Shown one piece after another: positions 1 through 64,000 of a stretch of DNA of 64,000 nt. Position numbers and translations under genes: made by a program. The notes below the pieces were generated by a model. That model was not told the origin of the DNA and searched no databases. It worked only from the letters and a program-made list of their open reading frames with translations. Positions within the stretch are counted from its first letter, which is position 1. Each line of letters starts with the position of its first letter. The stretch is from an uncultured delta proteobacterium. Lineage in GTDB: Bacteria > Myxococcota_A > UBA9160 > SMWR01. The DNA lies in assembly GCA_963832165.1 (NCBI GenBank), contig CAWHTE010000002.1, positions 64,001 to 128,000 on the forward strand. The letters are read 5' to 3'.

Positions 1-84
1 CGCCGCCCTCCCTGGGGGTTGAGGCTCGCCGTGACCGTGCTCAACGGGGCCCGTTGACGTCCAAGTTCTTCAAAGGAGTAGCAC

Positions 85-1452
85 GTGCGTCCAGCACGGT
101 TCTTCATCGCGCTCGCGCTCGCCGCGAGCCTCCTCGCGATCGGTGCGCCGGTCAGCGCCGACGATCCCGTCCGCCCGAGCGACCCGGCGGCGACCGAGCC
201 GTCCGAGACCGGGCCGGCGAAGTCGAGCGTGGACCACAGCCCTCTGCTCCGCAGCTCGGCCCTGCAGAAGCCGCGCCGGTATGCGCCCAAGCCGGGCGTG
301 GTGTTCAACAGCGCCCTCGGCCCGCGAGCGGACCGCAACCGGATCTTCGGCAAGATCATCGCGGCCATCAACCACGCGCCCCAGCGGTCCCGCATCCGGG
401 TGATGTCGTGGAACATCATGTCCCGCACCGCGGTCGACGCCCTCCTGCGTGCCCAGGCGCGCGGCGTCAAGATCCGCGTGCTGATGGACAACACCAACCT
501 CGTCGACATCCCGAACCCCGGGTTCAAGCGGCTGAAGGCCGGGTTCAAGCGCGCGAACCAGGACATCAAGATGAAGCGCCGCAGCTACGCCAAGACGTGC
601 ATCTCCTCCTGCCGCGGCGTGCGCGGTGCGGCGCACTCGAAGCTCTACCTGTTCTCGAAGACGGGCAAGGCCAAGAACGTCGTGATGTCCGGTTCCGCCA
701 ACCTGACGGTGGCCGGCGCCATCAACCAGTGGAACGACATGTACACGTGGATCGACAACCGCAAGCTGTTCAACTTCGCGGCCCGCGTCTACAAGGAGAT
801 GTGGCAGGACACCCCGGTCGCGCAGCAGTTCGTGCAGTACAGCACCGGCAAGGACCTCCTCGGGTTCACGCCCCTGGTCGGTCCCGGCGGTCGCACCGCC
901 GACCCGGTCCAGGACCTGCTCAACCGGGTGACCTGCACGGGCGCCGTGAAGGCGGGCAAGAAGGGCCGCACCATCGTGCGCGCCGCCCCCGACGTGATGC
1001 GCAACGACCGCGGCATGGCGATCGCGCAGCGCCTGCGCGACCTGTGGATCCAGGGCTGCGACGTGCGCATCGCCTACACCGTCATGGGCGTCGACATCTT
1101 CCGGTTCCTCGGCCAGGGCACTGCCCGGGGCGCGGTGCCCAAGAAGCACCTCGTCCAGGACTTCGACGGCGATGGTGAGTTCGACAACTACTTCCACCTG
1201 AAAGCGCTGACGATCAACGGCGTCTTCGACGGCAACCCGACGAGCTTCGTGACCCTCAACGGCTCGTCGAACTGGTCGGGCTACGCCGCGGTCTCCGACG
1301 AGAACTTCGGGATCCTGGTGCGCCGCTCGCCGACGCTGAAGTACCAGCGGTTCATCGACTTCTGGTACGAGAACTTCCCGAAGAGCGTGCCGCTGGATGA
1401 GGGCATCGACCTCAGCAAGGTCGACCGCTACGCGAACATCGACCTTGACTGA
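85..1452 (+). CDS. Secreted phospholipase D-like (HxK) domain protein
   Basis: Intact 455-aa ORF, GGAG RBS upstream, signal-peptide-like N-terminus, two PLD-type half-motifs (AHSKLYLF...SGSAN and FHLKALTI...NGSSN). Confidence 0.75.
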   Translation: MRPARFFIALALAASLLAIGAPVSADDPVRPSDPAATEPSETGPAKSSVDHSPLLRSSALQKPRRYAPKPGVVFNSALGPRADRNRIFGKIIAAINHAPQRSRIRVMSWNIMSRTAVDALLRAQARGVKIRVLMDNTNLVDIPNPGFKRLKAGFKRANQDIKMKRRSYAKTCISSCRGVRGAAHSKLYLFSKTGKAKNVVMSGSANLTVAGAINQWNDMYTWIDNRKLFNFAARVYKEMWQDTPVAQQFVQYSTGKDLLGFTPLVGPGGRTADPVQDLLNRVTCTGAVKAGKKGRTIVRAAPDVMRNDRGMAIAQRLRDLWIQGCDVRIAYTVMGVDIFRFLGQGTARGAVPKKHLVQDFDGDGEFDNYFHLKALTINGVFDGNPTSFVTLNGSSNWSGYAAVSDENFGILVRRSPTLKYQRFIDFWYENFPKSVPLDEGIDLSKVDRYANIDLD

Positions 1453-1460
1453 CTGAGGGC

Positions 1461-3017
1461 GTGTCTCGCGTGCCCGCCACCCGGGCGGTTGTCCGCCGCG
1501 TCGACGACGACGGGATCGCGTTGTGGGGCTTCGGTGACCGGGCGATCGACGTCCTGTTCGACCAGCGGCGGGTTTGGTCGTTCTGGCTGGAGCGTGACAC
1601 CCGGACGACCGTGCCCGGAGTCCGTTCGATCGAGTGGCCGTCGGCGCTGCGCAAGTTCCTCGACGGCCGCACCCGGCTGTCGGTCACCGAGCACGTCAGC
1701 GGGCGGGTGCTGTTCGATCACGACCTCGCGTTCGGCACGGCCGACGCGCGGATCGAGATCATCGGCAGGTCGGGGGCGCCGATCAGCCTCGACAAGTCGG
1801 GCCGGATCAGCCCGACGTTCGACACCCGCACGCGGGCCGACGTGGCGCCGCTGCTCGCCGCCATCTCGACCGTCCTGGACGCGATCCGGTCCGCGGGCAT
1901 CGAGGCGTTCCTCGCCTACGGCACCCTGCTCGGCGCGATCCGTGAGCAGAAGTTCCTCGGCCACGACTCCGATGCCGACCTCGCCTACGTCAGCGAGTCG
2001 GGTCACCCGGCCGACGTGGTGCGCGAGAACTTCCGGCTCCAGCGCGCCGTCGAGGAGCGCGGATTCCACACCTACCGCTACAGCGGTGCCGCCTTCCGGA
2101 TCGACGTCGAGGAGGGCGACGGCGTCGTCCGCGGCCTCGACGTGTTCGCCGGCTTCATCGACGAGTCGGCTGGTGGCGGCCGGCTGTACCTGATGGGCGA
2201 GGTCGGCGTCGACTTCCGGCGCGACTGGGTGTACCCCGTCACGAGCTGCACCCTGGAGGGCCAGCCGTTCCCGGCCCCGGCCGTGCCGGAGAGGATGCTC
2301 GAGGCGATGTACGGCCCTTCCTGGGCGGTCCCCGACCCCGCTTTCCAGTTCACCACCAGCGACCGCACGGTCCGTCAGCTCTCGGGCTGGTTCCGCGGTA
2401 CGTCGACCAACCGGGCGGCCTGGGAGCGGGCGTACAGCGGTGCCCGCGGGAGGCTCCCCACCGGCAAGCCGTCCCCGCTGGCCCGCAAGGCCGCGGCTCT
2501 CCTGTCGTCCGGTGGCACCGTGATCGACGTCGGCGCCGGACGCGGCGTCGACAGCCTGTGGCTGGCGCGTCAGGGGCTGTCCGTGCGGGCCTACGACTAC
2601 GTCCCGAGCGCCGCGCAGGCGGTCCAGCAGGCCGCGACGGAGGAAGACCTCGACCTCGACGTACGGATGCTCAACCTCAACGAGTGGCGCACGGTGCTGG
2701 GCGAGGGCGCCCGGATGTCCCGCGTCGAGGGGCCGCGGGTGATGATCGCCCGCCACACGGCCGACGCGACCAACCGCTTCGGTCGCGCCGCGCTGGCGCG
2801 GTTCGCGTCGATGTCCCTGCGCGGCGGCGGCCGGCTCTACCTCGACGCGTGGACCGGCGCCGGGCGCACGCCCGACCGGCTCAAGGCGGTGCCGATCGAC
2901 GAGGTCGCTCGCGACCTGACCGAGCAGGGTGCCACAATCCTGGTGACCAGAGAGCGACCGGCCCGTGCGGGCTCGCATCGCTCGAGCCGAGGACGATTGG
3001 TGGCCCAATGGGACTGA
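1461..3017 (+). CDS. LicD-like nucleotidyl/phosphotransferase fused to a C-terminal class I SAM-methyltransferase domain
   Basis: YGTLLGAIRE...HDSDAD LicD-type motif; C-terminal VIDVGAGRG SAM-binding motif; 518 aa. Confidence 0.7.
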   Translation: MSRVPATRAVVRRVDDDGIALWGFGDRAIDVLFDQRRVWSFWLERDTRTTVPGVRSIEWPSALRKFLDGRTRLSVTEHVSGRVLFDHDLAFGTADARIEIIGRSGAPISLDKSGRISPTFDTRTRADVAPLLAAISTVLDAIRSAGIEAFLAYGTLLGAIREQKFLGHDSDADLAYVSESGHPADVVRENFRLQRAVEERGFHTYRYSGAAFRIDVEEGDGVVRGLDVFAGFIDESAGGGRLYLMGEVGVDFRRDWVYPVTSCTLEGQPFPAPAVPERMLEAMYGPSWAVPDPAFQFTTSDRTVRQLSGWFRGTSTNRAAWERAYSGARGRLPTGKPSPLARKAAALLSSGGTVIDVGAGRGVDSLWLARQGLSVRAYDYVPSAAQAVQQAATEEDLDLDVRMLNLNEWRTVLGEGARMSRVEGPRVMIARHTADATNRFGRAALARFASMSLRGGGRLYLDAWTGAGRTPDRLKAVPIDEVARDLTEQGATILVTRERPARAGSHRSSRGRLVAQWD

Positions 3018-3232
3018 AGGACGTCGCGGGCCGACTCCGGCCCAGGCTGGGACAGAGCGACGACCTCGCGCGGCGCGTCGAAGCCCTCGAGGCCGACGTG
3101 CTCGAGCTGCGTCGGCACAACGTGCGGCTGGCTGAGATCGCCGACGTCGTCCAAGAGCTGCTGGTCCCGCTGGCCTCGCGCGACCAGGCCCGCATCGACG
3201 AGGCGATCGAGAAGTTCTCCCGAAGCCTATGA
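3008..3232 (+). CDS. Small coiled-coil hypothetical protein (DUF6752-like)
   Basis: ATG at 3008 overlaps the end of the upstream gene; 74 aa with heptad pattern LARRVEALEADVLELRRHNVRLAEIADVVQELL; family assignment from memory. Confidence 0.6.
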   Translation: MGLKDVAGRLRPRLGQSDDLARRVEALEADVLELRRHNVRLAEIADVVQELLVPLASRDQARIDEAIEKFSRSL

Positions 3233-3254
3233 GTACTGGGCCTGTGAGCGTCTA

Positions 3255-4274
3255 GTGGCGCGCCGGGTCTTCATCCACCTCGGCCTGCCGAAGACGGCGA
3301 CCTCCTACCTGCAGACGATCCTGTGGGGCTCGCGCGAGCGGATGCGGGCCGACGGCGTGCTGTTGCCGGGTGACGAGCGGCGCGACCACCTGTGGGCCTC
3401 GCGAGTCGTGCGCGAGGACCCCAACCTGGACAAGCACCCCGAGCGGCACCGCACCTCGTGGACGCGGCTGCGTACGGCGCTGGCGGCCTGGGACGGCGAC
3501 GGGCTGGTCAGCCACGAGTTCTTCGCCGCGGCCTCGCCGCGTCAGGCCGCCGGCATGATCGCCGACCTGGCGCCCGCCGAGGTGCACCTGGTCGCCACCG
3601 CGCGCGAGCCGCTCGGGCTGTTCGCCGCGAGCTGGCAGGAGAGCCTGAAGAACCGCAACACCACGCCGCTCCCGGAGTACGCGCGGACCGTCTCCAAGAG
3701 CCCCAGCGCCATCTGGAACTGGCGCACCCTCGACCTTCGCCTGGTGCTGCGTCGCTGGGCCCGCGAGGTCCCGCCCGAGCACGTGCACGTGCTGCCACTA
3801 CACCGCGGCGGCCCGCGCGAGGCCATCTGGCAGACCTTCGCCGGGCTGGTCGGCCTGGACGCGGCGGCGTACGACACCGACCTGTCGTTCCCCAACGAGT
3901 CGATGGGCGTGGTCGAGGCCGAGACCCTGCGTCGCGTCAACGAGCACCTGGCGGGGTTCGAGCGGGCCTTCGACCGCGGCGTCTACATCCGCACGTACCT
4001 CGCCGACGAACGGCTGGTGCCGCGGGGCGGGGAGCGCTACTGGCCCGAGCCCGAGCAGGTCGAGGAGTGCCGGCGGCGCGGACGTGACGCGGTGGCGTTC
4101 GTGCGCGAACGCGGGTTCGACGTGCGGGGGGACCTCGACGACCTGCTCGTGCCCGATGAGCTCGAGCCGCGGCGCTCGGTGACGTCGGTGACCGACGCCG
4201 AGGTCGCTGACGTCGCAGTCCAGCTGGTCGCGCGGATGCTGGAGGACGTGCGCGAGCTGCGGCAGAGCAACTAG
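3255..4274 (+). CDS. Sulfotransferase-like / P-loop hypothetical protein
   Basis: N-terminal HLGLPKTATSYLQ (PAPS-binding-loop-like), LVSHE and SWQE motifs; intact 339 aa. Confidence 0.6.
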   Translation: MARRVFIHLGLPKTATSYLQTILWGSRERMRADGVLLPGDERRDHLWASRVVREDPNLDKHPERHRTSWTRLRTALAAWDGDGLVSHEFFAAASPRQAAGMIADLAPAEVHLVATAREPLGLFAASWQESLKNRNTTPLPEYARTVSKSPSAIWNWRTLDLRLVLRRWAREVPPEHVHVLPLHRGGPREAIWQTFAGLVGLDAAAYDTDLSFPNESMGVVEAETLRRVNEHLAGFERAFDRGVYIRTYLADERLVPRGGERYWPEPEQVEECRRRGRDAVAFVRERGFDVRGDLDDLLVPDELEPRRSVTSVTDAEVADVAVQLVARMLEDVRELRQSN

Positions 4275-4329
4275 CGATCGATGGTCGAGGCACGCGCTGG
4301 CGCTCCTCGCACGTCATCCAGCGATGTGG

Positions 4330-5468
4330 TCAGGGCATCGGGCCGACGGTGGCCGTCGCGGCCACGAAGTGGTGGTCGCTGACCCGACCCAGGGTGCTGC
4401 GGTCCTCGACGTAGCCGCTGAAGCTGACGTTGCCCCAGCCCAGCACCCAGTCGACTGCCAGCGCGCCGGCCGGGTGACAGCCGCCGGAGATGCTGCCGCC
4501 GATCGCGGCGACCATGCCGGTGCTGGGGGCGACCCGGCAGAAGAACTCGGCACGGTCGTTCATGTCGCCGGTCAGGAAGATCGGGATGCCCTCGGCCTTC
4601 AGGCGGTTGATCGTGGTCACGGCGATGTAGTGCCCAGCGCGGCGGGTGACGGCGTACCCGCCCTCGCCGGCAGACGCGTGCATGTTGAGCACGTAGAACT
4701 CGCGGCCGGTGGCCTGGTCGCGCAGGCGGAGGATCGTCTGCGGCCGGTTGGCGTGCATGAAGTGGATCGTGAAGTAGCTGCCGGACACGAACTCGAACTT
4801 CGAGTCGTCGTAGAGGATCGAGTTGTCGGTCTCGCGGGAGCCGAACGCGTAGCCGGGGTAGGCGGCGTAGCCGGTCATCGCCGTGATGCCGTTGAGCTGG
4901 TCGGCCTGGAGCTCCTGGGTCCCGAGGATGTCGACGCCGAAGGACCGAATGCGGGCGACGGCGCCGACGTTGCGCGCGCCGGCGGCGGGGTACCTCGCGT
5001 GGTCACCGCCCGGCGCGGAGTGCTGGCTGCCGAGGACGTTGAAGGAGCCGATCTGGAAGGTCATCGTCTGGCGCGCGGCCTCGCGCTCGGCGGCCCGGCG
5101 GAGGGCGGCGTCGATCTGGGCCTGGGTCTTGTGGGCGATGAGCCGACCCGGGACGACCTTCGCCGGCTTCGGCTCGGCTGCCTTCGCCGTGCCCCGGTGG
5201 ACTCGCCGCGGGAGGCTGACGCTCCGCGAGACGATGGCTGCCTGGCCGCGCAGCGACGCGCTGCTTCTTCGCGACGGGCTCCAGCAGCGGCTGTTGGGCG
5301 AGGCTGAGCGACGCATCGGTCGGTCGCCTGGGCGTCGCGGTGCGCTGAGCCCGACGGTCACCACGACAGCCGTGGTGACGCACACGAGGAGGACCGTGAT
5401 CAGGGGGACGACGTCCTCAACGGGCTTCCACCACGGCGGCGTCGGTGTTCCGTGTGCCGCCCGGACAT
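4330..5468 (-). CDS. Membrane-anchored endonuclease/exonuclease/phosphatase (EEP) family protein; 5' end probably frameshifted
   Basis: SFNVLG, LGTQE, GDMND, VDWV, SDH motifs; N-terminal TM segment; probable start MSGRH at 5468 lies in a different frame. Confidence 0.7.
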
Positions 5469-5539
5469 GGCGGGAGTCTATCGGCGCCGCGCCGCGGCGA
5501 CGATTCAACGCTGAGATTGGCCTCCCTTTACCCTGAGTC

Positions 5540-7703
5540 GTGCCGACCATGCCCCGGACGCGCCTTCCGCGCCCGACCGGCACCCCCAGGGCGCCACTTC
5601 CGGCCCGACATCCAGGGTCTCCGTGCGCTCGCGGTCCTGCTGGTCATCGTGGCCCACTCGGGCTTCGGCACGGTCTCGGGTGGCTTCATCGGCGTCGACG
5701 TCTTCTTCGTCATCTCCGGCTTCCTGATCACCTCGCTGCTCATGCGCGAGGCCGCTACGACCGGCCGGATCTCGCTGCTGGGCTTCTACGCCCGCCGCGC
5801 GCGGCGCATCCTGCCGGCCGCGGCCGTGGTGGCCGTGGCGACCGTCGTCGGCGCCATCCTCTTCCTCCCGCTGGTCCGGGCCGTCGAGGTCATCAAGGAC
5901 TCCATCTGGGCGGCCGCGTTCGGCGGCCAACATCCGCTTCGCGTCGGTCGGCACCGACTACTTCGCCCAGGGCGAGCCGGCCTCGCCGCTGCAGCACTAC
6001 TGGTCGCTGTCGGTGGAGGAGCAGTTCTACCTGGTCTGGCCGCTGCTCCTGGTCGGCTGGATCGCCTGGGCCGCGCGCCGCAAGGGCGGCCTGGGCAGCC
6101 TGACCGCGCCGCTCCTGCTCGTCGGCGTGCTGAGCCTGATCTCGTTCGGCGTGGTCGCTGTAGGCGACATACGAGTCCCCGACCACGGCGTACTTCTCCA
6201 CGCTGACCCGCGCGTGGGAGCTCGGCGTCGGCAGCGCCCTCGGCATCTGTGATGTCGCGCGGTGCGGGCGCGAAGGTGCGCGCGCCGCGCTGGCTCGTCG
6301 AGGCGCTGGGCGCCGCCGGCCTGCTGGCGATCCTGCTCGCCTGCGTCGGCTACAGCCCGTCGACACCGTTCCCGGGGTACCAGGCGTTGCTGCCCGGTGC
6401 TCGGCACGGCCGCGCTCCTGTACGTCGGCGGGGCCCCACCTGTCGATCAGCGGGTGGGTGCCGTCTCGCGGCTGCTGTCGGTGCCGCCGGCGCGCGTGGT
6501 CGGCGACTGGTCCTACTCGCTGTACCTGTGGCACTGGCCGATCCTGCGGATCGCCGAGGACAACCTCGGCGTGGGCCGGCTCCCGCTCGGCCGGCTGGTG
6601 CTGGCGCTGGTGCTGATCTTCGGGCTCAGCGCGCTGACCTACCGCTACGTCGAGGAGCCGTTCCGCCGCGGCCGGCTGTGGGCGCGGCCGCGGATCGGCG
6701 TGGCGCTCTACCCGCTCAGCCTGGCGATGGTGCTGGTCGTCGCCGTCGGCGGGCGGGCCTGGATCGACCGCGAGCTCGGCATCTCCGGTGACAACCCCGC
6801 CATCACCACCGCCGACTTCCAGGGCGAGAAGCTCAGCAAGGACCCCCACGTCGCGCTGGTGCAGGCCTCGACGCTCGCGGCGGAGGAGGGCCAGCCGGTC
6901 CCGAGCGACCTCGTCGCCCGGGCTGCTCGGGCTGCGCAAGGACACCGCCCCGCTCGGCGACTGCGACTACCGCACGGCACCCGCCAGCTGTGCCCGAACG
7001 GCGACGTCGACTCCGACCGGGTGATGGTGCTGGTCGGCGACTCCCACGCGCGGGCCTGGTCGCCGGCGTTCACCGAGCTCGGTCGAGCAGCACGGCTTCC
7101 GCACCTACTACTTCGTCTTCAGCGGCTGCTCGGCCACCCGGGCGGTCCAGGCCGAGCCGCAGAACCTGCGCCCGTGGACGGAGTGCGAGGACTTCAAGGA
7201 CTGGGTGGTCGACACCGTCGCCGACCTGCGAGCCGGACGTCGTGGTCGTCGCGACCAGTGCGGTGTCGCCGATCGTCGGGCCCGACGGGGACCCGGTGGG
7301 CGTCCTCAACGAGCGCGAGGAGTTCCGGTCCTGGTGCGCGACGGCTTCGCCGAGGAGCTCGCGCAGCTCAAGCCGCTGACCGACCAGCTGTTCGTGCTCG
7401 GCAACACCCCCAAGCTGCCTCGCGAGCCCGGCGTGTGCATGTCGCAGGGCGGCGACGTGACCCTGCAGGACTGCCTGTTCAAGCGCGGCCCGGTGATGCA
7501 CTCGATCCAGATGGACTTCAAGGCCGCCGCCCGCGACCAGGGCGTCGCGTTCGTCAACGCCTCGCCGTGGTTCTGCTACCGGCTGATGTGCCCGCCGGTG
7601 ATCGGCAGCACGATCGCGATGCGCGACTCCGAGCACATGACGCCCGAGTACGCCGTGGAGCTCGCCGAGCCCTTGCCCGCGAGCTCGGCGTGGCACGGGC
7701 TGA
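5540..7703 (+). CDS. Acyltransferase-3 + SGNH domain O-acyltransferase (OafA/OatA-like); about 10 frameshifts, end approximate
   Basis: RPDIQGLRALAV, GVDVFFVISGFLI, HYWSLSVEEQFY, SYSLYLWHWP, GDSHA and DSEH motifs spread across frames. Confidence 0.8.
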
Positions 7704-7881
7704 CCGGACCGATCACGGCACGCGGCGTCGTACCGAACGGGTCGCCCCAGGCGGGGGACCACGCACCCCAGGAAATTATCAGGGTTGTAGTTCATCCAGA
7801 AGCGTTGCGTGTGACTGGTGTGACTGGTGGGATTAGCGCACTCGGCCCCCGAAATCGCCTGCCAGACAGGAAGATTTCCTC

Positions 7882-9297
7882 GTGCTCCACCGTGTCTCTT
7901 CCCCTCTCCGCCAGGCTCCAGCGCGCCGGCTCGCCGCCGGTCTGCTCCTGCTGACGACGGCCCTGGTGGGCTCGACCGCTCGCCGTGCCGACGCCGGCGT
8001 CGGCGCGCGAGGACCTGCGCGTGCGGCGACGGCCGCGCCGCTGCCGCCCGCCGCCCCGGGCGTCATCCGGATCACGCAGGCCAACCTGCTGTCCGGCCAG
8101 CCCGCCCTCGACTTCCAGGCCGACGCCGCGACGGTGCTCGCCAACCAGCCCGACTTCATCACCTACAACGAGGTGCCCTGGCGCCACGACATCTTCCTGG
8201 CCCCGCCCGGCTACGCGCTGTGGCGCACTCCTGGTGAGTACACCGGCGCCACGCCGGTCGCCTGGCGCACCGACCGGTGGACCGCCATCAACCAGGGCAC
8301 CACAAGGTCTGCTACAAGGAGGGCAGGCTGCCCGGCCAGAAGGTGGACTGGGGCATCCGCTACGCCAACTGGGTGGTCCTGCAGGGCATCGACGGCCACG
8401 TCGTCTCGGTGATCTCCGCCCACCTGCCGCCCGAGACCGAGATCACCATGGGCCTCCAGGAGGACGGGCTCAACAGCATCGGCGCGCTCGCCAACCAGCT
8501 CGCGGCCTACGGCCCGGTGCTGATGGCCGGCGACATGAACTTCCACTACGGGCCGCTGCAGTACCCGCGCGACGCTGCTGGCGTCGTACGGCTTCACCTC
8601 GACCTACGACGTCCTCGGCAGCCACTTCCCGACCGGCGACCACCGCGGCGCGACGATCGACTACATCTTCCTCAAGGACGCCACCCAGTTCACCGTGCAC
8701 GCGCCAGTACAACCAGGAGCTCTACTCCGACCACGACGCCATCACCGCCGACCTGAGCTTCACCGACGCGCCGGGCGCGGTGCCGGTCAGCTTCACGCCG
8801 GGCACCTTCACCAACGCGCCCGACCGGCGACCCGGGCCGGCCGCCGGTCCGTCCTCGACCTGATGGTCAAGGCGGTCGACAACACGCCGGCCGGCGCGGC
8901 CATCCACCTGACGACCGCCAAGCTCGGCGACAAGCCGCTCTACCGCGCGCTGAAGGCCGCCATCGAGCGCAAGGTGCACGTCCAGTTCGTCACCCGGCGC
9001 AACCACCCCACCACGCAGGAGCAGCAACCTGATGAGCCTGCTCGGCAACAAGGTCTGGAAGAAGAGCTGGGCCGTCGGCTGCGAGGAGGAGTGCCGCGCG
9101 ATCGAGTGCCGCGGCAACCTGCCGCAGACCCGCCTGCTGATCAGCCAGTCCGGCGTCACCAGCGCCCTGCGCATCGACGCGGACGTGCCGATGGTGTACT
9201 CCCCGGCAAGGCGCTGACGACGGCGCGGGTGTGGACGAGCCAGGCGACGTACGACGGCGCGTTCAAGCGGTTCTTCCGGCTGGTGGGGCGCGGTTGA
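7882..9297 (+). CDS. Secreted EEP-family protein with C-terminal degenerate PLD-like domain; several frameshifts
   Basis: TQANL, TYNE, GDMN, IDYIF, SDH motifs; C-terminal part resembles the N-terminal half of the 85..1452 protein. Confidence 0.6.
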
Positions 9298-9352
9298 CGG
9301 TGTGGCCTGGGTCATAGCCGCTGCTCGTGCCGCGTGGATAGCCTCCGGCCTC

Positions 9353-10552
9353 ATGGCACGCCTCTGCGAGACCGACGGCCTCACCGACGACCAGATCGAG
9401 ATCCTCAAGGCGGTCCGGCAGTTCGTCGAGAAGGAGATCCTGCCGGTCGCGACCGAGCTCGAGCACGCGGACGAGTACCCGACCGCGATCGTCGAGGGGC
9501 TCAAGGAGCTCGGCCTCTTCGGGCTGATGATCCCCGAGGAGTACGGCGGCCTGGGCGAGTCGCTGCTGACCTACGCGCTGGCGGTCGAGGAGATCGCCCG
9601 CGGCTGGATGAGCGTCAGCGGCATCATCAACACCCACTTCATCGTCGCCTACATGCTGCTGCAGCACGGCACCGAGGAGCAGAAGCAGAAGTACCTGCCG
9701 CGGATGGCGGCCGGCGAGGTGCGCGGCGCGTTCTCGATGTCCGAGCCCGGGTGCGGCTCCGACGTCGCGGCGATCAAGACCAAGGCCGTCGACATGACGG
9801 CGGACGACGGGCTACTCGATCACCGGCCAGAAGATGTGGCTGACCAACGGTGGCTCGGCCAACCTGGTCGCCGTCCTGGTCAAGACCGACGAGGGCGCCG
9901 ACTCGGTCTACAGGAACATGACGACCTTCCTGCGTGGAGAAGGAGGAGGGCTTCGGCGAGACCGCGCAGGGCGTCACCATCCCGGGCAAGATCGAGAAGA
10001 TGGGCTACAAGGGCGTCGACACCACCGAGATGGTGCTCGAGGGCCACCGGATCTCGGCCGAGCAGATCCTGGGCGGCGAGCCGGGCAAGGGCTTCTACCA
10101 GATGATGGACGGCGTCGAGGTGGGCCGCGTCAACGTCGCCGCCCGCGGCTGCGGCGTCGCCAACCGCGCCTTCGAGCTCGGCGTCGACCTACGCCCAGCA
10201 GCGCGAGACGTTCGGCAAGAAGATCGCCGAGCACCAGGCGGTGCTGTTCCGGCTGGCCGAGATGGCCACCAAGGTCGAGGCGGCCCACCAGATGATGGTG
10301 CGGGCGGCGCGCAAGAAGGACGCCGGCGAGCGCAACGACCTCGAGGCCGGGATGGCGAAGTACCTGGCGTCGGAGTACTGCTCGCAGGTCGTCGAGGACT
10401 CCTTCCGCATCCACGGCGGCTACGGCTTCTCCAAGGAGTACGAGATCGAGCGGCTCTACCGCGAGGCGCCGATGCTGCTGATCGGCGAGGGCACGGCCGA
10501 CATCCAGCGGATGATCATCGGCCGCCGGCTGCTGGAGGACTACAAGATCTGA
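9353..10552 (+). CDS. Acyl-CoA dehydrogenase; frameshifts at ~9810, ~9933, ~10187
   Basis: PEEYGG, FSMSEPGCGSD, GQKMWLTNG, RETFGKKI, IHGGYGF...E.LYRE...IGEGT motifs. Confidence 0.9.
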
Positions 10553-11078
10553 GCGCGGTCTCGACCTCGGAGATCACCCAGGTGACCTCCTCGTCGGCGA
10601 CCAGCTTGTCCTTGTCGACGTAGACGCTGTCCGGGTGCAGTCCTGGCCGGCCGGCCACACGACGTCGACCTGCGCGGCCTTCGGGTCGTTGCCCTGGTCG
10701 ATGATGTCCTGGATGGTCACCCGTGCGTACTCGTCGGCGACCGCGTCTCCGGCCGGCGTGCCCGTCGCCGTCCGTCGCCCACGTCACGCCGCTGACCGTC
10801 GCCGCCCGCGACGGTGATCCGGTACTTCTGGTCGATGTTGGCGCAGTAGCACCGCATCTCGAGCGTGTAGGTGTAGTCGGCGTACGGGAAGTCCGGCAGG
10901 CTGCCCGGCTCGGGCTGCGACGGTGGGGCCGGTCGGGGTCGGGCTCGGCCGTCGCGGTGGTGGTGGTCGGCGTGGTGTCCGTGGCGCGATCGTCGCCGTC
11001 GTCGCCGCCGCAGGCGGCCAGCGAGGCGAGGGACACGGCGAGCGCGAGGGCACCGAGGGCGTGGCGTCGCGAGGTCAT
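10515..11078 (-). CDS. Putative lipoprotein (DUF6174-like), frameshifted; 3' end uncertain
   Basis: Lipobox LAACG, Thr/Pro-rich linker, YTYTLEMRCYC motif in a second frame. Confidence 0.55.
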   Translation of the reverse strand: MTSRRHALGALALAVSLASLAACGGDDGDDRATDTTPTTTTATAEPDPDRPHRRSPSRAACRTSRTPTTPTRSRCGATAPTSTRSTGSPSRAATVSGVTWATDGDGHAGRRRGRRRVRTGDHPGHHRPGQRPEGRAGRRRVAGRPGLHPDSVYVDKDKLVADEEVTWVISEVETALRSCSPPAAGGR

Positions 11079-11211
11079 GGCCGTTCGACGGTACGGCGTC
11101 CCGGCGGTCCGTCGGTTCGGGCCGGCGAATCCGCGTCGACGCGGGCTTGGCGGTCATGACATGGTGGAAGGGCGTCACCCGCACCGCCCACGCACCGAGC
11201 CAGGAGGAACG

Positions 11212-11425
11212 ATGCCCGCGTCGCCGACGAGTCAGGTCCAGCGAGTCAGGGGCCAACGAGGACCTCAAGGCGAAGATGCGGGAGGCCCTGGACCGCAAGA
11301 AGCAGGGCGGCGCGAAGGGCTCCCGGCGACAACCCGCTGCAAGGAGAAGGCGCACGGCTCCGAGGTCGCCGGCGGCGCGGCGCCCAAGATGCACCGCCGC
11401 AAGGCCGGCGGCGGGGGCTCCGTGA
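11212..11425 (+). CDS. Small basic actinobacterial protein (DUF5302-like), frameshifted
   Basis: AGGAGG RBS; DLKAKMREALDRKK and MHRRKAGG segments in different frames. Confidence 0.5.
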
Positions 11426-11501
11426 CGTCTGCGTCGAGGCCTAGCCTCGGGTGAGGTATCCCACGTTCCCAGGCGCGGGCCGTCAACGGCACGATGGGCG
11501 C

Positions 11502-12037
11502 ATGCAGTTCGGCCGCAGCTACGAGGAGTTCGAGGTCGGGGCGACGTACCGGCACTGGCCCGGCAAGACGGTCACCGAGTACGACGACCACCTGTTCTGC
11601 CTGCTCACGATGAACCACCACCCGCTGCACCTCGACAGCAACTACGCCGAGGAGACCACGCAGTTCGGCAAGAACGTCGTGGTCGGCAACTACGTCTACT
11701 CGCTGCTGCTCGGCATGAGCGTCCCCGACGTCTCCGGCAAGGCGATCGCCAACCTCGAGGTCGAGTCGCTGCGGCACGTCGCGCCGACCTTCCACGGGGA
11801 CACGCTCTACGGCGAGACGCCGGTGCTCGACAAGTGGGAGTCGAAGTCCAAGGACGACCGCGGCGTCGTCCACGTCGAGACGATCGGCTACAACCAGGAC
11901 GGCACGGTCGTGTGCATCTTCCGCCGCAAGGTGATGGTGCCCAAGCAGAGCTACCTCGACGCCCGCGGCGGCGAGCAGCCGGGCCGCCCGACGCCCGGCG
12001 CCGGACAAGAACTGGCCGGGGCCCGCAGGACTCCTAG
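11502..12037 (+). CDS. MaoC-family dehydratase; 3' end frameshifted
   Basis: GRSYEEFEVG, NHHPLHLD, PTFHGDTLY hot-dog-fold motifs. Confidence 0.85.
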
Positions 12038-12887
12038 ATGTCGTACGCCGTGCGGACAGCGGCCATGTCGTGGTCGCCGTGGCCCGCGTCGGCCGCACGC
12101 TCGTACAGCCCGAGACGGCCAGCAGCAGGTCGTCGCGCAAGCCCGTCTCCTGGGCGGCCGTCACCATCAGGCCGACGTCCTTGATGACGCCGTCGACCGA
12201 GAACGCTGTGGGCGTGTAGGTCCCCGCCATCATCGCGGCGCCCTTCACGTGCGCGTAGGGCGTATCGACCGGGCCGCCGCCGATCGCCTCGAGGAACAGC
12301 CGCGGGTCGAGACCGAGGGCGCTGGCCAGACCCGTCGCCTGGCCGACGGCCGCACACATGGTGGCTACCCAGGAGTTGCACACGATCTTCAGCGCGCTCG
12401 CCTGCCCGAGGTCGTCGCCGACGACCAGCGTCCGCGAGCCGATCGCGTCCACCGCCCAGCCCACCCGTGCCCGCGCGGTGTCCGGGCCCGAGAGCAGGAC
12501 GAGCAGGGTGCCGTCCTCGGCCGGCTTGCGGGTGCCGAGGACGGGGGCGTCGAGGAGCCGGCCGGCGGCCGCGGGCACGGCAGCGCGATCCGGGCCATGC
12601 CGTCGGGCCCGACCGTGCTGGACTGCAGCCAGGCGGCGTCGTCGCCGAGCGCGGCGACCAGGTCGTCGGCGACTCCAGCACGCTGTCGGCGTCGAAGAGC
12701 GCGGTGATGACAGCGTCGGCGCCGTCGACGGCCTCGCGGACGCCGCCGTACGCCGTGATGGATCGCTCGCGACCGCATCGGCCCGCTCCGGGGTGCGGTT
12801 CCAGACCGCGACCTCGTGGCCCTCGCGGGCGAGCGATCGGGCCATCGCGGCCCCCATGATCCCGGTCCCCAGCACGGCTGCACGCAT
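12034..12887 (-). CDS. NAD(P)-dependent oxidoreductase (3-hydroxyisobutyrate dehydrogenase family), frameshifted
   Basis: GTGIMG, WNRT, QSSTVG, LDAPVLG, LKIVCN motifs. Confidence 0.85.
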
Positions 12888-14053
12888 GCGGCCATCCTCT
12901 CGACGCGGCGCGAACGCCTTCGCCAGCGGCAGGATGCCCAGCACCAGCACCATCGGAACCGCGAAGCCGATGCGCAGCGACCCGGCGCCGACCAGCCCGG
13001 TCATCACCGCACCGAGCAGGGCGCCCACGTAGTTGAACTGGTTGAACCGCGCGATCACGGCGTCCACCCGGGCCCGCCGCTCGGCGGGGTCCAGGGTGTC
13101 GCCGCCCGCGATCCGCGCGGCGGCCGAGAAGCTCAGCGGGGCGACGACCGCCACGCCCGCGCCGAGCACGAGGAAGCCGACCACGGCCACCGGCCAGGCC
13201 GGCGCGAACACGACGACCGCCAGGGCGCCGCTGGCCACCAGCGCGCCCGCGCGCAGGACGCGGACCGCGCCGTGGCGGCGTACGAGGTCGTCGCCCGCGA
13301 GCCGGACGAGCCCGCTCGCCAGCAGGTAGGGGAACGTGGCCAGCGCGACCAGGTCCGACGGCGCGTCGACCGCGTGGTCGAGGTAGGTCGGTCCCCACGT
13401 GAACGCGGCCGTGTCGACCATGTAGAAGAGCACGAGCGCCGCGCCGACCAGCAGGATCGGTCGCCACGGCACCTCGACACCGGGCACGTCGACGCGGGGC
13501 GCCGGCGCGCTCGTGGGGGAGGTACGGCGCGGCGAGCGGCCACGAGGGGCACGATCGCCACGAGGGCGGTCCAGCGCAGGTCGAGGTCCGCGGTGGCGAG
13601 GGTGAGCGCGGCGGCGAGCAGCCCGCCGACGGTCCAGGCGCCGTGGAACGACGGCAGGATCGGCCGCCCGTACGCGTGCTCGAGGGCGACCGCCTGCATG
13701 TTGATCACCGCGTCGATGACGCCGAGCGTCACGCCGTAGCCGACGACGGCCGCCGCGAACACCGCCGCGTTCGGAGCCAGCGTGGCCGCCGGGACGGCGA
13801 CCGCGGTGCCCAGCAGCGCGGCGCGGAGCGGCACGGCCGACCCGAGTCGCGGGGCCACCCGTTCGGCCACGAGCGTGCCGACGCCGGCCAGCAGGACCAG
13901 GCCGAGAAGCAGCAGCGACAGCTCGACTTCCGACAGCGACCAGCGGTCGGAGAACGCGGGCAGCCGGGTGGTCAGGCTGATGAAGACGAAGCCCTGGGTG
14001 AGGAACGCGCCGGCGACAGCGAGCCGGGTGCGGCGGAGAGACACGGGGCGCAT
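12888..14053 (-). CDS. MFS transporter; frameshifted near 13510-13540, 3' end approximate
   Basis: About 12 hydrophobic segments; NMQAVALE...ILPSFHGAW and RLAGD.L motifs. Confidence 0.8.
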
Positions 14054-14081
14054 CGTGGCAGATCGGCTCTACGGTGACCCC

Positions 14082-14783
14082 GTGAACACGTGGGACCGGC
14101 GGATGGAGTGGCCGCTGACCATCGCGGCCGTCGTCTTCCTCGGCGCTTACGCGTGGCCGATCCTGGAGCCCGACCTGTCGTCGGGGCTGCAGACGACGTG
14201 CTCGGTGATCGGCTGGGCGGTGTGGGTGCTCTTCGCCGTGGACTACGTGGCGCGTGTCGCGGCGGCCGACGACCGGGTCTCCTGGATCGTGCGGCACCCG
14301 CTCGAGATCGTCGTCCTGGTGCTCCCGATGCTCCGGCCGCTGCGCGTGCTGCGGCTGGTCATGCTGCTGCGGGTGCTCAACCGGACGGCGGCGGGCAACC
14401 TCCGCGGACGGGTGGCCATCTACGTCACGGTCGGGGCGTGCCTGATCGCCTTCGTGGCCGCGCTCGCCGTCCTCGACGCCGAGCGCGACGCCGCCGGCGC
14501 CTCGATCACCACGTTCGGCGACGCCATCTGGTGGGCCTGCACGACGATGTCGACGGTCGGGTACGGCGACCTGTACCCGGTGACCACGTCCGGTCGCTTC
14601 ATCGCCGTCGGGCTGATGTTCGGTGGCATCGCCCTGCTGGGCACGGTCACCGCTACCTTCGCCTCCTGGCTCGTCGAGGCGGTCCGCGAGGAGGCGGACG
14701 AGACCGAGGACCAGCTCGACGTCGTCCTGGGCGAGCTGTCCGCCCTGCGCCAACGGCTCGACCGAGTGCTGGAGGAGAGATGA
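14082..14783 (+). CDS. Potassium channel family protein
   Basis: TMSTVGYGD selectivity filter; S4-like LRPLRVLRLVMLLR. Confidence 0.9.
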   Translation: MNTWDRRMEWPLTIAAVVFLGAYAWPILEPDLSSGLQTTCSVIGWAVWVLFAVDYVARVAAADDRVSWIVRHPLEIVVLVLPMLRPLRVLRLVMLLRVLNRTAAGNLRGRVAIYVTVGACLIAFVAALAVLDAERDAAGASITTFGDAIWWACTTMSTVGYGDLYPVTTSGRFIAVGLMFGGIALLGTVTATFASWLVEAVREEADETEDQLDVVLGELSALRQRLDRVLEER

Positions 14784-15358
14784 CCGAGTTCCGCGAGACC
14801 GAGGTGTGGCTGGTCCGACACGGCGAGACCGAGTGGAGCAGGGACGGGCGGCACACGTCGTCGACGGACCTGCCGCTCACGCCCGTGGGCGAGGAGGTGG
14901 CCCGGTCGCTGCGACCGCGCCTGGACGACGTGACGTTCGACCTGGTGCTGACGAGCCCGATGCAGCGCGCCCGGGTCACGGCCGACCTCGTCGGGCGTCG
15001 GCGATGCGGAGGTCGACGCCGACCTGGTCGAGTGGGGGTACGGCGACTACGAGGGGCGCACCAGCGCGGAGATCCGCGAGGAGGTGCCCGGCTGGACCAT
15101 CTGGTCGCAGCCGGCGCCCGGCGGCGAGACGCCCGACCAGGTCGCCGAGCGGCTCGACCGGGTGGTCGACCGGCTGCGCGCGCCGATGGACCGGACCGGG
15201 CGCTGGTCTTCGGCCACGGTCACGCGCTGCGGGCACTGACGGCGCGATGGCTCGGGCTGCCGGTGACCGACGGACGGCTGTTCCGGCTCGACACCGCCAC
15301 GCTGTCGCGGCTCGGCTACGAGCGCGAGAACCCGGTGATCCTCGCCTGGAACTCCTGA
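14780..15358 (+). CDS. Histidine phosphatase (phosphoglycerate mutase family), frameshifted
   Basis: RHGETEWS, TSPMQRA, YGDYEG, GHGH motifs; ATGA overlap with the K+ channel stop. Confidence 0.85.
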   Translation: MTEFRETEVWLVRHGETEWSRDGRHTSSTDLPLTPVGEEVARSLRPRLDDVTFDLVLTSPMQRARVTADLVGRRRCGGRRRPGRVGVRRLRGAHQRGDPRGGARLDHLVAAGARRRDARPGRRAARPGGRPAARADGPDRALVFGHGHALRALTARWLGLPVTDGRLFRLDTATLSRLGYERENPVILAWNS

Positions 15359-15399
15359 GCGCGCTTGACGCGGACCGCCCGCGTCACGACGGTGGACCC

Positions 15400-16050
15400 A
15401 TGCCCCTGGTCGCGGGGTGCCCCCGTTGCCGCGCCACCGTGCAGGACGCCGAGCCCGGCGGCGTGCCGCGCTGCCCGGAGCACGGCGAGGTGGCGCGGAC
15501 GCTTGTGGCGGCCCGGCGACGCAGGCCGAGATCAGCTACGACGCGTTCGTCGACCACCTGGGCGAGGCCGACGGCTTCCCGACGTACCTGCCCTGGCCGA
15601 TGAGCCCCGGCTGGTCGGTCACCGACTTCGCCGTCGCCGACCGGTGACCGGCCCTGGGCCACCGCGACGTGCGTGTCGGGCACCAGCGAGCTCGACGGGC
15701 CGGTCGACGTGTTCGTGGTCGCGGAGGAGCCGGGCACCGGTCTCGGCGCGCGGTGCGCGGGCATCGACCGCAGCGACCCCGGCCGCGAGGTGGGCGACGG
15801 GCAGCCGACCGTGCGGGTCCGGATCGGCAGCCAGGCCGTGCCGCTGTGGGTGGTCTCCACCTCGTCCGCGGACGACCGGTTCGACCGGTCGGTGTTCGTG
15901 GGCGAGGCCGACGGCCGCTGGCTGTGGCTGGTGCTGCGGCCGGCCTCGGCGATGCTGCTGCTGCGCGACGACTGGATCCTGCGCGACGTGTCGAGCGTGG
16001 GTCCGCCGCTGGTGGAGATGCCGTTCGGGGGGCCGCGCCCCGTCTGGTGA
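15400..16050 (+). CDS. Conserved actinobacterial hypothetical protein (DUF6758-like), frameshifted
   Basis: CPRC...CPEHG, LPWPMSPGW, AEEPGTGLGAR, GEADGRWLWLV segments. Confidence 0.55.
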
Positions 16051-16064
16051 GCCAAGGTGTGCGG

Positions 16065-16915
16065 GTGCGTATCGACCTCCACACCCACTCGCGGGCCTCG
16101 GACGGCACGCAGAGTCCCGCGGAGGTGATGCGGGCGGCGGCCGACGCCGGGCTGGACGTGGTCGCGCTGACCGACCACGACACCGCGCAGGGCTGGGCGG
16201 AGGCGACCGCCGCCGCCGAGGCTCTCGGGCTCGAGCTGGTCACCGGCATCGAGGTCAGCACCCGCTTCGAGCACGCCGGCGTGCACCTGCTGGCCTACCT
16301 GCCCGACGCCGACGACCCGGGCCTGGTCCTCGCGCTCGACCGGGTGCTCGAGGGCCGCAACTCGCGGGTGCCGGCGATCCTCGCCAACCTGCGCGCGGTC
16401 GGGATCGAGCTCACCGAGGACGACGTACGCCGCGTGGCCGCCGGCACGCCCGCCACCGGCCGGCCGCACGTCGCCGACGCTCTCGTCGCCCAGGGAGTGG
16501 TGGCCGACCGGGCGGAGGCGTTCGAGAGGTACCTCAACCCGGGCCGGCCGGGGTACGCGACGAGGTACGCCGCCGACCTCGAGGACATCGTGCCGATGGT
16601 CGTCGCCGCCGGCGGCGTCCCCGTCGTCGCGCACCCGTGGGCCCGGTCGGCCCGGCACGTGCTCACGGAGGCGGCGTTCGGGCGCCTGCAGGACCTCGGG
16701 CTCGCCGGCATCGAGGTCGACCACCAGGGCCACGACCCGGCCGCGCGCGACACGCTGCGCGCGATCGCGCGCAACCTCGACCTGGTCGTCACCGGGTCCA
16801 GCGACTACCACGGCACCGGGAAGGTCGACCACGAGCTCGGGTGCAACACCACCGCACCCGACCAGCTCGCCCGCATCAGGGAGCTCGCCTCGTCCGCGCC
16901 GGACCGCGCCGATGA
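16065..16915 (+). CDS. PHP-domain phosphoesterase (TrpH/YciV-like); native stop lost by a frameshift near 16905
   Basis: DLHTHS, LTDHDT, GRPH, AHP, GSSDYHG motifs. Confidence 0.88.
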
Positions 16916-17529
16916 ACGACCTGCTCGACGTCACCCTGCTGACGAGTGCCTTCGTCACGCTCTTCGTGATCATGGACCCGGTCGGGACCGTGCCGATCTT
17001 CCTGTCGCTGACCAGCGGCCGGTCGAAGGCCACGGCCCGGCGGGCGGCCTGGCAGGCGGTCGCGGTGTCGTTCGTGGTGATCACGGCGTTCGCGTTCTTC
17101 GGCCAGCGGATCCTGTCCTACCTGCACATCTCGCTGCCGGCGCTCCAGTGTGCGGGCGGGCTGCTGCTCCTCCTCGTGGCCCTCGAGCTGCTGACCGGCA
17201 ACGAGAAGGAGCACACCCAGCAGGCCGGCACGAACGTCGCGCTCGTCCCGCTGGGCACCCCGCTGCTGGCCGGCCCCGGCGCGATCGTCGCGACGATGCT
17301 GTTCTCCCGCCGCGTCCACGACTTCGCCGACTTCGCGGCCGTCTCGCTCGCCGTGATCCTCGTGCACCTGTGCATCTGGGCCGCGATGCGCTACTCGCTG
17401 CCGATCCTGCGGCTGATCCGCGAGTCCGGCGTCCTGCTCGTCACCCGGATCGCCGGCCTGCTGCTCTCGGCCATCGCCGTGCAGCTCGTCGCGGACGCCG
17501 TCCGCGCGTTCATCGCCGGCGAGGGCTGA
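16912..17529 (+). CDS. MarC-family membrane protein
   Basis: IMDPVGTVPIF and VPLGTPLLAGPGAI signatures; 205 aa. Confidence 0.9.
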   Translation: MNDLLDVTLLTSAFVTLFVIMDPVGTVPIFLSLTSGRSKATARRAAWQAVAVSFVVITAFAFFGQRILSYLHISLPALQCAGGLLLLLVALELLTGNEKEHTQQAGTNVALVPLGTPLLAGPGAIVATMLFSRRVHDFADFAAVSLAVILVHLCIWAAMRYSLPILRLIRESGVLLVTRIAGLLLSAIAVQLVADAVRAFIAGEG

Positions 17530-17530
17530 G

Positions 17531-18282
17531 CTACTTGCGCCCGATGTTCTGGAAGCGCTGGGCGACGCGGGTGGGGACCATCCGGGTGGCGGTCGTGATC
17601 ACCTTGTACTGCCCGCCGGGGACCGACATCGCCTTGCCCTTGTCGAAGTCGGAGAGGCACTCGGAGACCAGGAAGTCGGCCTCCAGCCACAGGTAGCCCG
17701 ACCCGCGGCGCACGTTCATCCGCTCGTGGAACTCGGTCTTGGTGAAGCCCGGGCACAGCGTGGTCACGGTGACGCCCTTCGAGCGGTACTCGTTGGCGGC
17801 CCACGCGCCGAAGCTGTTCACCCAGGCCTTCGCGGCGGAGTACGAGCCGCGTGGCAGGAAGGCCGCCACGCTGGAGACGTTGATGATGCCGCCGGTGCCG
17901 CGCGCCGACATCGCGCCGAGGGCGGCGTGCGAGAGGCGCATCACGGCGACGACGAGGACGTCGAGCATGGCCTGCTCCTGCTCGACGTCGTTGTCCCCGA
18001 ACCGCCGCTTCAGCCCGAAGCCGGCGTTGTTGACCAGCAGGTCGACCGGCCGATCGAGCGAGGCGACGCGAGCCTCGACGTTCGCCAGCTGCTCGCGGTC
18101 GACAAGGTCGGCGAGAGGACCTCGGCGCCGACGCCGTACGTCGCCTGGAGCTCCTCGGCGAGCGACTCGAGGCGGGCGGTGTCGCGGGCGACCAGGACCA
18201 GGTCGTGGCCGCGGGCGGCGAGCTGTCGGGCGAACTCCAGGCCGATGCCGGCCGTGGCGCCGGTCACGAGAGCGGTAGGCAT
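17531..18282 (-). CDS. Short-chain dehydrogenase/reductase; frameshift at ~18115
   Basis: [20 protein letters not shown] motifs. Confidence 0.9.
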
Positions 18283-18357
18283 GCGTCGATCGAACCAGGT
18301 GCCTGCCGCGTTTCGCGGCCCGGGTCCGGCATGATGGTCGGCGATGACTTCCCCGAC

Positions 18358-18732
18358 ATGTCACGGTCCACGACCCTGGCCGTCGCCAACCAGAAGGGCG
18401 GCGTCGCCAAGACCACCAGCGTCGCCTCGCTCGGCGCCGCCCTGGCCGAGCTGGGCCACTCGGTGCTCCTGGTCGACCTCGACCCGCAGGCCTGCCTGAC
18501 CTTCTCCCTCGGCATCGACCCCGAGGACATCGAGATCTCCGTTCACCACGTGCTGACCAAGGGCACCCACGTCTCGGAAGTCATCATCGAGACCGACGAC
18601 GGGGTCGACCTGTTGCCGGCCACCATCGAGCTCGCCCGCGCCGAGGCCGACCTGCTGACCCGGACCGGACGCGAGCAGGTGCTCAAGGCCGCGCTGGCCG
18701 ACCTCGCCGACGAGGTCCAGTACGACTGGGTG
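18358..18732 (+). pseudogene. parA: ParA/Soj-family ATPase, 5' fragment truncated at the segment junction
   Basis: NQKGGVAKTT deviant Walker A and VDLDPQ; homology stops at YDWV, just before the expected LLDCPP Walker B. Confidence 0.8.
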
Positions 18733-18798
18733 CCCGGACCAGAAACCTTTGCGAGTCCCTGCTCTCGGAAGTTTGGGACACCGCCCGATCGGATCGGT

Positions 18799-19224
18799 TC
18801 AGCGCCGGGCCGAAAATTCTCCGGGCCCCTTGAGCTCCACCACGTTGCCGTCCGGATCGCGGACATAGAGGGAAGGCCCCATCCCTTCTGCGCCGTATCG
18901 CTCGCCCACATCGCCGGCCTCGACGCCGGCCGCCGCGAGCTCCGCGCGCAGCGCGGCCGCGTCGAAAGACCCGAGCTGCAGCGCGAAATGGTCCATGTTC
19001 CTCGCTGAATCCCCCGGGGGGTCACCGCCGAGCTTCCCGAGTGGTCCCGCGATGTCGACCAGATCGATCAGCCCCGAGCCCGCGCGCAGCTGGACCAGCC
19101 CGAGCGCCTCGATGCGGCGCTCCTCGCGGCAGCCGAGCACGCCGCAGTAGAAGCCGAGCGCGCGCGCGACATCGCGCACGCGCAGCACCACATGATCGAT
19201 ACCGCGGATCTCGATCGCGCCCAT
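18799..19224 (-). CDS. VOC/glyoxalase family protein
   Basis: IDHVVLRV, FYCGVLG, MDHFAL, DPDGNVVELK; 141 aa from ATG 19224. Confidence 0.88.
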   Translation of the reverse strand: MGAIEIRGIDHVVLRVRDVARALGFYCGVLGCREERRIEALGLVQLRAGSGLIDLVDIAGPLGKLGGDPPGDSARNMDHFALQLGSFDAAALRAELAAAGVEAGDVGERYGAEGMGPSLYVRDPDGNVVELKGPGEFSARR

Positions 19225-19281
19225 CTCTCGCACGGTACTGCGGTTGACCTTTGCTGCGCGACCGCGCACGCTCGCGCGCCC

Positions 19282-20283
19282 ATGACCGGCGATCTCTACG
19301 GGTGCGCCGTGCGCGCGCTCGACGCCGCACCCCAGAGCGTGCCGCCGTGCCCGGTGTGCGGCGCCACCGCAGCGCGCCCGCGCTTCGCGGTGGAAGGGAC
19401 CGCGGCACCCGTGGTCGTGTGCGAGAGCTGTGGGCTCGGGCGCTTCCACCCGATGCTCGACGCGACGGCGATCGCATCGCTCTACCCCGACGCCTACTAC
19501 GGTGAGCCCGGTGTGAAGTTCCATCCCTTGGTCGAGCGCGCGGTGCGCTGGATCGGCGCGCGGCACGTGCGCTTCCTCTCGCTGGGCCTCGCGCCGGGAT
19601 CGCGCGTGCTCGACGTGGGCTGTGGGCGCGGCGTGGTGCTGGGCGCGCTCGCGGACCGCGGCCTCGAGGTGCACGGCGTCGAGGTGTCGGAGGCGGCGGC
19701 GCGCGGCACCGACCCGCGCGCGCAGGTGCGGATCGCGCACCAGCTCGCCGAAGCGGACTACCCGAGCGCCTACTTCGATCAGGTGCTCTTCTGGCACGTG
19801 CTCGAGCATCTCGAGCGGCCGCGCGAGACGCTCGACGAAGTGCGGCGCATCCTGCGGCCGGGCGGGCGCCTCGTGGTGGCGGTGCCCAACTTCGCGAGCC
19901 GCCAGGCCGCGTGGAGCGGTGCCGCCTGGTTCCATCTCGACCTGCCGCGCCACCTCTACCACTTCCCGCTGGCGGCGCTGCACCGACTGCTCGACGAGAC
20001 CGGTTTCGAGCCCACGTCCGACCATCATTTCTCGCTGCGCCAGAACCCGTTCGGCTGGGTGCAGAGTGCGCTCAACCGGGTCGAGTGGCTGCCGCGCAAC
20101 GGACTCTACACGCTGCTGCATCGGCGCATGGGTCCGCAGCCATTCGACAGCCTGACTTGCGCGGTTCTGCTAGGCGCATTCGCGCTGCTCTTCCCCGCGG
20201 CAGGGATCGCCTCGGTCTGGGACGCCGTGACTCGGAGCGGCGCCACCGTGCACGTCGTCGCACTGCGAAAGCCAGAGCGTTAG
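19282..20283 (+). CDS. Class I SAM-dependent methyltransferase with N-terminal Zn-ribbon
   Basis: CPVC...CESC, VLDVGCGRG, WHVLEHL, LRPGG motifs; start inferred. Confidence 0.85.
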   Translation: MTGDLYGCAVRALDAAPQSVPPCPVCGATAARPRFAVEGTAAPVVVCESCGLGRFHPMLDATAIASLYPDAYYGEPGVKFHPLVERAVRWIGARHVRFLSLGLAPGSRVLDVGCGRGVVLGALADRGLEVHGVEVSEAAARGTDPRAQVRIAHQLAEADYPSAYFDQVLFWHVLEHLERPRETLDEVRRILRPGGRLVVAVPNFASRQAAWSGAAWFHLDLPRHLYHFPLAALHRLLDETGFEPTSDHHFSLRQNPFGWVQSALNRVEWLPRNGLYTLLHRRMGPQPFDSLTCAVLLGAFALLFPAAGIASVWDAVTRSGATVHVVALRKPER

Positions 20284-20344
20284 CCCCCGCCGCACGCATT
20301 CGCGCTCGGCGCTAGGCACCCGCGCCACGGGCATCCGTGAACGG

Positions 20345-20379
20345 AAGGCGGGATCCGCCTTCGGCTCCTCCCGCCCAAC
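20345..20379 (-). repeat. REP-like palindrome copy (GTTG variant), intergenic
   Basis: Reverse complement GTTGGGCGGGAGGAGCCGAAGGCGGATCCCGCCTT. Confidence 0.85.
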
Positions 20380-20407
20380 TGGATTCAAATCCAGTTCGAT
20401 GGCCGAA

Positions 20408-20430
20408 GGAGGCGGGAGAATCTCGCCTCC
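20408..20430. terminator. GC-rich hairpin between convergent genes
   Basis: GGAGGCG...CGCCTCC inverted repeat; no U-tract. Confidence 0.35.
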
Positions 20431-20451
20431 GCGGCGGCCGCTTGGGCTGCG

Positions 20452-20607
20452 CTAGTCCTCGAGGAGGAGCTCAACGACCTCGCGGAGGTTGGCCGCGAGC
20501 TCGTCGAGCGAAGCACCCTGTGAGTGCGCGCCCGGAAAGCCCGGAATGTGGCCGACGAAAAGTCCCGTGTCCCAGCACTTCTCGACGACCGCAGTGAACT
20601 TGCGCAT
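20452..20607 (-). CDS. Small orphan HicB-like (UPF0150-type) antitoxin-domain protein, 51 aa; absent from the ORF track
   Basis: Hand translation MRKFTAVVEKCWDTGLFVGHIPGFPGAHSQGASLDELAANLREVVELLLED*; PG..SQG.SLDE...NL.E pattern. Confidence 0.7.
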   Translation of the reverse strand: MRKFTAVVEKCWDTGLFVGHIPGFPGAHSQGASLDELAANLREVVELLLED

Positions 20608-20689
20608 GGAACGAGCTCCGGAACCGGGGACGTATGGAAGCTATCTCGCGTCGGTCGGCCGCGCGACTCTCCAGGGCGCAGCCGGCAGG

Positions 20690-23600
20690 TCAATGGCGCT
20701 CTGCGCACAGCTCCGCGAAGCGCGCGAGTGCGGCGTCGACGGCGTCGATGTCGAAGCGCTCGATGCGCGCGATCCGCTCGCCGTCGGTCAGGATCAAGGT
20801 CACGAACGTGGTCTCGAACGGCCCGCCGTCGCGCGTCCCGAACTGCCTCGCGACGTGCACGTGCCCGCGGCCGTTCCAGGTCAGGATCCGTACCGCTTCG
20901 TTTGCGTAGTTCGGCGCGAGCTCGGCGAACGCCTGGAGCGAGGCGATCCATTGATCGCGATCGAGCGACCCCAACACGCCCGGCGTGCGGCGGTCCCCGA
21001 TCACGGCGTCCTCGGTGAGAAGGCTGCGGAAGGCCTTCCAATCGCGGTTGGCGCTCGCTCGGTAGAGCGCGGCGATCGGCGCCTGCCCCCCGACCTCGGC
21101 GGCTTCGCCTGCGGCGAAGCGATCGTACATCTCTGCGAACGCGGCGCGGCGGTCGTCGGAGTCGAAGAGGATTTGCGCCCGGAGCCGCCCGTCGCCATCG
21201 ACCTCCGTGACCGTGATCCGCTCGAGGTCGAACGCACCCTCCGAAGGCGCGCGCGTCCACACGTCGTGCTCGACGGCGACCCGATTCCCCGCCGTGGCGA
21301 TCAACTTTCGGGTCAGGTGGGCCCCCTCCGACTGGAGGAATCGCAGGCTCGCGATCCCTTGCTCCATGCCGCCCGCCACCAGTGCCCGCTTGCTGCGATC
21401 CTCGTAGCAGAAGTCGTCGGCTGCGAGCGCACGGAGCCCGTCCCAATCGCTGGCGGACCACGCCTCGAAGTTTCGATCGCGCGCGCGCGACGCCGCGTTC
21501 GCCGGGATGTGCAGCGGATCGGGGCGCAGCTCTTCGAAGCGCGCGCGTGCGCGGTCGAGGTCTTCGGGCTCGAAGATCTCGAGTCCCGCGATGCGGCCGG
21601 ACTCAGTGAATGCGAGGTTGAGGTAGACCGACTCGAAATCGCCACCGTCGGCGAGCTTGCCAAAGGTATGGGCTACCGAGAGCTGGGTGCCCTTCGATCG
21701 GGCGAGTGGATAGAGGGTCTCGAACATCACCTCCTGGGTCTCCTGGAAGAGCGCGGCCAGCGACGCGACGTAGGCATCGGCCCCCTCGATGCGCCCCGCG
21801 CCGGTGCGGCGGTGATCGTCGTACACGTAATCGTCGGGCAGCGCGGCGCGGCAGCGCGCGAGGTCGCGATCGGCAACTCCGCGCATGAACTCGTACGCGC
21901 TCTTCGGCAGCCAACTCGCTGACCGGTCGAGCATCTCCAGACTCGCGGCGCGGCGGTCGTCGGGGTCGAACCCGATCACCGCCAGGAAACGGCCGTCCGC
22001 GTCGACTTCGAAGACTGTCAGCTGCTCGGCCTCGATGGGTGCCTCTTCGACACCGGTAAAGAGATGCCATTCGAGCATCAGCCGGTCGCCCGCAGTCGCC
22101 AGGAGCCTTCGCGAGACTCGCGATCTGGCGATGTATCTGGAGCTCGCGAGCCACGTCTCGCGATCGCCCGTGAGGCGGATCAGGCGCCGTCGATCGTCGA
22201 ACACCATCTCCGGTGCACATAGCGCGGGGAGCGCTTCCCAGTCCCGAGCCTCCAGGCGCTGCATCCAGCGATCCAGCGCGTGTGTCGCGACGTTGGGCGG
22301 GATGCGCAAGGCGGGATCCGCCTTCGGCTCCTCCCGCCCTACGTGATCAGGTACGTCATGAGTAGGGCGGGAGAGCGAAGCGATCCCGCCATCGGCCCCG
22401 GCGGTCACCTCGTCGAAGCGCGCGAACGCTTCGGCTTCGCTGTTCGCGTCGAACCACTCGACCCGCGAGACGAGACCCTGCGCATCGAAGGTCCAGAGTC
22501 TCAGGAATTCGAGCTCGAACGCTCCGCCGCTGGCGCGGCTGGTCCCCGACATCGTCGACTGCACCAGCAGTGCGTCGGGCTCGAGCGCGAGCACGTCGTC
22601 GATCCGGATGAATTCGTCCTCGAACAGGTCCGCGCCGATCCGGATACCGCGCCCCACGCTCTCTCGACCCCGCCCGCGGCCGGCCGAGATGACCGCTCGG
22701 TGATCGTGGAACTCGACGTCGTCGGCGAGGCTCTCCACCATGCGCTCGCGATCCAGCTGTCGGGAATGGACGGCGAGCGTCCGCGCGGTCGCCGCGGCGC
22801 GCTCGCGCTCGGAGCCTTCGGGCAGGAGCTCGGCATAGCGCTCGTACATCCGCACGACCGCGTCGCCGAGCTGATGGGCGGCGAAGCGCTCCTGGCGCCT
22901 CCGGCGCCCCTGCGCGTCGACCTCGGTCAGCAGGATCTGTTCGACCTCGTAGGGGCCGAGGTCGAGCGGGCCTCGCGCGAGGCCGCTCGCGGAGGCCTTG
23001 AGACGGGTGAGGCCGAGCGCGTCCCCGAGCGAGGCGAGTCGCTCCCCCACGAGCGAAAGGTCCTGCGCGCGCCAGAACGACTTCCTGATCCGGAGGTCGC
23101 CCTCGCGATCGAAGGTGGTGCCGGTGGTGTGATCGACGACCTCCACGTCGTCGGTCTGCAGCGTGGAGAGCGCCTGCTCATCGCGGGAGGCGATCGCCTC
23201 ATGGGTGCGGCGCATGTTCGCGAGCGCGGCATTCGTTCGCACGCGCCGCCTCGCGCGCCGCGGCTCGGGAGGCGCCGTGAGCTCGTCGAAGCGCGCGAGC
23301 GCCGCGTCCGCGTGCTCGGGATCGAACTGCTCCCAGCGCGTGATCTGCCCCTGGGCGTCGAAGGTCAGCAGCTGGCACAGATGGCGCTCGAACTCGCCGC
23401 CGCTGACCTTCAGCGTGCCGGAGTTCACGGCGCGCACGAGCAGCGCGTCGGGGCGCGCGCCGAGCACGTCGTCGATGCGCGTGCTGAGGTTCTCGAGCAG
23501 CTCGATGAACGCGCGCAGCCCCTGCTGCACGGCCTCGGCGCCGCGCAGCGACCCCACGCCCACCGCGCGCTGGTCGCTGTACTCGATGTCGGGCGCAAGC

Positions 23601-26600
23601 GGCCAGCGCTCGGGCGTCGGCGGCCCGAGCAGCACGGCGACCGCGCGCGCGATCGCGGCTGCGCTCTCGCGCTCGGCGCCGTCGGGCTGTCGCTCCGCAT
23701 AGCGCTCGTACAGGCGCACGGTCGCGTCGCCGAGTCGGTCGGCACGGAACATCTCGCCGCGTCGACGTCGCCCGTCGGCGTCGACCTCGATGATGAAAAC
23801 GTTTTCGTAGTCGAACTCGCCGACATCGAAGACGGGCCCGGACGCGCCGCTGCCCGACGCAAAGGTACGACTCAGCGCTAGTGATTCGCCGAGCGTGGCC
23901 AGAAGCTCGTAACGGTGCACGAGGTCGCGGGTGTTTCGGAACTGGCGGCGGTAGAAATCCAACAGTCCAGCATGGCCGAACTCCGCGCCGGTCGTGTGAT
24001 CGACCATCTCGCAGTCTTGCGCGAACAGCGTCTCGAGCGCGTCGGCATCTCGCGCCGTGATCGCTGCGCTGACGCGTGCGCTGTTCGCAGACGCCGCGTT
24101 CGGCGACACACGGCGCCGGACGGCGGGATCCGCGCTCAACTCGTCGAAGCGCGCGAGCGCGTCAGCGTCGCGGTCGGCGTCGAAGTGCTCCGCGCGTAGG
24201 AGGCGGCCATCGCTTCCGAAGACTTCGAGCAGGATCCACTGCCGCTCGAACACGCCGCCCCCCGTCCGATCGATTCCGGTGAGCGTCCGCTTGTGGAGCA
24301 GCAGACCGGGCCGAAGGCCGAGGACGTCGTCTGTTCGTACCGTGAAGTCGGTGGCGAGTTCGAGCCAGGCGCGCAGGCCCCGCAGCCCCTCAACGACTCC
24401 ACGCGCGGAATGGGTGGCCAGGAAGCGGTGATCGATCGTTTCGATCGAGGGTGACCAGGTGCTCGCATAGCGGTCGGGGTCGAACGGTCCCATCGACACC
24501 GCGACCGAGCGCGCAATCGCCGTGGCGCGCTCGCGCTCGGGACCCTCTGGCAAGCGCCCGGCGTAGCGCTCGTAGAGGCGGATGGCAGCGTCGCCGAGGT
24601 GATGCGCGGGAAAGATCTCGTCTCGCTGTCGGCACCCCTCGGCGTCGACCTCGACCAAGCGGACGAGCTCGCTCTCGAACGCGCCCACGTCGAACCGGCG
24701 GCTCGCGAGCCCGGTCCCCGACGTCGCATAGCGACAGAGCGCGAGCGACTCGCCTAGGACGGCCAGCGGCTCGCCTCGGTAGACGAGCCCCTCGACGTTC
24801 AGCGTCCTGCGGAGCATCTCGAGCCACCAGGATCGTCCATACGTCGCACCGGTGGTCTGATCGACGACCTCGATGCGATCCGATACGAGACGAGCGAACG
24901 CGTCGGTGTCGTGTGCCTGGACCGCTGCAATCTCGGCAGCGGCGTTCGCGGTCGCCGCATTCGGCTGCACGCGGCGGGCGGGGTGCGCCGGCGACGCGCT
25001 GAACTCGTCGAGCCGCGCGAGCGCGTCGGCGGTGCGGTCGGGCTCGAAAGCCTCGCACCGCAGTCCCAGGCCGTCGCGGCCGAAGAGCCAGAGCAGGAGA
25101 TAGGGCCGCTCGTATCGGCCGCCCGTGTCGCGGCTCGTGCCCACGTGAGTAATGCGGACGAGGAATGCCTGGCTCGTGAGCGCAAAGATGTCGTCGACGC
25201 GCAGCTTCATGCTCTCGACAAGGTCGAGCATCGAGCGCCAGTGCTCGACCATCGCCTGCTTGCCGCGACTCGACCAGGTTCCGAGCGTTCGGTGGTCGAC
25301 CGTCTCGAATGCGGGATCGACTGCGTCTGTCAGCCGATCGAGGTCGAACCGGCCCAGCTGCGCGGCGACGAGTCGCGCGGACGTGGCAGCGCGCGTGCGC
25401 TCGGGTCCCGTGGGAAGCGCTTCGGCGTAGCGCTCGTATAGCCGGGCGATCGCGTCGCCGAGCTGATCGGCGGCAAAGCACTCGCTCCAGCAGCGCCGGC
25501 CCTCGGCGTCGACCTCGGAGAGGTCGATCTCGCTGCGCTCGTAGGCGCCGACATCCCACTGCCGGCTCGTGAACGCGCTCGCGGAGTAGAACACGCGGCA
25601 CAGCGCGAGCGAGTCGCCGAGCGTCGCGAGCGGCTCGTGGCGCCGGAACGGGTTCTCGGAGACGAGCATCGAGCGCAGCGAGTAGACGACTCCATCGCGG
25701 TCGAAGTGGGTGCCGGTCGGATGATGCAGATACTCCACGCGGTCCGCGAACAGCCGCGCCCAGGCGTCGGCATCGCGCGCTTCGACCGCGGCGTCGGCCC
25801 GCGCCGCGTTCGCCGTCGCCGCGTTCGGCCGCACGCGGCGCGCGGGCGGAGCGGCGGTCAGCGCATCGAAGCGCGCGAGCGCGTCGGCCTCGCGGTCGAC
25901 GTCGAACCACTCGAAGCGCGCGATCCGACCGTCGCGTGCGAAGACCGTGAGCAGCAGGAACCTTCGCTCGAACGCGCCGCCGCTCCCGCGATCGGTGCCC
26001 GAGAACGTGCGCCGCATCAGGTGCGCATCGGGTTGCAGCGCGAGGATGTCGTCGATCTGCGTCGTGAGATCGGTCGCGAGGTCGCGCCAGGCGCGCAGGT
26101 GCTGGAGCACCGCAGCGGCCCCCTGCGCCGAATGAGTCGACAGCATGCGGTGATCGACGGCCTCGACTCCGGGCGCGAAGGCGGTCACGGCGATGTCGGG
26201 GTCGAACAGGGTCAGCGCGACCGAACGTGCGATCGCGGCGGCGCGCTCGCGCTCGGGGCCGTCGGGGAGCAGTTCGGCGTAGCGCTCGTAGAGACGGGCG
26301 ACGCCGTCTCCCAGCTGATTCGCGGCAAACAACTCGACGCGCCGCGCTCGTCCCGCAGGATCGGCGTCGACGACGTCGAATTGCTCGGCTTCGTACGGGC
26401 CGATATGCACATCCTTGGCGTCGATTCCGGAAGCGGAGGTCGACTGGTGGCATAGCGCGAGCGAATCGCCGAGTGTCGCCAGTGGCTCGATCTGGTAGCT
26501 CAGATCCCGGAAGCGCCACATCCCGCGACACCAGCGAAGCGATTCGTCCCGAGTCAGCTCCGCGGCAGTGGTGTGATCGATAGTGACGTGATCGTCGGTG

Positions 26601-29600
26601 TACAGAGCGCGCAGGGCGTCGGCATCGCGGGCCGAGATGATGGCTTGTATCCGAGCCACATGCGCAGTCGCCGCGTTCGGCCGCACGCGGCGCGTCGGGC
26701 GCTCGGCAATCAGCGCGTCGAAGCGCGCGAGCGCGTCGGCCTCGCGGTCGGCGTCGAAATGCTCGATGCGCGCGATCCGACCGTCGCTCGCGAAGACCGT
26801 GAGCAGCAGGAACGTTCGCTCGAATGCGCCGCCGCTCTCGCGATCGGTGCCCGAGAACGTGCGCCGCATCAGATGCGCATCGGGTTGCAGCGCGAGGACG
26901 TCGTCGATCTGTGTCGTGAGATCGGTCGCGAGATCGAGCCAGGCGCGCAGGTTCTGCAGCATCGCAGCCACCCCCTGCGCCGAATGAGTCGAAAGCATGC
27001 GGTGATCGACTACCTGGACCCCGGGTGCGTAAGCGCTGATGGAGCTGTCGGGATCGAACGCTCTCTGGGAGGTCAGCGCGACCGAGCGCGCGACGGCCGC
27101 GGCGCCATCGCGCTCGGGCCCCGGCGGGAGCAGCTCGGCATGGCTCTGGTACAGGCACGCGATCGCGTCGCCGAGGTGGTGCGCAGCGAACACCTCGCCG
27201 CGGAAGCACAGTCCCTCGCGATCGACCGTGGTCACGAGGAGCTGCTCGCGCTCGTAGGGGCCGACATCGATTCGCTCGCCGGTGGCCGCATTCGCAGAGA
27301 AGAGCAGGCGGAACAGCACGAGCGACTCGCCGAGCGTCGCGAGCGGCTCCTGTCGATATTCGAAATTGCTGGCCCGCATCAGCCCACGCAGCGTGGCGAG
27401 CGTTCCCTCGCGGTCGTAGCTGGTGCCGTTGGGATGATCGATCGTCTGAGTGTCGTGGCGGTGCAGTGCGGCGAGCGCATCGATGTCTCGGTTCCGCATC
27501 GCGTGGCCGATCCGCTCCGCGCACGCGGTCGCCGCGTTCGCGCGCACGCGGCGGCGCGCGGGGCGAGCCACCGGTGTGGAGCCGCGGAAGGCGGGATCCG
27601 CCTTCGGCTCCTCCCGCCCTACGGTCCGCGCGCGCTCGGCCAGCAGAGTCGCGCCCTTGGACTCCCAGAGCTCGATCGCGCGTGTGTGTTCGGCGGCCGC
27701 CTCGTCGCTGCGGCCCGCCGCGCGCAGCGCGATCGCGAGGTCGTTGCGCGCTTCGGCGTGGTCGAGCAGTGAGTCGGTCGCGGCCGCGATCTCCACCGCC
27801 GCGCGCGCGAACTCGACCGCGGACGCGGCCTCCCCGCGCTGCGCCAGCGCCGCGGCGCGCACGCCGCGCCAGGCGACCGCGGCCCACAGGTCGTCGCCCG
27901 CGAGCTCTTCGCTCTCACGCGAGAGCACCTCGGCCTCGGTGGCGCGGTTCTGGTTGACCAGCGCCCGGCCGAGGTTCGCAGCGGCTTGCGCCGCCTCGAT
28001 CCCGAGCCCGAGCTCGCGCAGGCCCTGGTAGGCGGGGCGCAGGCAGCGCTCGGCCGCCGCGGGATCGCCCTCGATCAGCTCGATCAGGCCCGCGAACACG
28101 TCGGCCTGCAGCAGTCGGTGGGTGATGCCGAGCTCTTCGACCATGCGCCGCGAAGTGGCGATCATGCGGTGCGCCGCCTCGCTGCGTCCGCGCAGCGCCT
28201 CGAGCACGCCCTGACACCGCAGTGCGACAGCCTCGACCGCGGGCGACCCCTGCGTGATGCGCAGCACGCGCACCACGTCGAGGCAGCGGCCGCTCGCGCG
28301 CGTAACCGGCGACGGGCCCCACAGCGCGGCCTGCGGCGCACCCGCGAGCACCGCGTTGGAGCGCCGGCGGTCGTGGCCGCGCCGCGCCGCGGCGAGCGCG
28401 CGATCGAGCGCGGCCTCGCACGCGCCGCCGCGCCCGAGCGCCTGGAGCGCCATCGCGTGCACGAAGTGAGCCTTCGCCTCGCCCGACGCGTCGCCGGCTG
28501 CCGTGAGCTGCTCGGCTGCGGCCGCGACCGCGTCGGCGGTCGTCCGCAGCGCCTGCGGGTCGACCAGAGCCGCGCGCTGGCCGACGAAGCAGACGTGCCA
28601 GGCGCGCAACCGCTCCGACGCCGCGGCGAAGCGGCCGAGCTCGTCGATCGCGGTGGCGGCGGTGCCGACCTCGCCCGCCGAGAGCAATGCCTCGCACCAG
28701 TCGAGTGCGAGCTCGGCGCGCGCGGGATCGTCCCCGCCGAGGCGATCGATCGCGCGGCCTAGCAGGCTCGCCGCGACCGGCACGTCGTCGCGCGCGAGCG
28801 CGCGGCGGCCCGCCGCTGCGAGATGGCCAGCGGCGCGCTCGCCGAGTGCCACCCCGTGCGCGTCGAGCGGGCCGAGCTCACCGAGGTGCGCATGCGCCTG
28901 CTCGAGATGCCAACCGAGCAGCTCATCGTGCTCGTCCGACTCGCCGACCCGTCCCACCACCCAGTCGGCGAAGCGCTCGTGCAGCTCGGCGCGCTTGTTC
29001 TTGAGCAGGCGGCGATAGGCGGCGTCGCGGATCAGCAGATGGTGGAAGCGCAGCGCGGGTTCGCCCAGGAACCAGCCCGTGTCGGGCTCGATCAGCTCGC
29101 TGCGGCGCAGCGCCTCGAGCAGGCGGTCGAGATCGGCGAGGTCGCGTGGCAACAGCGCCGCGACCGCCGCGCGCGAGAACTGCCGCCCGATCACGGCCGC
29201 GCGCTCGAGCACGGTGCGCTCGTCGGGGCGCAATCGCTCGATGCGCGCCGCGAGCAGCGCCTGGATCGTCGGCGGCATCTCGAGCTGGGCCAGCTCGGCG
29301 CTCGCCGTCCAGCGGTCGCCCTCGCGCAGCAGCGCACCATCCTGGACGAGCATGCGCACGAGCTCACCCACGAACAGCGGATTGCCCTCGCTGGTCGCGA
29401 GCACGCGCGCGGCCACTGCCGCGGGCAGGTCGTCGGCGCCGATCACGTTCGCGGCGAGCCGCGTCGCGGCGCCCGCGTCGAGGCCCGCGAGCGTCACCAG
29501 CTCCGCGACGACGCCGCCCGGTGTCGCGAGTGATGAGCGCGCGTCGCGCAGCTCCGGGCGCGCGGCCACCAGCACGAAGAGCGGTGCGTCGGTGGTCCAC

Positions 29601-30844
29601 TCGATCAGGTGCTCGCAGAGATCGAGCAGCAGCGGCTCGGCCCACTGGAGGTCGTCGATCGCGAGCACCGTTGGCTGGGAGCCCGCAAGGGCGCGCAGGA
29701 ACCTGCGCACGGCGAAGAATGTCTCCTCGGGCGGCGCCGGCGTGCCCGCGAGCAGTGCCGCGACCCCGGCGGCGATCCGGCTGCGATCGGGATCGGCGCC
29801 GAGGAGCCGTTCGATCTCCGCGAGTCCGGCTTCGCTCGGCGCGCTGTCGTCGCGGCCTAGCAGCTGGCGCAGCGCGGCGGCGATCGGCGCGAACGTGGCG
29901 CCGCCGGCCGCGTCGCAGTGCGCGAGCAGCACGGTCGCGCCGTTCTCGAGCCGGCGCGCGACCTCGCCGATCACGCGCGACTTGCCGAGGCCCGGCGAGC
30001 CGAGCACCACCGCGAGCCGCGCGCGCTCGTCGAAGACGGCGCCGTCGTATACGGAGAGGATCCGCCGCAGCTCGGCATCGCGCCCGACGAACGGCGTCGT
30101 CGAGGCGCCGCTCGGTCGCTCGAGTGACATCACACGATAGGCGGCGACGCTCTCCGCGCGTCCCTTCAGCGCAAACGAGCCGAGCGGCGCGAGCGTGACG
30201 AGCTCGGAGACGATCCGGCGCGTCGCCTCGCCGATCACGACGTCGCCGTCGCGCGCCTGCTCCTGGAGCCGCGCCGCGACGTTGACGGGATCGCCGATGA
30301 TCTCGGTATCGCTGCTCGCGATCACCTCGCCCGTGTTCACCGCGACGCGCAGCCCCGTCGCGCCGATCCGATCGGCGTTCTCGTGCGCGAGCGCGCGGAA
30401 CGCCCGCTGCATTGCCACCGCCGCGCGCACGGCGCGGATCGCGTCGTCCTCCGCCACGCGCGGCGCGCCGAACACCGCCTTCACGCCGTCGCCGAGCAGC
30501 TGGGTCACGGTGCCGCCCTGCGACTCGACCGCCCCGCGCATCGCGTGGTAGTAGGCGTCCATGAACCGTCGCACCGACTCGGCGTCGAGCCGCTCGTGGA
30601 GCGCGGTGGAGCCGATCAGGTCGGCGAATACGATCGTGACGACCTTGCGCGCGCCGGTCTCCTCGGCCGCGGGCGCGGGCTGGCCGGCGCCGAGTGCGGC
30701 GCCGCACGCGTTGCAGAAGCGCTTGTCCGGCCGGGCCGGAGCGCCGCAGCTCGGGCAGGTCTGGGGCGGGGCGAGGTTCGCCCCGCAGTCCGCACAGAAG
30801 CGGGCTCCGTCCGGATTCGCAGCGCCACAGGCCGAGCACTGCAT
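20690..30844 (-). CDS. Giant protein 1 (3384 aa): double Zn-ribbon - class III nucleotide cyclase - STAND ATPase - TPR-like - 8 tandem units of paired SnoaL/NTF2-like domains
   Basis: 4 CxxC pairs; FADLIGST/LGDG/GDPVNVAARL; GSPGLGKS Walker A; IDDLQWAE Walker B; ~285-aa repeats; AGGAG RBS. Confidence 0.88.
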   Translation of the reverse strand: MQCSACGAANPDGARFCADCGANLAPPQTCPSCGAPARPDKRFCNACGAALGAGQPAPAAEETGARKVVTIVFADLIGSTALHERLDAESVRRFMDAYYHAMRGAVESQGGTVTQLLGDGVKAVFGAPRVAEDDAIRAVRAAVAMQRAFRALAHENADRIGATGLRVAVNTGEVIASSDTEIIGDPVNVAARLQEQARDGDVVIGEATRRIVSELVTLAPLGSFALKGRAESVAAYRVMSLERPSGASTTPFVGRDAELRRILSVYDGAVFDERARLAVVLGSPGLGKSRVIGEVARRLENGATVLLAHCDAAGGATFAPIAAALRQLLGRDDSAPSEAGLAEIERLLGADPDRSRIAAGVAALLAGTPAPPEETFFAVRRFLRALAGSQPTVLAIDDLQWAEPLLLDLCEHLIEWTTDAPLFVLVAARPELRDARSSLATPGGVVAELVTLAGLDAGAATRLAANVIGADDLPAAVAARVLATSEGNPLFVGELVRMLVQDGALLREGDRWTASAELAQLEMPPTIQALLAARIERLRPDERTVLERAAVIGRQFSRAAVAALLPRDLADLDRLLEALRRSELIEPDTGWFLGEPALRFHHLLIRDAAYRRLLKNKRAELHERFADWVVGRVGESDEHDELLGWHLEQAHAHLGELGPLDAHGVALGERAAGHLAAAGRRALARDDVPVAASLLGRAIDRLGGDDPARAELALDWCEALLSAGEVGTAATAIDELGRFAAASERLRAWHVCFVGQRAALVDPQALRTTADAVAAAAEQLTAAGDASGEAKAHFVHAMALQALGRGGACEAALDRALAAARRGHDRRRSNAVLAGAPQAALWGPSPVTRASGRCLDVVRVLRITQGSPAVEAVALRCQGVLEALRGRSEAAHRMIATSRRMVEELGITHRLLQADVFAGLIELIEGDPAAAERCLRPAYQGLRELGLGIEAAQAAANLGRALVNQNRATEAEVLSRESEELAGDDLWAAVAWRGVRAAALAQRGEAASAVEFARAAVEIAAATDSLLDHAEARNDLAIALRAAGRSDEAAAEHTRAIELWESKGATLLAERARTVGREEPKADPAFRGSTPVARPARRRVRANAATACAERIGHAMRNRDIDALAALHRHDTQTIDHPNGTSYDREGTLATLRGLMRASNFEYRQEPLATLGESLVLFRLLFSANAATGERIDVGPYEREQLLVTTVDREGLCFRGEVFAAHHLGDAIACLYQSHAELLPPGPERDGAAAVARSVALTSQRAFDPDSSISAYAPGVQVVDHRMLSTHSAQGVAAMLQNLRAWLDLATDLTTQIDDVLALQPDAHLMRRTFSGTDRESGGAFERTFLLLTVFASDGRIARIEHFDADREADALARFDALIAERPTRRVRPNAATAHVARIQAIISARDADALRALYTDDHVTIDHTTAAELTRDESLRWCRGMWRFRDLSYQIEPLATLGDSLALCHQSTSASGIDAKDVHIGPYEAEQFDVVDADPAGRARRVELFAANQLGDGVARLYERYAELLPDGPERERAAAIARSVALTLFDPDIAVTAFAPGVEAVDHRMLSTHSAQGAAAVLQHLRAWRDLATDLTTQIDDILALQPDAHLMRRTFSGTDRGSGGAFERRFLLLTVFARDGRIARFEWFDVDREADALARFDALTAAPPARRVRPNAATANAARADAAVEARDADAWARLFADRVEYLHHPTGTHFDRDGVVYSLRSMLVSENPFRRHEPLATLGDSLALCRVFYSASAFTSRQWDVGAYERSEIDLSEVDAEGRRCWSECFAADQLGDAIARLYERYAEALPTGPERTRAATSARLVAAQLGRFDLDRLTDAVDPAFETVDHRTLGTWSSRGKQAMVEHWRSMLDLVESMKLRVDDIFALTSQAFLVRITHVGTSRDTGGRYERPYLLLWLFGRDGLGLRCEAFEPDRTADALARLDEFSASPAHPARRVQPNAATANAAAEIAAVQAHDTDAFARLVSDRIEVVDQTTGATYGRSWWLEMLRRTLNVEGLVYRGEPLAVLGESLALCRYATSGTGLASRRFDVGAFESELVRLVEVDAEGCRQRDEIFPAHHLGDAAIRLYERYAGRLPEGPERERATAIARSVAVSMGPFDPDRYASTWSPSIETIDHRFLATHSARGVVEGLRGLRAWLELATDFTVRTDDVLGLRPGLLLHKRTLTGIDRTGGGVFERQWILLEVFGSDGRLLRAEHFDADRDADALARFDELSADPAVRRRVSPNAASANSARVSAAITARDADALETLFAQDCEMVDHTTGAEFGHAGLLDFYRRQFRNTRDLVHRYELLATLGESLALSRTFASGSGASGPVFDVGEFDYENVFIIEVDADGRRRRGEMFRADRLGDATVRLYERYAERQPDGAERESAAAIARAVAVLLGPPTPERWPLAPDIEYSDQRAVGVGSLRGAEAVQQGLRAFIELLENLSTRIDDVLGARPDALLVRAVNSGTLKVSGGEFERHLCQLLTFDAQGQITRWEQFDPEHADAALARFDELTAPPEPRRARRRVRTNAALANMRRTHEAIASRDEQALSTLQTDDVEVVDHTTGTTFDREGDLRIRKSFWRAQDLSLVGERLASLGDALGLTRLKASASGLARGPLDLGPYEVEQILLTEVDAQGRRRRQERFAAHQLGDAVVRMYERYAELLPEGSERERAAATARTLAVHSRQLDRERMVESLADDVEFHDHRAVISAGRGRGRESVGRGIRIGADLFEDEFIRIDDVLALEPDALLVQSTMSGTSRASGGAFELEFLRLWTFDAQGLVSRVEWFDANSEAEAFARFDEVTAGADGGIASLSRPTHDVPDHVGREEPKADPALRIPPNVATHALDRWMQRLEARDWEALPALCAPEMVFDDRRRLIRLTGDRETWLASSRYIARSRVSRRLLATAGDRLMLEWHLFTGVEEAPIEAEQLTVFEVDADGRFLAVIGFDPDDRRAASLEMLDRSASWLPKSAYEFMRGVADRDLARCRAALPDDYVYDDHRRTGAGRIEGADAYVASLAALFQETQEVMFETLYPLARSKGTQLSVAHTFGKLADGGDFESVYLNLAFTESGRIAGLEIFEPEDLDRARARFEELRPDPLHIPANAASRARDRNFEAWSASDWDGLRALAADDFCYEDRSKRALVAGGMEQGIASLRFLQSEGAHLTRKLIATAGNRVAVEHDVWTRAPSEGAFDLERITVTEVDGDGRLRAQILFDSDDRRAAFAEMYDRFAAGEAAEVGGQAPIAALYRASANRDWKAFRSLLTEDAVIGDRRTPGVLGSLDRDQWIASLQAFAELAPNYANEAVRILTWNGRGHVHVARQFGTRDGGPFETTFVTLILTDGERIARIERFDIDAVDAALARFAELCAERH
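22308..22392. repeat. Inverted REP doublet inserted in frame in giant protein 1
   Basis: Canonical copy 22308-22342 (-) plus variant GTAGGGCGGGAGAGCGAAGCGATCCCGCCAT 22362-22392 (+); translated GGIASLSRPTHDVPDHVGREEPKADPAL. Confidence 0.9.
27588..27622 (-). repeat. REP copy in frame in giant protein 1 (TPR-to-repeat linker)
   Basis: Exact 35-bp copy; translated VGREEPKADPAF. Confidence 0.92.
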
Positions 30845-30872
30845 CGAGTACCCGCTCCTACCGGGTCGGCTA

Positions 30873-30902
30873 GTTCTACCCGCCGCGGCAAGTAGTAGTC
30901 AA
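30873..30902 (-). promoter_or_regulatory. Putative sigma70-type promoter of giant protein 1
   Basis: Minus strand TTGACT-N18-TAGAAC upstream of the AGGAG RBS. Confidence 0.45.
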
Positions 30903-30961
30903 CTCTGGATTTTGTCCGCCGATGGCCGCAAGGCCGTAAGGCGGATCCCGCCGTCTGCGCC

Positions 30962-32877
30962 CTACAACCCGTACGCCTCCTGCAACACGCACAGGCTCGT
31001 CATCGTGAGCATCATCCCGAAGTACCCGCTGCGCGCTGTCGCGTTGCTCGCGGGCGGCGGGTTCGCGATGAACTGCGCCACCGCCTGCGGCTCGAAGAAC
31101 GGCAGCGCCGCGATCCGCTCCGGCCGCAGCGTGTCGAGCGCGAGCTCGCGCATGCGGCCCTTCAGCTCGAACGGCGCGAAGAACGGGTGCTTCTGGCGCT
31201 TGTACACCGTCTCGGTCAGGAACGGCTTGGCCGCCTCGCGCAGCGCGTACTTCTCGACCTCGCCGCGCACCTTCATCGACACGGGCATGTCGCACACGAG
31301 CTCGACGAGCGGATGGTCGAGGAACGGCACGCGCCCTTCGATCGAGTGCGCCATCTCGGAGCGGTCGCCCAGGAAGTTGAGCAGCTTGTTCGGGAAGAAC
31401 GCCTTGAGCCAGAGCCACATCGACTGGTTGAGCGGATCGCGCGGTGAGCCCTCGGGCAGGTCGATCCGGTTCAGGAAGACCTGATAGGGGTCGCGTCCGC
31501 CGAACTCGGCCGCGAACCCCGCCGAGAGCAGCGGCAGCACGCGCTTGCCCGCGATCGCGCGATTGAGGATCCACGTGGGCACGTAGCCGAGCACGCGCTC
31601 GACCGCGTCGAGCGGCAGCGCGTCGCCCTCCGAGGTGCCGAAGTGGCCGAGGTGGCGGTTGCGGTCGCGCAGTGCGGCGATCCGCGCGCGCGCCGTCTCG
31701 GCGTCCTGCCCGGGCACGCCGTAGCGGATCATGTCCTCGCGAAAGAACGGGTAGCCGCCAAGCAGCTCGTCGGAGCCCTCGCCCGTGAGCACCACCTTGA
31801 AGCCGAAGTCGCGCACCTTCTCGGAGAGCAGGAACTTCGCCACCGCGTTCGTGTTATGCGTGATCGTCTCGCTGTGCCAGACCTGGTCGGCGAAGTGGTC
31901 GGCGAGCAGGTCCTCGGGCATCCGGAACACGTGGAAATTCGCGCCTGCGCGCTTGGCCATCTCCTCGGCGATCGGGCCCTCGTCGAACGGCCCCTGCTCG
32001 AACGCGATCGTGAACGCCTCGAGCGGCGCCTCGTGGATCGCGGAGGCGATGCCTAGCACCGAACACGAGTCGAGCCCGCCCGAGAGGTAGACGCCCACGG
32101 GCACGTCCGCGCGCAGGCGCAGCCGGATCGACTCGACCAGCGCGTCGCGCAGCCGCTCGACGTGCTCGGCCACACTGCGCTCGGGCGCGGGCCGCTCCGC
32201 GGTCGGGTACTGCAGGTCCCAGTACGGACCACCTGCGTGCGCTGTCGCGTCGCGAGCAGGTAGTGCCCGGGCGGCACTTGGTACACGCCGTCGAACATCG
32301 TGCGATCGCCGTCCGCGATCATCATGAGGTCCTGGAACACCGATTCGTGATCCCAGCGCGCGGGCACGCCGGCCGCGAACAGCGCCTTGGCCTCGGACGC
32401 GAGCGTGAGCACGTCGCCGGTCTGCGCGTAGAAGAGCGGCTTGATGCCGAACCGGTCGCGAGCGGCGAACAGGAGTCCCGCGCGCTCGTCCCAGAGCGCG
32501 AACGCGAACTCGCCGCGCAGCTCGCGCAGGCAGTGCGTGCCGAGCTCCTCGTAGAGGTGGATCAGGATCTCGCTGTCGGAGCCCGTGCGCAGATGATGTC
32601 CGCGCGCGGTGAGCTCGCGCTGGATGCGCTCGAAGTCGTAGAACTCGCCGTTCACGACCGCGTGGATCTGTCCGTCCTCGTTCGAAAGCGGCTGATCGCC
32701 GGTCGCGAGATCGATGATCGAGAGCCGTGCGTGGCCCATCCCGACGCGCCCGTGCGGCGCGACCCAGACGCGGTGGCCGTCGGGTCCGCGGTGGTACAGC
32801 TCGTGCGTCGCGCGCCAGAGCGCCTCTTCCTTCACAGTCCGACCGTTGCGCGAGAACTGGGTGACGATGCCGCACAT
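30962..32877 (-). CDS. asnB: Asparagine synthase (glutamine-hydrolysing)-family amidotransferase, copy 1; one frameshift at ~32229
   Basis: MCGI N-terminal Ntn Cys, HRGPD, NGEFY, RDRFGIKPL, YLSGGLDS, TGEGSDE, RVPFLD. Confidence 0.88.
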
Positions 32878-32900
32878 ACGGGGTCTCCTTTGCCCGTGAG

Positions 32901-32944
32901 CGTGGCCGAATTCACACCGGCCCAGGTGTGAAGTACTTCACACC
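32901..32944. promoter_or_regulatory. CRP/FNR-family box plus a weaker second site between the divergent asnB genes
   Basis: GGTGTGAAGTACTTCACACC perfect 20-bp palindrome at 32925-32944 (TGTGA-N6-TCACA); CGTGG-N6-TCACA at 32901-32916. Confidence 0.75.
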
Positions 32945-33013
32945 CGCCCCGCGGAATCGGGCAGGATGCTCCCGATCGGGCTGGGGCCCGCCCCTTCCCG
33001 GACGGAGGCGACC

Positions 33014-34948
33014 ATGTGTGGTTTCGTAGCCGGGCTGCTGCGCGACGCCCTCGAGCCGAAGCGGCTCGACCGCGCGCTCGAGACGCTCCATCACCGCGGC
33101 CCCGATTCCGTCGGTCGCTGGATCTCGCCCGACCGACGCTGGTTCCTCGGCCACACGCGCCTCTCGATCATCGGCCTGACGAACGGCGACCAGCCGATCG
33201 CGAACGAGGCTGGCGACGTGCAGATCGTCGTCAACGGCGAGTTCTACGGCTACCGCGCGATCCGCGAGCGTCTGCGCGCCGAAGGCAGCAAGTTCAAGAC
33301 CGAATCCGACAGCGAGATTGCGCTGCACCTCTACCTGCGCGAGGGCATGAACCTCGGGCGCCACCTGCGCGGCGAATTTGCAGCCGTGATCGCCGACCGG
33401 CGCAACGGCGCGATGCTCGCGATCCGCGACCGCTTCGGCATCAAGCCGCTGTTCTACACCGTGCACGAAGGGAACGTGTACTTCGCGTCCGAAGTGAAGG
33501 CGCTGCTCGCGCTCGGCGTTCCCGCGCGCTGGAACCGCGAGGCCGTGTTCCAGGAGTGCTTTCACTTCCGCCCGCACTCGCGCTCGATCTTCGACGGCAT
33601 CTACACCGTTCCGCCCGGTCACTACGCGATCGCGCAGCGCGGCGAGGTGAGCGTCTACCCGTACTGGGACCTTGAGTTTCCGACCGCGGCCGAGATCGCG
33701 GCCGACGACCGCACCGACGCCGAGGTGGTCGCGGGTTTCCGCGCCGTGCTCGACGATGCGGTGCGCGAGCGGTTGATCGCCGACGTCGAGGTCGCGAGCT
33801 ATCTCTCCGGCGGGATCGACTCGTGCGCGGTGCTCGGCCTCGCCCAGCGCCACATGGATCGCCCGATCCGCGCATTCACGCTCTGCTTCGAAGACGCGGC
33901 CTACGACGAGTCGGAGCTCGCGCGCGCACAGGCCGCGCTCACGGGCTCGAGCTTCCACCCGGTACCCGTGCCTCCGCGTGCGCTCGCGGAGTCCTACAAC
34001 GACGCTGTCTGGCACGCGGAGACGCCGTTCGTGAACGGTCACGGTGTGGCGAAGTTCCTGCTCTCGCGCGCAGTGCGCGACGCGGGGATCAAGGTGGTGT
34101 TCACGGGCGAAGGGTCGGACGAGATGCTCGCGGGCTATGCGCCGTTCCGGCGCGACGTCCTGCTCTACAACAGCGCCAGCCAGGACCCCGAGATCGTCCA
34201 GAAGCTGCTCGCCGAGATGCGCGCGTCGAGCTCGAACCGCGCCGTACCGATGCTCGTGCCGACCGAGGACGCGCCGATCCCACAGCTCGACACCGTCGCG
34301 CGCCGGCTCGGCTGGATTCCGTCGTGGATCAAGACGTTCGGAGCGAACGGCGCGCGCACGACGGAGTTCTTCAGCGCGGGGATGGCCGAGAGCGTGGCGG
34401 GGATCAATCCCTACGAGCTCGCGCTCTCGCGCCTGCCGGTCGAGGAGCGCCTCGCGGGGCGCGATCCGCTGAACCAGGCGCTCTATCTCTGGTCGCGGAT
34501 CCATCTCCCGAACTTCATCCTGACGTTCCTCTCCGATCGCATGGAGATGGCGCACTCGATCGAGGGGCGCGTTCCGTTCCTCGACCATCTCGTGGCCGAG
34601 TACGCGGCCGGCATCCCGATCCACATGAAGATCAACGGCATGCGCGAGAAACACGTGCTGCGCGAAGCGACGCGCGACGTGCTGATCGAGCCGGTCTACA
34701 ACCGCGAGAAGCACCCCTTCACGACGCCGCCCGCGAAGGTCGGCGAGAAGGACGCGATGCACGAGCTGATGGGTGACGTGTTCAGCTCGGGGCTGCTCGA
34801 CGAGCAGCCGATCTTCGACGCGGCCGCCGTGCGCAAGCTGTTCGACACGCTTCCCGAGAAGACCCCCGAAGAGCGGGTCGCGCTCGATGGCTTCTGGAAC
34901 CGCGTGCTCAGCTTCACGCTGATCCACCAGCGATTCGGCATGGGGTAG
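33014..34948 (+). CDS. asnB: Asparagine synthase (glutamine-hydrolysing)-family amidotransferase, copy 2 (644 aa)
   Basis: GGAGG RBS, MCGF Ntn Cys, HRGPD, YLSGGIDS, TGEGSDE, RVPFLD. Confidence 0.9.
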   Translation: MCGFVAGLLRDALEPKRLDRALETLHHRGPDSVGRWISPDRRWFLGHTRLSIIGLTNGDQPIANEAGDVQIVVNGEFYGYRAIRERLRAEGSKFKTESDSEIALHLYLREGMNLGRHLRGEFAAVIADRRNGAMLAIRDRFGIKPLFYTVHEGNVYFASEVKALLALGVPARWNREAVFQECFHFRPHSRSIFDGIYTVPPGHYAIAQRGEVSVYPYWDLEFPTAAEIAADDRTDAEVVAGFRAVLDDAVRERLIADVEVASYLSGGIDSCAVLGLAQRHMDRPIRAFTLCFEDAAYDESELARAQAALTGSSFHPVPVPPRALAESYNDAVWHAETPFVNGHGVAKFLLSRAVRDAGIKVVFTGEGSDEMLAGYAPFRRDVLLYNSASQDPEIVQKLLAEMRASSSNRAVPMLVPTEDAPIPQLDTVARRLGWIPSWIKTFGANGARTTEFFSAGMAESVAGINPYELALSRLPVEERLAGRDPLNQALYLWSRIHLPNFILTFLSDRMEMAHSIEGRVPFLDHLVAEYAAGIPIHMKINGMREKHVLREATRDVLIEPVYNREKHPFTTPPAKVGEKDAMHELMGDVFSSGLLDEQPIFDAAAVRKLFDTLPEKTPEERVALDGFWNRVLSFTLIHQRFGMG

Positions 34949-34979
34949 GGCGGGAGGAGCCGAAGGCGGATCCCGCCTT
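34945..34979 (+). repeat. REP copy whose GTAG contains the asnB2 stop codon
   Basis: Exact 35-bp copy; TAG 34946-34948 is the stop. Confidence 0.9.
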
Positions 34980-34985
34980 CCGCGA

Positions 34986-35786
34986 CTAATGCAACGGGCG
35001 CCGCCCGCGCGCCGCGAAGCGGATCCACGACACCCACTGGAACGACGGATCCGCGAGCGCGCGCGCGAACGTCTCGAGATCCTTCTCGTTGAGCCAGTCG
35101 CCCTTCAGGAGCGGCTCGCGCACCCGCTCGACCGACTGCTGCAGAAAGGTCGAGATCGGGCCGCCGCCGTGGTGTACCAGCGTCACGCCCTCGTTGCCGA
35201 TCTCGACGAGTCCGAGGCGCTCGAACAGTCCGGGCAGCCGCGGGGCGACGCACAGATCCATGATCGCGTCCGCGCGCATCGCGTCGACGAACGCGCGCAC
35301 GGTCCAATCGAACACCGCGCTCGACTTGTGGTCGGGCGTGGCGGAGCGCAGCGGAGTGAAGTCGCAGGCCTCGACGAAGAGCTGGCCGCCCGGGCGCAGC
35401 GCCGCAGCCATGCGCTCGAGCGCGCGGCGCGGGTCGGACAGATGCTCGAGCAGCGCGCGGCAGTGGACGAGGTCGTAGTGATCGGGCTCGAGCGGGTCGC
35501 GCATCACGTCCTGCTGGCGCACCTCGACGTTCTTGGGCAGCTCGAGCGCCTCGAGAAAGCGCGTGTCGATGTCGATCGCGGTGACGGAGCCCTCGACGCC
35601 CACGCGCTCCGCGAGCCAGCGCACCACCGATCCGCCGCCGCCCGCCACTTCCAGACAATGCCAACCGGGTGCCACCCCGATCTTCTCGAGCCGCTCGAAC
35701 GTGATCGGATCGGAGCTGGCCTCGAGCAGTCCGAGGCGTGTGCGCTCCGATGCGAACTCAGCTCCAGCGGCGAAGTAGCGGGTCAT
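34986..35786 (-). CDS. Class I SAM-dependent methyltransferase (266 aa)
   Basis: CLEVAGGGGS, AIDID, YDLVHCR, LRPGG motifs; GGAGG RBS. Confidence 0.88.
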   Translation of the reverse strand: MTRYFAAGAEFASERTRLGLLEASSDPITFERLEKIGVAPGWHCLEVAGGGGSVVRWLAERVGVEGSVTAIDIDTRFLEALELPKNVEVRQQDVMRDPLEPDHYDLVHCRALLEHLSDPRRALERMAAALRPGGQLFVEACDFTPLRSATPDHKSSAVFDWTVRAFVDAMRADAIMDLCVAPRLPGLFERLGLVEIGNEGVTLVHHGGGPISTFLQQSVERVREPLLKGDWLNEKDLETFARALADPSFQWVSWIRFAARGRRPLH

Positions 35787-35850
35787 CGTAACCTCCGTTG
35801 GCGGACGCGTGGCTTCTCGACAGCCAGCATCGCCCCGGGTTACCGGGCCC

Positions 35851-35872
35851 AGGTGTGAACTACTTCACACCT
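35851..35872. promoter_or_regulatory. CRP/FNR-family box upstream of the methyltransferase
   Basis: AGGTGTGAACTACTTCACACCT (TGTGA-N6-TCACA at 35854-35869). Confidence 0.75.
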
Positions 35873-35918
35873 CCCTTCGAAAACCGAACTATTTCCGCGC
35901 CCCTCGGGGCCCTCCTCT

Positions 35919-35952
35919 GTAGGGCGGGAGGAGCCGAAGGCGGATCCCGCCT
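35919..35952 (+). repeat. REP copy, intergenic
   Basis: GTAGGGCGGGAGGAGCCGAAGGCGGATCCCGCCT. Confidence 0.9.
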
Positions 35953-35971
35953 GCCGCGGCCGAAAGACCCG

Positions 35972-36229
35972 CTAGCGCGAAGCTGAAGGTGTGCCGCGCA
36001 GCAGTCCGGCCACATTCAGATCCTCGTCGACATCCGGCCAGTGAATCCCGATACCGTCGCCCAGAATCTCGAAGCGGCGGCGCTCTTCTGGAGTGGCACG
36101 GAGCAGGCGAGGGAACCACGCGAGAGGGGTGGCGATTCGGCGCCCATCGGCAAGGACGACGATGAGTTCGTCCTCGGTGACGGTCACCTCCTTTGCGCGC
36201 GGATCAGTGCTAGGCAGAGAAGAACTCAT
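35972..36229 (-). CDS. DUF2442-family protein (putative TA partner)
   Basis: LADGR...PLAWFPRL...GIHWPDVDEDL signature; 85 aa; overlaps the upstream gene. Confidence 0.8.
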   Translation of the reverse strand: MSSSLPSTDPRAKEVTVTEDELIVVLADGRRIATPLAWFPRLLRATPEERRRFEILGDGIGIHWPDVDEDLNVAGLLRGTPSASR

Positions 36230-36446
36230 GCCAAGCCTCCTCGAATCGCTGTCGGTTGTCCTCGACGAGCCGCCGAACTCGACTCAGCTCGTGCGCGGGG
36301 AATCCGACTGACGATGCTAGCGCTACGGGTTGCAGCCAGAACTTGGCAAGCGAGCGGTCTCGATGCACATGGATGTGCATCGGCTCCAACCCTTCGTTTC
36401 CAAAGAAGAAGAATCGATACGGTCCGATTCGAACCACCGTCGGCAC
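36210..36446 (-). CDS. DUF4160-family protein (putative TA component)
   Basis: MPTVVRIGPYRFFF...EPMHIHV...AKFWL...W.EFF signature; 78 aa. Confidence 0.8.
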   Translation of the reverse strand: MPTVVRIGPYRFFFFGNEGLEPMHIHVHRDRSLAKFWLQPVALASSVGFPAHELSRVRRLVEDNRQRFEEAWHEFFSA

Positions 36447-36472
36447 GCGGCGACCGTACCGATCGCCGCCCC

Positions 36473-36507
36473 GTAGGGCGGGAGGAGCCGAAGGCGGATC
36501 CCGCCTT
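36473..36507 (+). repeat. REP copy, intergenic
   Basis: Exact 35-bp copy. Confidence 0.9.
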
Positions 36508-36566
36508 TCGAACTCGTCTGATGGTGTAATTCGCTCGGAATTGGCGGATTACGCTCGCTTCGCTCG

Positions 36567-37004
36567 CTAATCCGCCCTGCGAGAACGCTTGGTGCGCTTC
36601 GTTTTGCGCCGCGCGCGATAGGGTGCACTCGGGCGGTCCGCCACGATGCCTTCCTCATCAGCGCCAGATGAGTGCGGCTTCGTCGCATTCTCGAGCGTAT
36701 CTGCGATCCAGCTGTTGACGCTCTTCCCCACCAAGTTCGCAGCGATGGCGACGCGCCGATGAAGAGTGCCCTCGATGCGAAGTGGGATTCGGCCCGAGTA
36801 CTCCCGGTCGGGAGCACGTCCCAGCCTTTCGCATAGCGCCAGGTAGTCGTCGACCGCCTCGCGAAACGCGCGCTCGAGCTCGTCGACGTTGGCGCCCTCG
36901 AAGTTCACGAGATCGTCGATGCCGAGGACCTCGCCGAACAGAACACGGTCCTCGGCGGAGTAGCGGACCGATCCGCGATACCCCTTGTAGTCCATGGTGT
37001 CCAT
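36567..37004 (-). CDS. hicB: Type II TA antitoxin, HicB family (RHH C-terminus)
   Basis: YKGYRGSV...FEG..V.EL..AF.EAVDDYL...YSG...LRI...LHR...S.N.W. Confidence 0.88.
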   Translation of the reverse strand: MDTMDYKGYRGSVRYSAEDRVLFGEVLGIDDLVNFEGANVDELERAFREAVDDYLALCERLGRAPDREYSGRIPLRIEGTLHRRVAIAANLVGKSVNSWIADTLENATKPHSSGADEEGIVADRPSAPYRARRKTKRTKRSRRAD

Positions 37005-37016
37005 CTCGCTCTCTCC

Positions 37017-37269
37017 TCAATCGATTCCGCGCGCGACCAAGCGCACACGGACCTGTTCAACGGCGTACTTGGGCAGGACTGGTCTTCGGTGCGGCCGGTG
37101 CAGCAAGGGTGAAACCATCCGAGAATACGAAGCGCACCCGCGAGCCAGCCCCCTCGTGCACTTCCGCGCCGAGCGCCCGCAGCAGCGAGGCGAGCTCGTC
37201 CCAGCGAATATCCGATCGGCTGGGACGCTCGAAGATCCGGTCGAGCGTCCGCCGCTGCTTCTTGTTCAT
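37017..37269 (-). pseudogene. hicA: Type II TA toxin, HicA family, with a +1 frameshift near 37108
   Basis: MNKKQRRTL..IF...IRW..LL.ALGA....GAGSRVRF; the second frame continues HRPHRRPVLPKYAVEQVR...GID*; span 253 nt = 84 codons + 1. Confidence 0.8.
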
Positions 37270-37272
37270 CTA

Positions 37273-37314
37273 GATATCATAATATGATATCACTATTGTC
37301 AATTATTGATATCA
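37273..37314 (-). promoter_or_regulatory. hicAB promoter/operator
   Basis: AT-rich island; three GATATC/TGATATCA palindromes (37273, 37285, 37307) around a minus-strand TTGACA (37297-37302). Confidence 0.7.
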
Positions 37315-37340
37315 GATCTGTGGCGTGGTTTTGCGCCTCG

Positions 37341-37417
37341 AAGGCGGATCCGCCTTCGGCTCCTCCCGCCCTACAAAGTGCCTCGTAGGGCGGATTAGGC
37401 CGAAGGCGTAATCCGCC
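37341..37417. repeat. Inverted REP doublet of two different GTAG families
   Basis: Canonical copy lacking one base at 37341-37374 (-) plus GTAGGGCGGATTAGGCCGAAGGCGTAATCCGCC at 37385-37417 (+). Confidence 0.85.
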
Positions 37418-37422
37418 GTCCC

Positions 37423-40400
37423 TCATTCGCGCTCGGCGCACAGCTCCGCAAAACGCGCGAGCGCCTCGTCGGCGGCGTCGACGGGGTAGAGCTCGTAGCG
37501 GCGGATGCGATCGCCTTCGAAGAGCTGAAAACCGATGAGGTAGTTCTCGAACGGCCCGCCGTCGGGGATGGTTCCGAATGCGCGGGAAAGAAACACCGCT
37601 CCGTGCTCGTTTCGCGTGAAGAACCGGAGCATCTCCACGCCGAGATCGGGCGCCATCTCGGCCCACGCGCGCACCGACTCCACGTACTCGTCGCGGTTCA
37701 CGACGCCGAGCGAGAGCGGGCGGTGATCGTGAATGACGGCATCGGGTAGGTAGGAGCTGCGCAGCGCCTCCCAGTCGTGCTCGTTGAAGGCGACGACACC
37801 GAGCGATCGCGCTCGAACCGGTCTTTCAGGCACGAAGCGCGACCACATCTCCGCAAACGCGGCGTGGCGGTCGTCGAGGTCGAACGTGATGATGGCGACC
37901 ACGTGGCCTTCGGAGTCGACCTCGACAACGTGCAGGTTTTCGATTTCGAACGCCCCGGCATCCCAGGTCCAGAGCATCTTCTCGAGCGTGAGCCGATCCC
38001 CCGCCGTCGCGAGGCGTGTGCGCGAGAGCGCAACGTCCGTTGCTGCCATCAACTTGCTGTTCTCGATGAACATCTCGCAATCGCCAGTAGTGAGAAACTG
38101 GCGGCGCCGATCTTCGAAGACCATCGGCGCGCACAACGCCCGTAGATCGTCCCAGGCGCGTGCCCGGTAGTACTCCCAAATGCGATCTACCGCACGCGTC
38201 GCCGCGTTGGGCGGAATCCGCAGCGGATCGGGGCGCAGCTCTTCGAACCGCGCGCGCGCGACGTCGAGGTCTTCGAGCTCGAAGTTCTCTTCCCGCACGA
38301 TGCGGCCGCCCCGGTAATGCCCGAGCGCGACGAAGATCGACTCGTACTCCCCGCCCTCGGCCAGCGTTCCGAAGCGGCGGCCGATCCCGAGGAACCCGTG
38401 TTCCTCGCGAGCGATCGTGTACAGCCCGCCGAAGATCGTGTCGGGCGATTGCTCGAATAGCGCGGCGAGCGATGCGATGTACTCGTCCTTCTCGATCCGC
38501 CCGAGGCCGGTCCGGCGGTGATCGTCGAACACATATTCGTCGGGCAGCGCAGCGCGGCACGCTGCGAGGTCGCGGTCGAGCCGAGCGCGGTACATCGCCA
38601 CGACTCCAGCAGGCAGCGATTCGAGGCGCGCTTCGCGTTCGAAGAGCTCGCGAGTCGCGGCGCGGCGGTCGTCGGGGTCGAAGACGACCAGCGCATCCAT
38701 GCGGCCCTCCGAATCGGCTTCGACGACCGAAAGCACTTCGGCTTCGACGCCCGGTACATCCGTGCCGTCGGTTCTGATCTGGAAGGTCTGGTGGATCAGT
38801 GCCAGACGATCTCCCGCCGTCGCGAGGACCGTGTTGAAGCGCCGGATCGCGGGTCCCGCGAAGCGCAGGCTCGCGACGAACATGTCGCGGTCGCCCTTCA
38901 GGAGCGCTGCGCGGCGGCGGTCGTCGAACTCGAGCGTCGGCGCGCACAGAGCCGCTACGGCGTCCCAGTCTCCGGCGAGGTGTGCTTCCTCCAGGCGAGG
39001 GCCGAGCCGGGTCGCCGCGTTGGGCGGAATCCGCAGCGGATCGGGCTGCAGCTCTGCGAACCGCGCGCGCGCATCGTCGAGCTGATCGAGGGCGTAGACG
39101 TCGCGGCGATGTTCCTGCCCTTCGGCGTCGACCTCGAACACGGCCACGCGCAGCTGCTCGAACGCGCCGCCCTCGTGCGTGCCGAACACGAGGCCGATCC
39201 TGAGCAAACCGCGCTCGCAGAGCCATACGTGTAGCGGACGGATACGCGTGTCGGCGGACAGCGCGTTCAGCGCCTTCATCGATTCGATGTAGGTCGCACG
39301 GTCGAGCGTGCCCCAGCCGAGCGGGCTGTGATCGTGGACGACGAAGTCCGGGGCGAGATACGCCCCCATGTCCGACTCCGGTGCTCCGCGAGCCTGCCCG
39401 AACATCTGCATCCAGCGCACGGGGGCCGGGAATGCGGCGGCCTCGCCCGCGAGGAAGCGTCGCCCCAGCTCGGCGTACGCGTCGTCGAGCTTGTCGGGGT
39501 CGAAGCGGACGAGCGCGATGCGGTTGCCGTGCTCGTCGACTTCCGCCACCGAGAGGGACTCGGTCTCGCTGGGCCCGATCGAGCCGTCGCTCCCTTCGAA
39601 GCGCATCCGGGTCAGCACCAGCCGGTCGCCGCGCGTGGCGAGCACCTCCTGGAAGACCCGAGATTCCTCCATCTCGAGCAGCGGATGAATGAACTGGTGG
39701 AACGTCTCGCGATCGAGCTCGAGCTGCATCAGCGCGCGCCGGTCGCTGTATCGGAGCTCGGGTGCATTGAGCGCGCAGATCGCCTGCCAGTCGCGAGCGG
39801 CCCACGCGCGACCGAATCGATCGACGGTCCGCGTGGCCGTGGTTTCGATCAGTCGTGCCGACGCGCGCGGCGCCGCGAGCTCCGCGAACCGCGCGCGCGC
39901 CGCGTCGAGCTGGTGGTCGAGGTCGTAGCAGTCGACGCTGGCGATGCGGCCGCGTTCGATTCCATAGATGAAGATGTGCGGGATCTCGAACGCTCCCTCG
40001 GCCTCGCTGCCGATCCACGTCGAGACCGCGAGCGCCACGCCCTCCGCGACGTCGATGTGGCTCACGCGAAGCGTCGCGTCGGGTCGCAGGTCCCACATCG
40101 AGCGGATCCGCGCGATGTAGTCATGCGCGGAGTCCATCGTCTCCCATCCCGAGAGCGGGCGGTGGTCGCGCGCGACGAGGTGCTCGGAGAAGACGGTCGT
40201 GAGCGCGTCCCAGGCGCGATCCCGGATCGCGCGCGCCAACCGCGACACCACGGCCTGGGTCTCGGGGTGTTCCGCCGCTTCGCCGGCCGCATAGCGCGCG
40301 TCGAGCTCGGCGTAGGCGGCGTCGAGAGCGGCGAGGTCGAAGCGAACCATCGCGGTCCGTTCGCCGCGCGCGTCTACCTCGACCACCGCGAGCGACTCGA

Positions 40401-43400
40401 TCTCGCTCGTGCCGATCGCTCCGTCGGCGCCCTCGAAGCGAACCCATGCCAGCGAGAGCCGATTGCCTCGCGTCGCAAGCGGCTCCCCCGAGAGTCGAGA
40501 CGAGCTCATCTCGAACAGCGGCCGCGTGAACTCGATCCACTGCTCGTGATCGAGCTCGAGCTGCACGAGCGCCCGGCGGTCGAAATAACGAGAGCCGGGC
40601 CGATGACCCGCTACGACAGCCTCCCAGTCGCGTGCGTTCCAGGCGCGTGCCAGACGGTCTTCGGCGCGCGTGGCCGCATTCTCGAACAGCCGTGGCGGCG
40701 CCGCGAGCTCCGCGAACCGCGCGCGCGCCGCGTCGATCTGCTCGGGGTCGTAAGCGTCCTCGCGCACGATGCGCCCGTCCGGTCCCGCCTCGTGCACGAG
40801 CACGTAGGGGATCTCGAAAGCGCCTTCGGATTCGCGGCCGAGCCAGCTCGTGACGATCAGGGCCGCCCGGTCGGCGAGCGCCATGTGACTGCGCCGCGTG
40901 AAGGCGTCGGGTCGCATCTCCACCAGTGCGCGCACACCCGCCACGTACTTCTCGAGCGAGCGGGCGCGACCCGTTCCCAGAAGTTGATGGTCGTGGCGCA
41001 CGAAATCAGGCGAGAAGAACGAGGCGAACTGATCCCAGTCCCGGCTCGCGATCGCGCGCCCCATGCCCGACGAACGGGCCCACATTGCGGGGTGTTCAGC
41101 GGCTTCGCCCTCTGCATAGCGGCGATCGAGCTCCGCGTACGCGGCGTCGAGCGCGTCGGCGTCGAAGCGGACGAGCGCGATGCGATCGCCGCGCTCGTCG
41201 ACTTCGGCCACGGTCAGAGACTCGGTCTCGCTGGGCCCGAGCGCGCCGTCGCTGCCCTCCCAGCGTAGCCGCGTCAGTGCGAGCCGATCGCCCCGCGTGG
41301 CCAGCCACTCTTGAGAGAGTCGAGACACCTGCATGTCGAACAGCGGGCGGATGAACGCGAGGTACTCGTCGCGATCGAGGTCGAGTCGCATGAGCGATCG
41401 GCGGTCTTCGTACCGGAGCCCGGGCGCGTGGCAGGCCACGACCGCCTCCCAGTCGCGGGCCACCCACGCGCGAAGGAAGCGATTCTGCGTCGCGGTGTTC
41501 TCGAAGAGGCACGCCGGCGCGCGCGGCGCCGCCAGCTCCGCGAACCGCGCGCGCGCCGCGTCGATCTGCTCGGGGTCGTAGGCGTCCCAGCGCCGGATGC
41601 GGCCGTCCGCTCCTATCTCGAGCACGACCACGGCGGGGAGCTCGAACGCGCCCTCGGATTCGCTGCCGACCCAGCGCACTGCAATGAGCACACCGCGGTC
41701 GGTGAGCGCGATGTGCTCGTAGCGCAGAGCCGCATCGGGCCGCAGCTCGCTCATCGCGCGGACGGAAGCGACAGCATTGATCGCCGAGCTCGAGCCCAGT
41801 CCGAGGATGCGATGGTCCTCGACGACTGCATCGGGCGAGAAGAACGCGCGATACCGTTCCCAATCGCGCGCCGCGAACGCGGCTCCGAGACCTGACGAGA
41901 CCGCCCACTCCGCCGGATGCTCGGCGGCCTCGCCCGCGGCATAGCGCGCATCGAGCTCGGCGTAGGCGGCGTCGAGCTGATCGGGATCGAAGCGGACCAA
42001 CGCGATGCGGTCACCGCGGTCGTCGACCTCCGCGACCCCTAGAGACTCGGTCTCGCTGGGGCCGATCGAGCCATCGCTGCCTTCGAAGCGCATCCGGGTC
42101 AGTACCAGCCGATCGCCGCGGGTGGCGAGCACTTCCTGCGAGATCCGAGAAACTTCCATCTCGAACAGCGGCCGCGTGAACTCGATCCACTGCTCGTGAT
42201 CGAGCTCGAGCTGCATCAGGGCGCGCCGGTCGCTATAGCGGAGCCCGGGCGCATTGTGCCCGGCGACCGCCTGCCAGTCGCGAGCGGCCCACGCGCGATC
42301 GAATCGATCGACCGCCCGCGTGGCCGCGGTCTCGAACAGCCGCGCTGGCGCCGGCGGCGCGCTCAACGCATCGAAGCGCGCGAGCGCCTCGACTTCGCGG
42401 TCGTCGTCGAAGACCTCGAAGCGCGACATCAATCCGTCGCCGTTGGCGGCCACGAGCGTGAGGAATCCCCGCTCGAAGGGGCCCCCGCTCTCGCGTCCGA
42501 TTCCGGAGAACCGACCCCGAGTCAGGAAGGCGTCGGGACGGAGGCCGAGAACGTCGTCGATGCCGAGCGCCAGCTCGTCGGCGAGCGGGGACCACGAGCG
42601 GAGGTTCTCCATCACGGCGTCCGCTCCGCGCGCGGAAGACGTTCCCAGGATCCGGTGATCGATGAACTGGATGTCCGGTGCGAGCGTTGCGGGGTAGGTC
42701 TCGGGGTCGTACGTACCGAACGCGCGGATTCGCGCCGCGAGCGCGGCGGCGCGAGCGCGCTCGGGACCTTCGGGCGCAAGCTCCGCATAGCGCTCGTACA
42801 GGCGCGCGATCGCATCGCCGAGCCGGTCGGCGGCGAAGACCTCGACGCGCCGCGCCCGCCCGCCCGATTCCGCTTCGATGACCTGTAGCATCTCCGATTC
42901 GTAGGGGCCGACGTCGAATCGCCTGCCGACGAACCCGCTCCCCCGGACGGAGCGCCGGCTCAGCGCGAGCGAATCGCCGAGCGTGGCCAGCGGCTCCAGG
43001 TGGAACACCGGACCCTCTGCGGAGAGGAGGTGTTGGCTCGACGCGATCAGTCCCTGCAAGCCGAACGTCGCTCCCGTCGTATGATCGACCGTCTCCCACG
43101 TCTCGGTGACCGAGGCGATGATCGCGTCGAGGTCGCGCGCGGCGTAGGCCGAGGTCATGCGCGCCGCGTGGTCGGTCGCGGCGTTGGGCCGTATGCGGCG
43201 CGCGGGGCGCGTACGCTCGGCGGTCAGCGCGTCGAAGCGCGCGAGCGCGTCGGCTTCGCGGTCGGCGTCGAATATCTCGAAGACACGTCTCCGGCCTTCG
43301 GCGTCGTAGACTTGCAGGAGAAGGAACGCGATCTCGTAGTCACCGCTGCTGGCCCGGTCGCGCCCGCGTTCGCGCGCGCGCACGAGCACTGCGTTGCTGC

Positions 43401-46400
43401 GCAAGTCGAGGATGTCGTCGAAGAGGGTGACCGCGTCGTCGACCGTCTCGTACCAAAGCTGCAACCGCCGCCGGACCTCGTCGATTCCGTTCGAGGACGG
43501 CACACTGATCACGGCGCGGTGATCGCGGAACGCGACGTCCGGCGCGTAGGTATCCAGGTTCTCCAGATGCGGGCCGAGCGTGGCCGCGATCGAGCGCGCG
43601 ATCCCCCCGGCGCGCATGCGCGCGGGGCCTTCGGGCTGCAGCTCCGCATAGCGCTCGTACAGGCGCGCGATCCCATCGCCGAGCCGGTCGCTCGCGAAGT
43701 TGTCGGTGTGCCGGCGCCGGCCGCTCGCGTCCACCTCCACGAGCAGCACGGTCTCGATCTCATAGGCGCCGATGTCGAGGTTCCTCGCGACGATTCCGCT
43801 CGCGCCGCACCACATCCGGCACAGTGCGAGCGAATCGCCGAGCGTGGCGAGCGGCACACCGCGGTAGGTGCCGCCCTCAGCTCGCGCGAGCGACAGCCAG
43901 GTGCCCGTGGATTGCTCACGCGCGTAGTTCGTTCCCGTCGGGTGATCGACGCACTCGCCCGAGTCCGCGAGGTGGGCCGCGATCGCCGCGGCGTCGCGCG
44001 CCCGCATCGCGGCCTCGAAGCGCGCGGCGTCGGCAGTGGCGGCGTTCGGGCGCACGCGGCGGGCCGGACGCGCCGGCGGCGAGGTCAGCGCATCGAGGCG
44101 CGCGAGCGCGTCCGCGCTTTGCTCGGGTTCCCAATCTTCCCAGCGATTCAGCAGACCGTCGGGTCCGAACGTCCAGAGCTGGCAGAGCTGGCGTTCGAAA
44201 TCGCCGCCGCTCGCGCCCAGGGTGCCGACATTCGTGATGCGCACGATGAGCGCATCGGGGCGCAGCGCCACGATGTCCTCCCAGCGCCACTCGAAATCGT
44301 CGACCAGCTCGAAGAAGGCTCGCACCGCGCGCACCAGCTCATCGGCCCCGCGCACGGTGCCCACCCCGACGGTGCGGTGGTCGATGCGCTCGATCGCCGG
44401 CGCGAGCGGCCAGCGATCGGGTCTCTCGCGCACCATCACCGCGACCGAGCGCGCGATCGCCGCGGCGCGGGTGCGCTCGGGGGCCTCGGTGCATCGTTCC
44501 GCATAGCGCTCGTACAGCCGAACGATCGCGTCGCCCAGGTGGTCCGCAGGGAAGACCTCGAGCCGGTGCCGTCGGTGTTGGGAGTCGACCTCGCTCAACT
44601 GGTAGTTCTTGTGCTGGAATGCACCGACGTCGAGCGTCTTGCCGGCCGCGCCGCTCCCGGAAACCGAGTGCCAGCACAGCGCGAGCGAGTCGCCGAGCGT
44701 TGCCAGAGGCTCGTACCGGCGCGCCAGATTCTGGACGCGGAGCTGCTTGCGGTAGAAGGCCAGCGATTCCGACCGGCCATGAGTGGCGCCGGTCCAATGC
44801 TCGATCACCTCGTCGTCCTCGGCGAGGAGCTCGGACAATGCGTCTGCGTCTCCTGCGGCAATCGCGGCATCCAGGCGGGCCTCATACGCGGTCGCTGCGT
44901 TCGGCCGCACGCGGCGCGCGGGCGGCGCAGCGGTGAGCGCCTCGAAGCGCGCGAGCGCCTCGGCGCGGCGGTCCACATCGAAGATGTCGAAGTGGGTCAC
45001 CAGGCCATCGGCCCCGTAGACGAGCAGCGAGATGAATTTCATCTCGAACGCGCCGCCGCCCTCGCGCGCGACTCCGGAGAGCGTCGCGCGGAATGCGCAC
45101 CCGGTGGCGCGCAGGTCGAGCAGCTCGTCGGCGTGGACCGCCAGCTCGTCGCCGAGCGCGGTCCACGAGCGGGCCTGGGAGAGCATGTCTGCCGATCCGC
45201 GCGCAGCGAACAGGCCGAGGATCCGGTGGTCGGTCATCTCGACACCCGGAGCCATGCTCGAGGCATAGTGCTCGGGATCGAACGAACCCCAGGTCTGATG
45301 GCGCGCGATCGTCGCAGCGCGCGTTCGTTCCGGCCCTTCGGGCAGGAGCTCGGCATGGCGCTCGTAGATGCGCCCGATCGCGTTGCCGAGGTGGTCGCTC
45401 GCGAAGACCTCGGCGCGCGCAAAGCGGCCGTCCGGATCGACTTCGCAGAGCACGAAATTTTCGAGTGCGCTCGGACCGACTTCACCCTGATCCCAGTCGA
45501 GGCCAGCCGTGGAAATCGATCGCTGAACAAGCGCGAGCGAATCACCGAGCGTCGCGAGCGGCTCCGTGCGAGGGGAGAAATCCTGCGCGCGCCAGAGGAG
45601 TTGCGCGCTGGACATCACGCCGGAGCGATCCCACTCCAGGCCGGTCGGATGATGGACGGCTACGAAGCTCTCGGCGTGCAGCGCGAGGGTCGCCGCCTCG
45701 TCGCGAGCCTCGATTGCGGCCGTGAGACGCGCGACCACCTCGGTGGCCGCGTTGGCGCGCCAGCGGCGCGCCACGGGCGTGGCCGCGGCGAGCGCGTCGA
45801 AGCGCGCGAGCGCCGCCGCCTCGTCTTCCAGCTCGAAGATCTCGAGACGGGTCTGGAGGCCGTCGGTGCCGAAAACCATCAGGGAGAGGCAGGGCGCCTC
45901 GAAGATGCCGCCGCCGTCGCGCGCAATGCCCGCGAACATCCCGTTCACGACCAGCATGTCGGGCTGCGCGGCGAAGATCTCGGTGATCCGGTTCGTCATG
46001 TCGTAGGCGACGGCGAACCACGAGCGGAAGATCTCCAGCGCGGCATCGCGCCCGCGCGCCGAGACCGTGGCCAGGCGCCGGTGATCGACCAGCTCGAACG
46101 ACGGCGCGTACGCTGCGGCATAGCGATCGGGATCCCACCCTCCCATCGCTGCCACGGTGTACGCGATCGCCGCGGCGCGATCCCGCTCCACGCCCTCGGG
46201 CAAGAGCTCCGCATAGCGCTCGTACAGGCTCGAGAGCGCGTCGCCGAGGTGGTCGATCGCGAACGCCTCGGATCGGCAGAAGAGCCCGCTCGCATTGGTC
46301 TCGTAGGTGACGATCTCCTCGCCGCCAAACGCGCCGACATCGAACTCACCGCGCGAGAGCCCCGCCGCCGAGAGCGAGACGCGGCACAGGGCGAGACGCT

Positions 46401-49400
46401 CGCCGAGCGTCGCGAGCAGCTCGTTGCGATAGACGAGGTCGCGGTTCTGCATCACCGAACGCATCGTGGCCAGCTGCGCCGCCCGGTCGTAGGTGTGGCC
46501 GGTGGGGTGGTCGACGTTGTGCGAGTCTTCGGCGAGCTGGGCCGCGAGGGTGTCGATGTCGCGATTCATGATCGCGGCCGCCTGACGCGCGGCTTGAACG
46601 CTCGCGGTGTTCGCGCGTACGCGGCGGGTGGGTCGCGGTGCCACTCCCGTGAGCGCGTCGAAGCGCGCGAGCGCGTCGGCCTCGTCGTCGACGTCGAACC
46701 ACTCGATGCGCGCCAGGCGGCCGTCGGCGTCGTACAGCCAGAGATGGAGATGCTGGCGATCGTAGGGCCCGCCGCTCGCGCGGTTGGTGCCCGCGGCCGT
46801 GATGCGGGAGAGCAGCGCATTGGGCGTCACGACGAGGACGTCGTTGGCGCTCAGGTGGACGTCCGAGACGGTGTCGTACAAGACGCGGATGCCTCGGCGC
46901 ACCTCATCGGCGTTGCGCGCAGAAGGGAGCCCGATCAGACGCCGGTGATCGACGAACTCGACACCGGCCGCAAGAACCTGCTCGAAGCGATCGGGATCGA
47001 GGGTCGGTGCGAACCACGCAGCCACACCGCGCGCGGTGGCGGTGGCGCGCACTCGCTCGGGGCCTTCGGGGAGCAGTTCCGCATAGCGCTCGTACAAGCG
47101 AGTAATCGCGTCGCCGAGCCGATCGGCCTTGAAGAACTCGGCGCGCAACTGTCTCCCGCGCGCATCGACCTCGATGACGACCTGCTCCTCCATCTCGTAA
47201 GGACCGATGCTCAGCCGCCCTGGTATGCCGCTGGCGGAGATCGATGGCCGTCCCAACGCGAGCGAATCGCCGAGCGTCGCAAGTGGCTCGTTTCGATACG
47301 AGAGATTCTCGGCGCGCATGAGGCCGCGGATCGTCTTGACGCCTTCCGCGCGACCCCACTCCGTGCCCGTGGGATGGTGGATCGCATGGAACCCGTCGGA
47401 GTGCAGCTCGGAAACGGCGGCTTCGTCGCGCGCGCCGACGGCGGCTTCCAGGCGGGCGAAGGCAGCCGTGGCCGCGTTCTCTCGCACGCGGCGGCGCACT
47501 GCGCGCGCGGATGCGACGCGCATGACCGGTGCCGGCGCCACCGGCTCCACCGCGTGCGCGCCTTCTCGCCGCGCTCGCTCGACCAGCAGCGTGGCGCCCT
47601 TCGCCTCCCAGAGCGAGGTAGCGCGCGCCTCCTCGGCCGCGGCCTCGGCGCCTCGGCCGGACGCGCGCAGCGCCGCCGCGAGCGCGAGCCGCGCGTCGGC
47701 GTGGAACAGCAGCGCGTCGGTCGCCGACGCGATCTCGACTGCCGCGCGCGCAAGCTCGACGGCTCTCTCCGCCTCACCGCGCCGCGCGAGCGCCTCCGCG
47801 CGCACGCCGCGCCACGCGATCGCGGACTGCAGATCGTCGCCCGCGAGCGCCTCGCTCTCGTGAGAGATGGCCTCGGCTTCGGCGGCGCGATCCTGCGCGA
47901 GCAGCGCGCGGCCGAGCTGCGCGGCGCACTGCGCCGCGTCGCTGCCGAGCCCTAGCTCGCGCATGCCGTCGTAGGCGGTGCGCAGACAGCGCTCGGCCGC
48001 GACGGGGTCTCCCTCGATCAGCTCGACCTGACCCGCGAACTGATCCGCTTGGAGCAGGCGATGCGTGATGCCGAGCTCTTCCACCATGCGCCGCGACGAC
48101 GCGATCATGCGCCGCGCGGCTTCGCTGCGACCGCGCAGCGCCTCGAGCACGCCCTGCGAGCGCAGCGCCACGGCCTCCACAGCGGGCGAGCCCGACGTGA
48201 TGCGCAGCACGCGCACGACGTCGAGGCAGCGACCGCTCGCGCGTGTCACAGGGGAGGGGCCCCACAGCGCCGCGAGCGGCGCGCCCGAGAGCACGGCGTT
48301 CGCGCGGCGGCGGTCCCCCACGCGGCGCGCCGCTGCGAGCGCGCGGTCGAGCGCGGCCTCGCACGCGCCGACCTTTCCAAGCCGCGCGAGCGCGATCGCG
48401 TGCACGAAGTGCGCCTTCGCCTCGCCCGCGGCGTCGCCGGCCGCGGTGAGCTGCTCGGCGGCCGCGGCGACCGCATCGGCGGTGCCGCGCAGCGACTTCG
48501 GGTCGGTGAGCGCCGCGCGCTCGCCCGCGAAGCAGGTATGCCACGCGGCGAGGCGCGGCGAGTCGGCCGTGAAGCGGCCGAGCTCGTCGATCGCGCGCCC
48601 CGCGGTGCCGACCTCGCCCGCCGCGAGCAGCGCCTCGCACCAATCCAGTGCCAGGTCGGCGCGCGCGGGGTCGGCGGGCTCGAGCCGCTCGAGCGCGCGG
48701 CCGAGCAGGCTCGCCGCGACCGGAACGTCGTCGCGCGCGAGCGCGCGCCGGCCCGCGCCCGCGAGGTAGCGCGATGCGCGCTCGCCTAGCGCGCGCCCCT
48801 GCTCGTCGATCGTCCCGAGCTCGCGCAGGTGCTGGTGCGCCTGCTCGAGGTGCCAGCCGATCGTCTCGTCGTGCGGGGCTTCGTCGCCGACCCGCTTCAC
48901 CACCCAGTCCGCGAAGCGCGCGTGCAATTCGGCGCGTGTATTGCGAAGCAGGCGTCGGTACGCGGCGTCGCGGATCAGCGCGTGGTGGAAGCGCAGCGCG
49001 GGCTCGCCGAGGAACCAGCCCGTGTCGGACTCGACCAGCTCGCTGCGGCGCAGCGCCTCGAGCTGGCGGTCGAGGTCGGGCGCCTCGCGCGGCAGGAGCT
49101 CCTTCACGGCCGCGCGCGAGAACTGCCGGCCTACCACGGCCGCGCGCTCGAGCACGGTGCGCTCCTCGGGTCGCAGCTTCTCGATGCGCGCGGCGAGCAG
49201 CGCCTGGATCGTGGGCGGCATCTCGAGGCTCGCGAGCTCGACGCCCAGCGTCCAGTGATCGCCCTCGCGCACGAGCGCGCCGTCGTGCACGAGCATGCGC
49301 ACGAGCTCGCCCACGAACAGCGGGTTGCCCTCGCTCGCCGCGAGCACGCGGCCCGCGACCGCGGCGGGCAGCTCTTCGGCGCCGATCGCATTCGCGGCCA

Positions 49401-50784
49401 GGCGCGTCGCAGCGCCCGCGTCGAGGCCCGCGAGCGTCACCACCTCGGACACGAGAGGACCCGGTGTCGCGAGCGAGGAGCGCTCCTCGCGCAGCTCGGG
49501 GCGTGCCGCGACGAGCACGAGCAGCGGCGAGTCCGTGCTCCACTGCACGAGGTGCTCCGTGAGGTCGAGCAGCAGTGGCTCGGCCCAGTGCAGGTCGTCG
49601 AGCGCGAGGACGACGGGCGCGGCCGCCGCGAACGCGCCGAGGAATCGCCGCACGACGAAGAACGTCTCCTCGGGCGGCGCGGGCGTGCCCGCGAGCAGCG
49701 CGCCGATGCCCCCCGCGATCCGGTCGCGCTCGGCCTCTTCGCGCGGCAGCACGTCTTCGATCGCCGCGCGTGTGGCCTCGGCGCTCGCAGTGTCCTCGAT
49801 CCGCAAGAGCGCGCGCAGCCCGCGCGCGAGCGGCGAGAACGTGCCGCCGCCCGACGGATCGCAGCGCGCGCTGATCACGGTGGCGCCATCCTCGAGCCGG
49901 CGTGCCACCTCGCCCAGCACTCGCGACTTGCCGAGCCCGGGCGAGCCCAGGATCACCGCGAGCTTGGCGCGCTGCTCGGAAACCGCGGCGTCGTAGACCG
50001 CGCGCAGCCGCCGCAGCTCGCCCTCGCGGCCCACGAACGGCGTGGCCGACGCGCCCGCGGGCCGGTCGAGCGACACGACGCGATAGGCGGCGACCGCCTC
50101 GCTGCGGCCCTTGAGTGCGAGCGCACCGATCGGCGCGAGCGTGATGAGCTCCGAAACGAGGCGACGCGTGGATTCCCCGATCAAGACGTCGCCGTCGTGT
50201 GCGGCCGCTTGCAGGTGCGCGGCGACGTTGAGCGGGTCGCCGATGCCGGCCGCGTAGTCGTCGGAGACGACCACCTCACCCGTGTTCACGGCGACACGCA
50301 GGCCGACGCGGTCAGTGAGCTGGTTCTGCTCGCGGAACTCGCGGAACGCCTGCTGCACCGCGACCGCAGCACGCACGGCGCGGATCGCGTCGTCTTCGGC
50401 CACGTGCGGCACGCCGAACGCGCACATCACGCCGTCGCCGAGCAGCTGCACGACGGTGCCGCCGTGCGCCTCGATGGGCGTGCGCACGGCGCGGTGGTAG
50501 CGGTCCATCACGCGACTAACGGCCTCGGCGTCGAGGCGCTCCTGCAACGCGGTCGAGCCGATCAGATCCGCGAACACGATCGTGACGACCTTTCGCGAAA
50601 CGGTGTCAGCGGTAGCGGGGGCCGCAGCCGCGCCCGCGAGCGACGCGCCGCACGCGCCGCAGAACTTCATGCCGGGCGCGGACTCGGTGCCGCACACAGG
50701 GCAGCGCGGCGCGAGCGGCTGCCCGCAGCCGCCGCAGAAGCGGTGGCCGGGCGGGTTCGCCGTACCGCAGCTCGCGCAGTCCAA
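37423..50784 (-). CDS. Giant protein 2 (~4453 aa): Zn-ribbon - class III cyclase - STAND ATPase - TPR-like - 12 tandem paired SnoaL/NTF2-like units
   Basis: Same motifs as giant 1; TTG start at 50784 chosen because it aligns with MDCASCG of giant 3 and follows AAGGAGG. Confidence 0.88.
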   Translation of the reverse strand: MDCASCGTANPPGHRFCGGCGQPLAPRCPVCGTESAPGMKFCGACGASLAGAAAAPATADTVSRKVVTIVFADLIGSTALQERLDAEAVSRVMDRYHRAVRTPIEAHGGTVVQLLGDGVMCAFGVPHVAEDDAIRAVRAAVAVQQAFREFREQNQLTDRVGLRVAVNTGEVVVSDDYAAGIGDPLNVAAHLQAAAHDGDVLIGESTRRLVSELITLAPIGALALKGRSEAVAAYRVVSLDRPAGASATPFVGREGELRRLRAVYDAAVSEQRAKLAVILGSPGLGKSRVLGEVARRLEDGATVISARCDPSGGGTFSPLARGLRALLRIEDTASAEATRAAIEDVLPREEAERDRIAGGIGALLAGTPAPPEETFFVVRRFLGAFAAAAPVVLALDDLHWAEPLLLDLTEHLVQWSTDSPLLVLVAARPELREERSSLATPGPLVSEVVTLAGLDAGAATRLAANAIGAEELPAAVAGRVLAASEGNPLFVGELVRMLVHDGALVREGDHWTLGVELASLEMPPTIQALLAARIEKLRPEERTVLERAAVVGRQFSRAAVKELLPREAPDLDRQLEALRRSELVESDTGWFLGEPALRFHHALIRDAAYRRLLRNTRAELHARFADWVVKRVGDEAPHDETIGWHLEQAHQHLRELGTIDEQGRALGERASRYLAGAGRRALARDDVPVAASLLGRALERLEPADPARADLALDWCEALLAAGEVGTAGRAIDELGRFTADSPRLAAWHTCFAGERAALTDPKSLRGTADAVAAAAEQLTAAGDAAGEAKAHFVHAIALARLGKVGACEAALDRALAAARRVGDRRRANAVLSGAPLAALWGPSPVTRASGRCLDVVRVLRITSGSPAVEAVALRSQGVLEALRGRSEAARRMIASSRRMVEELGITHRLLQADQFAGQVELIEGDPVAAERCLRTAYDGMRELGLGSDAAQCAAQLGRALLAQDRAAEAEAISHESEALAGDDLQSAIAWRGVRAEALARRGEAERAVELARAAVEIASATDALLFHADARLALAAALRASGRGAEAAAEEARATSLWEAKGATLLVERARREGAHAVEPVAPAPVMRVASARAVRRRVRENAATAAFARLEAAVGARDEAAVSELHSDGFHAIHHPTGTEWGRAEGVKTIRGLMRAENLSYRNEPLATLGDSLALGRPSISASGIPGRLSIGPYEMEEQVVIEVDARGRQLRAEFFKADRLGDAITRLYERYAELLPEGPERVRATATARGVAAWFAPTLDPDRFEQVLAAGVEFVDHRRLIGLPSARNADEVRRGIRVLYDTVSDVHLSANDVLVVTPNALLSRITAAGTNRASGGPYDRQHLHLWLYDADGRLARIEWFDVDDEADALARFDALTGVAPRPTRRVRANTASVQAARQAAAIMNRDIDTLAAQLAEDSHNVDHPTGHTYDRAAQLATMRSVMQNRDLVYRNELLATLGERLALCRVSLSAAGLSRGEFDVGAFGGEEIVTYETNASGLFCRSEAFAIDHLGDALSSLYERYAELLPEGVERDRAAAIAYTVAAMGGWDPDRYAAAYAPSFELVDHRRLATVSARGRDAALEIFRSWFAVAYDMTNRITEIFAAQPDMLVVNGMFAGIARDGGGIFEAPCLSLMVFGTDGLQTRLEIFELEDEAAALARFDALAAATPVARRWRANAATEVVARLTAAIEARDEAATLALHAESFVAVHHPTGLEWDRSGVMSSAQLLWRAQDFSPRTEPLATLGDSLALVQRSISTAGLDWDQGEVGPSALENFVLCEVDPDGRFARAEVFASDHLGNAIGRIYERHAELLPEGPERTRAATIARHQTWGSFDPEHYASSMAPGVEMTDHRILGLFAARGSADMLSQARSWTALGDELAVHADELLDLRATGCAFRATLSGVAREGGGAFEMKFISLLVYGADGLVTHFDIFDVDRRAEALARFEALTAAPPARRVRPNAATAYEARLDAAIAAGDADALSELLAEDDEVIEHWTGATHGRSESLAFYRKQLRVQNLARRYEPLATLGDSLALCWHSVSGSGAAGKTLDVGAFQHKNYQLSEVDSQHRRHRLEVFPADHLGDAIVRLYERYAERCTEAPERTRAAAIARSVAVMVRERPDRWPLAPAIERIDHRTVGVGTVRGADELVRAVRAFFELVDDFEWRWEDIVALRPDALIVRITNVGTLGASGGDFERQLCQLWTFGPDGLLNRWEDWEPEQSADALARLDALTSPPARPARRVRPNAATADAARFEAAMRARDAAAIAAHLADSGECVDHPTGTNYAREQSTGTWLSLARAEGGTYRGVPLATLGDSLALCRMWCGASGIVARNLDIGAYEIETVLLVEVDASGRRRHTDNFASDRLGDGIARLYERYAELQPEGPARMRAGGIARSIAATLGPHLENLDTYAPDVAFRDHRAVISVPSSNGIDEVRRRLQLWYETVDDAVTLFDDILDLRSNAVLVRARERGRDRASSGDYEIAFLLLQVYDAEGRRRVFEIFDADREADALARFDALTAERTRPARRIRPNAATDHAARMTSAYAARDLDAIIASVTETWETVDHTTGATFGLQGLIASSQHLLSAEGPVFHLEPLATLGDSLALSRRSVRGSGFVGRRFDVGPYESEMLQVIEAESGGRARRVEVFAADRLGDAIARLYERYAELAPEGPERARAAALAARIRAFGTYDPETYPATLAPDIQFIDHRILGTSSARGADAVMENLRSWSPLADELALGIDDVLGLRPDAFLTRGRFSGIGRESGGPFERGFLTLVAANGDGLMSRFEVFDDDREVEALARFDALSAPPAPARLFETAATRAVDRFDRAWAARDWQAVAGHNAPGLRYSDRRALMQLELDHEQWIEFTRPLFEMEVSRISQEVLATRGDRLVLTRMRFEGSDGSIGPSETESLGVAEVDDRGDRIALVRFDPDQLDAAYAELDARYAAGEAAEHPAEWAVSSGLGAAFAARDWERYRAFFSPDAVVEDHRILGLGSSSAINAVASVRAMSELRPDAALRYEHIALTDRGVLIAVRWVGSESEGAFELPAVVVLEIGADGRIRRWDAYDPEQIDAARARFAELAAPRAPACLFENTATQNRFLRAWVARDWEAVVACHAPGLRYEDRRSLMRLDLDRDEYLAFIRPLFDMQVSRLSQEWLATRGDRLALTRLRWEGSDGALGPSETESLTVAEVDERGDRIALVRFDADALDAAYAELDRRYAEGEAAEHPAMWARSSGMGRAIASRDWDQFASFFSPDFVRHDHQLLGTGRARSLEKYVAGVRALVEMRPDAFTRRSHMALADRAALIVTSWLGRESEGAFEIPYVLVHEAGPDGRIVREDAYDPEQIDAARARFAELAAPPRLFENAATRAEDRLARAWNARDWEAVVAGHRPGSRYFDRRALVQLELDHEQWIEFTRPLFEMSSSRLSGEPLATRGNRLSLAWVRFEGADGAIGTSEIESLAVVEVDARGERTAMVRFDLAALDAAYAELDARYAAGEAAEHPETQAVVSRLARAIRDRAWDALTTVFSEHLVARDHRPLSGWETMDSAHDYIARIRSMWDLRPDATLRVSHIDVAEGVALAVSTWIGSEAEGAFEIPHIFIYGIERGRIASVDCYDLDHQLDAARARFAELAAPRASARLIETTATRTVDRFGRAWAARDWQAICALNAPELRYSDRRALMQLELDRETFHQFIHPLLEMEESRVFQEVLATRGDRLVLTRMRFEGSDGSIGPSETESLSVAEVDEHGNRIALVRFDPDKLDDAYAELGRRFLAGEAAAFPAPVRWMQMFGQARGAPESDMGAYLAPDFVVHDHSPLGWGTLDRATYIESMKALNALSADTRIRPLHVWLCERGLLRIGLVFGTHEGGAFEQLRVAVFEVDAEGQEHRRDVYALDQLDDARARFAELQPDPLRIPPNAATRLGPRLEEAHLAGDWDAVAALCAPTLEFDDRRRAALLKGDRDMFVASLRFAGPAIRRFNTVLATAGDRLALIHQTFQIRTDGTDVPGVEAEVLSVVEADSEGRMDALVVFDPDDRRAATRELFEREARLESLPAGVVAMYRARLDRDLAACRAALPDEYVFDDHRRTGLGRIEKDEYIASLAALFEQSPDTIFGGLYTIAREEHGFLGIGRRFGTLAEGGEYESIFVALGHYRGGRIVREENFELEDLDVARARFEELRPDPLRIPPNAATRAVDRIWEYYRARAWDDLRALCAPMVFEDRRRQFLTTGDCEMFIENSKLMAATDVALSRTRLATAGDRLTLEKMLWTWDAGAFEIENLHVVEVDSEGHVVAIITFDLDDRHAAFAEMWSRFVPERPVRARSLGVVAFNEHDWEALRSSYLPDAVIHDHRPLSLGVVNRDEYVESVRAWAEMAPDLGVEMLRFFTRNEHGAVFLSRAFGTIPDGGPFENYLIGFQLFEGDRIRRYELYPVDAADEALARFAELCAERE

Positions 50785-50809
50785 CGCGGGCCCTCCTTGG
50801 GGCGGGGCC

Positions 50810-50853
50810 ATTCTAATGGGTACGCCAGTTCCTGGGGTGTGAAGGGGTTCACA
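50810..50853 (-). promoter_or_regulatory. CRP-type box plus TAGAAT -10 element for giant 2
   Basis: TGTGAAGGGGTTCACA at 50838-50853; TAGAAT at 50815-50810; 22-nt gap. Confidence 0.75.
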
Positions 50854-50921
50854 GGGCGAGGTAGTTCGATGTTCGAATGACTAGCGGCCTGAGGCCGCGG
50901 AAGGCGGGGTCCGCTTTCGCG

Positions 50922-53900
50922 TCATTCGCGCTTCGCGCGCAGCTCCTCGAAGCGCGCGCGCGCGGCGGGGAGCTGTTCGAGGTCGTACTGGTCGAAGCGC
51001 AGCACGATGCCGCGCGCGTCGTGCTCGGAGACGGTGATCCAGGGCGTCTCGAACGCGCCGCCGTCGCGCGTGCCGACCCAGGCGCCGATCCAGATCAGTC
51101 CGCGCTGCGACATCTCGGCGTGGTCGAGGCGCAGCTGCGTATCCGGGGCGAGGTCGACGAGCGAGTGGAGCGTCCGTACGTAGTCCGCGGTGCTGCGCAC
51201 CGTCTCCCAGCCGAGCAGGCGGTGGTCTTCGACGACGAGGTCGGGCGCCATGCGCGCCGCGAGCGCATCCCAGTCGCGGAGCGCGAACGCGTCGAGGAAC
51301 GCGTGCATCGTGCCGGCGATGTGCGGGAACGCGGCGGCCTCGCCGGTCGCATAGCGCGCGTCGAGCTCGGCGGTGGGCGAGCGCGGCGTCGCGAGCTCCG
51401 CAAACCGCGCGCGCGCGGCGGAGAGCTGTTCGGGGTCATAGATGTCGTCGTGACCGATGGTCCCGTCCGGCCCGAGCGCGAATACGTTCGTGGAGTGGAC
51501 CTCGAAGGGGTCTTCCAGTTCGTCGGCGACCCAGTGGGTCACGACGAGTGCCGCGCGGTCAGCGAGTTCAACGTGATCGGCGCGCGTGGAGACATCGGGC
51601 CGCAGCTTGATCAGCGTCCGGACGGAGTCGACGATGAGCTTGGAACCGTGCGTGGTTCCGCTTCCCTCGTCGCGGTGATCCTCGCGGATGTAGTCCGGAG
51701 AGAACCGGGAGGGAAGCGCGCCCCAGTTCCGCTCCGAGATCGCGCTCTGCATGCTCGAGATGGCCGCCCACATCTCGGGGTGCTCGGCGGCCTCACCCAC
51801 GGCATAGCGGCGATCGAGCTCGGCATAGGCAGCGTCGAGCGCGTTGGGGTCGAATCGCACGTTCGCCACGCGCTGGCCGTGCGCGTCCACCTCGCACACG
51901 ATCAGCGAATCGATCTCGCTCGGCCCGATCGAGGCGCTTCCGATCGATCCGCCGGCGACTTCGACGAGCATCCGGGAGAGCGCCAGCCGCTCGCCGCGCG
52001 TGGCCAGGATCTCGGACGAGATCCGCGACGTGGCCATGTCGAAGAGCGGCCGCGCGAACTCGAACCAATGCTCGAGACCGATGTCGAGCTGCATCAGGCT
52101 GCGCTGGTCGATGTATCGGAATCCGGGCGCGTAGAGGGCGGTGACGGCCTTCCAGTCGCGCGCCGACCAGGCGAGCGCGAAGCGCTCGATCGACCGCGTC
52201 GCGGCGCTCTCGACCGCTCGTGCCGGGACGGCCGGCGCTTCCACCTCGGCGAATCGCGCGCGCGCGGCGGCGATCTGCTCGAGGCTGTAGTGGTGTGCGC
52301 GGTTGACCTGGCCGTTGCGGCTGAACCCGAACACGGTGACGACGGGAATCTCGAACGCTCCGGCAGCCTGGCTGCCGATCCAGCTGGCCACGAACAACGC
52401 CGCGCGATCGCCGAGCACGACGTGATCCACGCGCAGCGTCACGTCGGGCGCGACGTCGGAGAGCGAGCGCACCGCGGCCACGTATTCCGCGGGTGAATTT
52501 GCACTGCCCCAGCCGAACAGGCGGTGGTCCTCGGCGAAGAGATCCGGGGAGAAGAGCGCCATGATCCGGCCCCACTCACCGGCCTCGAGGACGCCTCGCA
52601 GACTCGCGAGCGCCGTCCACGTCGCGGGATGCTCTGTGGCCTCGCCTGCCCCATAGCGCGCATCGAGCTCGGCGTAGGCCTCGTCGCGCGCGTCCAGATC
52701 GAAGCGAGCACCGGCCACGGCCTTGCCGGCGGGGTTCACCTGCCAGACCGCGAGCGAGGAGATCTCGCTCGGGCCAATCGAGCCATCGGCCACCTCGGTG
52801 CACATCCGGGCCAGCGCGAGCCGATCGCCGCGCGTGGCGATGATTTCCGCCACGACGCGCGACGACTTCATCTCGAACAGGGGGCGCTGGAACTCGAGCT
52901 GCTCTTCGAGGTCGAACTCCAGCTGCACGATCGAGCGGCGGTCGCTCATCCGCATTTCGGGCGCGTAGACCGCGCGCACGGCCTCCCAATCGCGCGCGGC
53001 CCAGGCCTGCACGAACTGGTCGAGCGAGCGCGTCGCGGCGTTCTCGACCAGCCGCGGCGGTGCCACCGGAGCCACGAGCTCGTCCAGGCGCGCGAGTGCG
53101 GCGTCGCGCTCGTCGGCGTCATAGTTCTCCCATTGGGCAAGGCGCCCGTTCGCGTCGAAGACGTAGAGCGCGACGGGATGGCTGCGGAACGGGACGCCTC
53201 TCTGTTCGCCCTCGAGAGTTCTGTGCACGAGCAGCGCGTCGGGGCGCAGCGCGAGGATCTCGTCGGTCGGCGTGGCGGTGAAGGTGATCGACTCTGCCAC
53301 ATCGCGGACCCCGCGGCGGACCGTCACCAAGCCGCGCGCGGAACCCCAGCCGAGCAGACGGTGATCCCGGTATTGCACGTCGAGCGCGAGCAGGTTGGCG
53401 ATCGCATCGGGATCGAGTGGGGCGAGCATCACCGGGATCGCGCGCGCGATCGCAGTGGCGCGTCTGCGCTCAGCGCCCTCCGGCTGCTCGCTCGCATAGC
53501 GCTCGTACAGCTTCGCGATCGCATCGCTGAGGCGATCGACTGCGAAGACCTCGGCGTACGCGATCCGCCCCTGCTCGTCGGCCTCGAGCACGTCGAGCTC
53601 GTCGATCAGATAGGATCCGACGTCGAGCGTTGCGCCCGCGAAGCCGGTCGCCGAGATGGTCCGACGGAACAGGCCGAGCGAGTCGCCCAGGATCGCGAGC
53701 GGCTCGTGCAGGGACTGGGGCTCGCGCGCCTTCATCAGGGAGCGGAAGCTCGCGATCCACCCCTCGCGGTCGAAGGTCGTCCCCGTCTTGTGGTCGAGGA
53801 TCACGGCGCGTTCGGCGACCAGCTCGACCAGGGCGTCGGTGTTGCGCAGCGCGATCGCTTCGTCGACACGCGCGGTGTGTGCAGTCGCCGCATTGGCGGG

Positions 53901-56900
53901 GAGCGGGCGCGACGGTGTCGGTGCCTCTGTGAGCTCCTCGAAGCGCGCTAGCGCCTCGTCGCGGCGGTCGACGTCGAGCCACTCGACGAAGGTCGCGAGA
54001 CCGTGGGCGCCGAACACCCGCAGCGACAGGTATTGGGCCTCGTAGGCGCCCCCACTCGCGCGGTCCGTTCCGCTCTCGTGCCATTCGATCAGGAGCCTCT
54101 CGGGCCGCACCGCGACGACATCAACGACGTCGAAGGTCAGGTCCGCGACGGTATCGAACCAGATGCCGATTCCGCGGTGTACCGCGTCTGCGCCGCGCGT
54201 CGTTCCGAGCGACACCACGCTGCGCCGGTCGCGGAAGATGACGTCGCGAGCGAAGATCGTGGCGAAGCGTTCGGCGTCCGCAGGTCCGTGCCACACCGCG
54301 AGCGTGCGCGCGGTAGCCGCTGCGCGCGTGCGCTCGGGGCCTTCGGGCAGCAGCTCGACATGGCGCTCGTACAGCCGCACGAGCGCGTCGCCGAGCCGGT
54401 CGGACGCGAAGATCTCGCAGTGCGTCAACCGACCCGCGGCGTCGACGTCGAAGATGGTGATGTTCTCGAGCTCGTAGGGTCCGACGTCGACGGTCTCCCC
54501 CGTGAATCCGCTCGCAGCGGCGCTCGTGCGACACAGCGCGAGCGAGTCGCCGAGCGTGGCGATCGGCTCGGTGCGGTGGACCGGATCGCGCGCGCGCAGG
54601 AGCGAGCGCCAGCTGTCCAGCATGCCCTGCCGGCCGAACTCCGTGCCGGTCGAGCGATCGACGAACTCGCAGGGATCGGCGAGGGTTTCGTCGAGCCCCT
54701 GGAGGTCGCGCGCCGCGATCGCGGTATCGAGCCGCGCCGCGTAGGCGCTCGCGGTGTTCGGCCGCACGCTGCGTCTCGGCGGCGTCGGCTCGGCAACCAG
54801 CGCGTCGAAACGCGCGAGCGCGTCGTCCGCGTGCTCGGCGTCGAACTGCTCGACGCGAGACACGAGGCCCGCGGCATCGAAGATCCAGATGAAGATGAAC
54901 CTGCGCTCGAACGTGCTCCCGCTCGCGCGCAGGGTGCCCCTGCTCGTGGATCGACACAGAAGGGCGTTGGACCGCACATCGATCACGTCGTCCATCCGGA
55001 AGACGACGCCGTCAGCGATCTCAGCGAGCTTTCGCGCCCAGTCGAGAAATGCCGCGGCACCCCGGATCGAGCCGATTCCGACCAGGCTCCGGTGGTCGAC
55101 CCACTCGACATCCGGCGCGAAGAGCGCTGCGCTTCGCGCGAGATCCATCGGCCCCGTGATGACCGTGATCGCGCGCGCAATCGCCAGGCATCTCGCGCGT
55201 CCGGGGCCGGGCGGCTCCAGCTCGGCGTAGCGCGCGTACAGGCGTGCGATCGCGTCGCCGAGGCGATCTTCCGAGAAACTCTCCGCTCGCGAGCGGCGGC
55301 CCTCGCGGTCGGCCTCGATCAGCACGAGGTGGTGGTTCTCGTAGGCGCCGACGTCGAAGCCCCCGCTCTCGAGAGCGCTCGCGGACGCGGACACGTGCAG
55401 GAGTGCGAGCGAGCCGCCGAGCGTGGCCACCGGCTCGTGTGCAGTCTTCGGATCGCGCGCCTTCATGTGGATCTGGAACGAGGTGAGCGCGCCCTGGCGA
55501 TCGTACGTGATGCCGGTCGGGTGATGGATATGGAGCGTATCGTCCGTGAACACCTGCTCGGCCGCAGACAGGTCGCGTGCTGCCATGGCAGCGTCGTAGC
55601 GCGCGCCGTTGGCAGTAGCGGCGTTGGGCCGCACGCGCCGCGCCCGGCGGCGCGGCGCGGCGGTGAGCTCGTCGAAGCGCGCGAGCGCCTCCTGCTCCTG
55701 GGTCAACTCGAAGAGCTCGAGGCGCGTCTGCAAGCCGTCGCTGCCGAAGACCATCAGGGAGATGGAGGGCGATTCGAAGCGACCGCCTCCGTCGCGCGCG
55801 GTCCCGGCAAACATCGTGCGCACGAGCAGCGCACTCGGACCCAGCCCGAGGATTTCATCGATGTGGTTCTCGATGTCGTCGGCGACCGCGAACCAGGAGC
55901 GGAACATCTCCAGCACGGCCTCGGGGCCGCGCGCGAAGAAGCTGCCGAGCTTGCGGCGGTCCACCATCTCGATCGCGGGCGAGTAGGCCGCCGTATAGCG
56001 CTCGAGGTCGTAGCCGCCCACCACGACCGCCCCAACCGAGCGCGCGGTCGAGGCAGCGCGCGCGCGCTCGGGGCCTTCGGGCAGGATCTCGGCATAGCGT
56101 TCGTATAGGCGCGTGACGGCGGCGCCGAGGCGGTCCGGCGCGAATCGCTCGGCGTAGCGCTGAAGGCCTTCCGCGTTGCTCTCGCTCAGCGTGAACATCT
56201 CGTTTGCGAAATCGCCGACATCGATCTGGGAGCTCTTGACTCCGCTCGCGGAGGTCGCGATCCGAGCCAGTGCGAGCGAGTCGCCCAGCGTTGCGAGCGG
56301 CTCGACCCGGTAGGACAGGTCGCGGCCCGCGAGCACGGCGTGCAGGCTGGCGAGGATCTCGCGCCGGCCGTAGGTGATGCCGACCTCGTGATCGAGCACC
56401 TCCGTGTCGTCGCTGTAGAGCGCAGCGATCTCCTCTTCGTCTCGTGCGGCGACTGCGCGCTCCACGCGGGCCAGGTGCGTGGTCGCCCCATTGGGTCGCA
56501 CGCGGCGCGCAGGGCGGGCCGACGGCGAGGTCGACGCGTCGAAGGCCGCGAGCGCCGCGTCGATCTGATCCGGCTCGAACATCTCGAAGCGCGCGAGCCG
56601 CCCGTCGGGGCCCGCGACCGAGAGCGAGAGGTAGGGGCGCTCATAGGCGCCGCCGCTCGCGCGCAGGGTGCCGAAATTGGTCTGGCGGACCAGGCACGCA
56701 TCCGGTCGCAGCGCGAGGATGTCGTCGAAGCGGTTCGCGGCGTCCGGGGCGAGCTCGAGCAGCGATCGAACCGCGTTCAGGAAGAGCTCCGGTCCGCGCC
56801 CTTGTCCGGCCCCGACGGTGCGGTGATCGAAGCTCTCGATGTCCGGCGCCAGGCTCGCGGCATACCGCTCGGTATCGACCCGCCCCACGTTGTTCGCCAC

Positions 56901-59900
56901 CGCGCGTGCGAACGCCGCCGCGCGCGTGCGCTCGGCGCCTTCGGGAAGCAGCTCCGCGTAGCGCTCGTACAGGCGCACGATCGCGTTGCCGAGCCGGTCC
57001 GCGCGGAAGCGCTCGGCGCGCAGCTGATGGCCGTCCGAGGAGACCATGTTCAGCGTGATCTCCTCGCTCGAGTAGCTCGCGACGTCGACCTCGCCACCGG
57101 CCACGCCACTCGCGGACACCGAAAGGCGCGTGAGCGCGAGCGAGTCGCCCAGCGACGCGAGTGGCTCGACGCGGTAGGACAGGTCGCGCGAGGCGAGCAA
57201 CGCACGGATCGCGGAGATCGTGTCGCGCTTGACGAAGGTGGTACCCGCGAGATGATCGACGACCTCCGTGTCGTCGGGGAAGAGCTCGGCGCACGCTGCG
57301 ATGTCTCGCGCGGCGACCGCGCTCTCGAGGCGGGCTTGCTGGACCGTAGCCGTGTTCGGCCGCACGCGGCGCGCGGGGCGCGCCGGCTCGGAGGTCAGCG
57401 CGTCGAAGCGCGCGAGCGCGTCCGACTCGCGGTCGGGATCGAACTGCTCGGCGCGCGAGACGAGGCCATTGGCATCGAAGATCCAGATCGACACGAACGG
57501 CCGCTCGAAGGAGCCACCGCTCGCGCGATCGGTGCCCGACGACGTGGCGCGGAACAGCAGCGCGTCGGCGCGCAGGTCGATCACGTCTTCCAGGCGGATC
57601 GCCGCCTGGTCGGCGGCGTCCGTGAGCGTGCGGATCCACTCGAGAGCGGCGGCGGACCCCTTGATGGATCCCATGCCGATCAAACTCCGGTGATCGACCC
57701 ACTCGATGTCCGGCGCGAGGATCGGCGCGCGGAAGCGGTCGAGATCGACCGGCCCGGCCAGCGCCGTGATCGCGCGCGCGATCGCGGCGGCGCGATCGAT
57801 CGCAGCGGCCGTCCTCTGTTGTTCCGCATGGCGCTCGTAGAGCCGAACGATCGCGTCGCCAAATCGATCGGGGGAGAACATCTCGATGCGGCGGTACCGC
57901 CCGGCGGCATCGGCCTCGAGCAGGAGAATTCGCGCGCCGTCGTAGGCGCCCACATCGAAGCCGCCCCCGGCCACCGACGGCCCAGACACGGAACAGCGAC
58001 AGAGCGCGAGAGAGTCGCCGAGCGTTGCGAGCGGCTCCTGCCTCACGAGTCCTTCGGCACGCAGCAGGATGCGCATCGTGGCGAGCGATTCCGCGCGGCC
58101 GTGGGTCACTCCCGTGGCGTGGTCGATGATTTCGACGTCGTCGGCCTGCAGCGCAGCGTAGGCGTCGACGTCGTGCGCGGCATAGGCCGCGTCGACGCGC
58201 GCGGCGACCGCGGTGGCCGCGTTCGGCCGCACGCGGCGCGAGGGGCGCGCCGGCGGCCCGGCCGTCAGCACGTCGAAGCGCGCGAGCGCGTCGGCCTCGC
58301 GGTCCGAGTCGAACACCTCGAAGCGCGAGACCCGGCCATCGGCCCCAAACACCGCGAGGGAAACGACATCGCGCTCGAACGCGCCGCCGCCGTCGCGCGC
58401 GATTCCCGAGAACGCCCCCCGGAATACGTACGCGTCGGGGCCCAGGTCGAGGATCTCGTCCGTGCGGATCTGCAGCTCGTCGCCGAGCCCGGTCCAGGAG
58501 CGGAAGTTCGCTTCCACAGCGACCGATCCACGCGCGGAGGAAGTGCCGAGGATGCGATGGTCCGTGAACACGATGTCCGGGGCGAGGCCGGCGGCATAGC
58601 GCTCGGGATCGTAGGGACCGAAGTGGGGGAAGCGCGCGATCACCGCCGCCCGCGCGCGCTCGAGGCCTTCGGGCAGCGATTCCGCATAGCGCTCGTAGAG
58701 ACGCGCGACGGCGTCGCCGAGCCGGTCGGCAGCAAAGCTCTCGAAGCGCGATGCTCGCTGCCCTTCCGCGCCGGCTTCGACCACGACGATCGCGGGCATC
58801 TCGTACGGGCCCACGCTCGCGTGCTGCCACCGGTTGCCGCTCGCGGCGATCGATTGGCGACACAGCGCGAGCGACTCGCCGAGCGTGGCGAGCGGCTCGA
58901 GCCGGTACGAGAAGTCGTCGCTGCGCCAGAGGCGGCGAGTGCTTTCGAGGGTGGCCATGCCGCTGTCCCAGGAGAGGCCGGTCGGATGGTGGACCACCTC
59001 GAAACCCTCGATCGCCGCCAGCATGGCGTCTTCGTCGCGAGCTCGGACCGCGGCTTCGATGCGCGCGGCGGCGGCGGTGGCGGCGTTCTCGCGGACGCGG
59101 CGGCGCGCGGGGGGTGCCGGGGTCGGTCCGCGCAAGGCGGGATCCGCCTTCGGCTCCTCCCGCCCTACGTGGCCGTGAACACCGGCGTCCACCGCAACGT
59201 CATGAGTAGGGCGGGAGACCGGAGCGATCCCGCCATCCCGCGCGCCCTCGCGCGCGCGCTCGACGAGCAGCGTCGCGCCCTTCGTCTCCCAGAGCGAGGT
59301 CGCGCGTGCCTCCTCCGCCGCGGCTTCGCTGCGCCGGCCCGCCGCGCGCAGCGCCGCCGCGAGCGCGGTGCGCGCTTCGGCGTGCCAAAGCAGCGCGTCG
59401 GTTGCCGCCGCGGTCTCGACGGCCGCGCGCGCGAGCTCGACCGCCCTCTCCGGCTCGCCGCGGCGCGCGAGCGCCTCGGCGCGCACATCGCGCCAGGCGA
59501 TCGCGGAGTGCAGATCGTCGCCCGCGAGCGCCTCGCTCTCGTGAGAGATCGCCTCGGCTTCGGCGGCGCGATCCTGCGCGAGCAACGCGCGGCCAAGCTG
59601 AGCGGCGCATTGCGCCGCGTCGCTGCCGAGCCCGAGCTCGCGCATGCCGTCGTACGCGGCGCGCAGACAGCGTTCGGCCGCGACGGGGTCGCCTTCGATC
59701 AGCTCGATCTCGCCCGCGAACTGATCCGCCTGGAGCAGGCGGTGGGTGATCCCGAGCTCCTCGACCATGCGTCGCGACGAGGCGATCATGCGGCGCGCGG
59801 CCTCGCTGCGACCGCGCAGCGCCTCGAGCACGCCCTGACACCGCAGTGCGACGGCTTCCACGGCCGGTGAGCCCTGCGTGATGCGCAGAACGCGCACGAC

Positions 59901-62465
59901 GTCGAGGCAGCGACCGCTCGCACGTGTCACAGGCGAGGGACCCCAGAGCGCCGCGAGCGGTGCACCCGAGAGCACCGCATTCGCGCGGCGGCGATCGCCC
60001 GCGCGGCGCGCCGCCGCGAGCGCGCGGTCGAGCGCGGCTTCACACGCGCCGACCTTTCCGAGCCGCGCGAGCGCGATCGCGTGCACGAAGTGCGCCTTTG
60101 CCTCGCCGGCAGAATCGCCCGCGGCCGTGAGCTGCTCGGCTGCGGCGGACACCGCGTCGGCGCTCGTGCGCAGCGTCTTCGGATCGGTGAGCGCGGCGCG
60201 CTCACCAGCGAAGCACGTGTGCCACGCGCGCAGCCGATCCGACTCCGCGGTGAAGCGGCCCAGCTCCTCGATCGCACGCTCCGCCGTGGCGACCTCGCCC
60301 GCGGCGAGCAGCGCCTCGCACCAGTCGAGCGCGAGCTCGGCACGCGCGGAATCGTCCGGCTCGAGGCGTTCGAGCGCGCGGCCGAGCAGGCTCGCCGCCA
60401 CGGGCACGTCGTCGCGCGCGAGCGCGCGGCGCCCCGCGGACGCGAGGTATTTCGACGCGCGCTCGCCGAGCGCGCGGCCCTGCGCATCGATCGGCCCGAG
60501 CTCGGAGAGGTGCTGGTGCGCCTGCTCGAGATGCCAGCCGATCGTCTCGTCGTGCGGCGGCTCGTCGCCGACGCGGCCGACGACCCATTCGGCGAAGCGA
60601 GCGTGCAGCTCCGCGCGCGTGTTCTTGAGCAGGCGGCGGTAGGCGGCGTCGCGGATCAGCACATGGTGGAAGCGCAGCGCGGGTTCGCCGAGGAACCATC
60701 CCGTGTCCGATTCGATCAGCTCGGTGCGGCGCAGGGCTTCGAGCTGGCGGTCGAGATCGGCGATCTCGCGCGGGAGCAGCTCCTTCACCGCCGCGCGCGA
60801 GAACTGGCGCCCGACGACCGACGCGCGCTCGAGCACGGTGCGCTCCTCGGGCCGCAGCTTCTCGATGCGCGCCGCGAGCAACGCCTGGATCGTCGGCGGC
60901 ATGTCCAGCGCGGCGAGCTCCACGCCGACCGTCCAGTGGTCTTTCTCGCGCACGAGTGCGCCGTCGTGCACGAGCATGCGCACGAGCTCACCCACGAAGA
61001 GCGGGTTGCCCTCGCTCGCCGCGAGCACGCGGCCCGCGACGGCCGCGGGCAGTTCATCTGCGCCGATCGCGTTCGCGGCGAGCTTCATCGCGGCGAGCGC
61101 GTCGAGCCCGGAGAGCGTCACGACCTCGGAGACCAGGCCGCCCGGAGTCGCGAGCGAGGAGCGCGTTTCGCGCAGCTCGGGCCGCGCCGCGACGAGCACG
61201 AGCAGCGGCGCGTCCGCCGTCCACTGCACGAGGTGCTCGGTTAGATCGAAGAGCAGCGGCTCGGCCCACTGCAGGTCGTCGATCGCGAGCACGATCGGTC
61301 GCGTCTCCGCGAGCGCGCCGAGGAACCGGCGCACGACGAAGAAGGTCTCCTCGGGCGGGGCGGGCGTGCCCGCGATCAGCGCGGCGACGCCGCTCGCGAT
61401 CCGGCGGTGCTCGGAGTCCTCTCCGGGCATCGCCGCCGCGATCGCGCTGCGCAGCGCATCGCCCGCGATCGCGTCATCGAGCTGCAGCAGCTCGCGCAGC
61501 GCTGCGGCGAGGGGTGCGAACGTGCCGCCGCCGGCCTGATCGCAGCGCGCGGTCAGCACGGTGGCCTCGTCCTGGAGTCGCCTCGCCACCTCGGCCAGCA
61601 CGCGCGACTTGCCGAGCCCGGGCGAGCCCAGGATCACCGCGAGCCGCGCGCGATGCTCCGAGATCGCATCGTCGTACACCGCGCGCAGTCGCCGCAGCTC
61701 GCTCTCGCGGCCGACGAACGGCGTGGCCGACGCGCCCGCGGGCCGGTCGAGCGACACGACGCGGTAGGCGGCGACCGCCTCCCTGCGGCCCTTCAGCTCG
61801 AGTGCGCCGATCGGTGCGAGCGTGACGAGCTCGGACACGAGCCGGCGGGTCGACTCGCCGATCAGGACGTCGCCGTCCTGCGCCGCGTGCTGGAGGTGTG
61901 CCGCGACGTTGAGCGGGTCGCCGATCCCGGCCGCGTAGTCGTCGGAGACGACCACCTCACCCGTGTTCACGGCCACGCGCAGGCCGACGCGATCGGCGAG
62001 TTGATTCTCCGCGCGGAACTCGCGGAACGCCTCCTGCACCGCGACCCCCGCGCGCACGGCGCGGATAGCGTCGTCCTCGGCCACGTTCGGGATGCCGAAC
62101 GCGCACATCACTCCGTCGCCGAGCAATTGCACGACGGTGCCGCCGTGCGCCTCGATCGGCGCGCGCACGGCGCGGTGGTAGCGGTCCATCATGCGACTGA
62201 CGGCCTCGGCGTCGAGCCGCTCCTGCAACGCGGTCGAGCCGATCAGGTCCGCGAACACGATCGTGACGACTTTGCGCGCGGGGGGCTGCCCGGCACCGGC
62301 ATCCACTGGACGCGCGTCGAGCGTGGCGCCGCACGCCTCGCAGAATCGCGCATCCAGCGGGGCCTCAGCGCCGCATGCCGGGCAGCGTGGCGCGAGTGCG
62401 TTTCCGCAGCCCGCGCAGAATCGAGCAGCCGGGCGGTTCGCCCGGCCGCAGCTCGCGCAATCCAT
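50922..62465 (-). CDS. Giant protein 3 (3847 aa): Zn-ribbon - class III cyclase - STAND ATPase - TPR-like - ~9.5 tandem paired SnoaL/NTF2-like units
   Basis: Same motifs; uninterrupted ORF; GGAGG upstream. Confidence 0.88.
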   Translation of the reverse strand: MDCASCGRANRPAARFCAGCGNALAPRCPACGAEAPLDARFCEACGATLDARPVDAGAGQPPARKVVTIVFADLIGSTALQERLDAEAVSRMMDRYHRAVRAPIEAHGGTVVQLLGDGVMCAFGIPNVAEDDAIRAVRAGVAVQEAFREFRAENQLADRVGLRVAVNTGEVVVSDDYAAGIGDPLNVAAHLQHAAQDGDVLIGESTRRLVSELVTLAPIGALELKGRREAVAAYRVVSLDRPAGASATPFVGRESELRRLRAVYDDAISEHRARLAVILGSPGLGKSRVLAEVARRLQDEATVLTARCDQAGGGTFAPLAAALRELLQLDDAIAGDALRSAIAAAMPGEDSEHRRIASGVAALIAGTPAPPEETFFVVRRFLGALAETRPIVLAIDDLQWAEPLLFDLTEHLVQWTADAPLLVLVAARPELRETRSSLATPGGLVSEVVTLSGLDALAAMKLAANAIGADELPAAVAGRVLAASEGNPLFVGELVRMLVHDGALVREKDHWTVGVELAALDMPPTIQALLAARIEKLRPEERTVLERASVVGRQFSRAAVKELLPREIADLDRQLEALRRTELIESDTGWFLGEPALRFHHVLIRDAAYRRLLKNTRAELHARFAEWVVGRVGDEPPHDETIGWHLEQAHQHLSELGPIDAQGRALGERASKYLASAGRRALARDDVPVAASLLGRALERLEPDDSARAELALDWCEALLAAGEVATAERAIEELGRFTAESDRLRAWHTCFAGERAALTDPKTLRTSADAVSAAAEQLTAAGDSAGEAKAHFVHAIALARLGKVGACEAALDRALAAARRAGDRRRANAVLSGAPLAALWGPSPVTRASGRCLDVVRVLRITQGSPAVEAVALRCQGVLEALRGRSEAARRMIASSRRMVEELGITHRLLQADQFAGEIELIEGDPVAAERCLRAAYDGMRELGLGSDAAQCAAQLGRALLAQDRAAEAEAISHESEALAGDDLHSAIAWRDVRAEALARRGEPERAVELARAAVETAAATDALLWHAEARTALAAALRAAGRRSEAAAEEARATSLWETKGATLLVERAREGARDGGIAPVSRPTHDVAVDAGVHGHVGREEPKADPALRGPTPAPPARRRVRENAATAAAARIEAAVRARDEDAMLAAIEGFEVVHHPTGLSWDSGMATLESTRRLWRSDDFSYRLEPLATLGESLALCRQSIAASGNRWQHASVGPYEMPAIVVVEAGAEGQRASRFESFAADRLGDAVARLYERYAESLPEGLERARAAVIARFPHFGPYDPERYAAGLAPDIVFTDHRILGTSSARGSVAVEANFRSWTGLGDELQIRTDEILDLGPDAYVFRGAFSGIARDGGGAFERDVVSLAVFGADGRVSRFEVFDSDREADALARFDVLTAGPPARPSRRVRPNAATAVAARVDAAYAAHDVDAYAALQADDVEIIDHATGVTHGRAESLATMRILLRAEGLVRQEPLATLGDSLALCRCSVSGPSVAGGGFDVGAYDGARILLLEADAAGRYRRIEMFSPDRFGDAIVRLYERHAEQQRTAAAIDRAAAIARAITALAGPVDLDRFRAPILAPDIEWVDHRSLIGMGSIKGSAAALEWIRTLTDAADQAAIRLEDVIDLRADALLFRATSSGTDRASGGSFERPFVSIWIFDANGLVSRAEQFDPDRESDALARFDALTSEPARPARRVRPNTATVQQARLESAVAARDIAACAELFPDDTEVVDHLAGTTFVKRDTISAIRALLASRDLSYRVEPLASLGDSLALTRLSVSASGVAGGEVDVASYSSEEITLNMVSSDGHQLRAERFRADRLGNAIVRLYERYAELLPEGAERTRAAAFARAVANNVGRVDTERYAASLAPDIESFDHRTVGAGQGRGPELFLNAVRSLLELAPDAANRFDDILALRPDACLVRQTNFGTLRASGGAYERPYLSLSVAGPDGRLARFEMFEPDQIDAALAAFDASTSPSARPARRVRPNGATTHLARVERAVAARDEEEIAALYSDDTEVLDHEVGITYGRREILASLHAVLAGRDLSYRVEPLATLGDSLALARIATSASGVKSSQIDVGDFANEMFTLSESNAEGLQRYAERFAPDRLGAAVTRLYERYAEILPEGPERARAASTARSVGAVVVGGYDLERYTAAYSPAIEMVDRRKLGSFFARGPEAVLEMFRSWFAVADDIENHIDEILGLGPSALLVRTMFAGTARDGGGRFESPSISLMVFGSDGLQTRLELFELTQEQEALARFDELTAAPRRRARRVRPNAATANGARYDAAMAARDLSAAEQVFTDDTLHIHHPTGITYDRQGALTSFQIHMKARDPKTAHEPVATLGGSLALLHVSASASALESGGFDVGAYENHHLVLIEADREGRRSRAESFSEDRLGDAIARLYARYAELEPPGPGRARCLAIARAITVITGPMDLARSAALFAPDVEWVDHRSLVGIGSIRGAAAFLDWARKLAEIADGVVFRMDDVIDVRSNALLCRSTSRGTLRASGSTFERRFIFIWIFDAAGLVSRVEQFDAEHADDALARFDALVAEPTPPRRSVRPNTASAYAARLDTAIAARDLQGLDETLADPCEFVDRSTGTEFGRQGMLDSWRSLLRARDPVHRTEPIATLGDSLALCRTSAAASGFTGETVDVGPYELENITIFDVDAAGRLTHCEIFASDRLGDALVRLYERHVELLPEGPERTRAAATARTLAVWHGPADAERFATIFARDVIFRDRRSVVSLGTTRGADAVHRGIGIWFDTVADLTFDVVDVVAVRPERLLIEWHESGTDRASGGAYEAQYLSLRVFGAHGLATFVEWLDVDRRDEALARFEELTEAPTPSRPLPANAATAHTARVDEAIALRNTDALVELVAERAVILDHKTGTTFDREGWIASFRSLMKAREPQSLHEPLAILGDSLGLFRRTISATGFAGATLDVGSYLIDELDVLEADEQGRIAYAEVFAVDRLSDAIAKLYERYASEQPEGAERRRATAIARAIPVMLAPLDPDAIANLLALDVQYRDHRLLGWGSARGLVTVRRGVRDVAESITFTATPTDEILALRPDALLVHRTLEGEQRGVPFRSHPVALYVFDANGRLAQWENYDADERDAALARLDELVAPVAPPRLVENAATRSLDQFVQAWAARDWEAVRAVYAPEMRMSDRRSIVQLEFDLEEQLEFQRPLFEMKSSRVVAEIIATRGDRLALARMCTEVADGSIGPSEISSLAVWQVNPAGKAVAGARFDLDARDEAYAELDARYGAGEATEHPATWTALASLRGVLEAGEWGRIMALFSPDLFAEDHRLFGWGSANSPAEYVAAVRSLSDVAPDVTLRVDHVVLGDRAALFVASWIGSQAAGAFEIPVVTVFGFSRNGQVNRAHHYSLEQIAAARARFAEVEAPAVPARAVESAATRSIERFALAWSARDWKAVTALYAPGFRYIDQRSLMQLDIGLEHWFEFARPLFDMATSRISSEILATRGERLALSRMLVEVAGGSIGSASIGPSEIDSLIVCEVDAHGQRVANVRFDPNALDAAYAELDRRYAVGEAAEHPEMWAAISSMQSAISERNWGALPSRFSPDYIREDHRDEGSGTTHGSKLIVDSVRTLIKLRPDVSTRADHVELADRAALVVTHWVADELEDPFEVHSTNVFALGPDGTIGHDDIYDPEQLSAARARFAELATPRSPTAELDARYATGEAAAFPHIAGTMHAFLDAFALRDWDALAARMAPDLVVEDHRLLGWETVRSTADYVRTLHSLVDLAPDTQLRLDHAEMSQRGLIWIGAWVGTRDGGAFETPWITVSEHDARGIVLRFDQYDLEQLPAARARFEELRAKRE
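59134..59236. repeat. Inverted REP doublet in frame in giant protein 3 (TPR-to-repeat linker)
   Basis: Canonical 59134-59168 (-) plus variant 59206-59236 (+); translated GGIAPVSRPTHDVAVDAGVHGHVGREEPKADPAL. Confidence 0.9.
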
Positions 62466-62491
62466 CCGGGAGGCCCTCCGGTGGCGGAGCC

Positions 62492-62534
62492 ATTCTAATA
62501 GGTCTGGTCACCCCGGGGTGTGAACGGGTTCACA
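62492..62534 (-). promoter_or_regulatory. CRP-type box plus TAGAAT -10 element for giant 3
   Basis: TGTGAACGGGTTCACA at 62519-62534; TAGAAT at 62497-62492; 21-nt gap. Confidence 0.75.
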
Positions 62535-62624
62535 GGGCTGAAACAATGTTCGAATGGGTTTTACGACCGTTGTTGGGGCCCAAAACCCGCGGGGGGTGGC
62601 ACGTCGCTTGCTGCGTTGATCTGC

Positions 62625-63512
62625 ATGAGGGAGATCTTCCAGTGCGCGTGGCGGGACTGGAACGAGGACAACGCCTCGCGACTCGCGGCCGCGCTCGCCT
62701 ACTACACGGCGATCTCGCTCGCGCCGATGGTCGTGTTGGGCGTTCTGCTGCTCAAATACCTGGGCATCGACGGGCAGGTACTGATCGAGCAGCAGATGGC
62801 GATGCTGATGGGCGACGCCGGGCGCGAGATGGCGCGAGAGATGATCGAGAGCGCGCACGAGAGCGATGGCCGGCTCGCGGCCATCGTCAGCACGGCTCTC
62901 CTCGTCTGGGGAGCGTCGAACGTCTTCGCGCAGCTCCAAGACTCGATGAACACGATCTGGGAGGTGCAGCTGCGGCCGGATCTCGGCTGGGGTGAGACGA
63001 TCCGGCGGCGGTTCTTCTCCATGGCAATGGTATTCGGAATCGGCTTCCTGCTGCTGACCTCGATGTTCCTCTCCACGGTCGTCGCCGCGCTCGCGCACGA
63101 TATCGCCGGCGACGCTGCCGTCGTGACCACGCTGCTCGACGCCGTGCTCACCTTCACGGCCACGACCGTGTTCTTCGCCGCGATCTTCAAGGTGCTACCC
63201 GACGTGAAGGTCGGGTGGCGCAACGTGCTCCCGGGCGCGGCGCTGGCGGCGCTCTTGTTCACGTTCGGCAAGAGCCTGCTCGCCTGGTACCTCGCGGCGG
63301 GCTCGACGGCGTCGGCGTTCGGAGCGGCCGGATCGCTCGCTGCGGTGCTCGTCTGGGTCTATTACTCGGCGCAGATCATGTTCTTCGGCGCGGAGTTCAC
63401 GCAAGCGCACGCGGAAGTGCACGGGGCGCGGATCGAGCCCGACGCGGACACGGTTCCGGTGACTCGGGAAGCGCGCGCGCAGCAGGGGTTCGATCGCGGT
63501 GGCACCGCGTAG
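62625..63512 (+). CDS. YihY/virulence factor BrkB family membrane protein
   Basis: AAALAYY...SLAP, LQDSMNTIW, FKVLPD, GAAGSL...LVWVYYSAQI.FFGAEF; start inferred. Confidence 0.88.
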   Translation: MREIFQCAWRDWNEDNASRLAAALAYYTAISLAPMVVLGVLLLKYLGIDGQVLIEQQMAMLMGDAGREMAREMIESAHESDGRLAAIVSTALLVWGASNVFAQLQDSMNTIWEVQLRPDLGWGETIRRRFFSMAMVFGIGFLLLTSMFLSTVVAALAHDIAGDAAVVTTLLDAVLTFTATTVFFAAIFKVLPDVKVGWRNVLPGAALAALLFTFGKSLLAWYLAAGSTASAFGAAGSLAAVLVWVYYSAQIMFFGAEFTQAHAEVHGARIEPDADTVPVTREARAQQGFDRGGTA

Positions 63513-63521
63513 ACGCTCGCA

Positions 63522-63998
63522 CTAGCTGCCCGCGAGCTGTGCGAGCTGGCGGCGCGCGTCCTCGGCCTCGGGGAAGTTTCCGGCCGCGATCGCCGACTGC
63601 AGCATCTCCTTGGCGCGCGCGGGATTCCCGGCTTGCTGCAGCGCGCGGCCGAGCCGGTAACGGATCGACGGCGAGCTCGCGTCGCGCGCGAGCGCGGCCT
63701 CGAGCGCCGTGACTGCGTCTGCATACTCACCGCGCTGGTAGTGGACCCAGCCCAGCGTGTCGAAGATCGTGGGAGAGTTGTCGCGGGCCTGTGCCTCCTT
63801 GGCCAGCGCGAGCGCGAGGTCGAGCTCTTCGCCGCGCGATGCGAGCAGCCACGCGAGGTCGTTGCGTGCCCCTGCCGCGCCCGGGTGATGCCGGACGATC
63901 TTGCGCAGGCGCTTCGCCGCGGCATCCGCATCCCCGGACTCGAGCACGAGCTGCGCCGCGGCGTATCCGTATTCGCTCTCGCTGGGGGCGAGCTCGTA
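63522..63998 (-). CDS. Tetratricopeptide-repeat protein, C-terminal part (runs off the window edge)
   Basis: NDLAWLLA, DTLGWVHY, YRLGRAL TPR motifs; frame open to the edge. Confidence 0.8.
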   Translation of the reverse strand, partial: YELAPSESEYGYAAAQLVLESGDADAAAKRLRKIVRHHPGAAGARNDLAWLLASRGEELDLALALAKEAQARDNSPTIFDTLGWVHYQRGEYADAVTALEAALARDASSPSIRYRLGRALQQAGNPARAKEMLQSAIAAGNFPEAEDARRQLAQLAGS

Positions 63999-64000
63999 GG

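Follow-up and report, generated by a model that had tools for sequence, protein, structure and literature searches.

Mycobacterial proteins of the Rv0386 type begin with a class III cyclase at the N-terminus, continue with an AAA_16-type ATPase and a helical region, and end in a LuxR-type HTH. Two papers place the HTH of Rv0386 at the terminus, after the cyclase–ATPase module (PMC9552081, PMC3466318), and one of them attributes an alternative substrate-binding mode to this enzyme (Castro et al. 2005, cited in PMC3466318). The same cyclase–AAA_16–helical module recurs with other termini in the NCBIfam family TIGR03903, "TOMM system kinase/cyclase fusion protein", and in a Saccharothrix protein. 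STAND/NLR-like ATPases, e.g., the MalT type and antiviral Avs, are built from an effector, a P-loop switch, a helical arm and variable C-terminal repeats (TPR, WD40 or LRR solenoids). In addition, ECF sigma factors (SigJ; ECF41/ECF56) carry one regulatory SnoaL_2 domain at the C-terminus (PMC5766207, PMC7730460).

Here we describe three giant proteins encoded in a 64-kb stretch of DNA from an uncultured soil bacterium (the window, i.e., the whole stretch analysed), which share the domain order of the Rv0386 type. Compared by description rather than by sequence, the giants carry 8–12 double NTF2 units instead of the HTH and add an N-terminal double zinc ribbon. Residues 64–825 of a giant align with positions 275–1043 of the 1267 in the TIGR03903 model (E 2e-59). 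However, the score of 201 bits falls far below the cut-off (705.75) and excludes membership in that family, and the giants lack the N-terminal kinase and the TOMM context and possess an NTF2 array. They resemble STAND/NLR-like ATPases in architecture, with a conserved core and a fast-diverging C-terminus, whereas each of their repeats is a globular pair of NTF2 domains, ~280 aa long, rather than a solenoid. As in the ECF sigma factors, SnoaL_2 sits on a regulator, but in a dose of 16–24 domains on a giant cyclase–ATPase.

Three giant genes and their core

The three open reading frames are intact and co-oriented on the minus strand (3384, 4462 and 3847 aa), with the P0003 gene 110 bp upstream of the P0002 gene. 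Their features are listed below, where A to D denote the unit types of the array.

20690..30844, minus: giant paralog 1 (P0001, 3384 aa), core + AAAAAACD (ORF, Pfam, unit typing)
30695..30844, minus: P0001 double zinc ribbon, aa 1-50 (Pfam DZR E 1.5e-10, Zn_Ribbon_1, Zn_ribbon_3)
30152..30646, minus: P0001 class III cyclase domain, aa 67-231 (Guanylate_cyc 55.7 bits; alignment to CyaB 3r5g; column counts)
29573..30094, minus: P0001 AAA_16 P-loop ATPase, aa 251-424, GSPGLGKS / DDLQWAE (Pfam E 8.5e-22; invariant columns)
27590..29572, minus: P0001 helical region, aa 425-1085, linking ATPase and array (sub-threshold TPR_12 match of 22.5 bits)
20702..27589, minus: P0001 array, 8 double-NTF2 units, 6 A, 1 C, 1 D (unit cuts, Pfam, AF2, fold matches)
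37423..50811, minus: giant paralog 2 (P0002, 4462 aa), core + AAAAAABBBBCD (ORF, Pfam, unit typing)
50098..50592, minus: P0002 cyclase domain, aa 74-238, His at the transition-state Arg (Pfam, CyaB 3r5g alignment, column counts)
49516..50040, minus: P0002 AAA_16 ATPase, aa 258-432 (Pfam)
37435..47529, minus: P0002 array, 12 double-NTF2 units, 6 A, 4 B, 1 C, 1 D (unit cuts, Pfam, AF2, fold matches)
50922..62465, minus: giant paralog 3 (P0003, 3847 aa), core + AAAAAAABB + half B unit (ORF, Pfam, unit typing)
61767..62273, minus: P0003 cyclase domain, aa 65-233, His at the transition-state Arg (Pfam, column counts)
61197..61721, minus: P0003 AAA_16 ATPase, aa 249-423 (Pfam)
50934..59144, minus: P0003 array, 9.5 double-NTF2 units (unit cuts, Pfam, unit typing)

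The codon-position GC of the three frames is typical of coding DNA, with GC3 at 0.87–0.88, and a fourth paralog is found on a different contig. A preliminary description, made from the sequence alone, had proposed three co-oriented paralogs with a common core of zinc ribbons, a class III cyclase and a P-loop STAND-type ATPase, which the reading frames and the Pfam assignments confirm. This core spans ~1090 aa, and all three proteins match DZR/zinc-ribbon models, Guanylate_cyc (55.7–58 bits, cut-off 21.9), AAA_16 (79–81 bits, cut-off 32.6) and SnoaL_2 (230–254 bits); Pfam detected no HTH in any of them. Because no solved STAND protein matched the giants by sequence at E<=10, the name STAND rests on Pfam AAA_16 and on the motifs GSPGLGKS and DDL(Q/H)WAE. 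The TPR-like helices of the preliminary description stand as a helical region, which is probably TPR-like in P0001 (aa 425–1085) given one sub-threshold TPR_12 match; it had no PDB match by sequence. For the same region of P0002, a language-model look-alike search returned TPR_12/AAA_16 clusters of the Atlas (0.95–0.98).

Conservation was counted over 121 family members. The metal-binding Asp residues of the cyclase are present in 120 and 121 of these, the transition-state Asn in 118 and the transition-state Arg in 112. In the ATPase, the Lys of Walker A and the Asp-Asp of Walker B are invariant (121/121). Both domains thus look functional in most members. P0001 keeps the metal Asp, Asn and Arg residues. 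In P0002 and P0003, as in 7 of the 121 members, His occupies the Arg position, and their cyclases may thus be weak or regulatory. The substrate-specifying position, usually Lys, is Gln in all three giants (82 Q, 38 K and 1 H across the family), to be compared with the alternative substrate-binding mode of Rv0386. The corresponding residue of Rv0386 is also Gln.

NTF2 arrays and their divergence

Cutting at the recurrent ...ARF(D/A)xL ends gave 8 units for P0001, 12 for P0002 and 9.5 for P0003, each of 265–295 aa with a half unit of 151 aa, the same counts as first proposed. NTF2-like Pfam families match 29 of the 30 units at E<=0.01; among the 29 full units, the matched stretches cover both halves in 17, one half only in 11 and neither in 1. 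AF2 models of P0001 unit 5 (23273-24130) and P0002 unit 8 (40699-41526) reached pLDDT 96.8 and 95.5. Foldseek placed the two-domain NTF2 enzymes MonBI-MonBII and Lsd19 on top (E 1e-13 to 1e-14), with ketosteroid isomerases ranking after them. The best VIA fold match of a modelled unit gave Z 15.4 and rmsd 2.5 over 117 residues, and many of the folds matched by VIA are small-molecule binders or enzymes, e.g., steroid isomerases, epoxide hydrolases and designed cortisol and digoxigenin binders. Pfam, the two predicted models and the fold matches together indicate that each unit is a pair of NTF2/SnoaL_2-like domains, in support of the proposed total of ~59. Elsewhere, NTF2 domains also occur as protein-binding modules and enzymes.

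The giants belong to a large, unstudied family: scoring of the candidates gave 412 giant and 2584 shorter matches, almost all of them in uncultured MAGs from soil, and we found no published description of the family. New are the four unit types, whose A-B-C-D order is fixed across 121 proteins, the range of 1–19 units per protein, the fast divergence of the array and the patchy distribution. Over 38 homologs, mean identity is 75.3% for the core and 46.2% for the best-matching units, which bears out the proposed contrast between core and array and is what one would expect of a conserved machine whose input diversifies. Almost all related loci lie in MAGs of uncultured organisms, which carry the label Binatia, delta proteobacterium or Myxococcota. 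The suggestion that multi-SnoaL giants occur in mycobacteria found no support among these loci; the one cultured actinobacterial relative found, from Saccharothrix (33% identity), contains only the cyclase and AAA_16.

A proposed stand-alone switch and its alternatives

From this arrangement we infer a switch, its oligomerisation, a cue and a product, and we assign a probability of about 0.5 to a STAND switch that works alone, takes its input through the NTF2 array and has a cyclic nucleotide as its output. Each giant would be a self-contained cytoplasmic signalling protein, in which the AAA_16 ATPase and the helical arm form a nucleotide-driven switch, the C-terminal chain of double NTF2 units serves as an input or regulatory region, and the cyclase, whose active sites need pairing with a second cyclase domain, is the output. 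At rest, the array and helical arm would keep the ATPase closed. A cue bound by the NTF2 units, in the simplest case hydrophobic small molecules, would release the ATPase, and ATP-dependent oligomerisation would then bring the cyclase domains together. The resulting cyclic nucleotide would be read by cNMP-binding proteins encoded elsewhere; the genome contains 9 places with cNMP_binding above cut-off, all outside the window. No conserved partner gene was found among the 149 nearest-neighbour ORFs of related loci, which fits a single-polypeptide device. The helical arm, rather than the array, could be the real sensor.

The following genes lie between paralogs 1 and 2, together with a methyltransferase gene.

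30962-32937, minus: asnB homolog 1, frame change near 32227
32966-34948, plus: asnB homolog 2, passes TIGR01536

The preliminary description joined the three receptors, this AsnB pair and the methyltransferase into one system, with the enzymes modifying or detoxifying the sensed compounds. Two homologs do lie between the paralogs, but they are not a co-oriented pair, since the second is on the plus strand. This second gene passes TIGR01536, a general model for asparagine synthases. The minus-strand gene is co-oriented with paralog 1, 117 bp upstream of it, and the same arrangement recurs at one related locus, L050, where asnB is 80% identical. However, absence of this linkage from homologous loci had been named beforehand as grounds for refutation, and asnB occurs near only 2 of 71 related loci (L050 and, as a fragment, L068, both close relatives), the methyltransferase near 0 of 71, and Asn_synthase in 0 of the 149 neighbour ORFs. 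The interval looks like a patchwork, since two toxin-antitoxin-like cassettes and a dispersed repeat in five copies lie in and next to it. The one-system proposal is thus largely refuted and hardly credible, and the asnB genes, the methyltransferase and the cassettes are unrelated neighbours. The cassettes also bear on an improbable reading of the giants as NLR-like conflict sensors, whose NTF2 units bait invader proteins or toxins and whose cyclase raises an alarm read by effectors elsewhere. PIN or MazF genes are nearest neighbours at 5 loci (6/149 ORFs), although toxin-antitoxin genes are common in such genomes. Holders are patchily distributed, with 4 among the 201 genomes of the phylum sample and none among the 4 from the same family, which is compatible with an accessory role and also with ordinary signalling. 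They carry several paralogs, often in tandem, with fast-diverging arrays. Cores are 60–78% identical between MAGs labelled as different phyla, but gene transfer is not established by this because MAG taxonomic labels are unreliable, and core conservation of this degree is unusual in an arms-race gene. PADLOC models of the Pycsar cyclase PycC match at E 1e-11 to 1e-13, which is generic class III cyclase homology and no stronger than the general Pfam cyclase model; no Avs, NLR or other STAND defence model matched. In contrast to Pycsar, the cyclase sits in a huge multidomain context and has no adjacent cNMP-activated effector, with 1 cNMP_binding protein among the 149 neighbours.

The array itself may also be a structural or protein-binding scaffold, a stacked rod or platform that sets oligomer geometry or recruits partners while the helical arm senses the cue, which we consider unlikely yet deserving of weight. 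The strict unit order and the short inter-unit linker with near-invariant residues (N11 and A13 in type A, N10 and A12 in type B) point to a defined superstructure and not to a loose set of independent sensors, and most conserved unit columns hold Gly, Ala, Leu or charged residues, as is typical of packing. NTF2 folds do make protein–protein contacts, e.g., in the Imm-NTF2 immunity proteins (PMC3482391). However, a range of 1–19 units is odd for a structural ruler, and the units diverge much faster than the core. A catalytic array, i.e., a chain of NTF2-type enzymes (epoxide hydrolase/cyclase, isomerase or dehydratase) acting on a lipid- or polyketide-like metabolite with the core regulating or reporting flux, is very improbable. 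The best whole-unit fold matches are indeed polyether epoxide hydrolases/cyclases with two NTF2 cones (~280 residues) in one polypeptide or complex (MonBI-MonBII 9kw6; Lsd19 3rga/4rzm), and a few family members terminate in another domain, a GNAT acetyltransferase in P0074 and a 4Fe-4S domain in P0142. However, a fold match does not establish a function. Identity to the polyether enzymes is 12–17%, the mutual domain orientation differs (rmsd 11–14 Å over both domains), up to 19 units are fused in tandem to a signalling core, and no biosynthetic genes are conserved among the 149 neighbour ORFs.

As a separate observation, a REP-like hairpin element sits in frame within two of the giants, P0001 and P0003.

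22311..22335, minus: element core, P0001 linker between units 6 and 7, in frame
27591..27615, minus: element, P0001 core/array junction, in frame
59137..59161, minus: element, P0003 core/array junction, in frame

The giant genes and their cyclase–ATPase core

The three giant genes of the window are each read as a single open reading frame, as follows:

20690-30844, minus strand, P0001, open reading frame of 3384 aa
37423-50811, minus strand, P0002, open reading frame of 4462 aa
50922-62465, minus strand, P0003, open reading frame of 3847 aa

These frames stay open across 35 kb despite the broken genes next to them, and their third-codon-position G+C (0.87-0.88, in a window of about 70% G+C) follows the position pattern of the real genes of the window. 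All three proteins share one domain order and an identical Pfam set, i.e., an N-terminal double zinc ribbon, a class III cyclase, AAA_16, and SnoaL_2/DUF4440/SnoaL. The N-terminal cores, each of about 1090 aa, are closely related, with those of P0001 and P0003 being 74% and 85% identical to the P0002 core. The source assembly, a metagenome-assembled genome (MAG; 89% complete, 11 contigs, 5.54 Mb), holds a fourth paralog (locus L082, contig C10:2-12304) of at least 4101 aa with the array AAAAAABDDDD (unit types as described below), the N-terminus of which is cut by the start of its 15,082-base contig. Together, the four paralogs occupy about 47 kb, or 0.86% of the assembly, and contain about 81 NTF2 domains. 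A candidate fifth paralog on contig C7 was rejected, its 92-residue match (52% identity) being a small zinc-ribbon ORF.

The cyclase domain matches Guanylate_cyc (PF00211) with 55.7, 57.9 and 58.0 bits in the three giants, relative to a cut-off of 21.9, and matches the solved cyclase structures 3r5g (CyaB, E 2.7e-21) and 2w01 (E 1.2e-18). Residue positions were assigned by alignment to Pseudomonas CyaB (3r5g), and their conservation was counted over 121 family members; the roles given to these positions (metal-binding Asp, transition-state Asn and Arg, substrate-specifying Lys) are those of class III cyclases in general. Both metal-binding Asp residues, D82 and D126 in P0002 numbering, are invariant in the three giants and are found in 120/121 and 121/121 family members, respectively. 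The transition-state Asn is also present in all three giants (N in 118/121), and the transition-state Arg position is occupied by R in P0001 and by H in P0002 and P0003 (R 112, H 7 and Q 2 of 121 in the family). At the substrate-specifying position, the alignment places Gln in P0001, P0002 and P0003, all of which lack the canonical adenylyl-cyclase-type Lys there (Q 82, K 38 and H 1 of 121 in the family). Thus, the nucleotide product may differ from that of a canonical adenylyl cyclase. The genome has nine cyclase-domain places in total, four of which lie in the giants.

The ATPase is recognized as AAA_16 with 79-81 bits (cut-off 32.6), and carries a Walker A motif GSPGLGKS and a Walker B motif DDL(Q/H)WAE, of which the Walker A Lys and the Walker B Asp-Asp are found in 121/121 family members. 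An EGNPLF motif, which may correspond to the STAND GxP motif, is invariant C-terminal to the ATPase in the three giants. The helical region that follows gives a TPR_12 match below the Pfam cut-off, and a language-model look-alike search, which serves as a lead only, groups the ATPase-helical part with TPR_12/AAA_16 clusters. A sequence search of P0002 aa 248-1090 against the PDB returned no match at E<=10.

Fold, order and divergence of the array units

The preliminary description had counted 8, 12 and about 9.5 repeat units in P0001, P0002 and P0003, respectively, and had proposed that each unit comprises two NTF2-like domains. Cutting at a recurring C-terminal helix motif gave the same figures (8, 12 and 9.5), with unit lengths of 265-295 aa, and the two-domain proposal is borne out by sequence profiles, structure models and two fold comparisons. 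SnoaL_2 reaches 230-254 bits per giant protein. When the units were scanned singly against Pfam, 29 of 30 matched NTF2-like families at E<=0.01; the matched stretches lie in both halves of 17 of the 29 full units, in one half of 11, and in neither half of one (P0003 unit 1). Type A and type B units (112 and 83, respectively), taken both from the window and from loci related to it, were aligned, and one of each type was folded using AF2, yielding models (pLDDT 96.8, pTM 0.93 and pLDDT 95.5, pTM 0.91) in which two alpha+beta cones are linked by helices. At the top of the Foldseek ranking stand MonBI-MonBII and Lsd19, polyether epoxide hydrolases built of two NTF2 domains (E 1e-13 to 1e-14); the overall rmsd is 12-14 Å, so that the two cones are oriented to each other otherwise than in these enzymes. 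Next came single-domain matches to ketosteroid isomerases, SnoaL-like cyclases and limonene epoxide hydrolases (TM 0.6-0.78). A scan independent of Foldseek (VIA) found dozens of NTF2-like chains at Z 13-15.4 and rmsd 2-3 Å over about 115 residues, and aligned Lsd19 across both domains (Z 14.3, 222 residues). On the strength of the Pfam matches, the AF2 models and the fold matches, each unit is a predicted double NTF2 domain, which gives 59 predicted NTF2 domains in the window.

Pairwise identities sort the units of the window into four types.

Sequence identity within each unit type
Type A: 36-64%
Type B: 43-68%
Type C: 53% (one pair)
Type D: 45% (one pair)

Type A shares 21-33% identity with the other types. 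Type-profile HMMs read the arrays, from the N- to the C-terminus, as AAAAAACD in P0001, AAAAAABBBBCD in P0002, and AAAAAAABB plus half a B in P0003. Most of the 121 giant members retrieved, which have 5 to 19 units each, likewise show a run of A followed by B, C and D, with some exceptions, and the order is unchanged in shorter members with 1-4 units. The array diverges faster than the core: across 38 homologs, the P0002 core has a mean identity of 75.3%, versus a best-match mean of 46.2% for its units. The latter is about the identity found between units inside one protein, indicating that individual units cannot be paired as one-to-one orthologs. A few neighbouring units are closer to each other (64% and 68% identity), pointing to occasional tandem duplication.

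Apparent core-only members, which would make the array dispensable, were rejected as such. The short proteins concerned (P0127, P0169, P0223 and P0146, on long contigs) end in stretches that seem to be out of frame, and frameshift artefacts may account for them; among complete members of the family, the shortest convincing ones have 1-2 units.

Family, related systems and a possible switch

When proteins of 2454-7809 aa were searched with the P0002 core, 412 of the 1492 candidates scored matched at E<=0.001. Among the 120 matches listed, the cores are 62-100% identical to P0002 (62-86% leaving out P0002 itself), all 120 combine cyclase, AAA_16 and SnoaL_2 or DUF4440, and 110 have a zinc-ribbon family on record. 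The same search among shorter proteins gave 2584 matches (8000 scored). Database names are generic, e.g., 'class 3 adenylate cyclase/ketosteroid isomerase-like protein' or 'nuclear transport factor 2 family protein'. The type-A unit profile, searched against 1.84 billion sequences, matched 2819 representatives at E<=0.001 and 873 at E<=1e-30. The best 150 of these 2819 include 142 new proteins, 62 of which carry the core and 80 of which are array-only pieces; as for units in other architectures, only two of these 80 pieces have more than 150 unexplained residues. Rare variants from metagenomes have a SAM domain at the N-terminus in place of the zinc ribbons (P0225), or, C-terminal to the array, a GNAT acetyltransferase (P0074) or a 4Fe-4S dicluster domain (P0142).

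Within contigs representing one genome per species, 71 related loci were found, several per genome; nearly all belong to uncultured MAGs that carry the label Candidatus Binatia, delta proteobacterium or Myxococcota. When the same phylum was sampled evenly, with three candidates scored per genome, the core occurred at E<=1e-100 in 4 of 201 genomes (the source genome included) and in 0 of 4 genomes of the same family. The distribution of the family is patchy. Its members number thousands in soil metagenomes, and no description of a cyclase-AAA_16-multi-SnoaL/NTF2 architecture was found in the open-access or bioRxiv literature.

Proteins that fuse a cyclase to an ATPase have been described before but are poorly understood, and for most of them the input is not known. 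To such a core, the present family adds a very unusual input region, in which as many as 19 double NTF2 units, or 38 domains, of four types follow a fixed order. The 'TOMM system kinase/cyclase fusion protein' (TIGR03903 of NCBIfam) aligns with the cyclase-ATPase-helical part of the giants (aa 64-825); however, the giants score 201.4 bits against a cut-off of 705.75, and their match to the model begins at position 275, which leaves the kinase part without a counterpart. A Saccharothrix protein, at 33% identity, has a cyclase and AAA_16 with nothing else detectable. Mycobacterial Rv0386 is described as a cyclase that carries an HTH regulator at its terminus and binds its substrate in an alternative mode (PMC9552081, PMC3466318). 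In contrast to Rv0386-type regulators, with their C-terminal LuxR-type HTH, the giants show no HTH family among their Pfam matches at E<=0.01. PADLOC matches the giants to Pycsar cyclases, no more closely than homology among cyclases in general would give, and no gene for a cNMP-activated effector lies next to them; the genome has nine places with a cNMP_binding domain above cut-off, none of which is in the window.

Class III cyclase domains are active only as dimers. Given the established behaviour of STAND ATPases and class III cyclases, we infer a STAND-type switch in which a cue on the C-terminal region would open the ATPase, nucleotide-dependent oligomerisation would then pair the cyclase domains, and a cyclic nucleotide would be released to receptors encoded elsewhere in the genome. 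We give this reading about an even chance (roughly 0.5). The cue could be a set of small hydrophobic molecules, as had been suggested from the first, or a protein; alternatively, the array could be mainly architectural, and its strict order of unit types and its conserved linkers argue for a defined assembly. If ligands do bind to the units, the family would amount to a naturally occurring collection of related pockets, hundreds in number, coupled to a simple enzymatic read-out and relevant to bacterial signalling, to the evolution of NLR-like receptors and to biosensor design. If they do not, the arrays would still rank among the largest known cases in which a globular fold of enzyme type is repeated within a cytoplasmic bacterial protein.

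A role of the giants in defence is favoured by their patchy distribution, by their presence in several copies, and by the occurrence of closely alike cores under different taxonomic labels. However, it lacks an effector, and no PADLOC defence model for Avs/NLR matched the giants. A 2020 eLife survey of NTP-dependent conflict systems mentions cNMP cyclases as effectors, and NTF2 only as a ligand-binding accessory domain of a different system. A bolder and improbable version would make the NTF2 arrays the expandable panel of a new NLR-like class, in which every unit would serve as bait or pocket for its own foreign molecule (a toxin, a phage protein or a xenobiotic), paralogs would gain, lose and exchange units, and any match would trip the ATPase to raise a non-canonical cyclic nucleotide alarm, in keeping with the Gln at the substrate position. 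Were this true, globular NTF2 domains would join solenoid repeats and integrated decoys as a third kind of sensor repeat in NLRs.

Neighbouring genes and the hairpin element

Between P0001 and P0002 lie the following features:

30962-32937, minus strand, asnB-like gene directly upstream of P0001, frame change near 32227
32966-34948, plus strand, second asnB, intact, passing the general asparagine synthase model TIGR01536
34986-35786, minus strand, class I methyltransferase
35972-37269, minus strand, two toxin-antitoxin-like cassettes between the methyltransferase and the end of P0002

The receptors, the AsnB pair and the methyltransferase had been proposed to form one small-molecule-sensing system, and the related loci speak against it. 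In tblastn searches (E<=1e-10) of the window neighbours against the 71 loci, asnB was found in two, i.e., at L050, whose counterpart of the minus-strand gene is 80% identical, in a single frame and likewise upstream of a giant, and as a fragment at L068. The methyltransferase, a second methyltransferase and a BrkB-like gene were each found in 0 of the 71; more than 3 kb of upstream sequence is present in 48 of the 66 loci measured. A Pfam scan of the 149 nearest upstream and downstream ORFs of the related loci, from which one long ORF was dropped on account of its size, revealed no recurrent partner and no Asn_synthase. What it did reveal were scattered methyltransferases, PIN or MazF toxins in five loci (six ORFs), FHA-GGDEF in two, and cNMP_binding in one ORF. 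The giants are therefore free-standing genes, and their linkage to asnB and the methyltransferase is a local feature. In about a dozen of the related loci, further blocks of the family lie nearby as recurring tandem paralogs. The methyltransferase was also considered as a defence gene and rejected, since its PADLOC 'mad2' match (E 5e-17) spans only the generic SAM-binding region.

Several neighbouring genes are broken. The minus-strand asnB has its N-terminal glutaminase part and its C-terminal synthetase part in different frames. The first toxin-antitoxin-like cassette consists of HicB and a truncated HicA, which covers only the first half of its profile and is apparently frame-shifted; the second consists of DUF4160 and DUF2442. 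An acyl-CoA dehydrogenase gene (9218-10552, plus strand) contains at least two frame changes, with its N- and C-terminal domains sharing one frame and its conserved middle in another. Such breaks (asnB, HicA, acyl-CoA dehydrogenase) could reflect gene decay or assembly indel errors. Other genes in the left 20 kb of the window, too, cover only parts of Pfam profiles. At the left edge, a plus-strand gene (82-1452) encodes a PLD-family nuclease-like protein with PLDc_2 and an NgoFVII restriction-endonuclease N-terminal domain, and adjoins a LicD/methyltransferase-like ORF and an endonuclease/exonuclease/phosphatase ORF. Rfam gave no match at gathering score across the whole window.

A REP/MITE-like palindromic element, with the core GGGAGGAGCCGAAGGCGGATCC and a 7-bp stem, has 44 copies in the genome and 8 in the window, where none is expected:

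22311-22335, coding (minus) strand, in frame in P0001, at a linker
27591-27615, coding (minus) strand, in frame in P0001, at a linker
59137-59161, coding (minus) strand, in frame in P0003, at a linker
20348, 34952, 35926, 36480 and 37343, intergenic copies

Copies flank the toxin-antitoxin-like cassettes on either side, where the local G+C falls to 0.63. The in-frame copies translate as '...SRPTHDV...HVGREEPKADPA(L/F)R', and this peptide occurs in 0 of 238 other family proteins examined, which marks the insertions into the giants as recent. Palindromic elements inside Rickettsia genes provide a parallel to such in-frame insertions. As RNA, an intragenic copy is predicted to fold with -44.3 kcal/mol (z -4.1).

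Follow-up and report, generated by a model that had tools for sequence, protein, structure and literature searches.

To our knowledge, cGMP signalling via CRP has been shown only in a few alphaproteobacteria. In Rhodospirillum centenum, CgrA is reported to bind TGTGAAGCAGTTCACA between divergent genes and to drive a cGMP feed-forward loop, RC1_3785-gcyB-gcyC-cgrA (PMC4681086). CgrA is described as gated by cGMP, with RT in the pocket where others have RS (PMC10187061). A second relevant regulator is Clr of Sinorhizobium meliloti, for which the absence of Glu181 and the site GTNNC-N4-GNNAC are given (PMC10127613). The promoter logic of CRP class II activation is textbook knowledge, and with the CgrA loop the feedback design has also been published.

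The stretch analysed here (the window) comes from an uncultured bacterium of the Myxococcota group and comprises 64,000 nt, namely positions 64,001–128,000 of contig CAWHTE010000002.1 in assembly GCA_963832165.1 (genome coded G000). The first-pass annotation had placed four copies of TGTGA-N6-TCACA in it, and all four were found where it had put them, each between genes:

Box 1, 32927..32942, no strand assigned: TGTGAAGTACTTCACA, between the divergent genes asnB1 and asnB2, in class II position on both strands
Box 2, 35854..35869, no strand assigned: TGTGAACTACTTCACA, methyltransferase promoter
Box 3, 50838..50853, no strand assigned: TGTGAAGGGGTTCACA, giant 2 promoter
Box 4, 62519..62534, no strand assigned: TGTGAACGGGTTCACA, giant 3 promoter

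Shuffling of the window (100 shuffles) gave an expectation of 0.00 matches, and a scan of the window allowing one mismatch found no site beyond the four. The proposed extended form, GGTGTGAA-N4-TTCACA, was present in all four boxes on the plus strand; its flanking GG was not conserved in relatives, where the base 5' of TGTGA was C in 93 and G in 43 of 150 cases (75 sites, both strands counted). The subtype in relatives has the centre SYRS, C or G as outer bases and G/C-rich flanks. The E. coli consensus TGTGAT-N4-ATCACA was rejected as the main motif of the order, being present in only 5 of 41 genomes. Box 1 had the highest PWM score genome-wide. An identical 16-mer precedes the CgrA-like operon in Indioceanicola (L300), and the exact CgrA 16-mer TGTGAAGCAGTTCACA was also found in four relatives (G011, G015, G021 and G034).

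The genes around the boxes are as follows:

Giant 1, 20690..30844, minus strand: 3384 aa, without a box of its own
asnB1, 30962..32877, minus strand: second AsnB-family gene, frameshift near 32228
asnB2, 33014..34948, plus strand: AsnB-family glutamine amidotransferase with N-terminal Cys (Pfam Asn_synthase and GATase_7)
Methyltransferase, 34986..35786, minus strand: SAM-dependent, 266 aa (Pfam Methyltransf_11/25)
Giant 2, 37423..50784, minus strand: 4453 aa counted from a TTG start, architecture of giant 1
Giant 3, 50922..62465, minus strand: 3847 aa, architecture of giant 1 and cyclase substitutions of giant 2
YihY/BrkB-family membrane protein, 62625..63512, plus strand: divergent from box 4

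AsnB2 scored 412 bits against TIGR01536 (cut-off 267). The asnB1 gene lies upstream of giant 1 with a gap of 117 nt, and giant 1 is possibly transcribed from the asnB1 promoter. Compared with an intact orthologue (L032), asnB1 showed 82.5% DNA identity and a one-base gap at the place of the frameshift, which would be either an assembly error or the mark of a pseudogene; none of the short contig pieces listed from run X1 spanned it.

The -10-like hexamers that had been described for the four boxes (GATGCT twice, TAGAAT twice, spacers of 21–22) were all present, and a fifth one, missed in the first-pass annotation, faces asnB1:

-10 GATGCT, 32965..32970, plus strand: asnB2, spacer 22 from box 1
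-10 CACGCT, 32899..32904, minus strand: asnB1, spacer 22 from box 1
-10 GATGCT, 35826..35831, minus strand: methyltransferase, spacer 22 from box 2
-10 TAGAAT, 50810..50815, minus strand: giant 2, spacer 22 from box 3, predicted TSS near 50803
-10 TAGAAT, 62492..62497, minus strand: giant 3, spacer 21 from box 4, predicted TSS near 62485

With the hexamer start set at -12, the centres of boxes 1–4 lie at -42.5, -42.5, -42.5 and -41.5, and the -41.5/-42.5 centring holds at five promoters when box 1 is counted both ways. Box 1 is a predicted bidirectional site, giving five putative promoters (asnB1, asnB2, methyltransferase, giant 2 and giant 3). The ATGs chosen by the ORF finder at 32966 and 50811 fall within -10 hexamers; translation therefore probably begins at 33014 (Met-Cys-Gly) and at the TTG at 50784. 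On the YihY/BrkB side of box 4, no -10 was found at spacers 15–26; hence, this gene is probably not a class II target.

The same geometry was found outside the window. In relatives, xAxxxT occurred at spacer 21 or 22 on 34 of 62 gene-facing sides (63 sites) compared with 3.6 expected; among 98 metagenome sites, 62 had it on one side or the other, compared with 18 expected. Within this genome, a class II -10 was present at 7/8 intergenic AA..TT sites versus 7/20 other TGTGA sites (background 9.7%); the latter form a second site class, mostly TGTGAT/C with AT-richer flanks. The motif is therefore not scattered, as its strict 21/22 bias in relatives shows. The positional data from relatives and metagenomes give good support to the earlier proposal that the four boxes are class II activator sites of a CRP-family protein.

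The four sites are not independent of each other. Giants 2 and 3 have promoters (boxes 3 and 4) that can be aligned as paralogous DNA, and those of asnB2 and the methyltransferase (boxes 1 and 2) have flanks in common; each of these two pairs represents a duplicated promoter. This pairing is what would be expected if the boxes were a by-product of repeats or duplication with no regulatory role. We regard this possibility as negligible, as the box occurs across the order with unrelated flanks (122 of 193 genomes, against 4 of 193 for the reversed control pattern; counts by genome refer to the perfect pattern, not the PWM), the positional bias is strict and the 12 top PWM matches of the genome were all intergenic.

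The first-pass annotation had not weighed Rex as a regulator. The Rex operator is given as TTGTGAAW4TTCACAA, the 16-bp core of which is the same as the box subtype TGTGAA-N4-TTCACA (PMC2883068), and the boxes could be operators of Rex or of an unrelated regulator overlapping the -35 region. However, their G/C-rich centre and flanks are unlike the W4 and the outer T/A of the Rex operator, and their geometry is that of an activator: the spacing is fixed at 21/22, and a search of 30500–37600 found no sigma-70 -35/-10 pair. Rex was also rejected as the regulator on gene content, with no DNA-binding domain of Rex over the cut-off in 46 genomes (41 genomes and five box-bearing genomes without CRP2, see below). 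Repressor operators thus appear very improbable.

No crp gene had been seen in the window, and none was found among the 36 ORFs scanned; the genome search placed the CRP genes outside it. CRP1 (G000:C3:225644-226306) is a conserved housekeeping CRP, with a canonical SRETVTR helix and a canonical pocket. CRP2 (G000:C2:167934-168653) lies 40 kb past the window and has an intact pocket (Gly88-Glu89, Arg98-Ser99) and a CRP-type recognition helix (Arg198-Glu199...Lys203). Recognition residues of the Arg180/Glu181 type are present in both, and CRP1 could bind the four boxes as well. Against the E. coli-type CRP equivalog model, CRP1 scored 126.8 bits and CRP2 77.8, both below the cut-off of 266.

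The distribution of the box follows CRP2. Of the 140 genomes that encode CRP2, 111 had it, compared with 11 of the 53 that do not (Fisher 9e-14), and a permutation of box versus CRP2 within genera gave p=0.00035 (17 mixed genera, 103 genomes). Two further CRP2-free genomes, outside the 193, had no box. When one mismatch was allowed, a box lay up to 1.5 kb upstream of 5/30 CRP2 genes compared with 0/21 CRP1 genes. There were exceptions in both directions: 29 CRP2 genomes had no perfect box, and 11 CRP2-free genomes had one. The family f7 stood out with CRP2 in 11/17 and the box in 1/17 genomes; there, a relaxed box pattern was found in 3/5 versus 1/5. Five of the box-bearing CRP2-free exceptions were searched, and a divergent CRP2-like gene was found in G166 only.

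The first-pass annotation had named a cyclic nucleotide-bound CRP as the reader of the boxes. The family holds, and the likely reader is the CgrA-like CRP2, not CRP1. Reading by the housekeeping CRP1 with cAMP, with CRP2 incidental, would be nearer to the original proposal; the canonical pocket and helix of CRP1, its best score with the CRP model and the boxes in 11 genomes without CRP2 all speak for it. Yet 42 of the 53 CRP2-free genomes had no perfect box, although a check of three of these (G010, G032 and G035) confirmed CRP1 in each. Moreover, the boxes cluster near CRP2 genes and not near CRP1 genes, and the second site class (TGTGAT/C) could be the set belonging to CRP1. We judge a CRP1 reader to be distinctly unlikely.

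CRP2 resembles CgrA in several respects. The TGTGAA-N4-TTCACA subtype and the bidirectional site are common to the CgrA loop and this locus, and the cyclase-AAA partners of the loop have Gln at the purine site, as do the giants. The best matches of CRP2 in a plasmid tblastn were Indioceanicola and Azospirillum. Three Azospirillaceae loci with CgrA-like proteins, which we presume to be stand-ins for CgrA as they were picked by gene order and box, contain cyclase-AAA, a small ORF, YcaO, TfuA and CRP; a perfect TGTGAA-N4-TTCACA precedes the CRP gene by about 2.5 kb. The identity of CRP2 to CgrA-like proteins was about 38–40%. In a quick tree, built without Clr, E. coli CRP or CgrA itself, a branch with SH-aLRT 99 united CRP2 with nine proteobacterial CRPs, and CRP1 stood apart. 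The Azospirillaceae CgrA-like proteins share this branch with CRP2, but as part of a polytomy of CRP2, the CgrA-like trio and six other proteobacterial CRPs, so that CRP2 is not the specific sister of the trio. The RT pocket motif is frequent among CRP2 homologues (70/120, compared with 0/21 for CRP1); CRP2 of this genome has RS instead, likewise 44 of its 51 closest homologues. The nearest solved structures are actinobacterial CRP/GlxR-type proteins.

There are also differences. Unlike in the CgrA loop, CRP2 is unlinked to its targets and its operon carries no box, the phylum is different, and the targets comprise genes for giant cyclase-STAND-NTF2-array proteins, for AsnB enzymes and for a methyltransferase. 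YcaO and TfuA, the genes in GcyB/GcyC position of the Azospirillum locus, were not found in this genome (89% complete). With E. coli CRP at class II promoters, the system shares the TGTGA-N6-TCACA core, the -10 spacing, the Arg-Glu helix residues and the Glu/Arg/Ser pocket; here, however, the inner AA..TT is fixed, the centre is SYRS, the flanks are G/C, CRP2 has Lys for Arg185 and Ile for Thr127, and the targets are non-catabolic. Clr, too, is a CRP paralogue linked to CHASE2 class III cyclases, as are some CRP2/box loci in relatives, but CRP2 retains Glu181 and the full TGTGA. Among 59 genes behind boxes in relatives, five encode DUF928 and none a class III cyclase; CHASE2 cyclase, TPS and ShlB-type genes are adjacent, and sometimes CRP2.

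Taken as a whole, we consider it reasonably probable that the boxes at the five class II promoters are bound by the CgrA-like CRP2, which would activate once it has taken up a cyclic nucleotide, with cGMP as the likeliest one. Loaded CRP2 would switch on asnB1, asnB2, the methyltransferase, giant 2 and giant 3, and an order-wide regulon would have been recruited in this genome onto its giant cyclase-STAND-NTF2-array genes. As the ligand, we favour cGMP at slightly less than an even chance, ahead of cAMP and, a little behind the latter, of little or no ligand requirement.

The T127-equivalent residue bears on this last option. It is Ile in CRP2 and V/A/I/L in 119/120 homologues. T127I/L are reported as frequent in cAMP-independent CRP* alleles (PMC2743635), and T127L is reported to raise DNA affinity without cAMP (PMC11445507). 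CRP2 might accordingly behave like a naturally occurring CRP* and hardly depend on a cyclic nucleotide, the giants being non-catalytic sensors or scaffolds and the feedback switch being absent; the Arg-to-His exchange in giants 2 and 3 and the cyclase genes of relatives that are not preceded by boxes would fit. On the other hand, the homologues retain the residues that bind the phosphate (Gly-Glu in 119/120, Arg in 120/120), and Val-Ser at the T127 place is also seen in the A. brasilense Sp7 and B510 CgrA-like proteins, yet CgrA is cGMP-gated (PMC10187061). We find a CRP*-like CRP2 unlikely and retain activation by ligand-bound CRP2 as the preferred reading.

Whether the cyclases feed back on their own promoters, as had been proposed, depends on the giants. 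Giant 1 consists of a zinc ribbon, a class III cyclase, a STAND/AAA ATPase, TPR and a SnoaL/NTF2 array. The metal-binding Asp/Asp is kept in all three giants. In giant 1, the Asn/Arg transition-state pair is kept and the purine sites are Gln/Glu; in giants 2 and 3, the catalytic Arg is replaced by His and the purine sites are Gln/Ala. The pairs described for class III cyclases, Lys/Asp for ATP and Glu/Cys-Gly for GTP (PMC4215837), occur in none of the three. A structure predicted for the cyclase domain of giant 1 from its sequence alone reached pLDDT 55 and was set aside. The GcyA-like cyclases are non-canonical as well (His/Lys in place of Asn/Arg), so the unusual residues need not mean inactivity, which also counts against non-catalytic giants. 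The giants are not GcyA orthologues: a FastTree of 114 cyclase-AAA heads, with long-branch warnings for the GcyA-like rows, joins them to Lys-type actinobacterial proteins, and Gln at the purine site required nine changes on it and arose separately in the giants. The cyclase-AAA-TPR head is shared with TIGR03903 (TOMM kinase/cyclase fusion, cyclase-STAND type) at 218 bits (cut-off 706), but the giants add 2300–3400 residues of SnoaL/NTF2-like domains after it.

The link between box and giant was rare elsewhere: 1 of 15 giants in 12 other genomes had a box within 1.5 kb. A conserved box-giant module was rejected, with 1 of 36 close loci having a box within 160 nt (several of these loci lack upstream DNA); it is the same gene. 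In the independent genome G041, one giant is preceded by a box with GATGCT at 21, and the second lies in the order box-MFS-asnB1-...-giant. Each of the order's 13 other genomes with giants also encodes CRP2 (base rate 139/192).

The published CgrA loop gives the feedback idea a precedent and suggests that it may run on cGMP. For the loop to close, the CRP2 ligand would have to be made by giant 1, by a heterodimer of giants or by the CHASE2 cyclase C7:306968, which has a weaker box. At the Lys site, this last cyclase has Asp, and C7:643229 and C1:711118 have Glu. Closure of the loop is possible, but we think it less probable than the contrary. Feedback by the cyclases' own product is the weakest step of the explanation, because giants 2 and 3 have neither the catalytic Arg nor the purine Lys/Asp, CRP2 has the T127 change and only 1/15 giants in other genomes is boxed. 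A further-reaching reading, in which a Myxococcota cGMP system runs on a CgrA-like CRP and the cGMP of the giants is a self-amplifying switch on their own and the enzyme genes, seems as unlikely to us as the CRP*-like factor. There, giant 1 would produce the cGMP, either by itself or together with the half-site cyclases of giants 2 and 3; the giants would be receptors whose NTF2-like arrays bind a ligand, and what they sense may be synthesised or modified by the amidotransferase and methyltransferase.

Our literature search found no paper on this box regulon in Myxococcota, and none on these giants or on the cyclase-STAND-NTF2 architecture. Of 193 genomes of a Myxococcota order, 140 encode a CgrA-like regulator, for which a box is defined and class II promoters are predicted. 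CRP2 and the box make it testable whether the CgrA-type cGMP system extends to another phylum, and the boxes are a first handle on when the giant cyclase-STAND-NTF2 proteins are expressed.

Exactly four TGTGA-N6-TCACA boxes occur in the window, all where the first-pass annotation had placed them, and 100 shuffles gave an expectation of none. A one-mismatch search of the window found no sites beyond these perfect four. The -10-like hexamers were also located as annotated (TAGAAT for giants 2 and 3, GATGCT for asnB2 and the methyltransferase), with spacers between box and hexamer of 22, 22, 22 and 21 nt. The four boxes stand at class II spacing. On the opposite strand of box 1, CACGCT faces asnB1 at spacer 22, so that five promoters are served by four boxes. 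The count of four nevertheless overstates independence, because the giant 2 and giant 3 promoters are paralogous DNA, and the asnB2 and methyltransferase promoters have flanks, spacer and leader in common. The features concerned were as follows.

32927-32942: box 1, between asnB1 and asnB2
35854-35869: box 2, methyltransferase promoter
50838-50853 and 62519-62534: boxes 3 and 4, promoters of giants 2 and 3
50854-50890 and 62535-62560: stretch with GTTCGAATG, lying upstream of box 3 and box 4 on the promoter strand
36567-37004: hicB
about 36990-37260, - strand: hicA-like gene upstream of hicB, apparently split over two frames
22315-22344 and 27595-27624: REP-like copies inside giant 1
59141-59170: REP-like copy inside giant 3
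20352, 34943, 35917, 36471 and 37347: intergenic REP-like copies
Contig C7, 623730-624171: truncated giant-1 paralogue (101 aa) with its own box and a CATGCT -10 at spacer 21

The promoters of giants 2 and 3 share the GTTCGAATG-containing stretch in conserved form, and it may act as a second operator. Giants 1, 2 and 3 (3384, 4453 and 3847 aa) combine a zinc ribbon, a class III cyclase, AAA/STAND, TPR and SnoaL/NTF2 arrays, and on C10 there is a fourth giant whose start lies off the contig. Their close relatives come from MAGs labelled Myxococcota, Binatia or Deltaproteobacteria. Two AsnB genes, the methyltransferase and hicB lie between giants 1 and 2. Compared with an intact orthologue, asnB1 is frameshifted near 32228; the apparent split in the hicA-like gene would be a second frameshift within 5 kb of it, while the giant ORFs of 10-13 kb are intact. 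The 30-bp REP-like element has 54 copies in the genome, and the in-frame copies (two in giant 1, one in giant 3) encode VGREEPKADPA at domain junctions.

The whole genome (5.5 Mb, ~70% GC, 89% complete) contains 13 perfect sites, seven of them of the subtype TGTGAA-N4-TTCACA and four of these seven in the window. A class II -10 was present at 7 of 8 intergenic sites of this subtype and at 7 of 20 other sites (background 9.7%). Forty relatives carry 71 perfect sites; 68 were fetched and 63 kept after removal of five near-identical copies, and two duplicate rows and one row from the genome itself were also left out. In these, xAxxxT at spacer 21 or 22 was found on 34/62 gene-facing sides (expected 3.6), with a spacer of exactly 21 in 26 of these, and on 13/64 other sides (expected 3.9), the latter excess probably being due to missed small genes. 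In metagenome contigs, 119 loci yielded 98 non-redundant sites, 62 of which had xAxxxT on either side (expected 18). Class II sites of this kind are therefore widespread among soil bacteria rather than peculiar to this order. A second CRP-like class, TGTGAT/C with AT-richer flanks (C1:424549, C3:574515, C7:214548, C7:349133, C5:175602 and others), is possibly the regulon of CRP1, the housekeeping paralogue; judged from translations, several of these sites adjoin genes resembling sugar-transferase or secreted-protein genes.

The Rex box has the same core as these boxes (PMC2883068), but no Rex domain scored above the cut-off in 41 + 5 genomes, and Rex was rejected as the regulator. The genome encodes two full CRPs, CRP1 (C3:225644) and CRP2 (C2:167934, 40 kb past the window). 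The boxes are associated with CRP2. Across 193 genomes of the order, which are kin rather than independent and include incomplete MAGs, a perfect box was found in 111/140 genomes with CRP2 (called at E <= 1e-42) versus 11/53 without it. Sites averaged 2.5 versus 0.57 per genome, and the association held when tested inside 17 mixed genera (p=0.00035). A box lies ≤1.5 kb upstream of 5/30 CRP2 genes versus 0/21 CRP1 genes; none was found within 1.5 kb upstream of this genome's CRP2. The strict box is mostly absent from one family, f7, where a relaxed pattern gave 3/5 versus 1/5 and one member, G041, has TGTGAG variants. Of five genomes searched that have a box but no CRP2, just one showed a divergent CRP2-like gene. 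CRP2 likely binds and activates these promoters.

The CRP2 pocket is retained (GE in 119/120 homologues, Arg in 120/120), and the helix reads RE..NK. The residue following the Arg is Thr in 70 homologues and Ser in 50, including this genome's CRP2. The nearest solved structures are actinobacterial CRP/GlxR-type proteins, and the best matches on plasmids come from Indioceanicola and Azospirillum. In a quick tree of 63 proteins, the 30 CRP2 rows grouped (support 93) and shared a branch (support 99) with nine proteobacterial CRPs, in a polytomy; CRP1 and three actinobacterial CRPs fell outside it.

The first-pass annotation had also proposed that the cyclases' own product activates their transcription. 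In favour of such a loop, boxes directly precede giants 2 and 3 and the giant remnant, and a CHASE2 cyclase-DUF928 operon carries a box too, a weaker one with AATCCT at spacer 22. CRP2 is present in 13/13 other giant-bearing genomes. In G041, an independent case, one giant is preceded by a class II box and another stands in the order box-MFS-asnB1-...-giant. The GcyA-like cyclases share the purine-site Gln of the giants and likewise have a non-canonical Asn/Arg pair. Against the loop, the catalytic Arg is His in giants 2 and 3, as in just one other aligned homologue (L036); the Asn/Arg pair is kept in giant 1 alone, and giant 1 lacks a box of its own. A tree of 114 cyclase-AAA heads rejected the giants as GcyA orthologues. 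Only 1/15 giant genes in 12 other genomes had a box. In relatives, 59 of 76 candidate genes lying behind boxes, scanned over their first 500 aa, included no cyclase; the repeated targets were DUF928 (5) and P450 (3). In 119/120 CRP2 homologues V, A, I or L stands at position T127, all have Ser128, and T127I/L is typical of cAMP-independent CRP* alleles (PMC2743635, PMC11445507). The genome also encodes other putative guanylyl cyclases (C7:643229, C1:711118, C7:306968), which carry Glu or Asp in the Lys position and could supply the signal without feedback. We give cGMP about an even chance of being the CRP2 ligand and regard self-feedback via the giants as possible rather than probable. CHASE2 class III cyclases adjoining DUF928 (L250, L253, L258, L260 and C7:306968-309661) mostly have Asp at the purine Lys site; in the order, such loci cluster with TPS/ShlB genes and sometimes with CRP2.

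In R. centenum, where the order is RC1_3784 / RC1_3785-gcyB-gcyC-cgrA, CgrA binds TGTGAAGCAGTTCACA and activates both directions as well as its own gene, ramping up cGMP through a feed-forward loop (PMC4681086); it prefers cGMP and has RT in place of RS (PMC10187061). Three Azospirillum/Indioceanicola loci match this order (cyclase-AAA, small divergent gene, small ORF, YcaO, TfuA, CRP), and their CRPs would be CgrA orthologues. A perfect TGTGAA-N4-TTCACA precedes the small ORF in all three, and box 1 equals the Indioceanicola site letter for letter. In these loci (L298:2881-9585, L300, L301), YcaO and TfuA occupy the gcyB/gcyC positions after a 65-aa ORF. YcaO and TfuA are a thioamide-forming pair, suggestive of a system for modifying peptides rather than of cyclase subunits; our literature search found no paper linking them with a CgrA-like operon. 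This genome's CRP2 has RS rather than RT, and neither YcaO nor TfuA, nor a YcaO/TfuA-cgrA operon, was found in the 89% complete genome; the lack of YcaO and TfuA also speaks against the loop. For these reasons the regulon, though likened to the CgrA loop, is not classed as a member.

No publication describing this regulon in Myxococcota came up in our literature search. The regulon of the window may work like the CgrA loop. Within the order, G169, G142, G152 and G140 carry 26, 16, 11 and 10 perfect boxes. The motif may belong to a repeat there; unless it does, these four genomes are good material to define the regulon.
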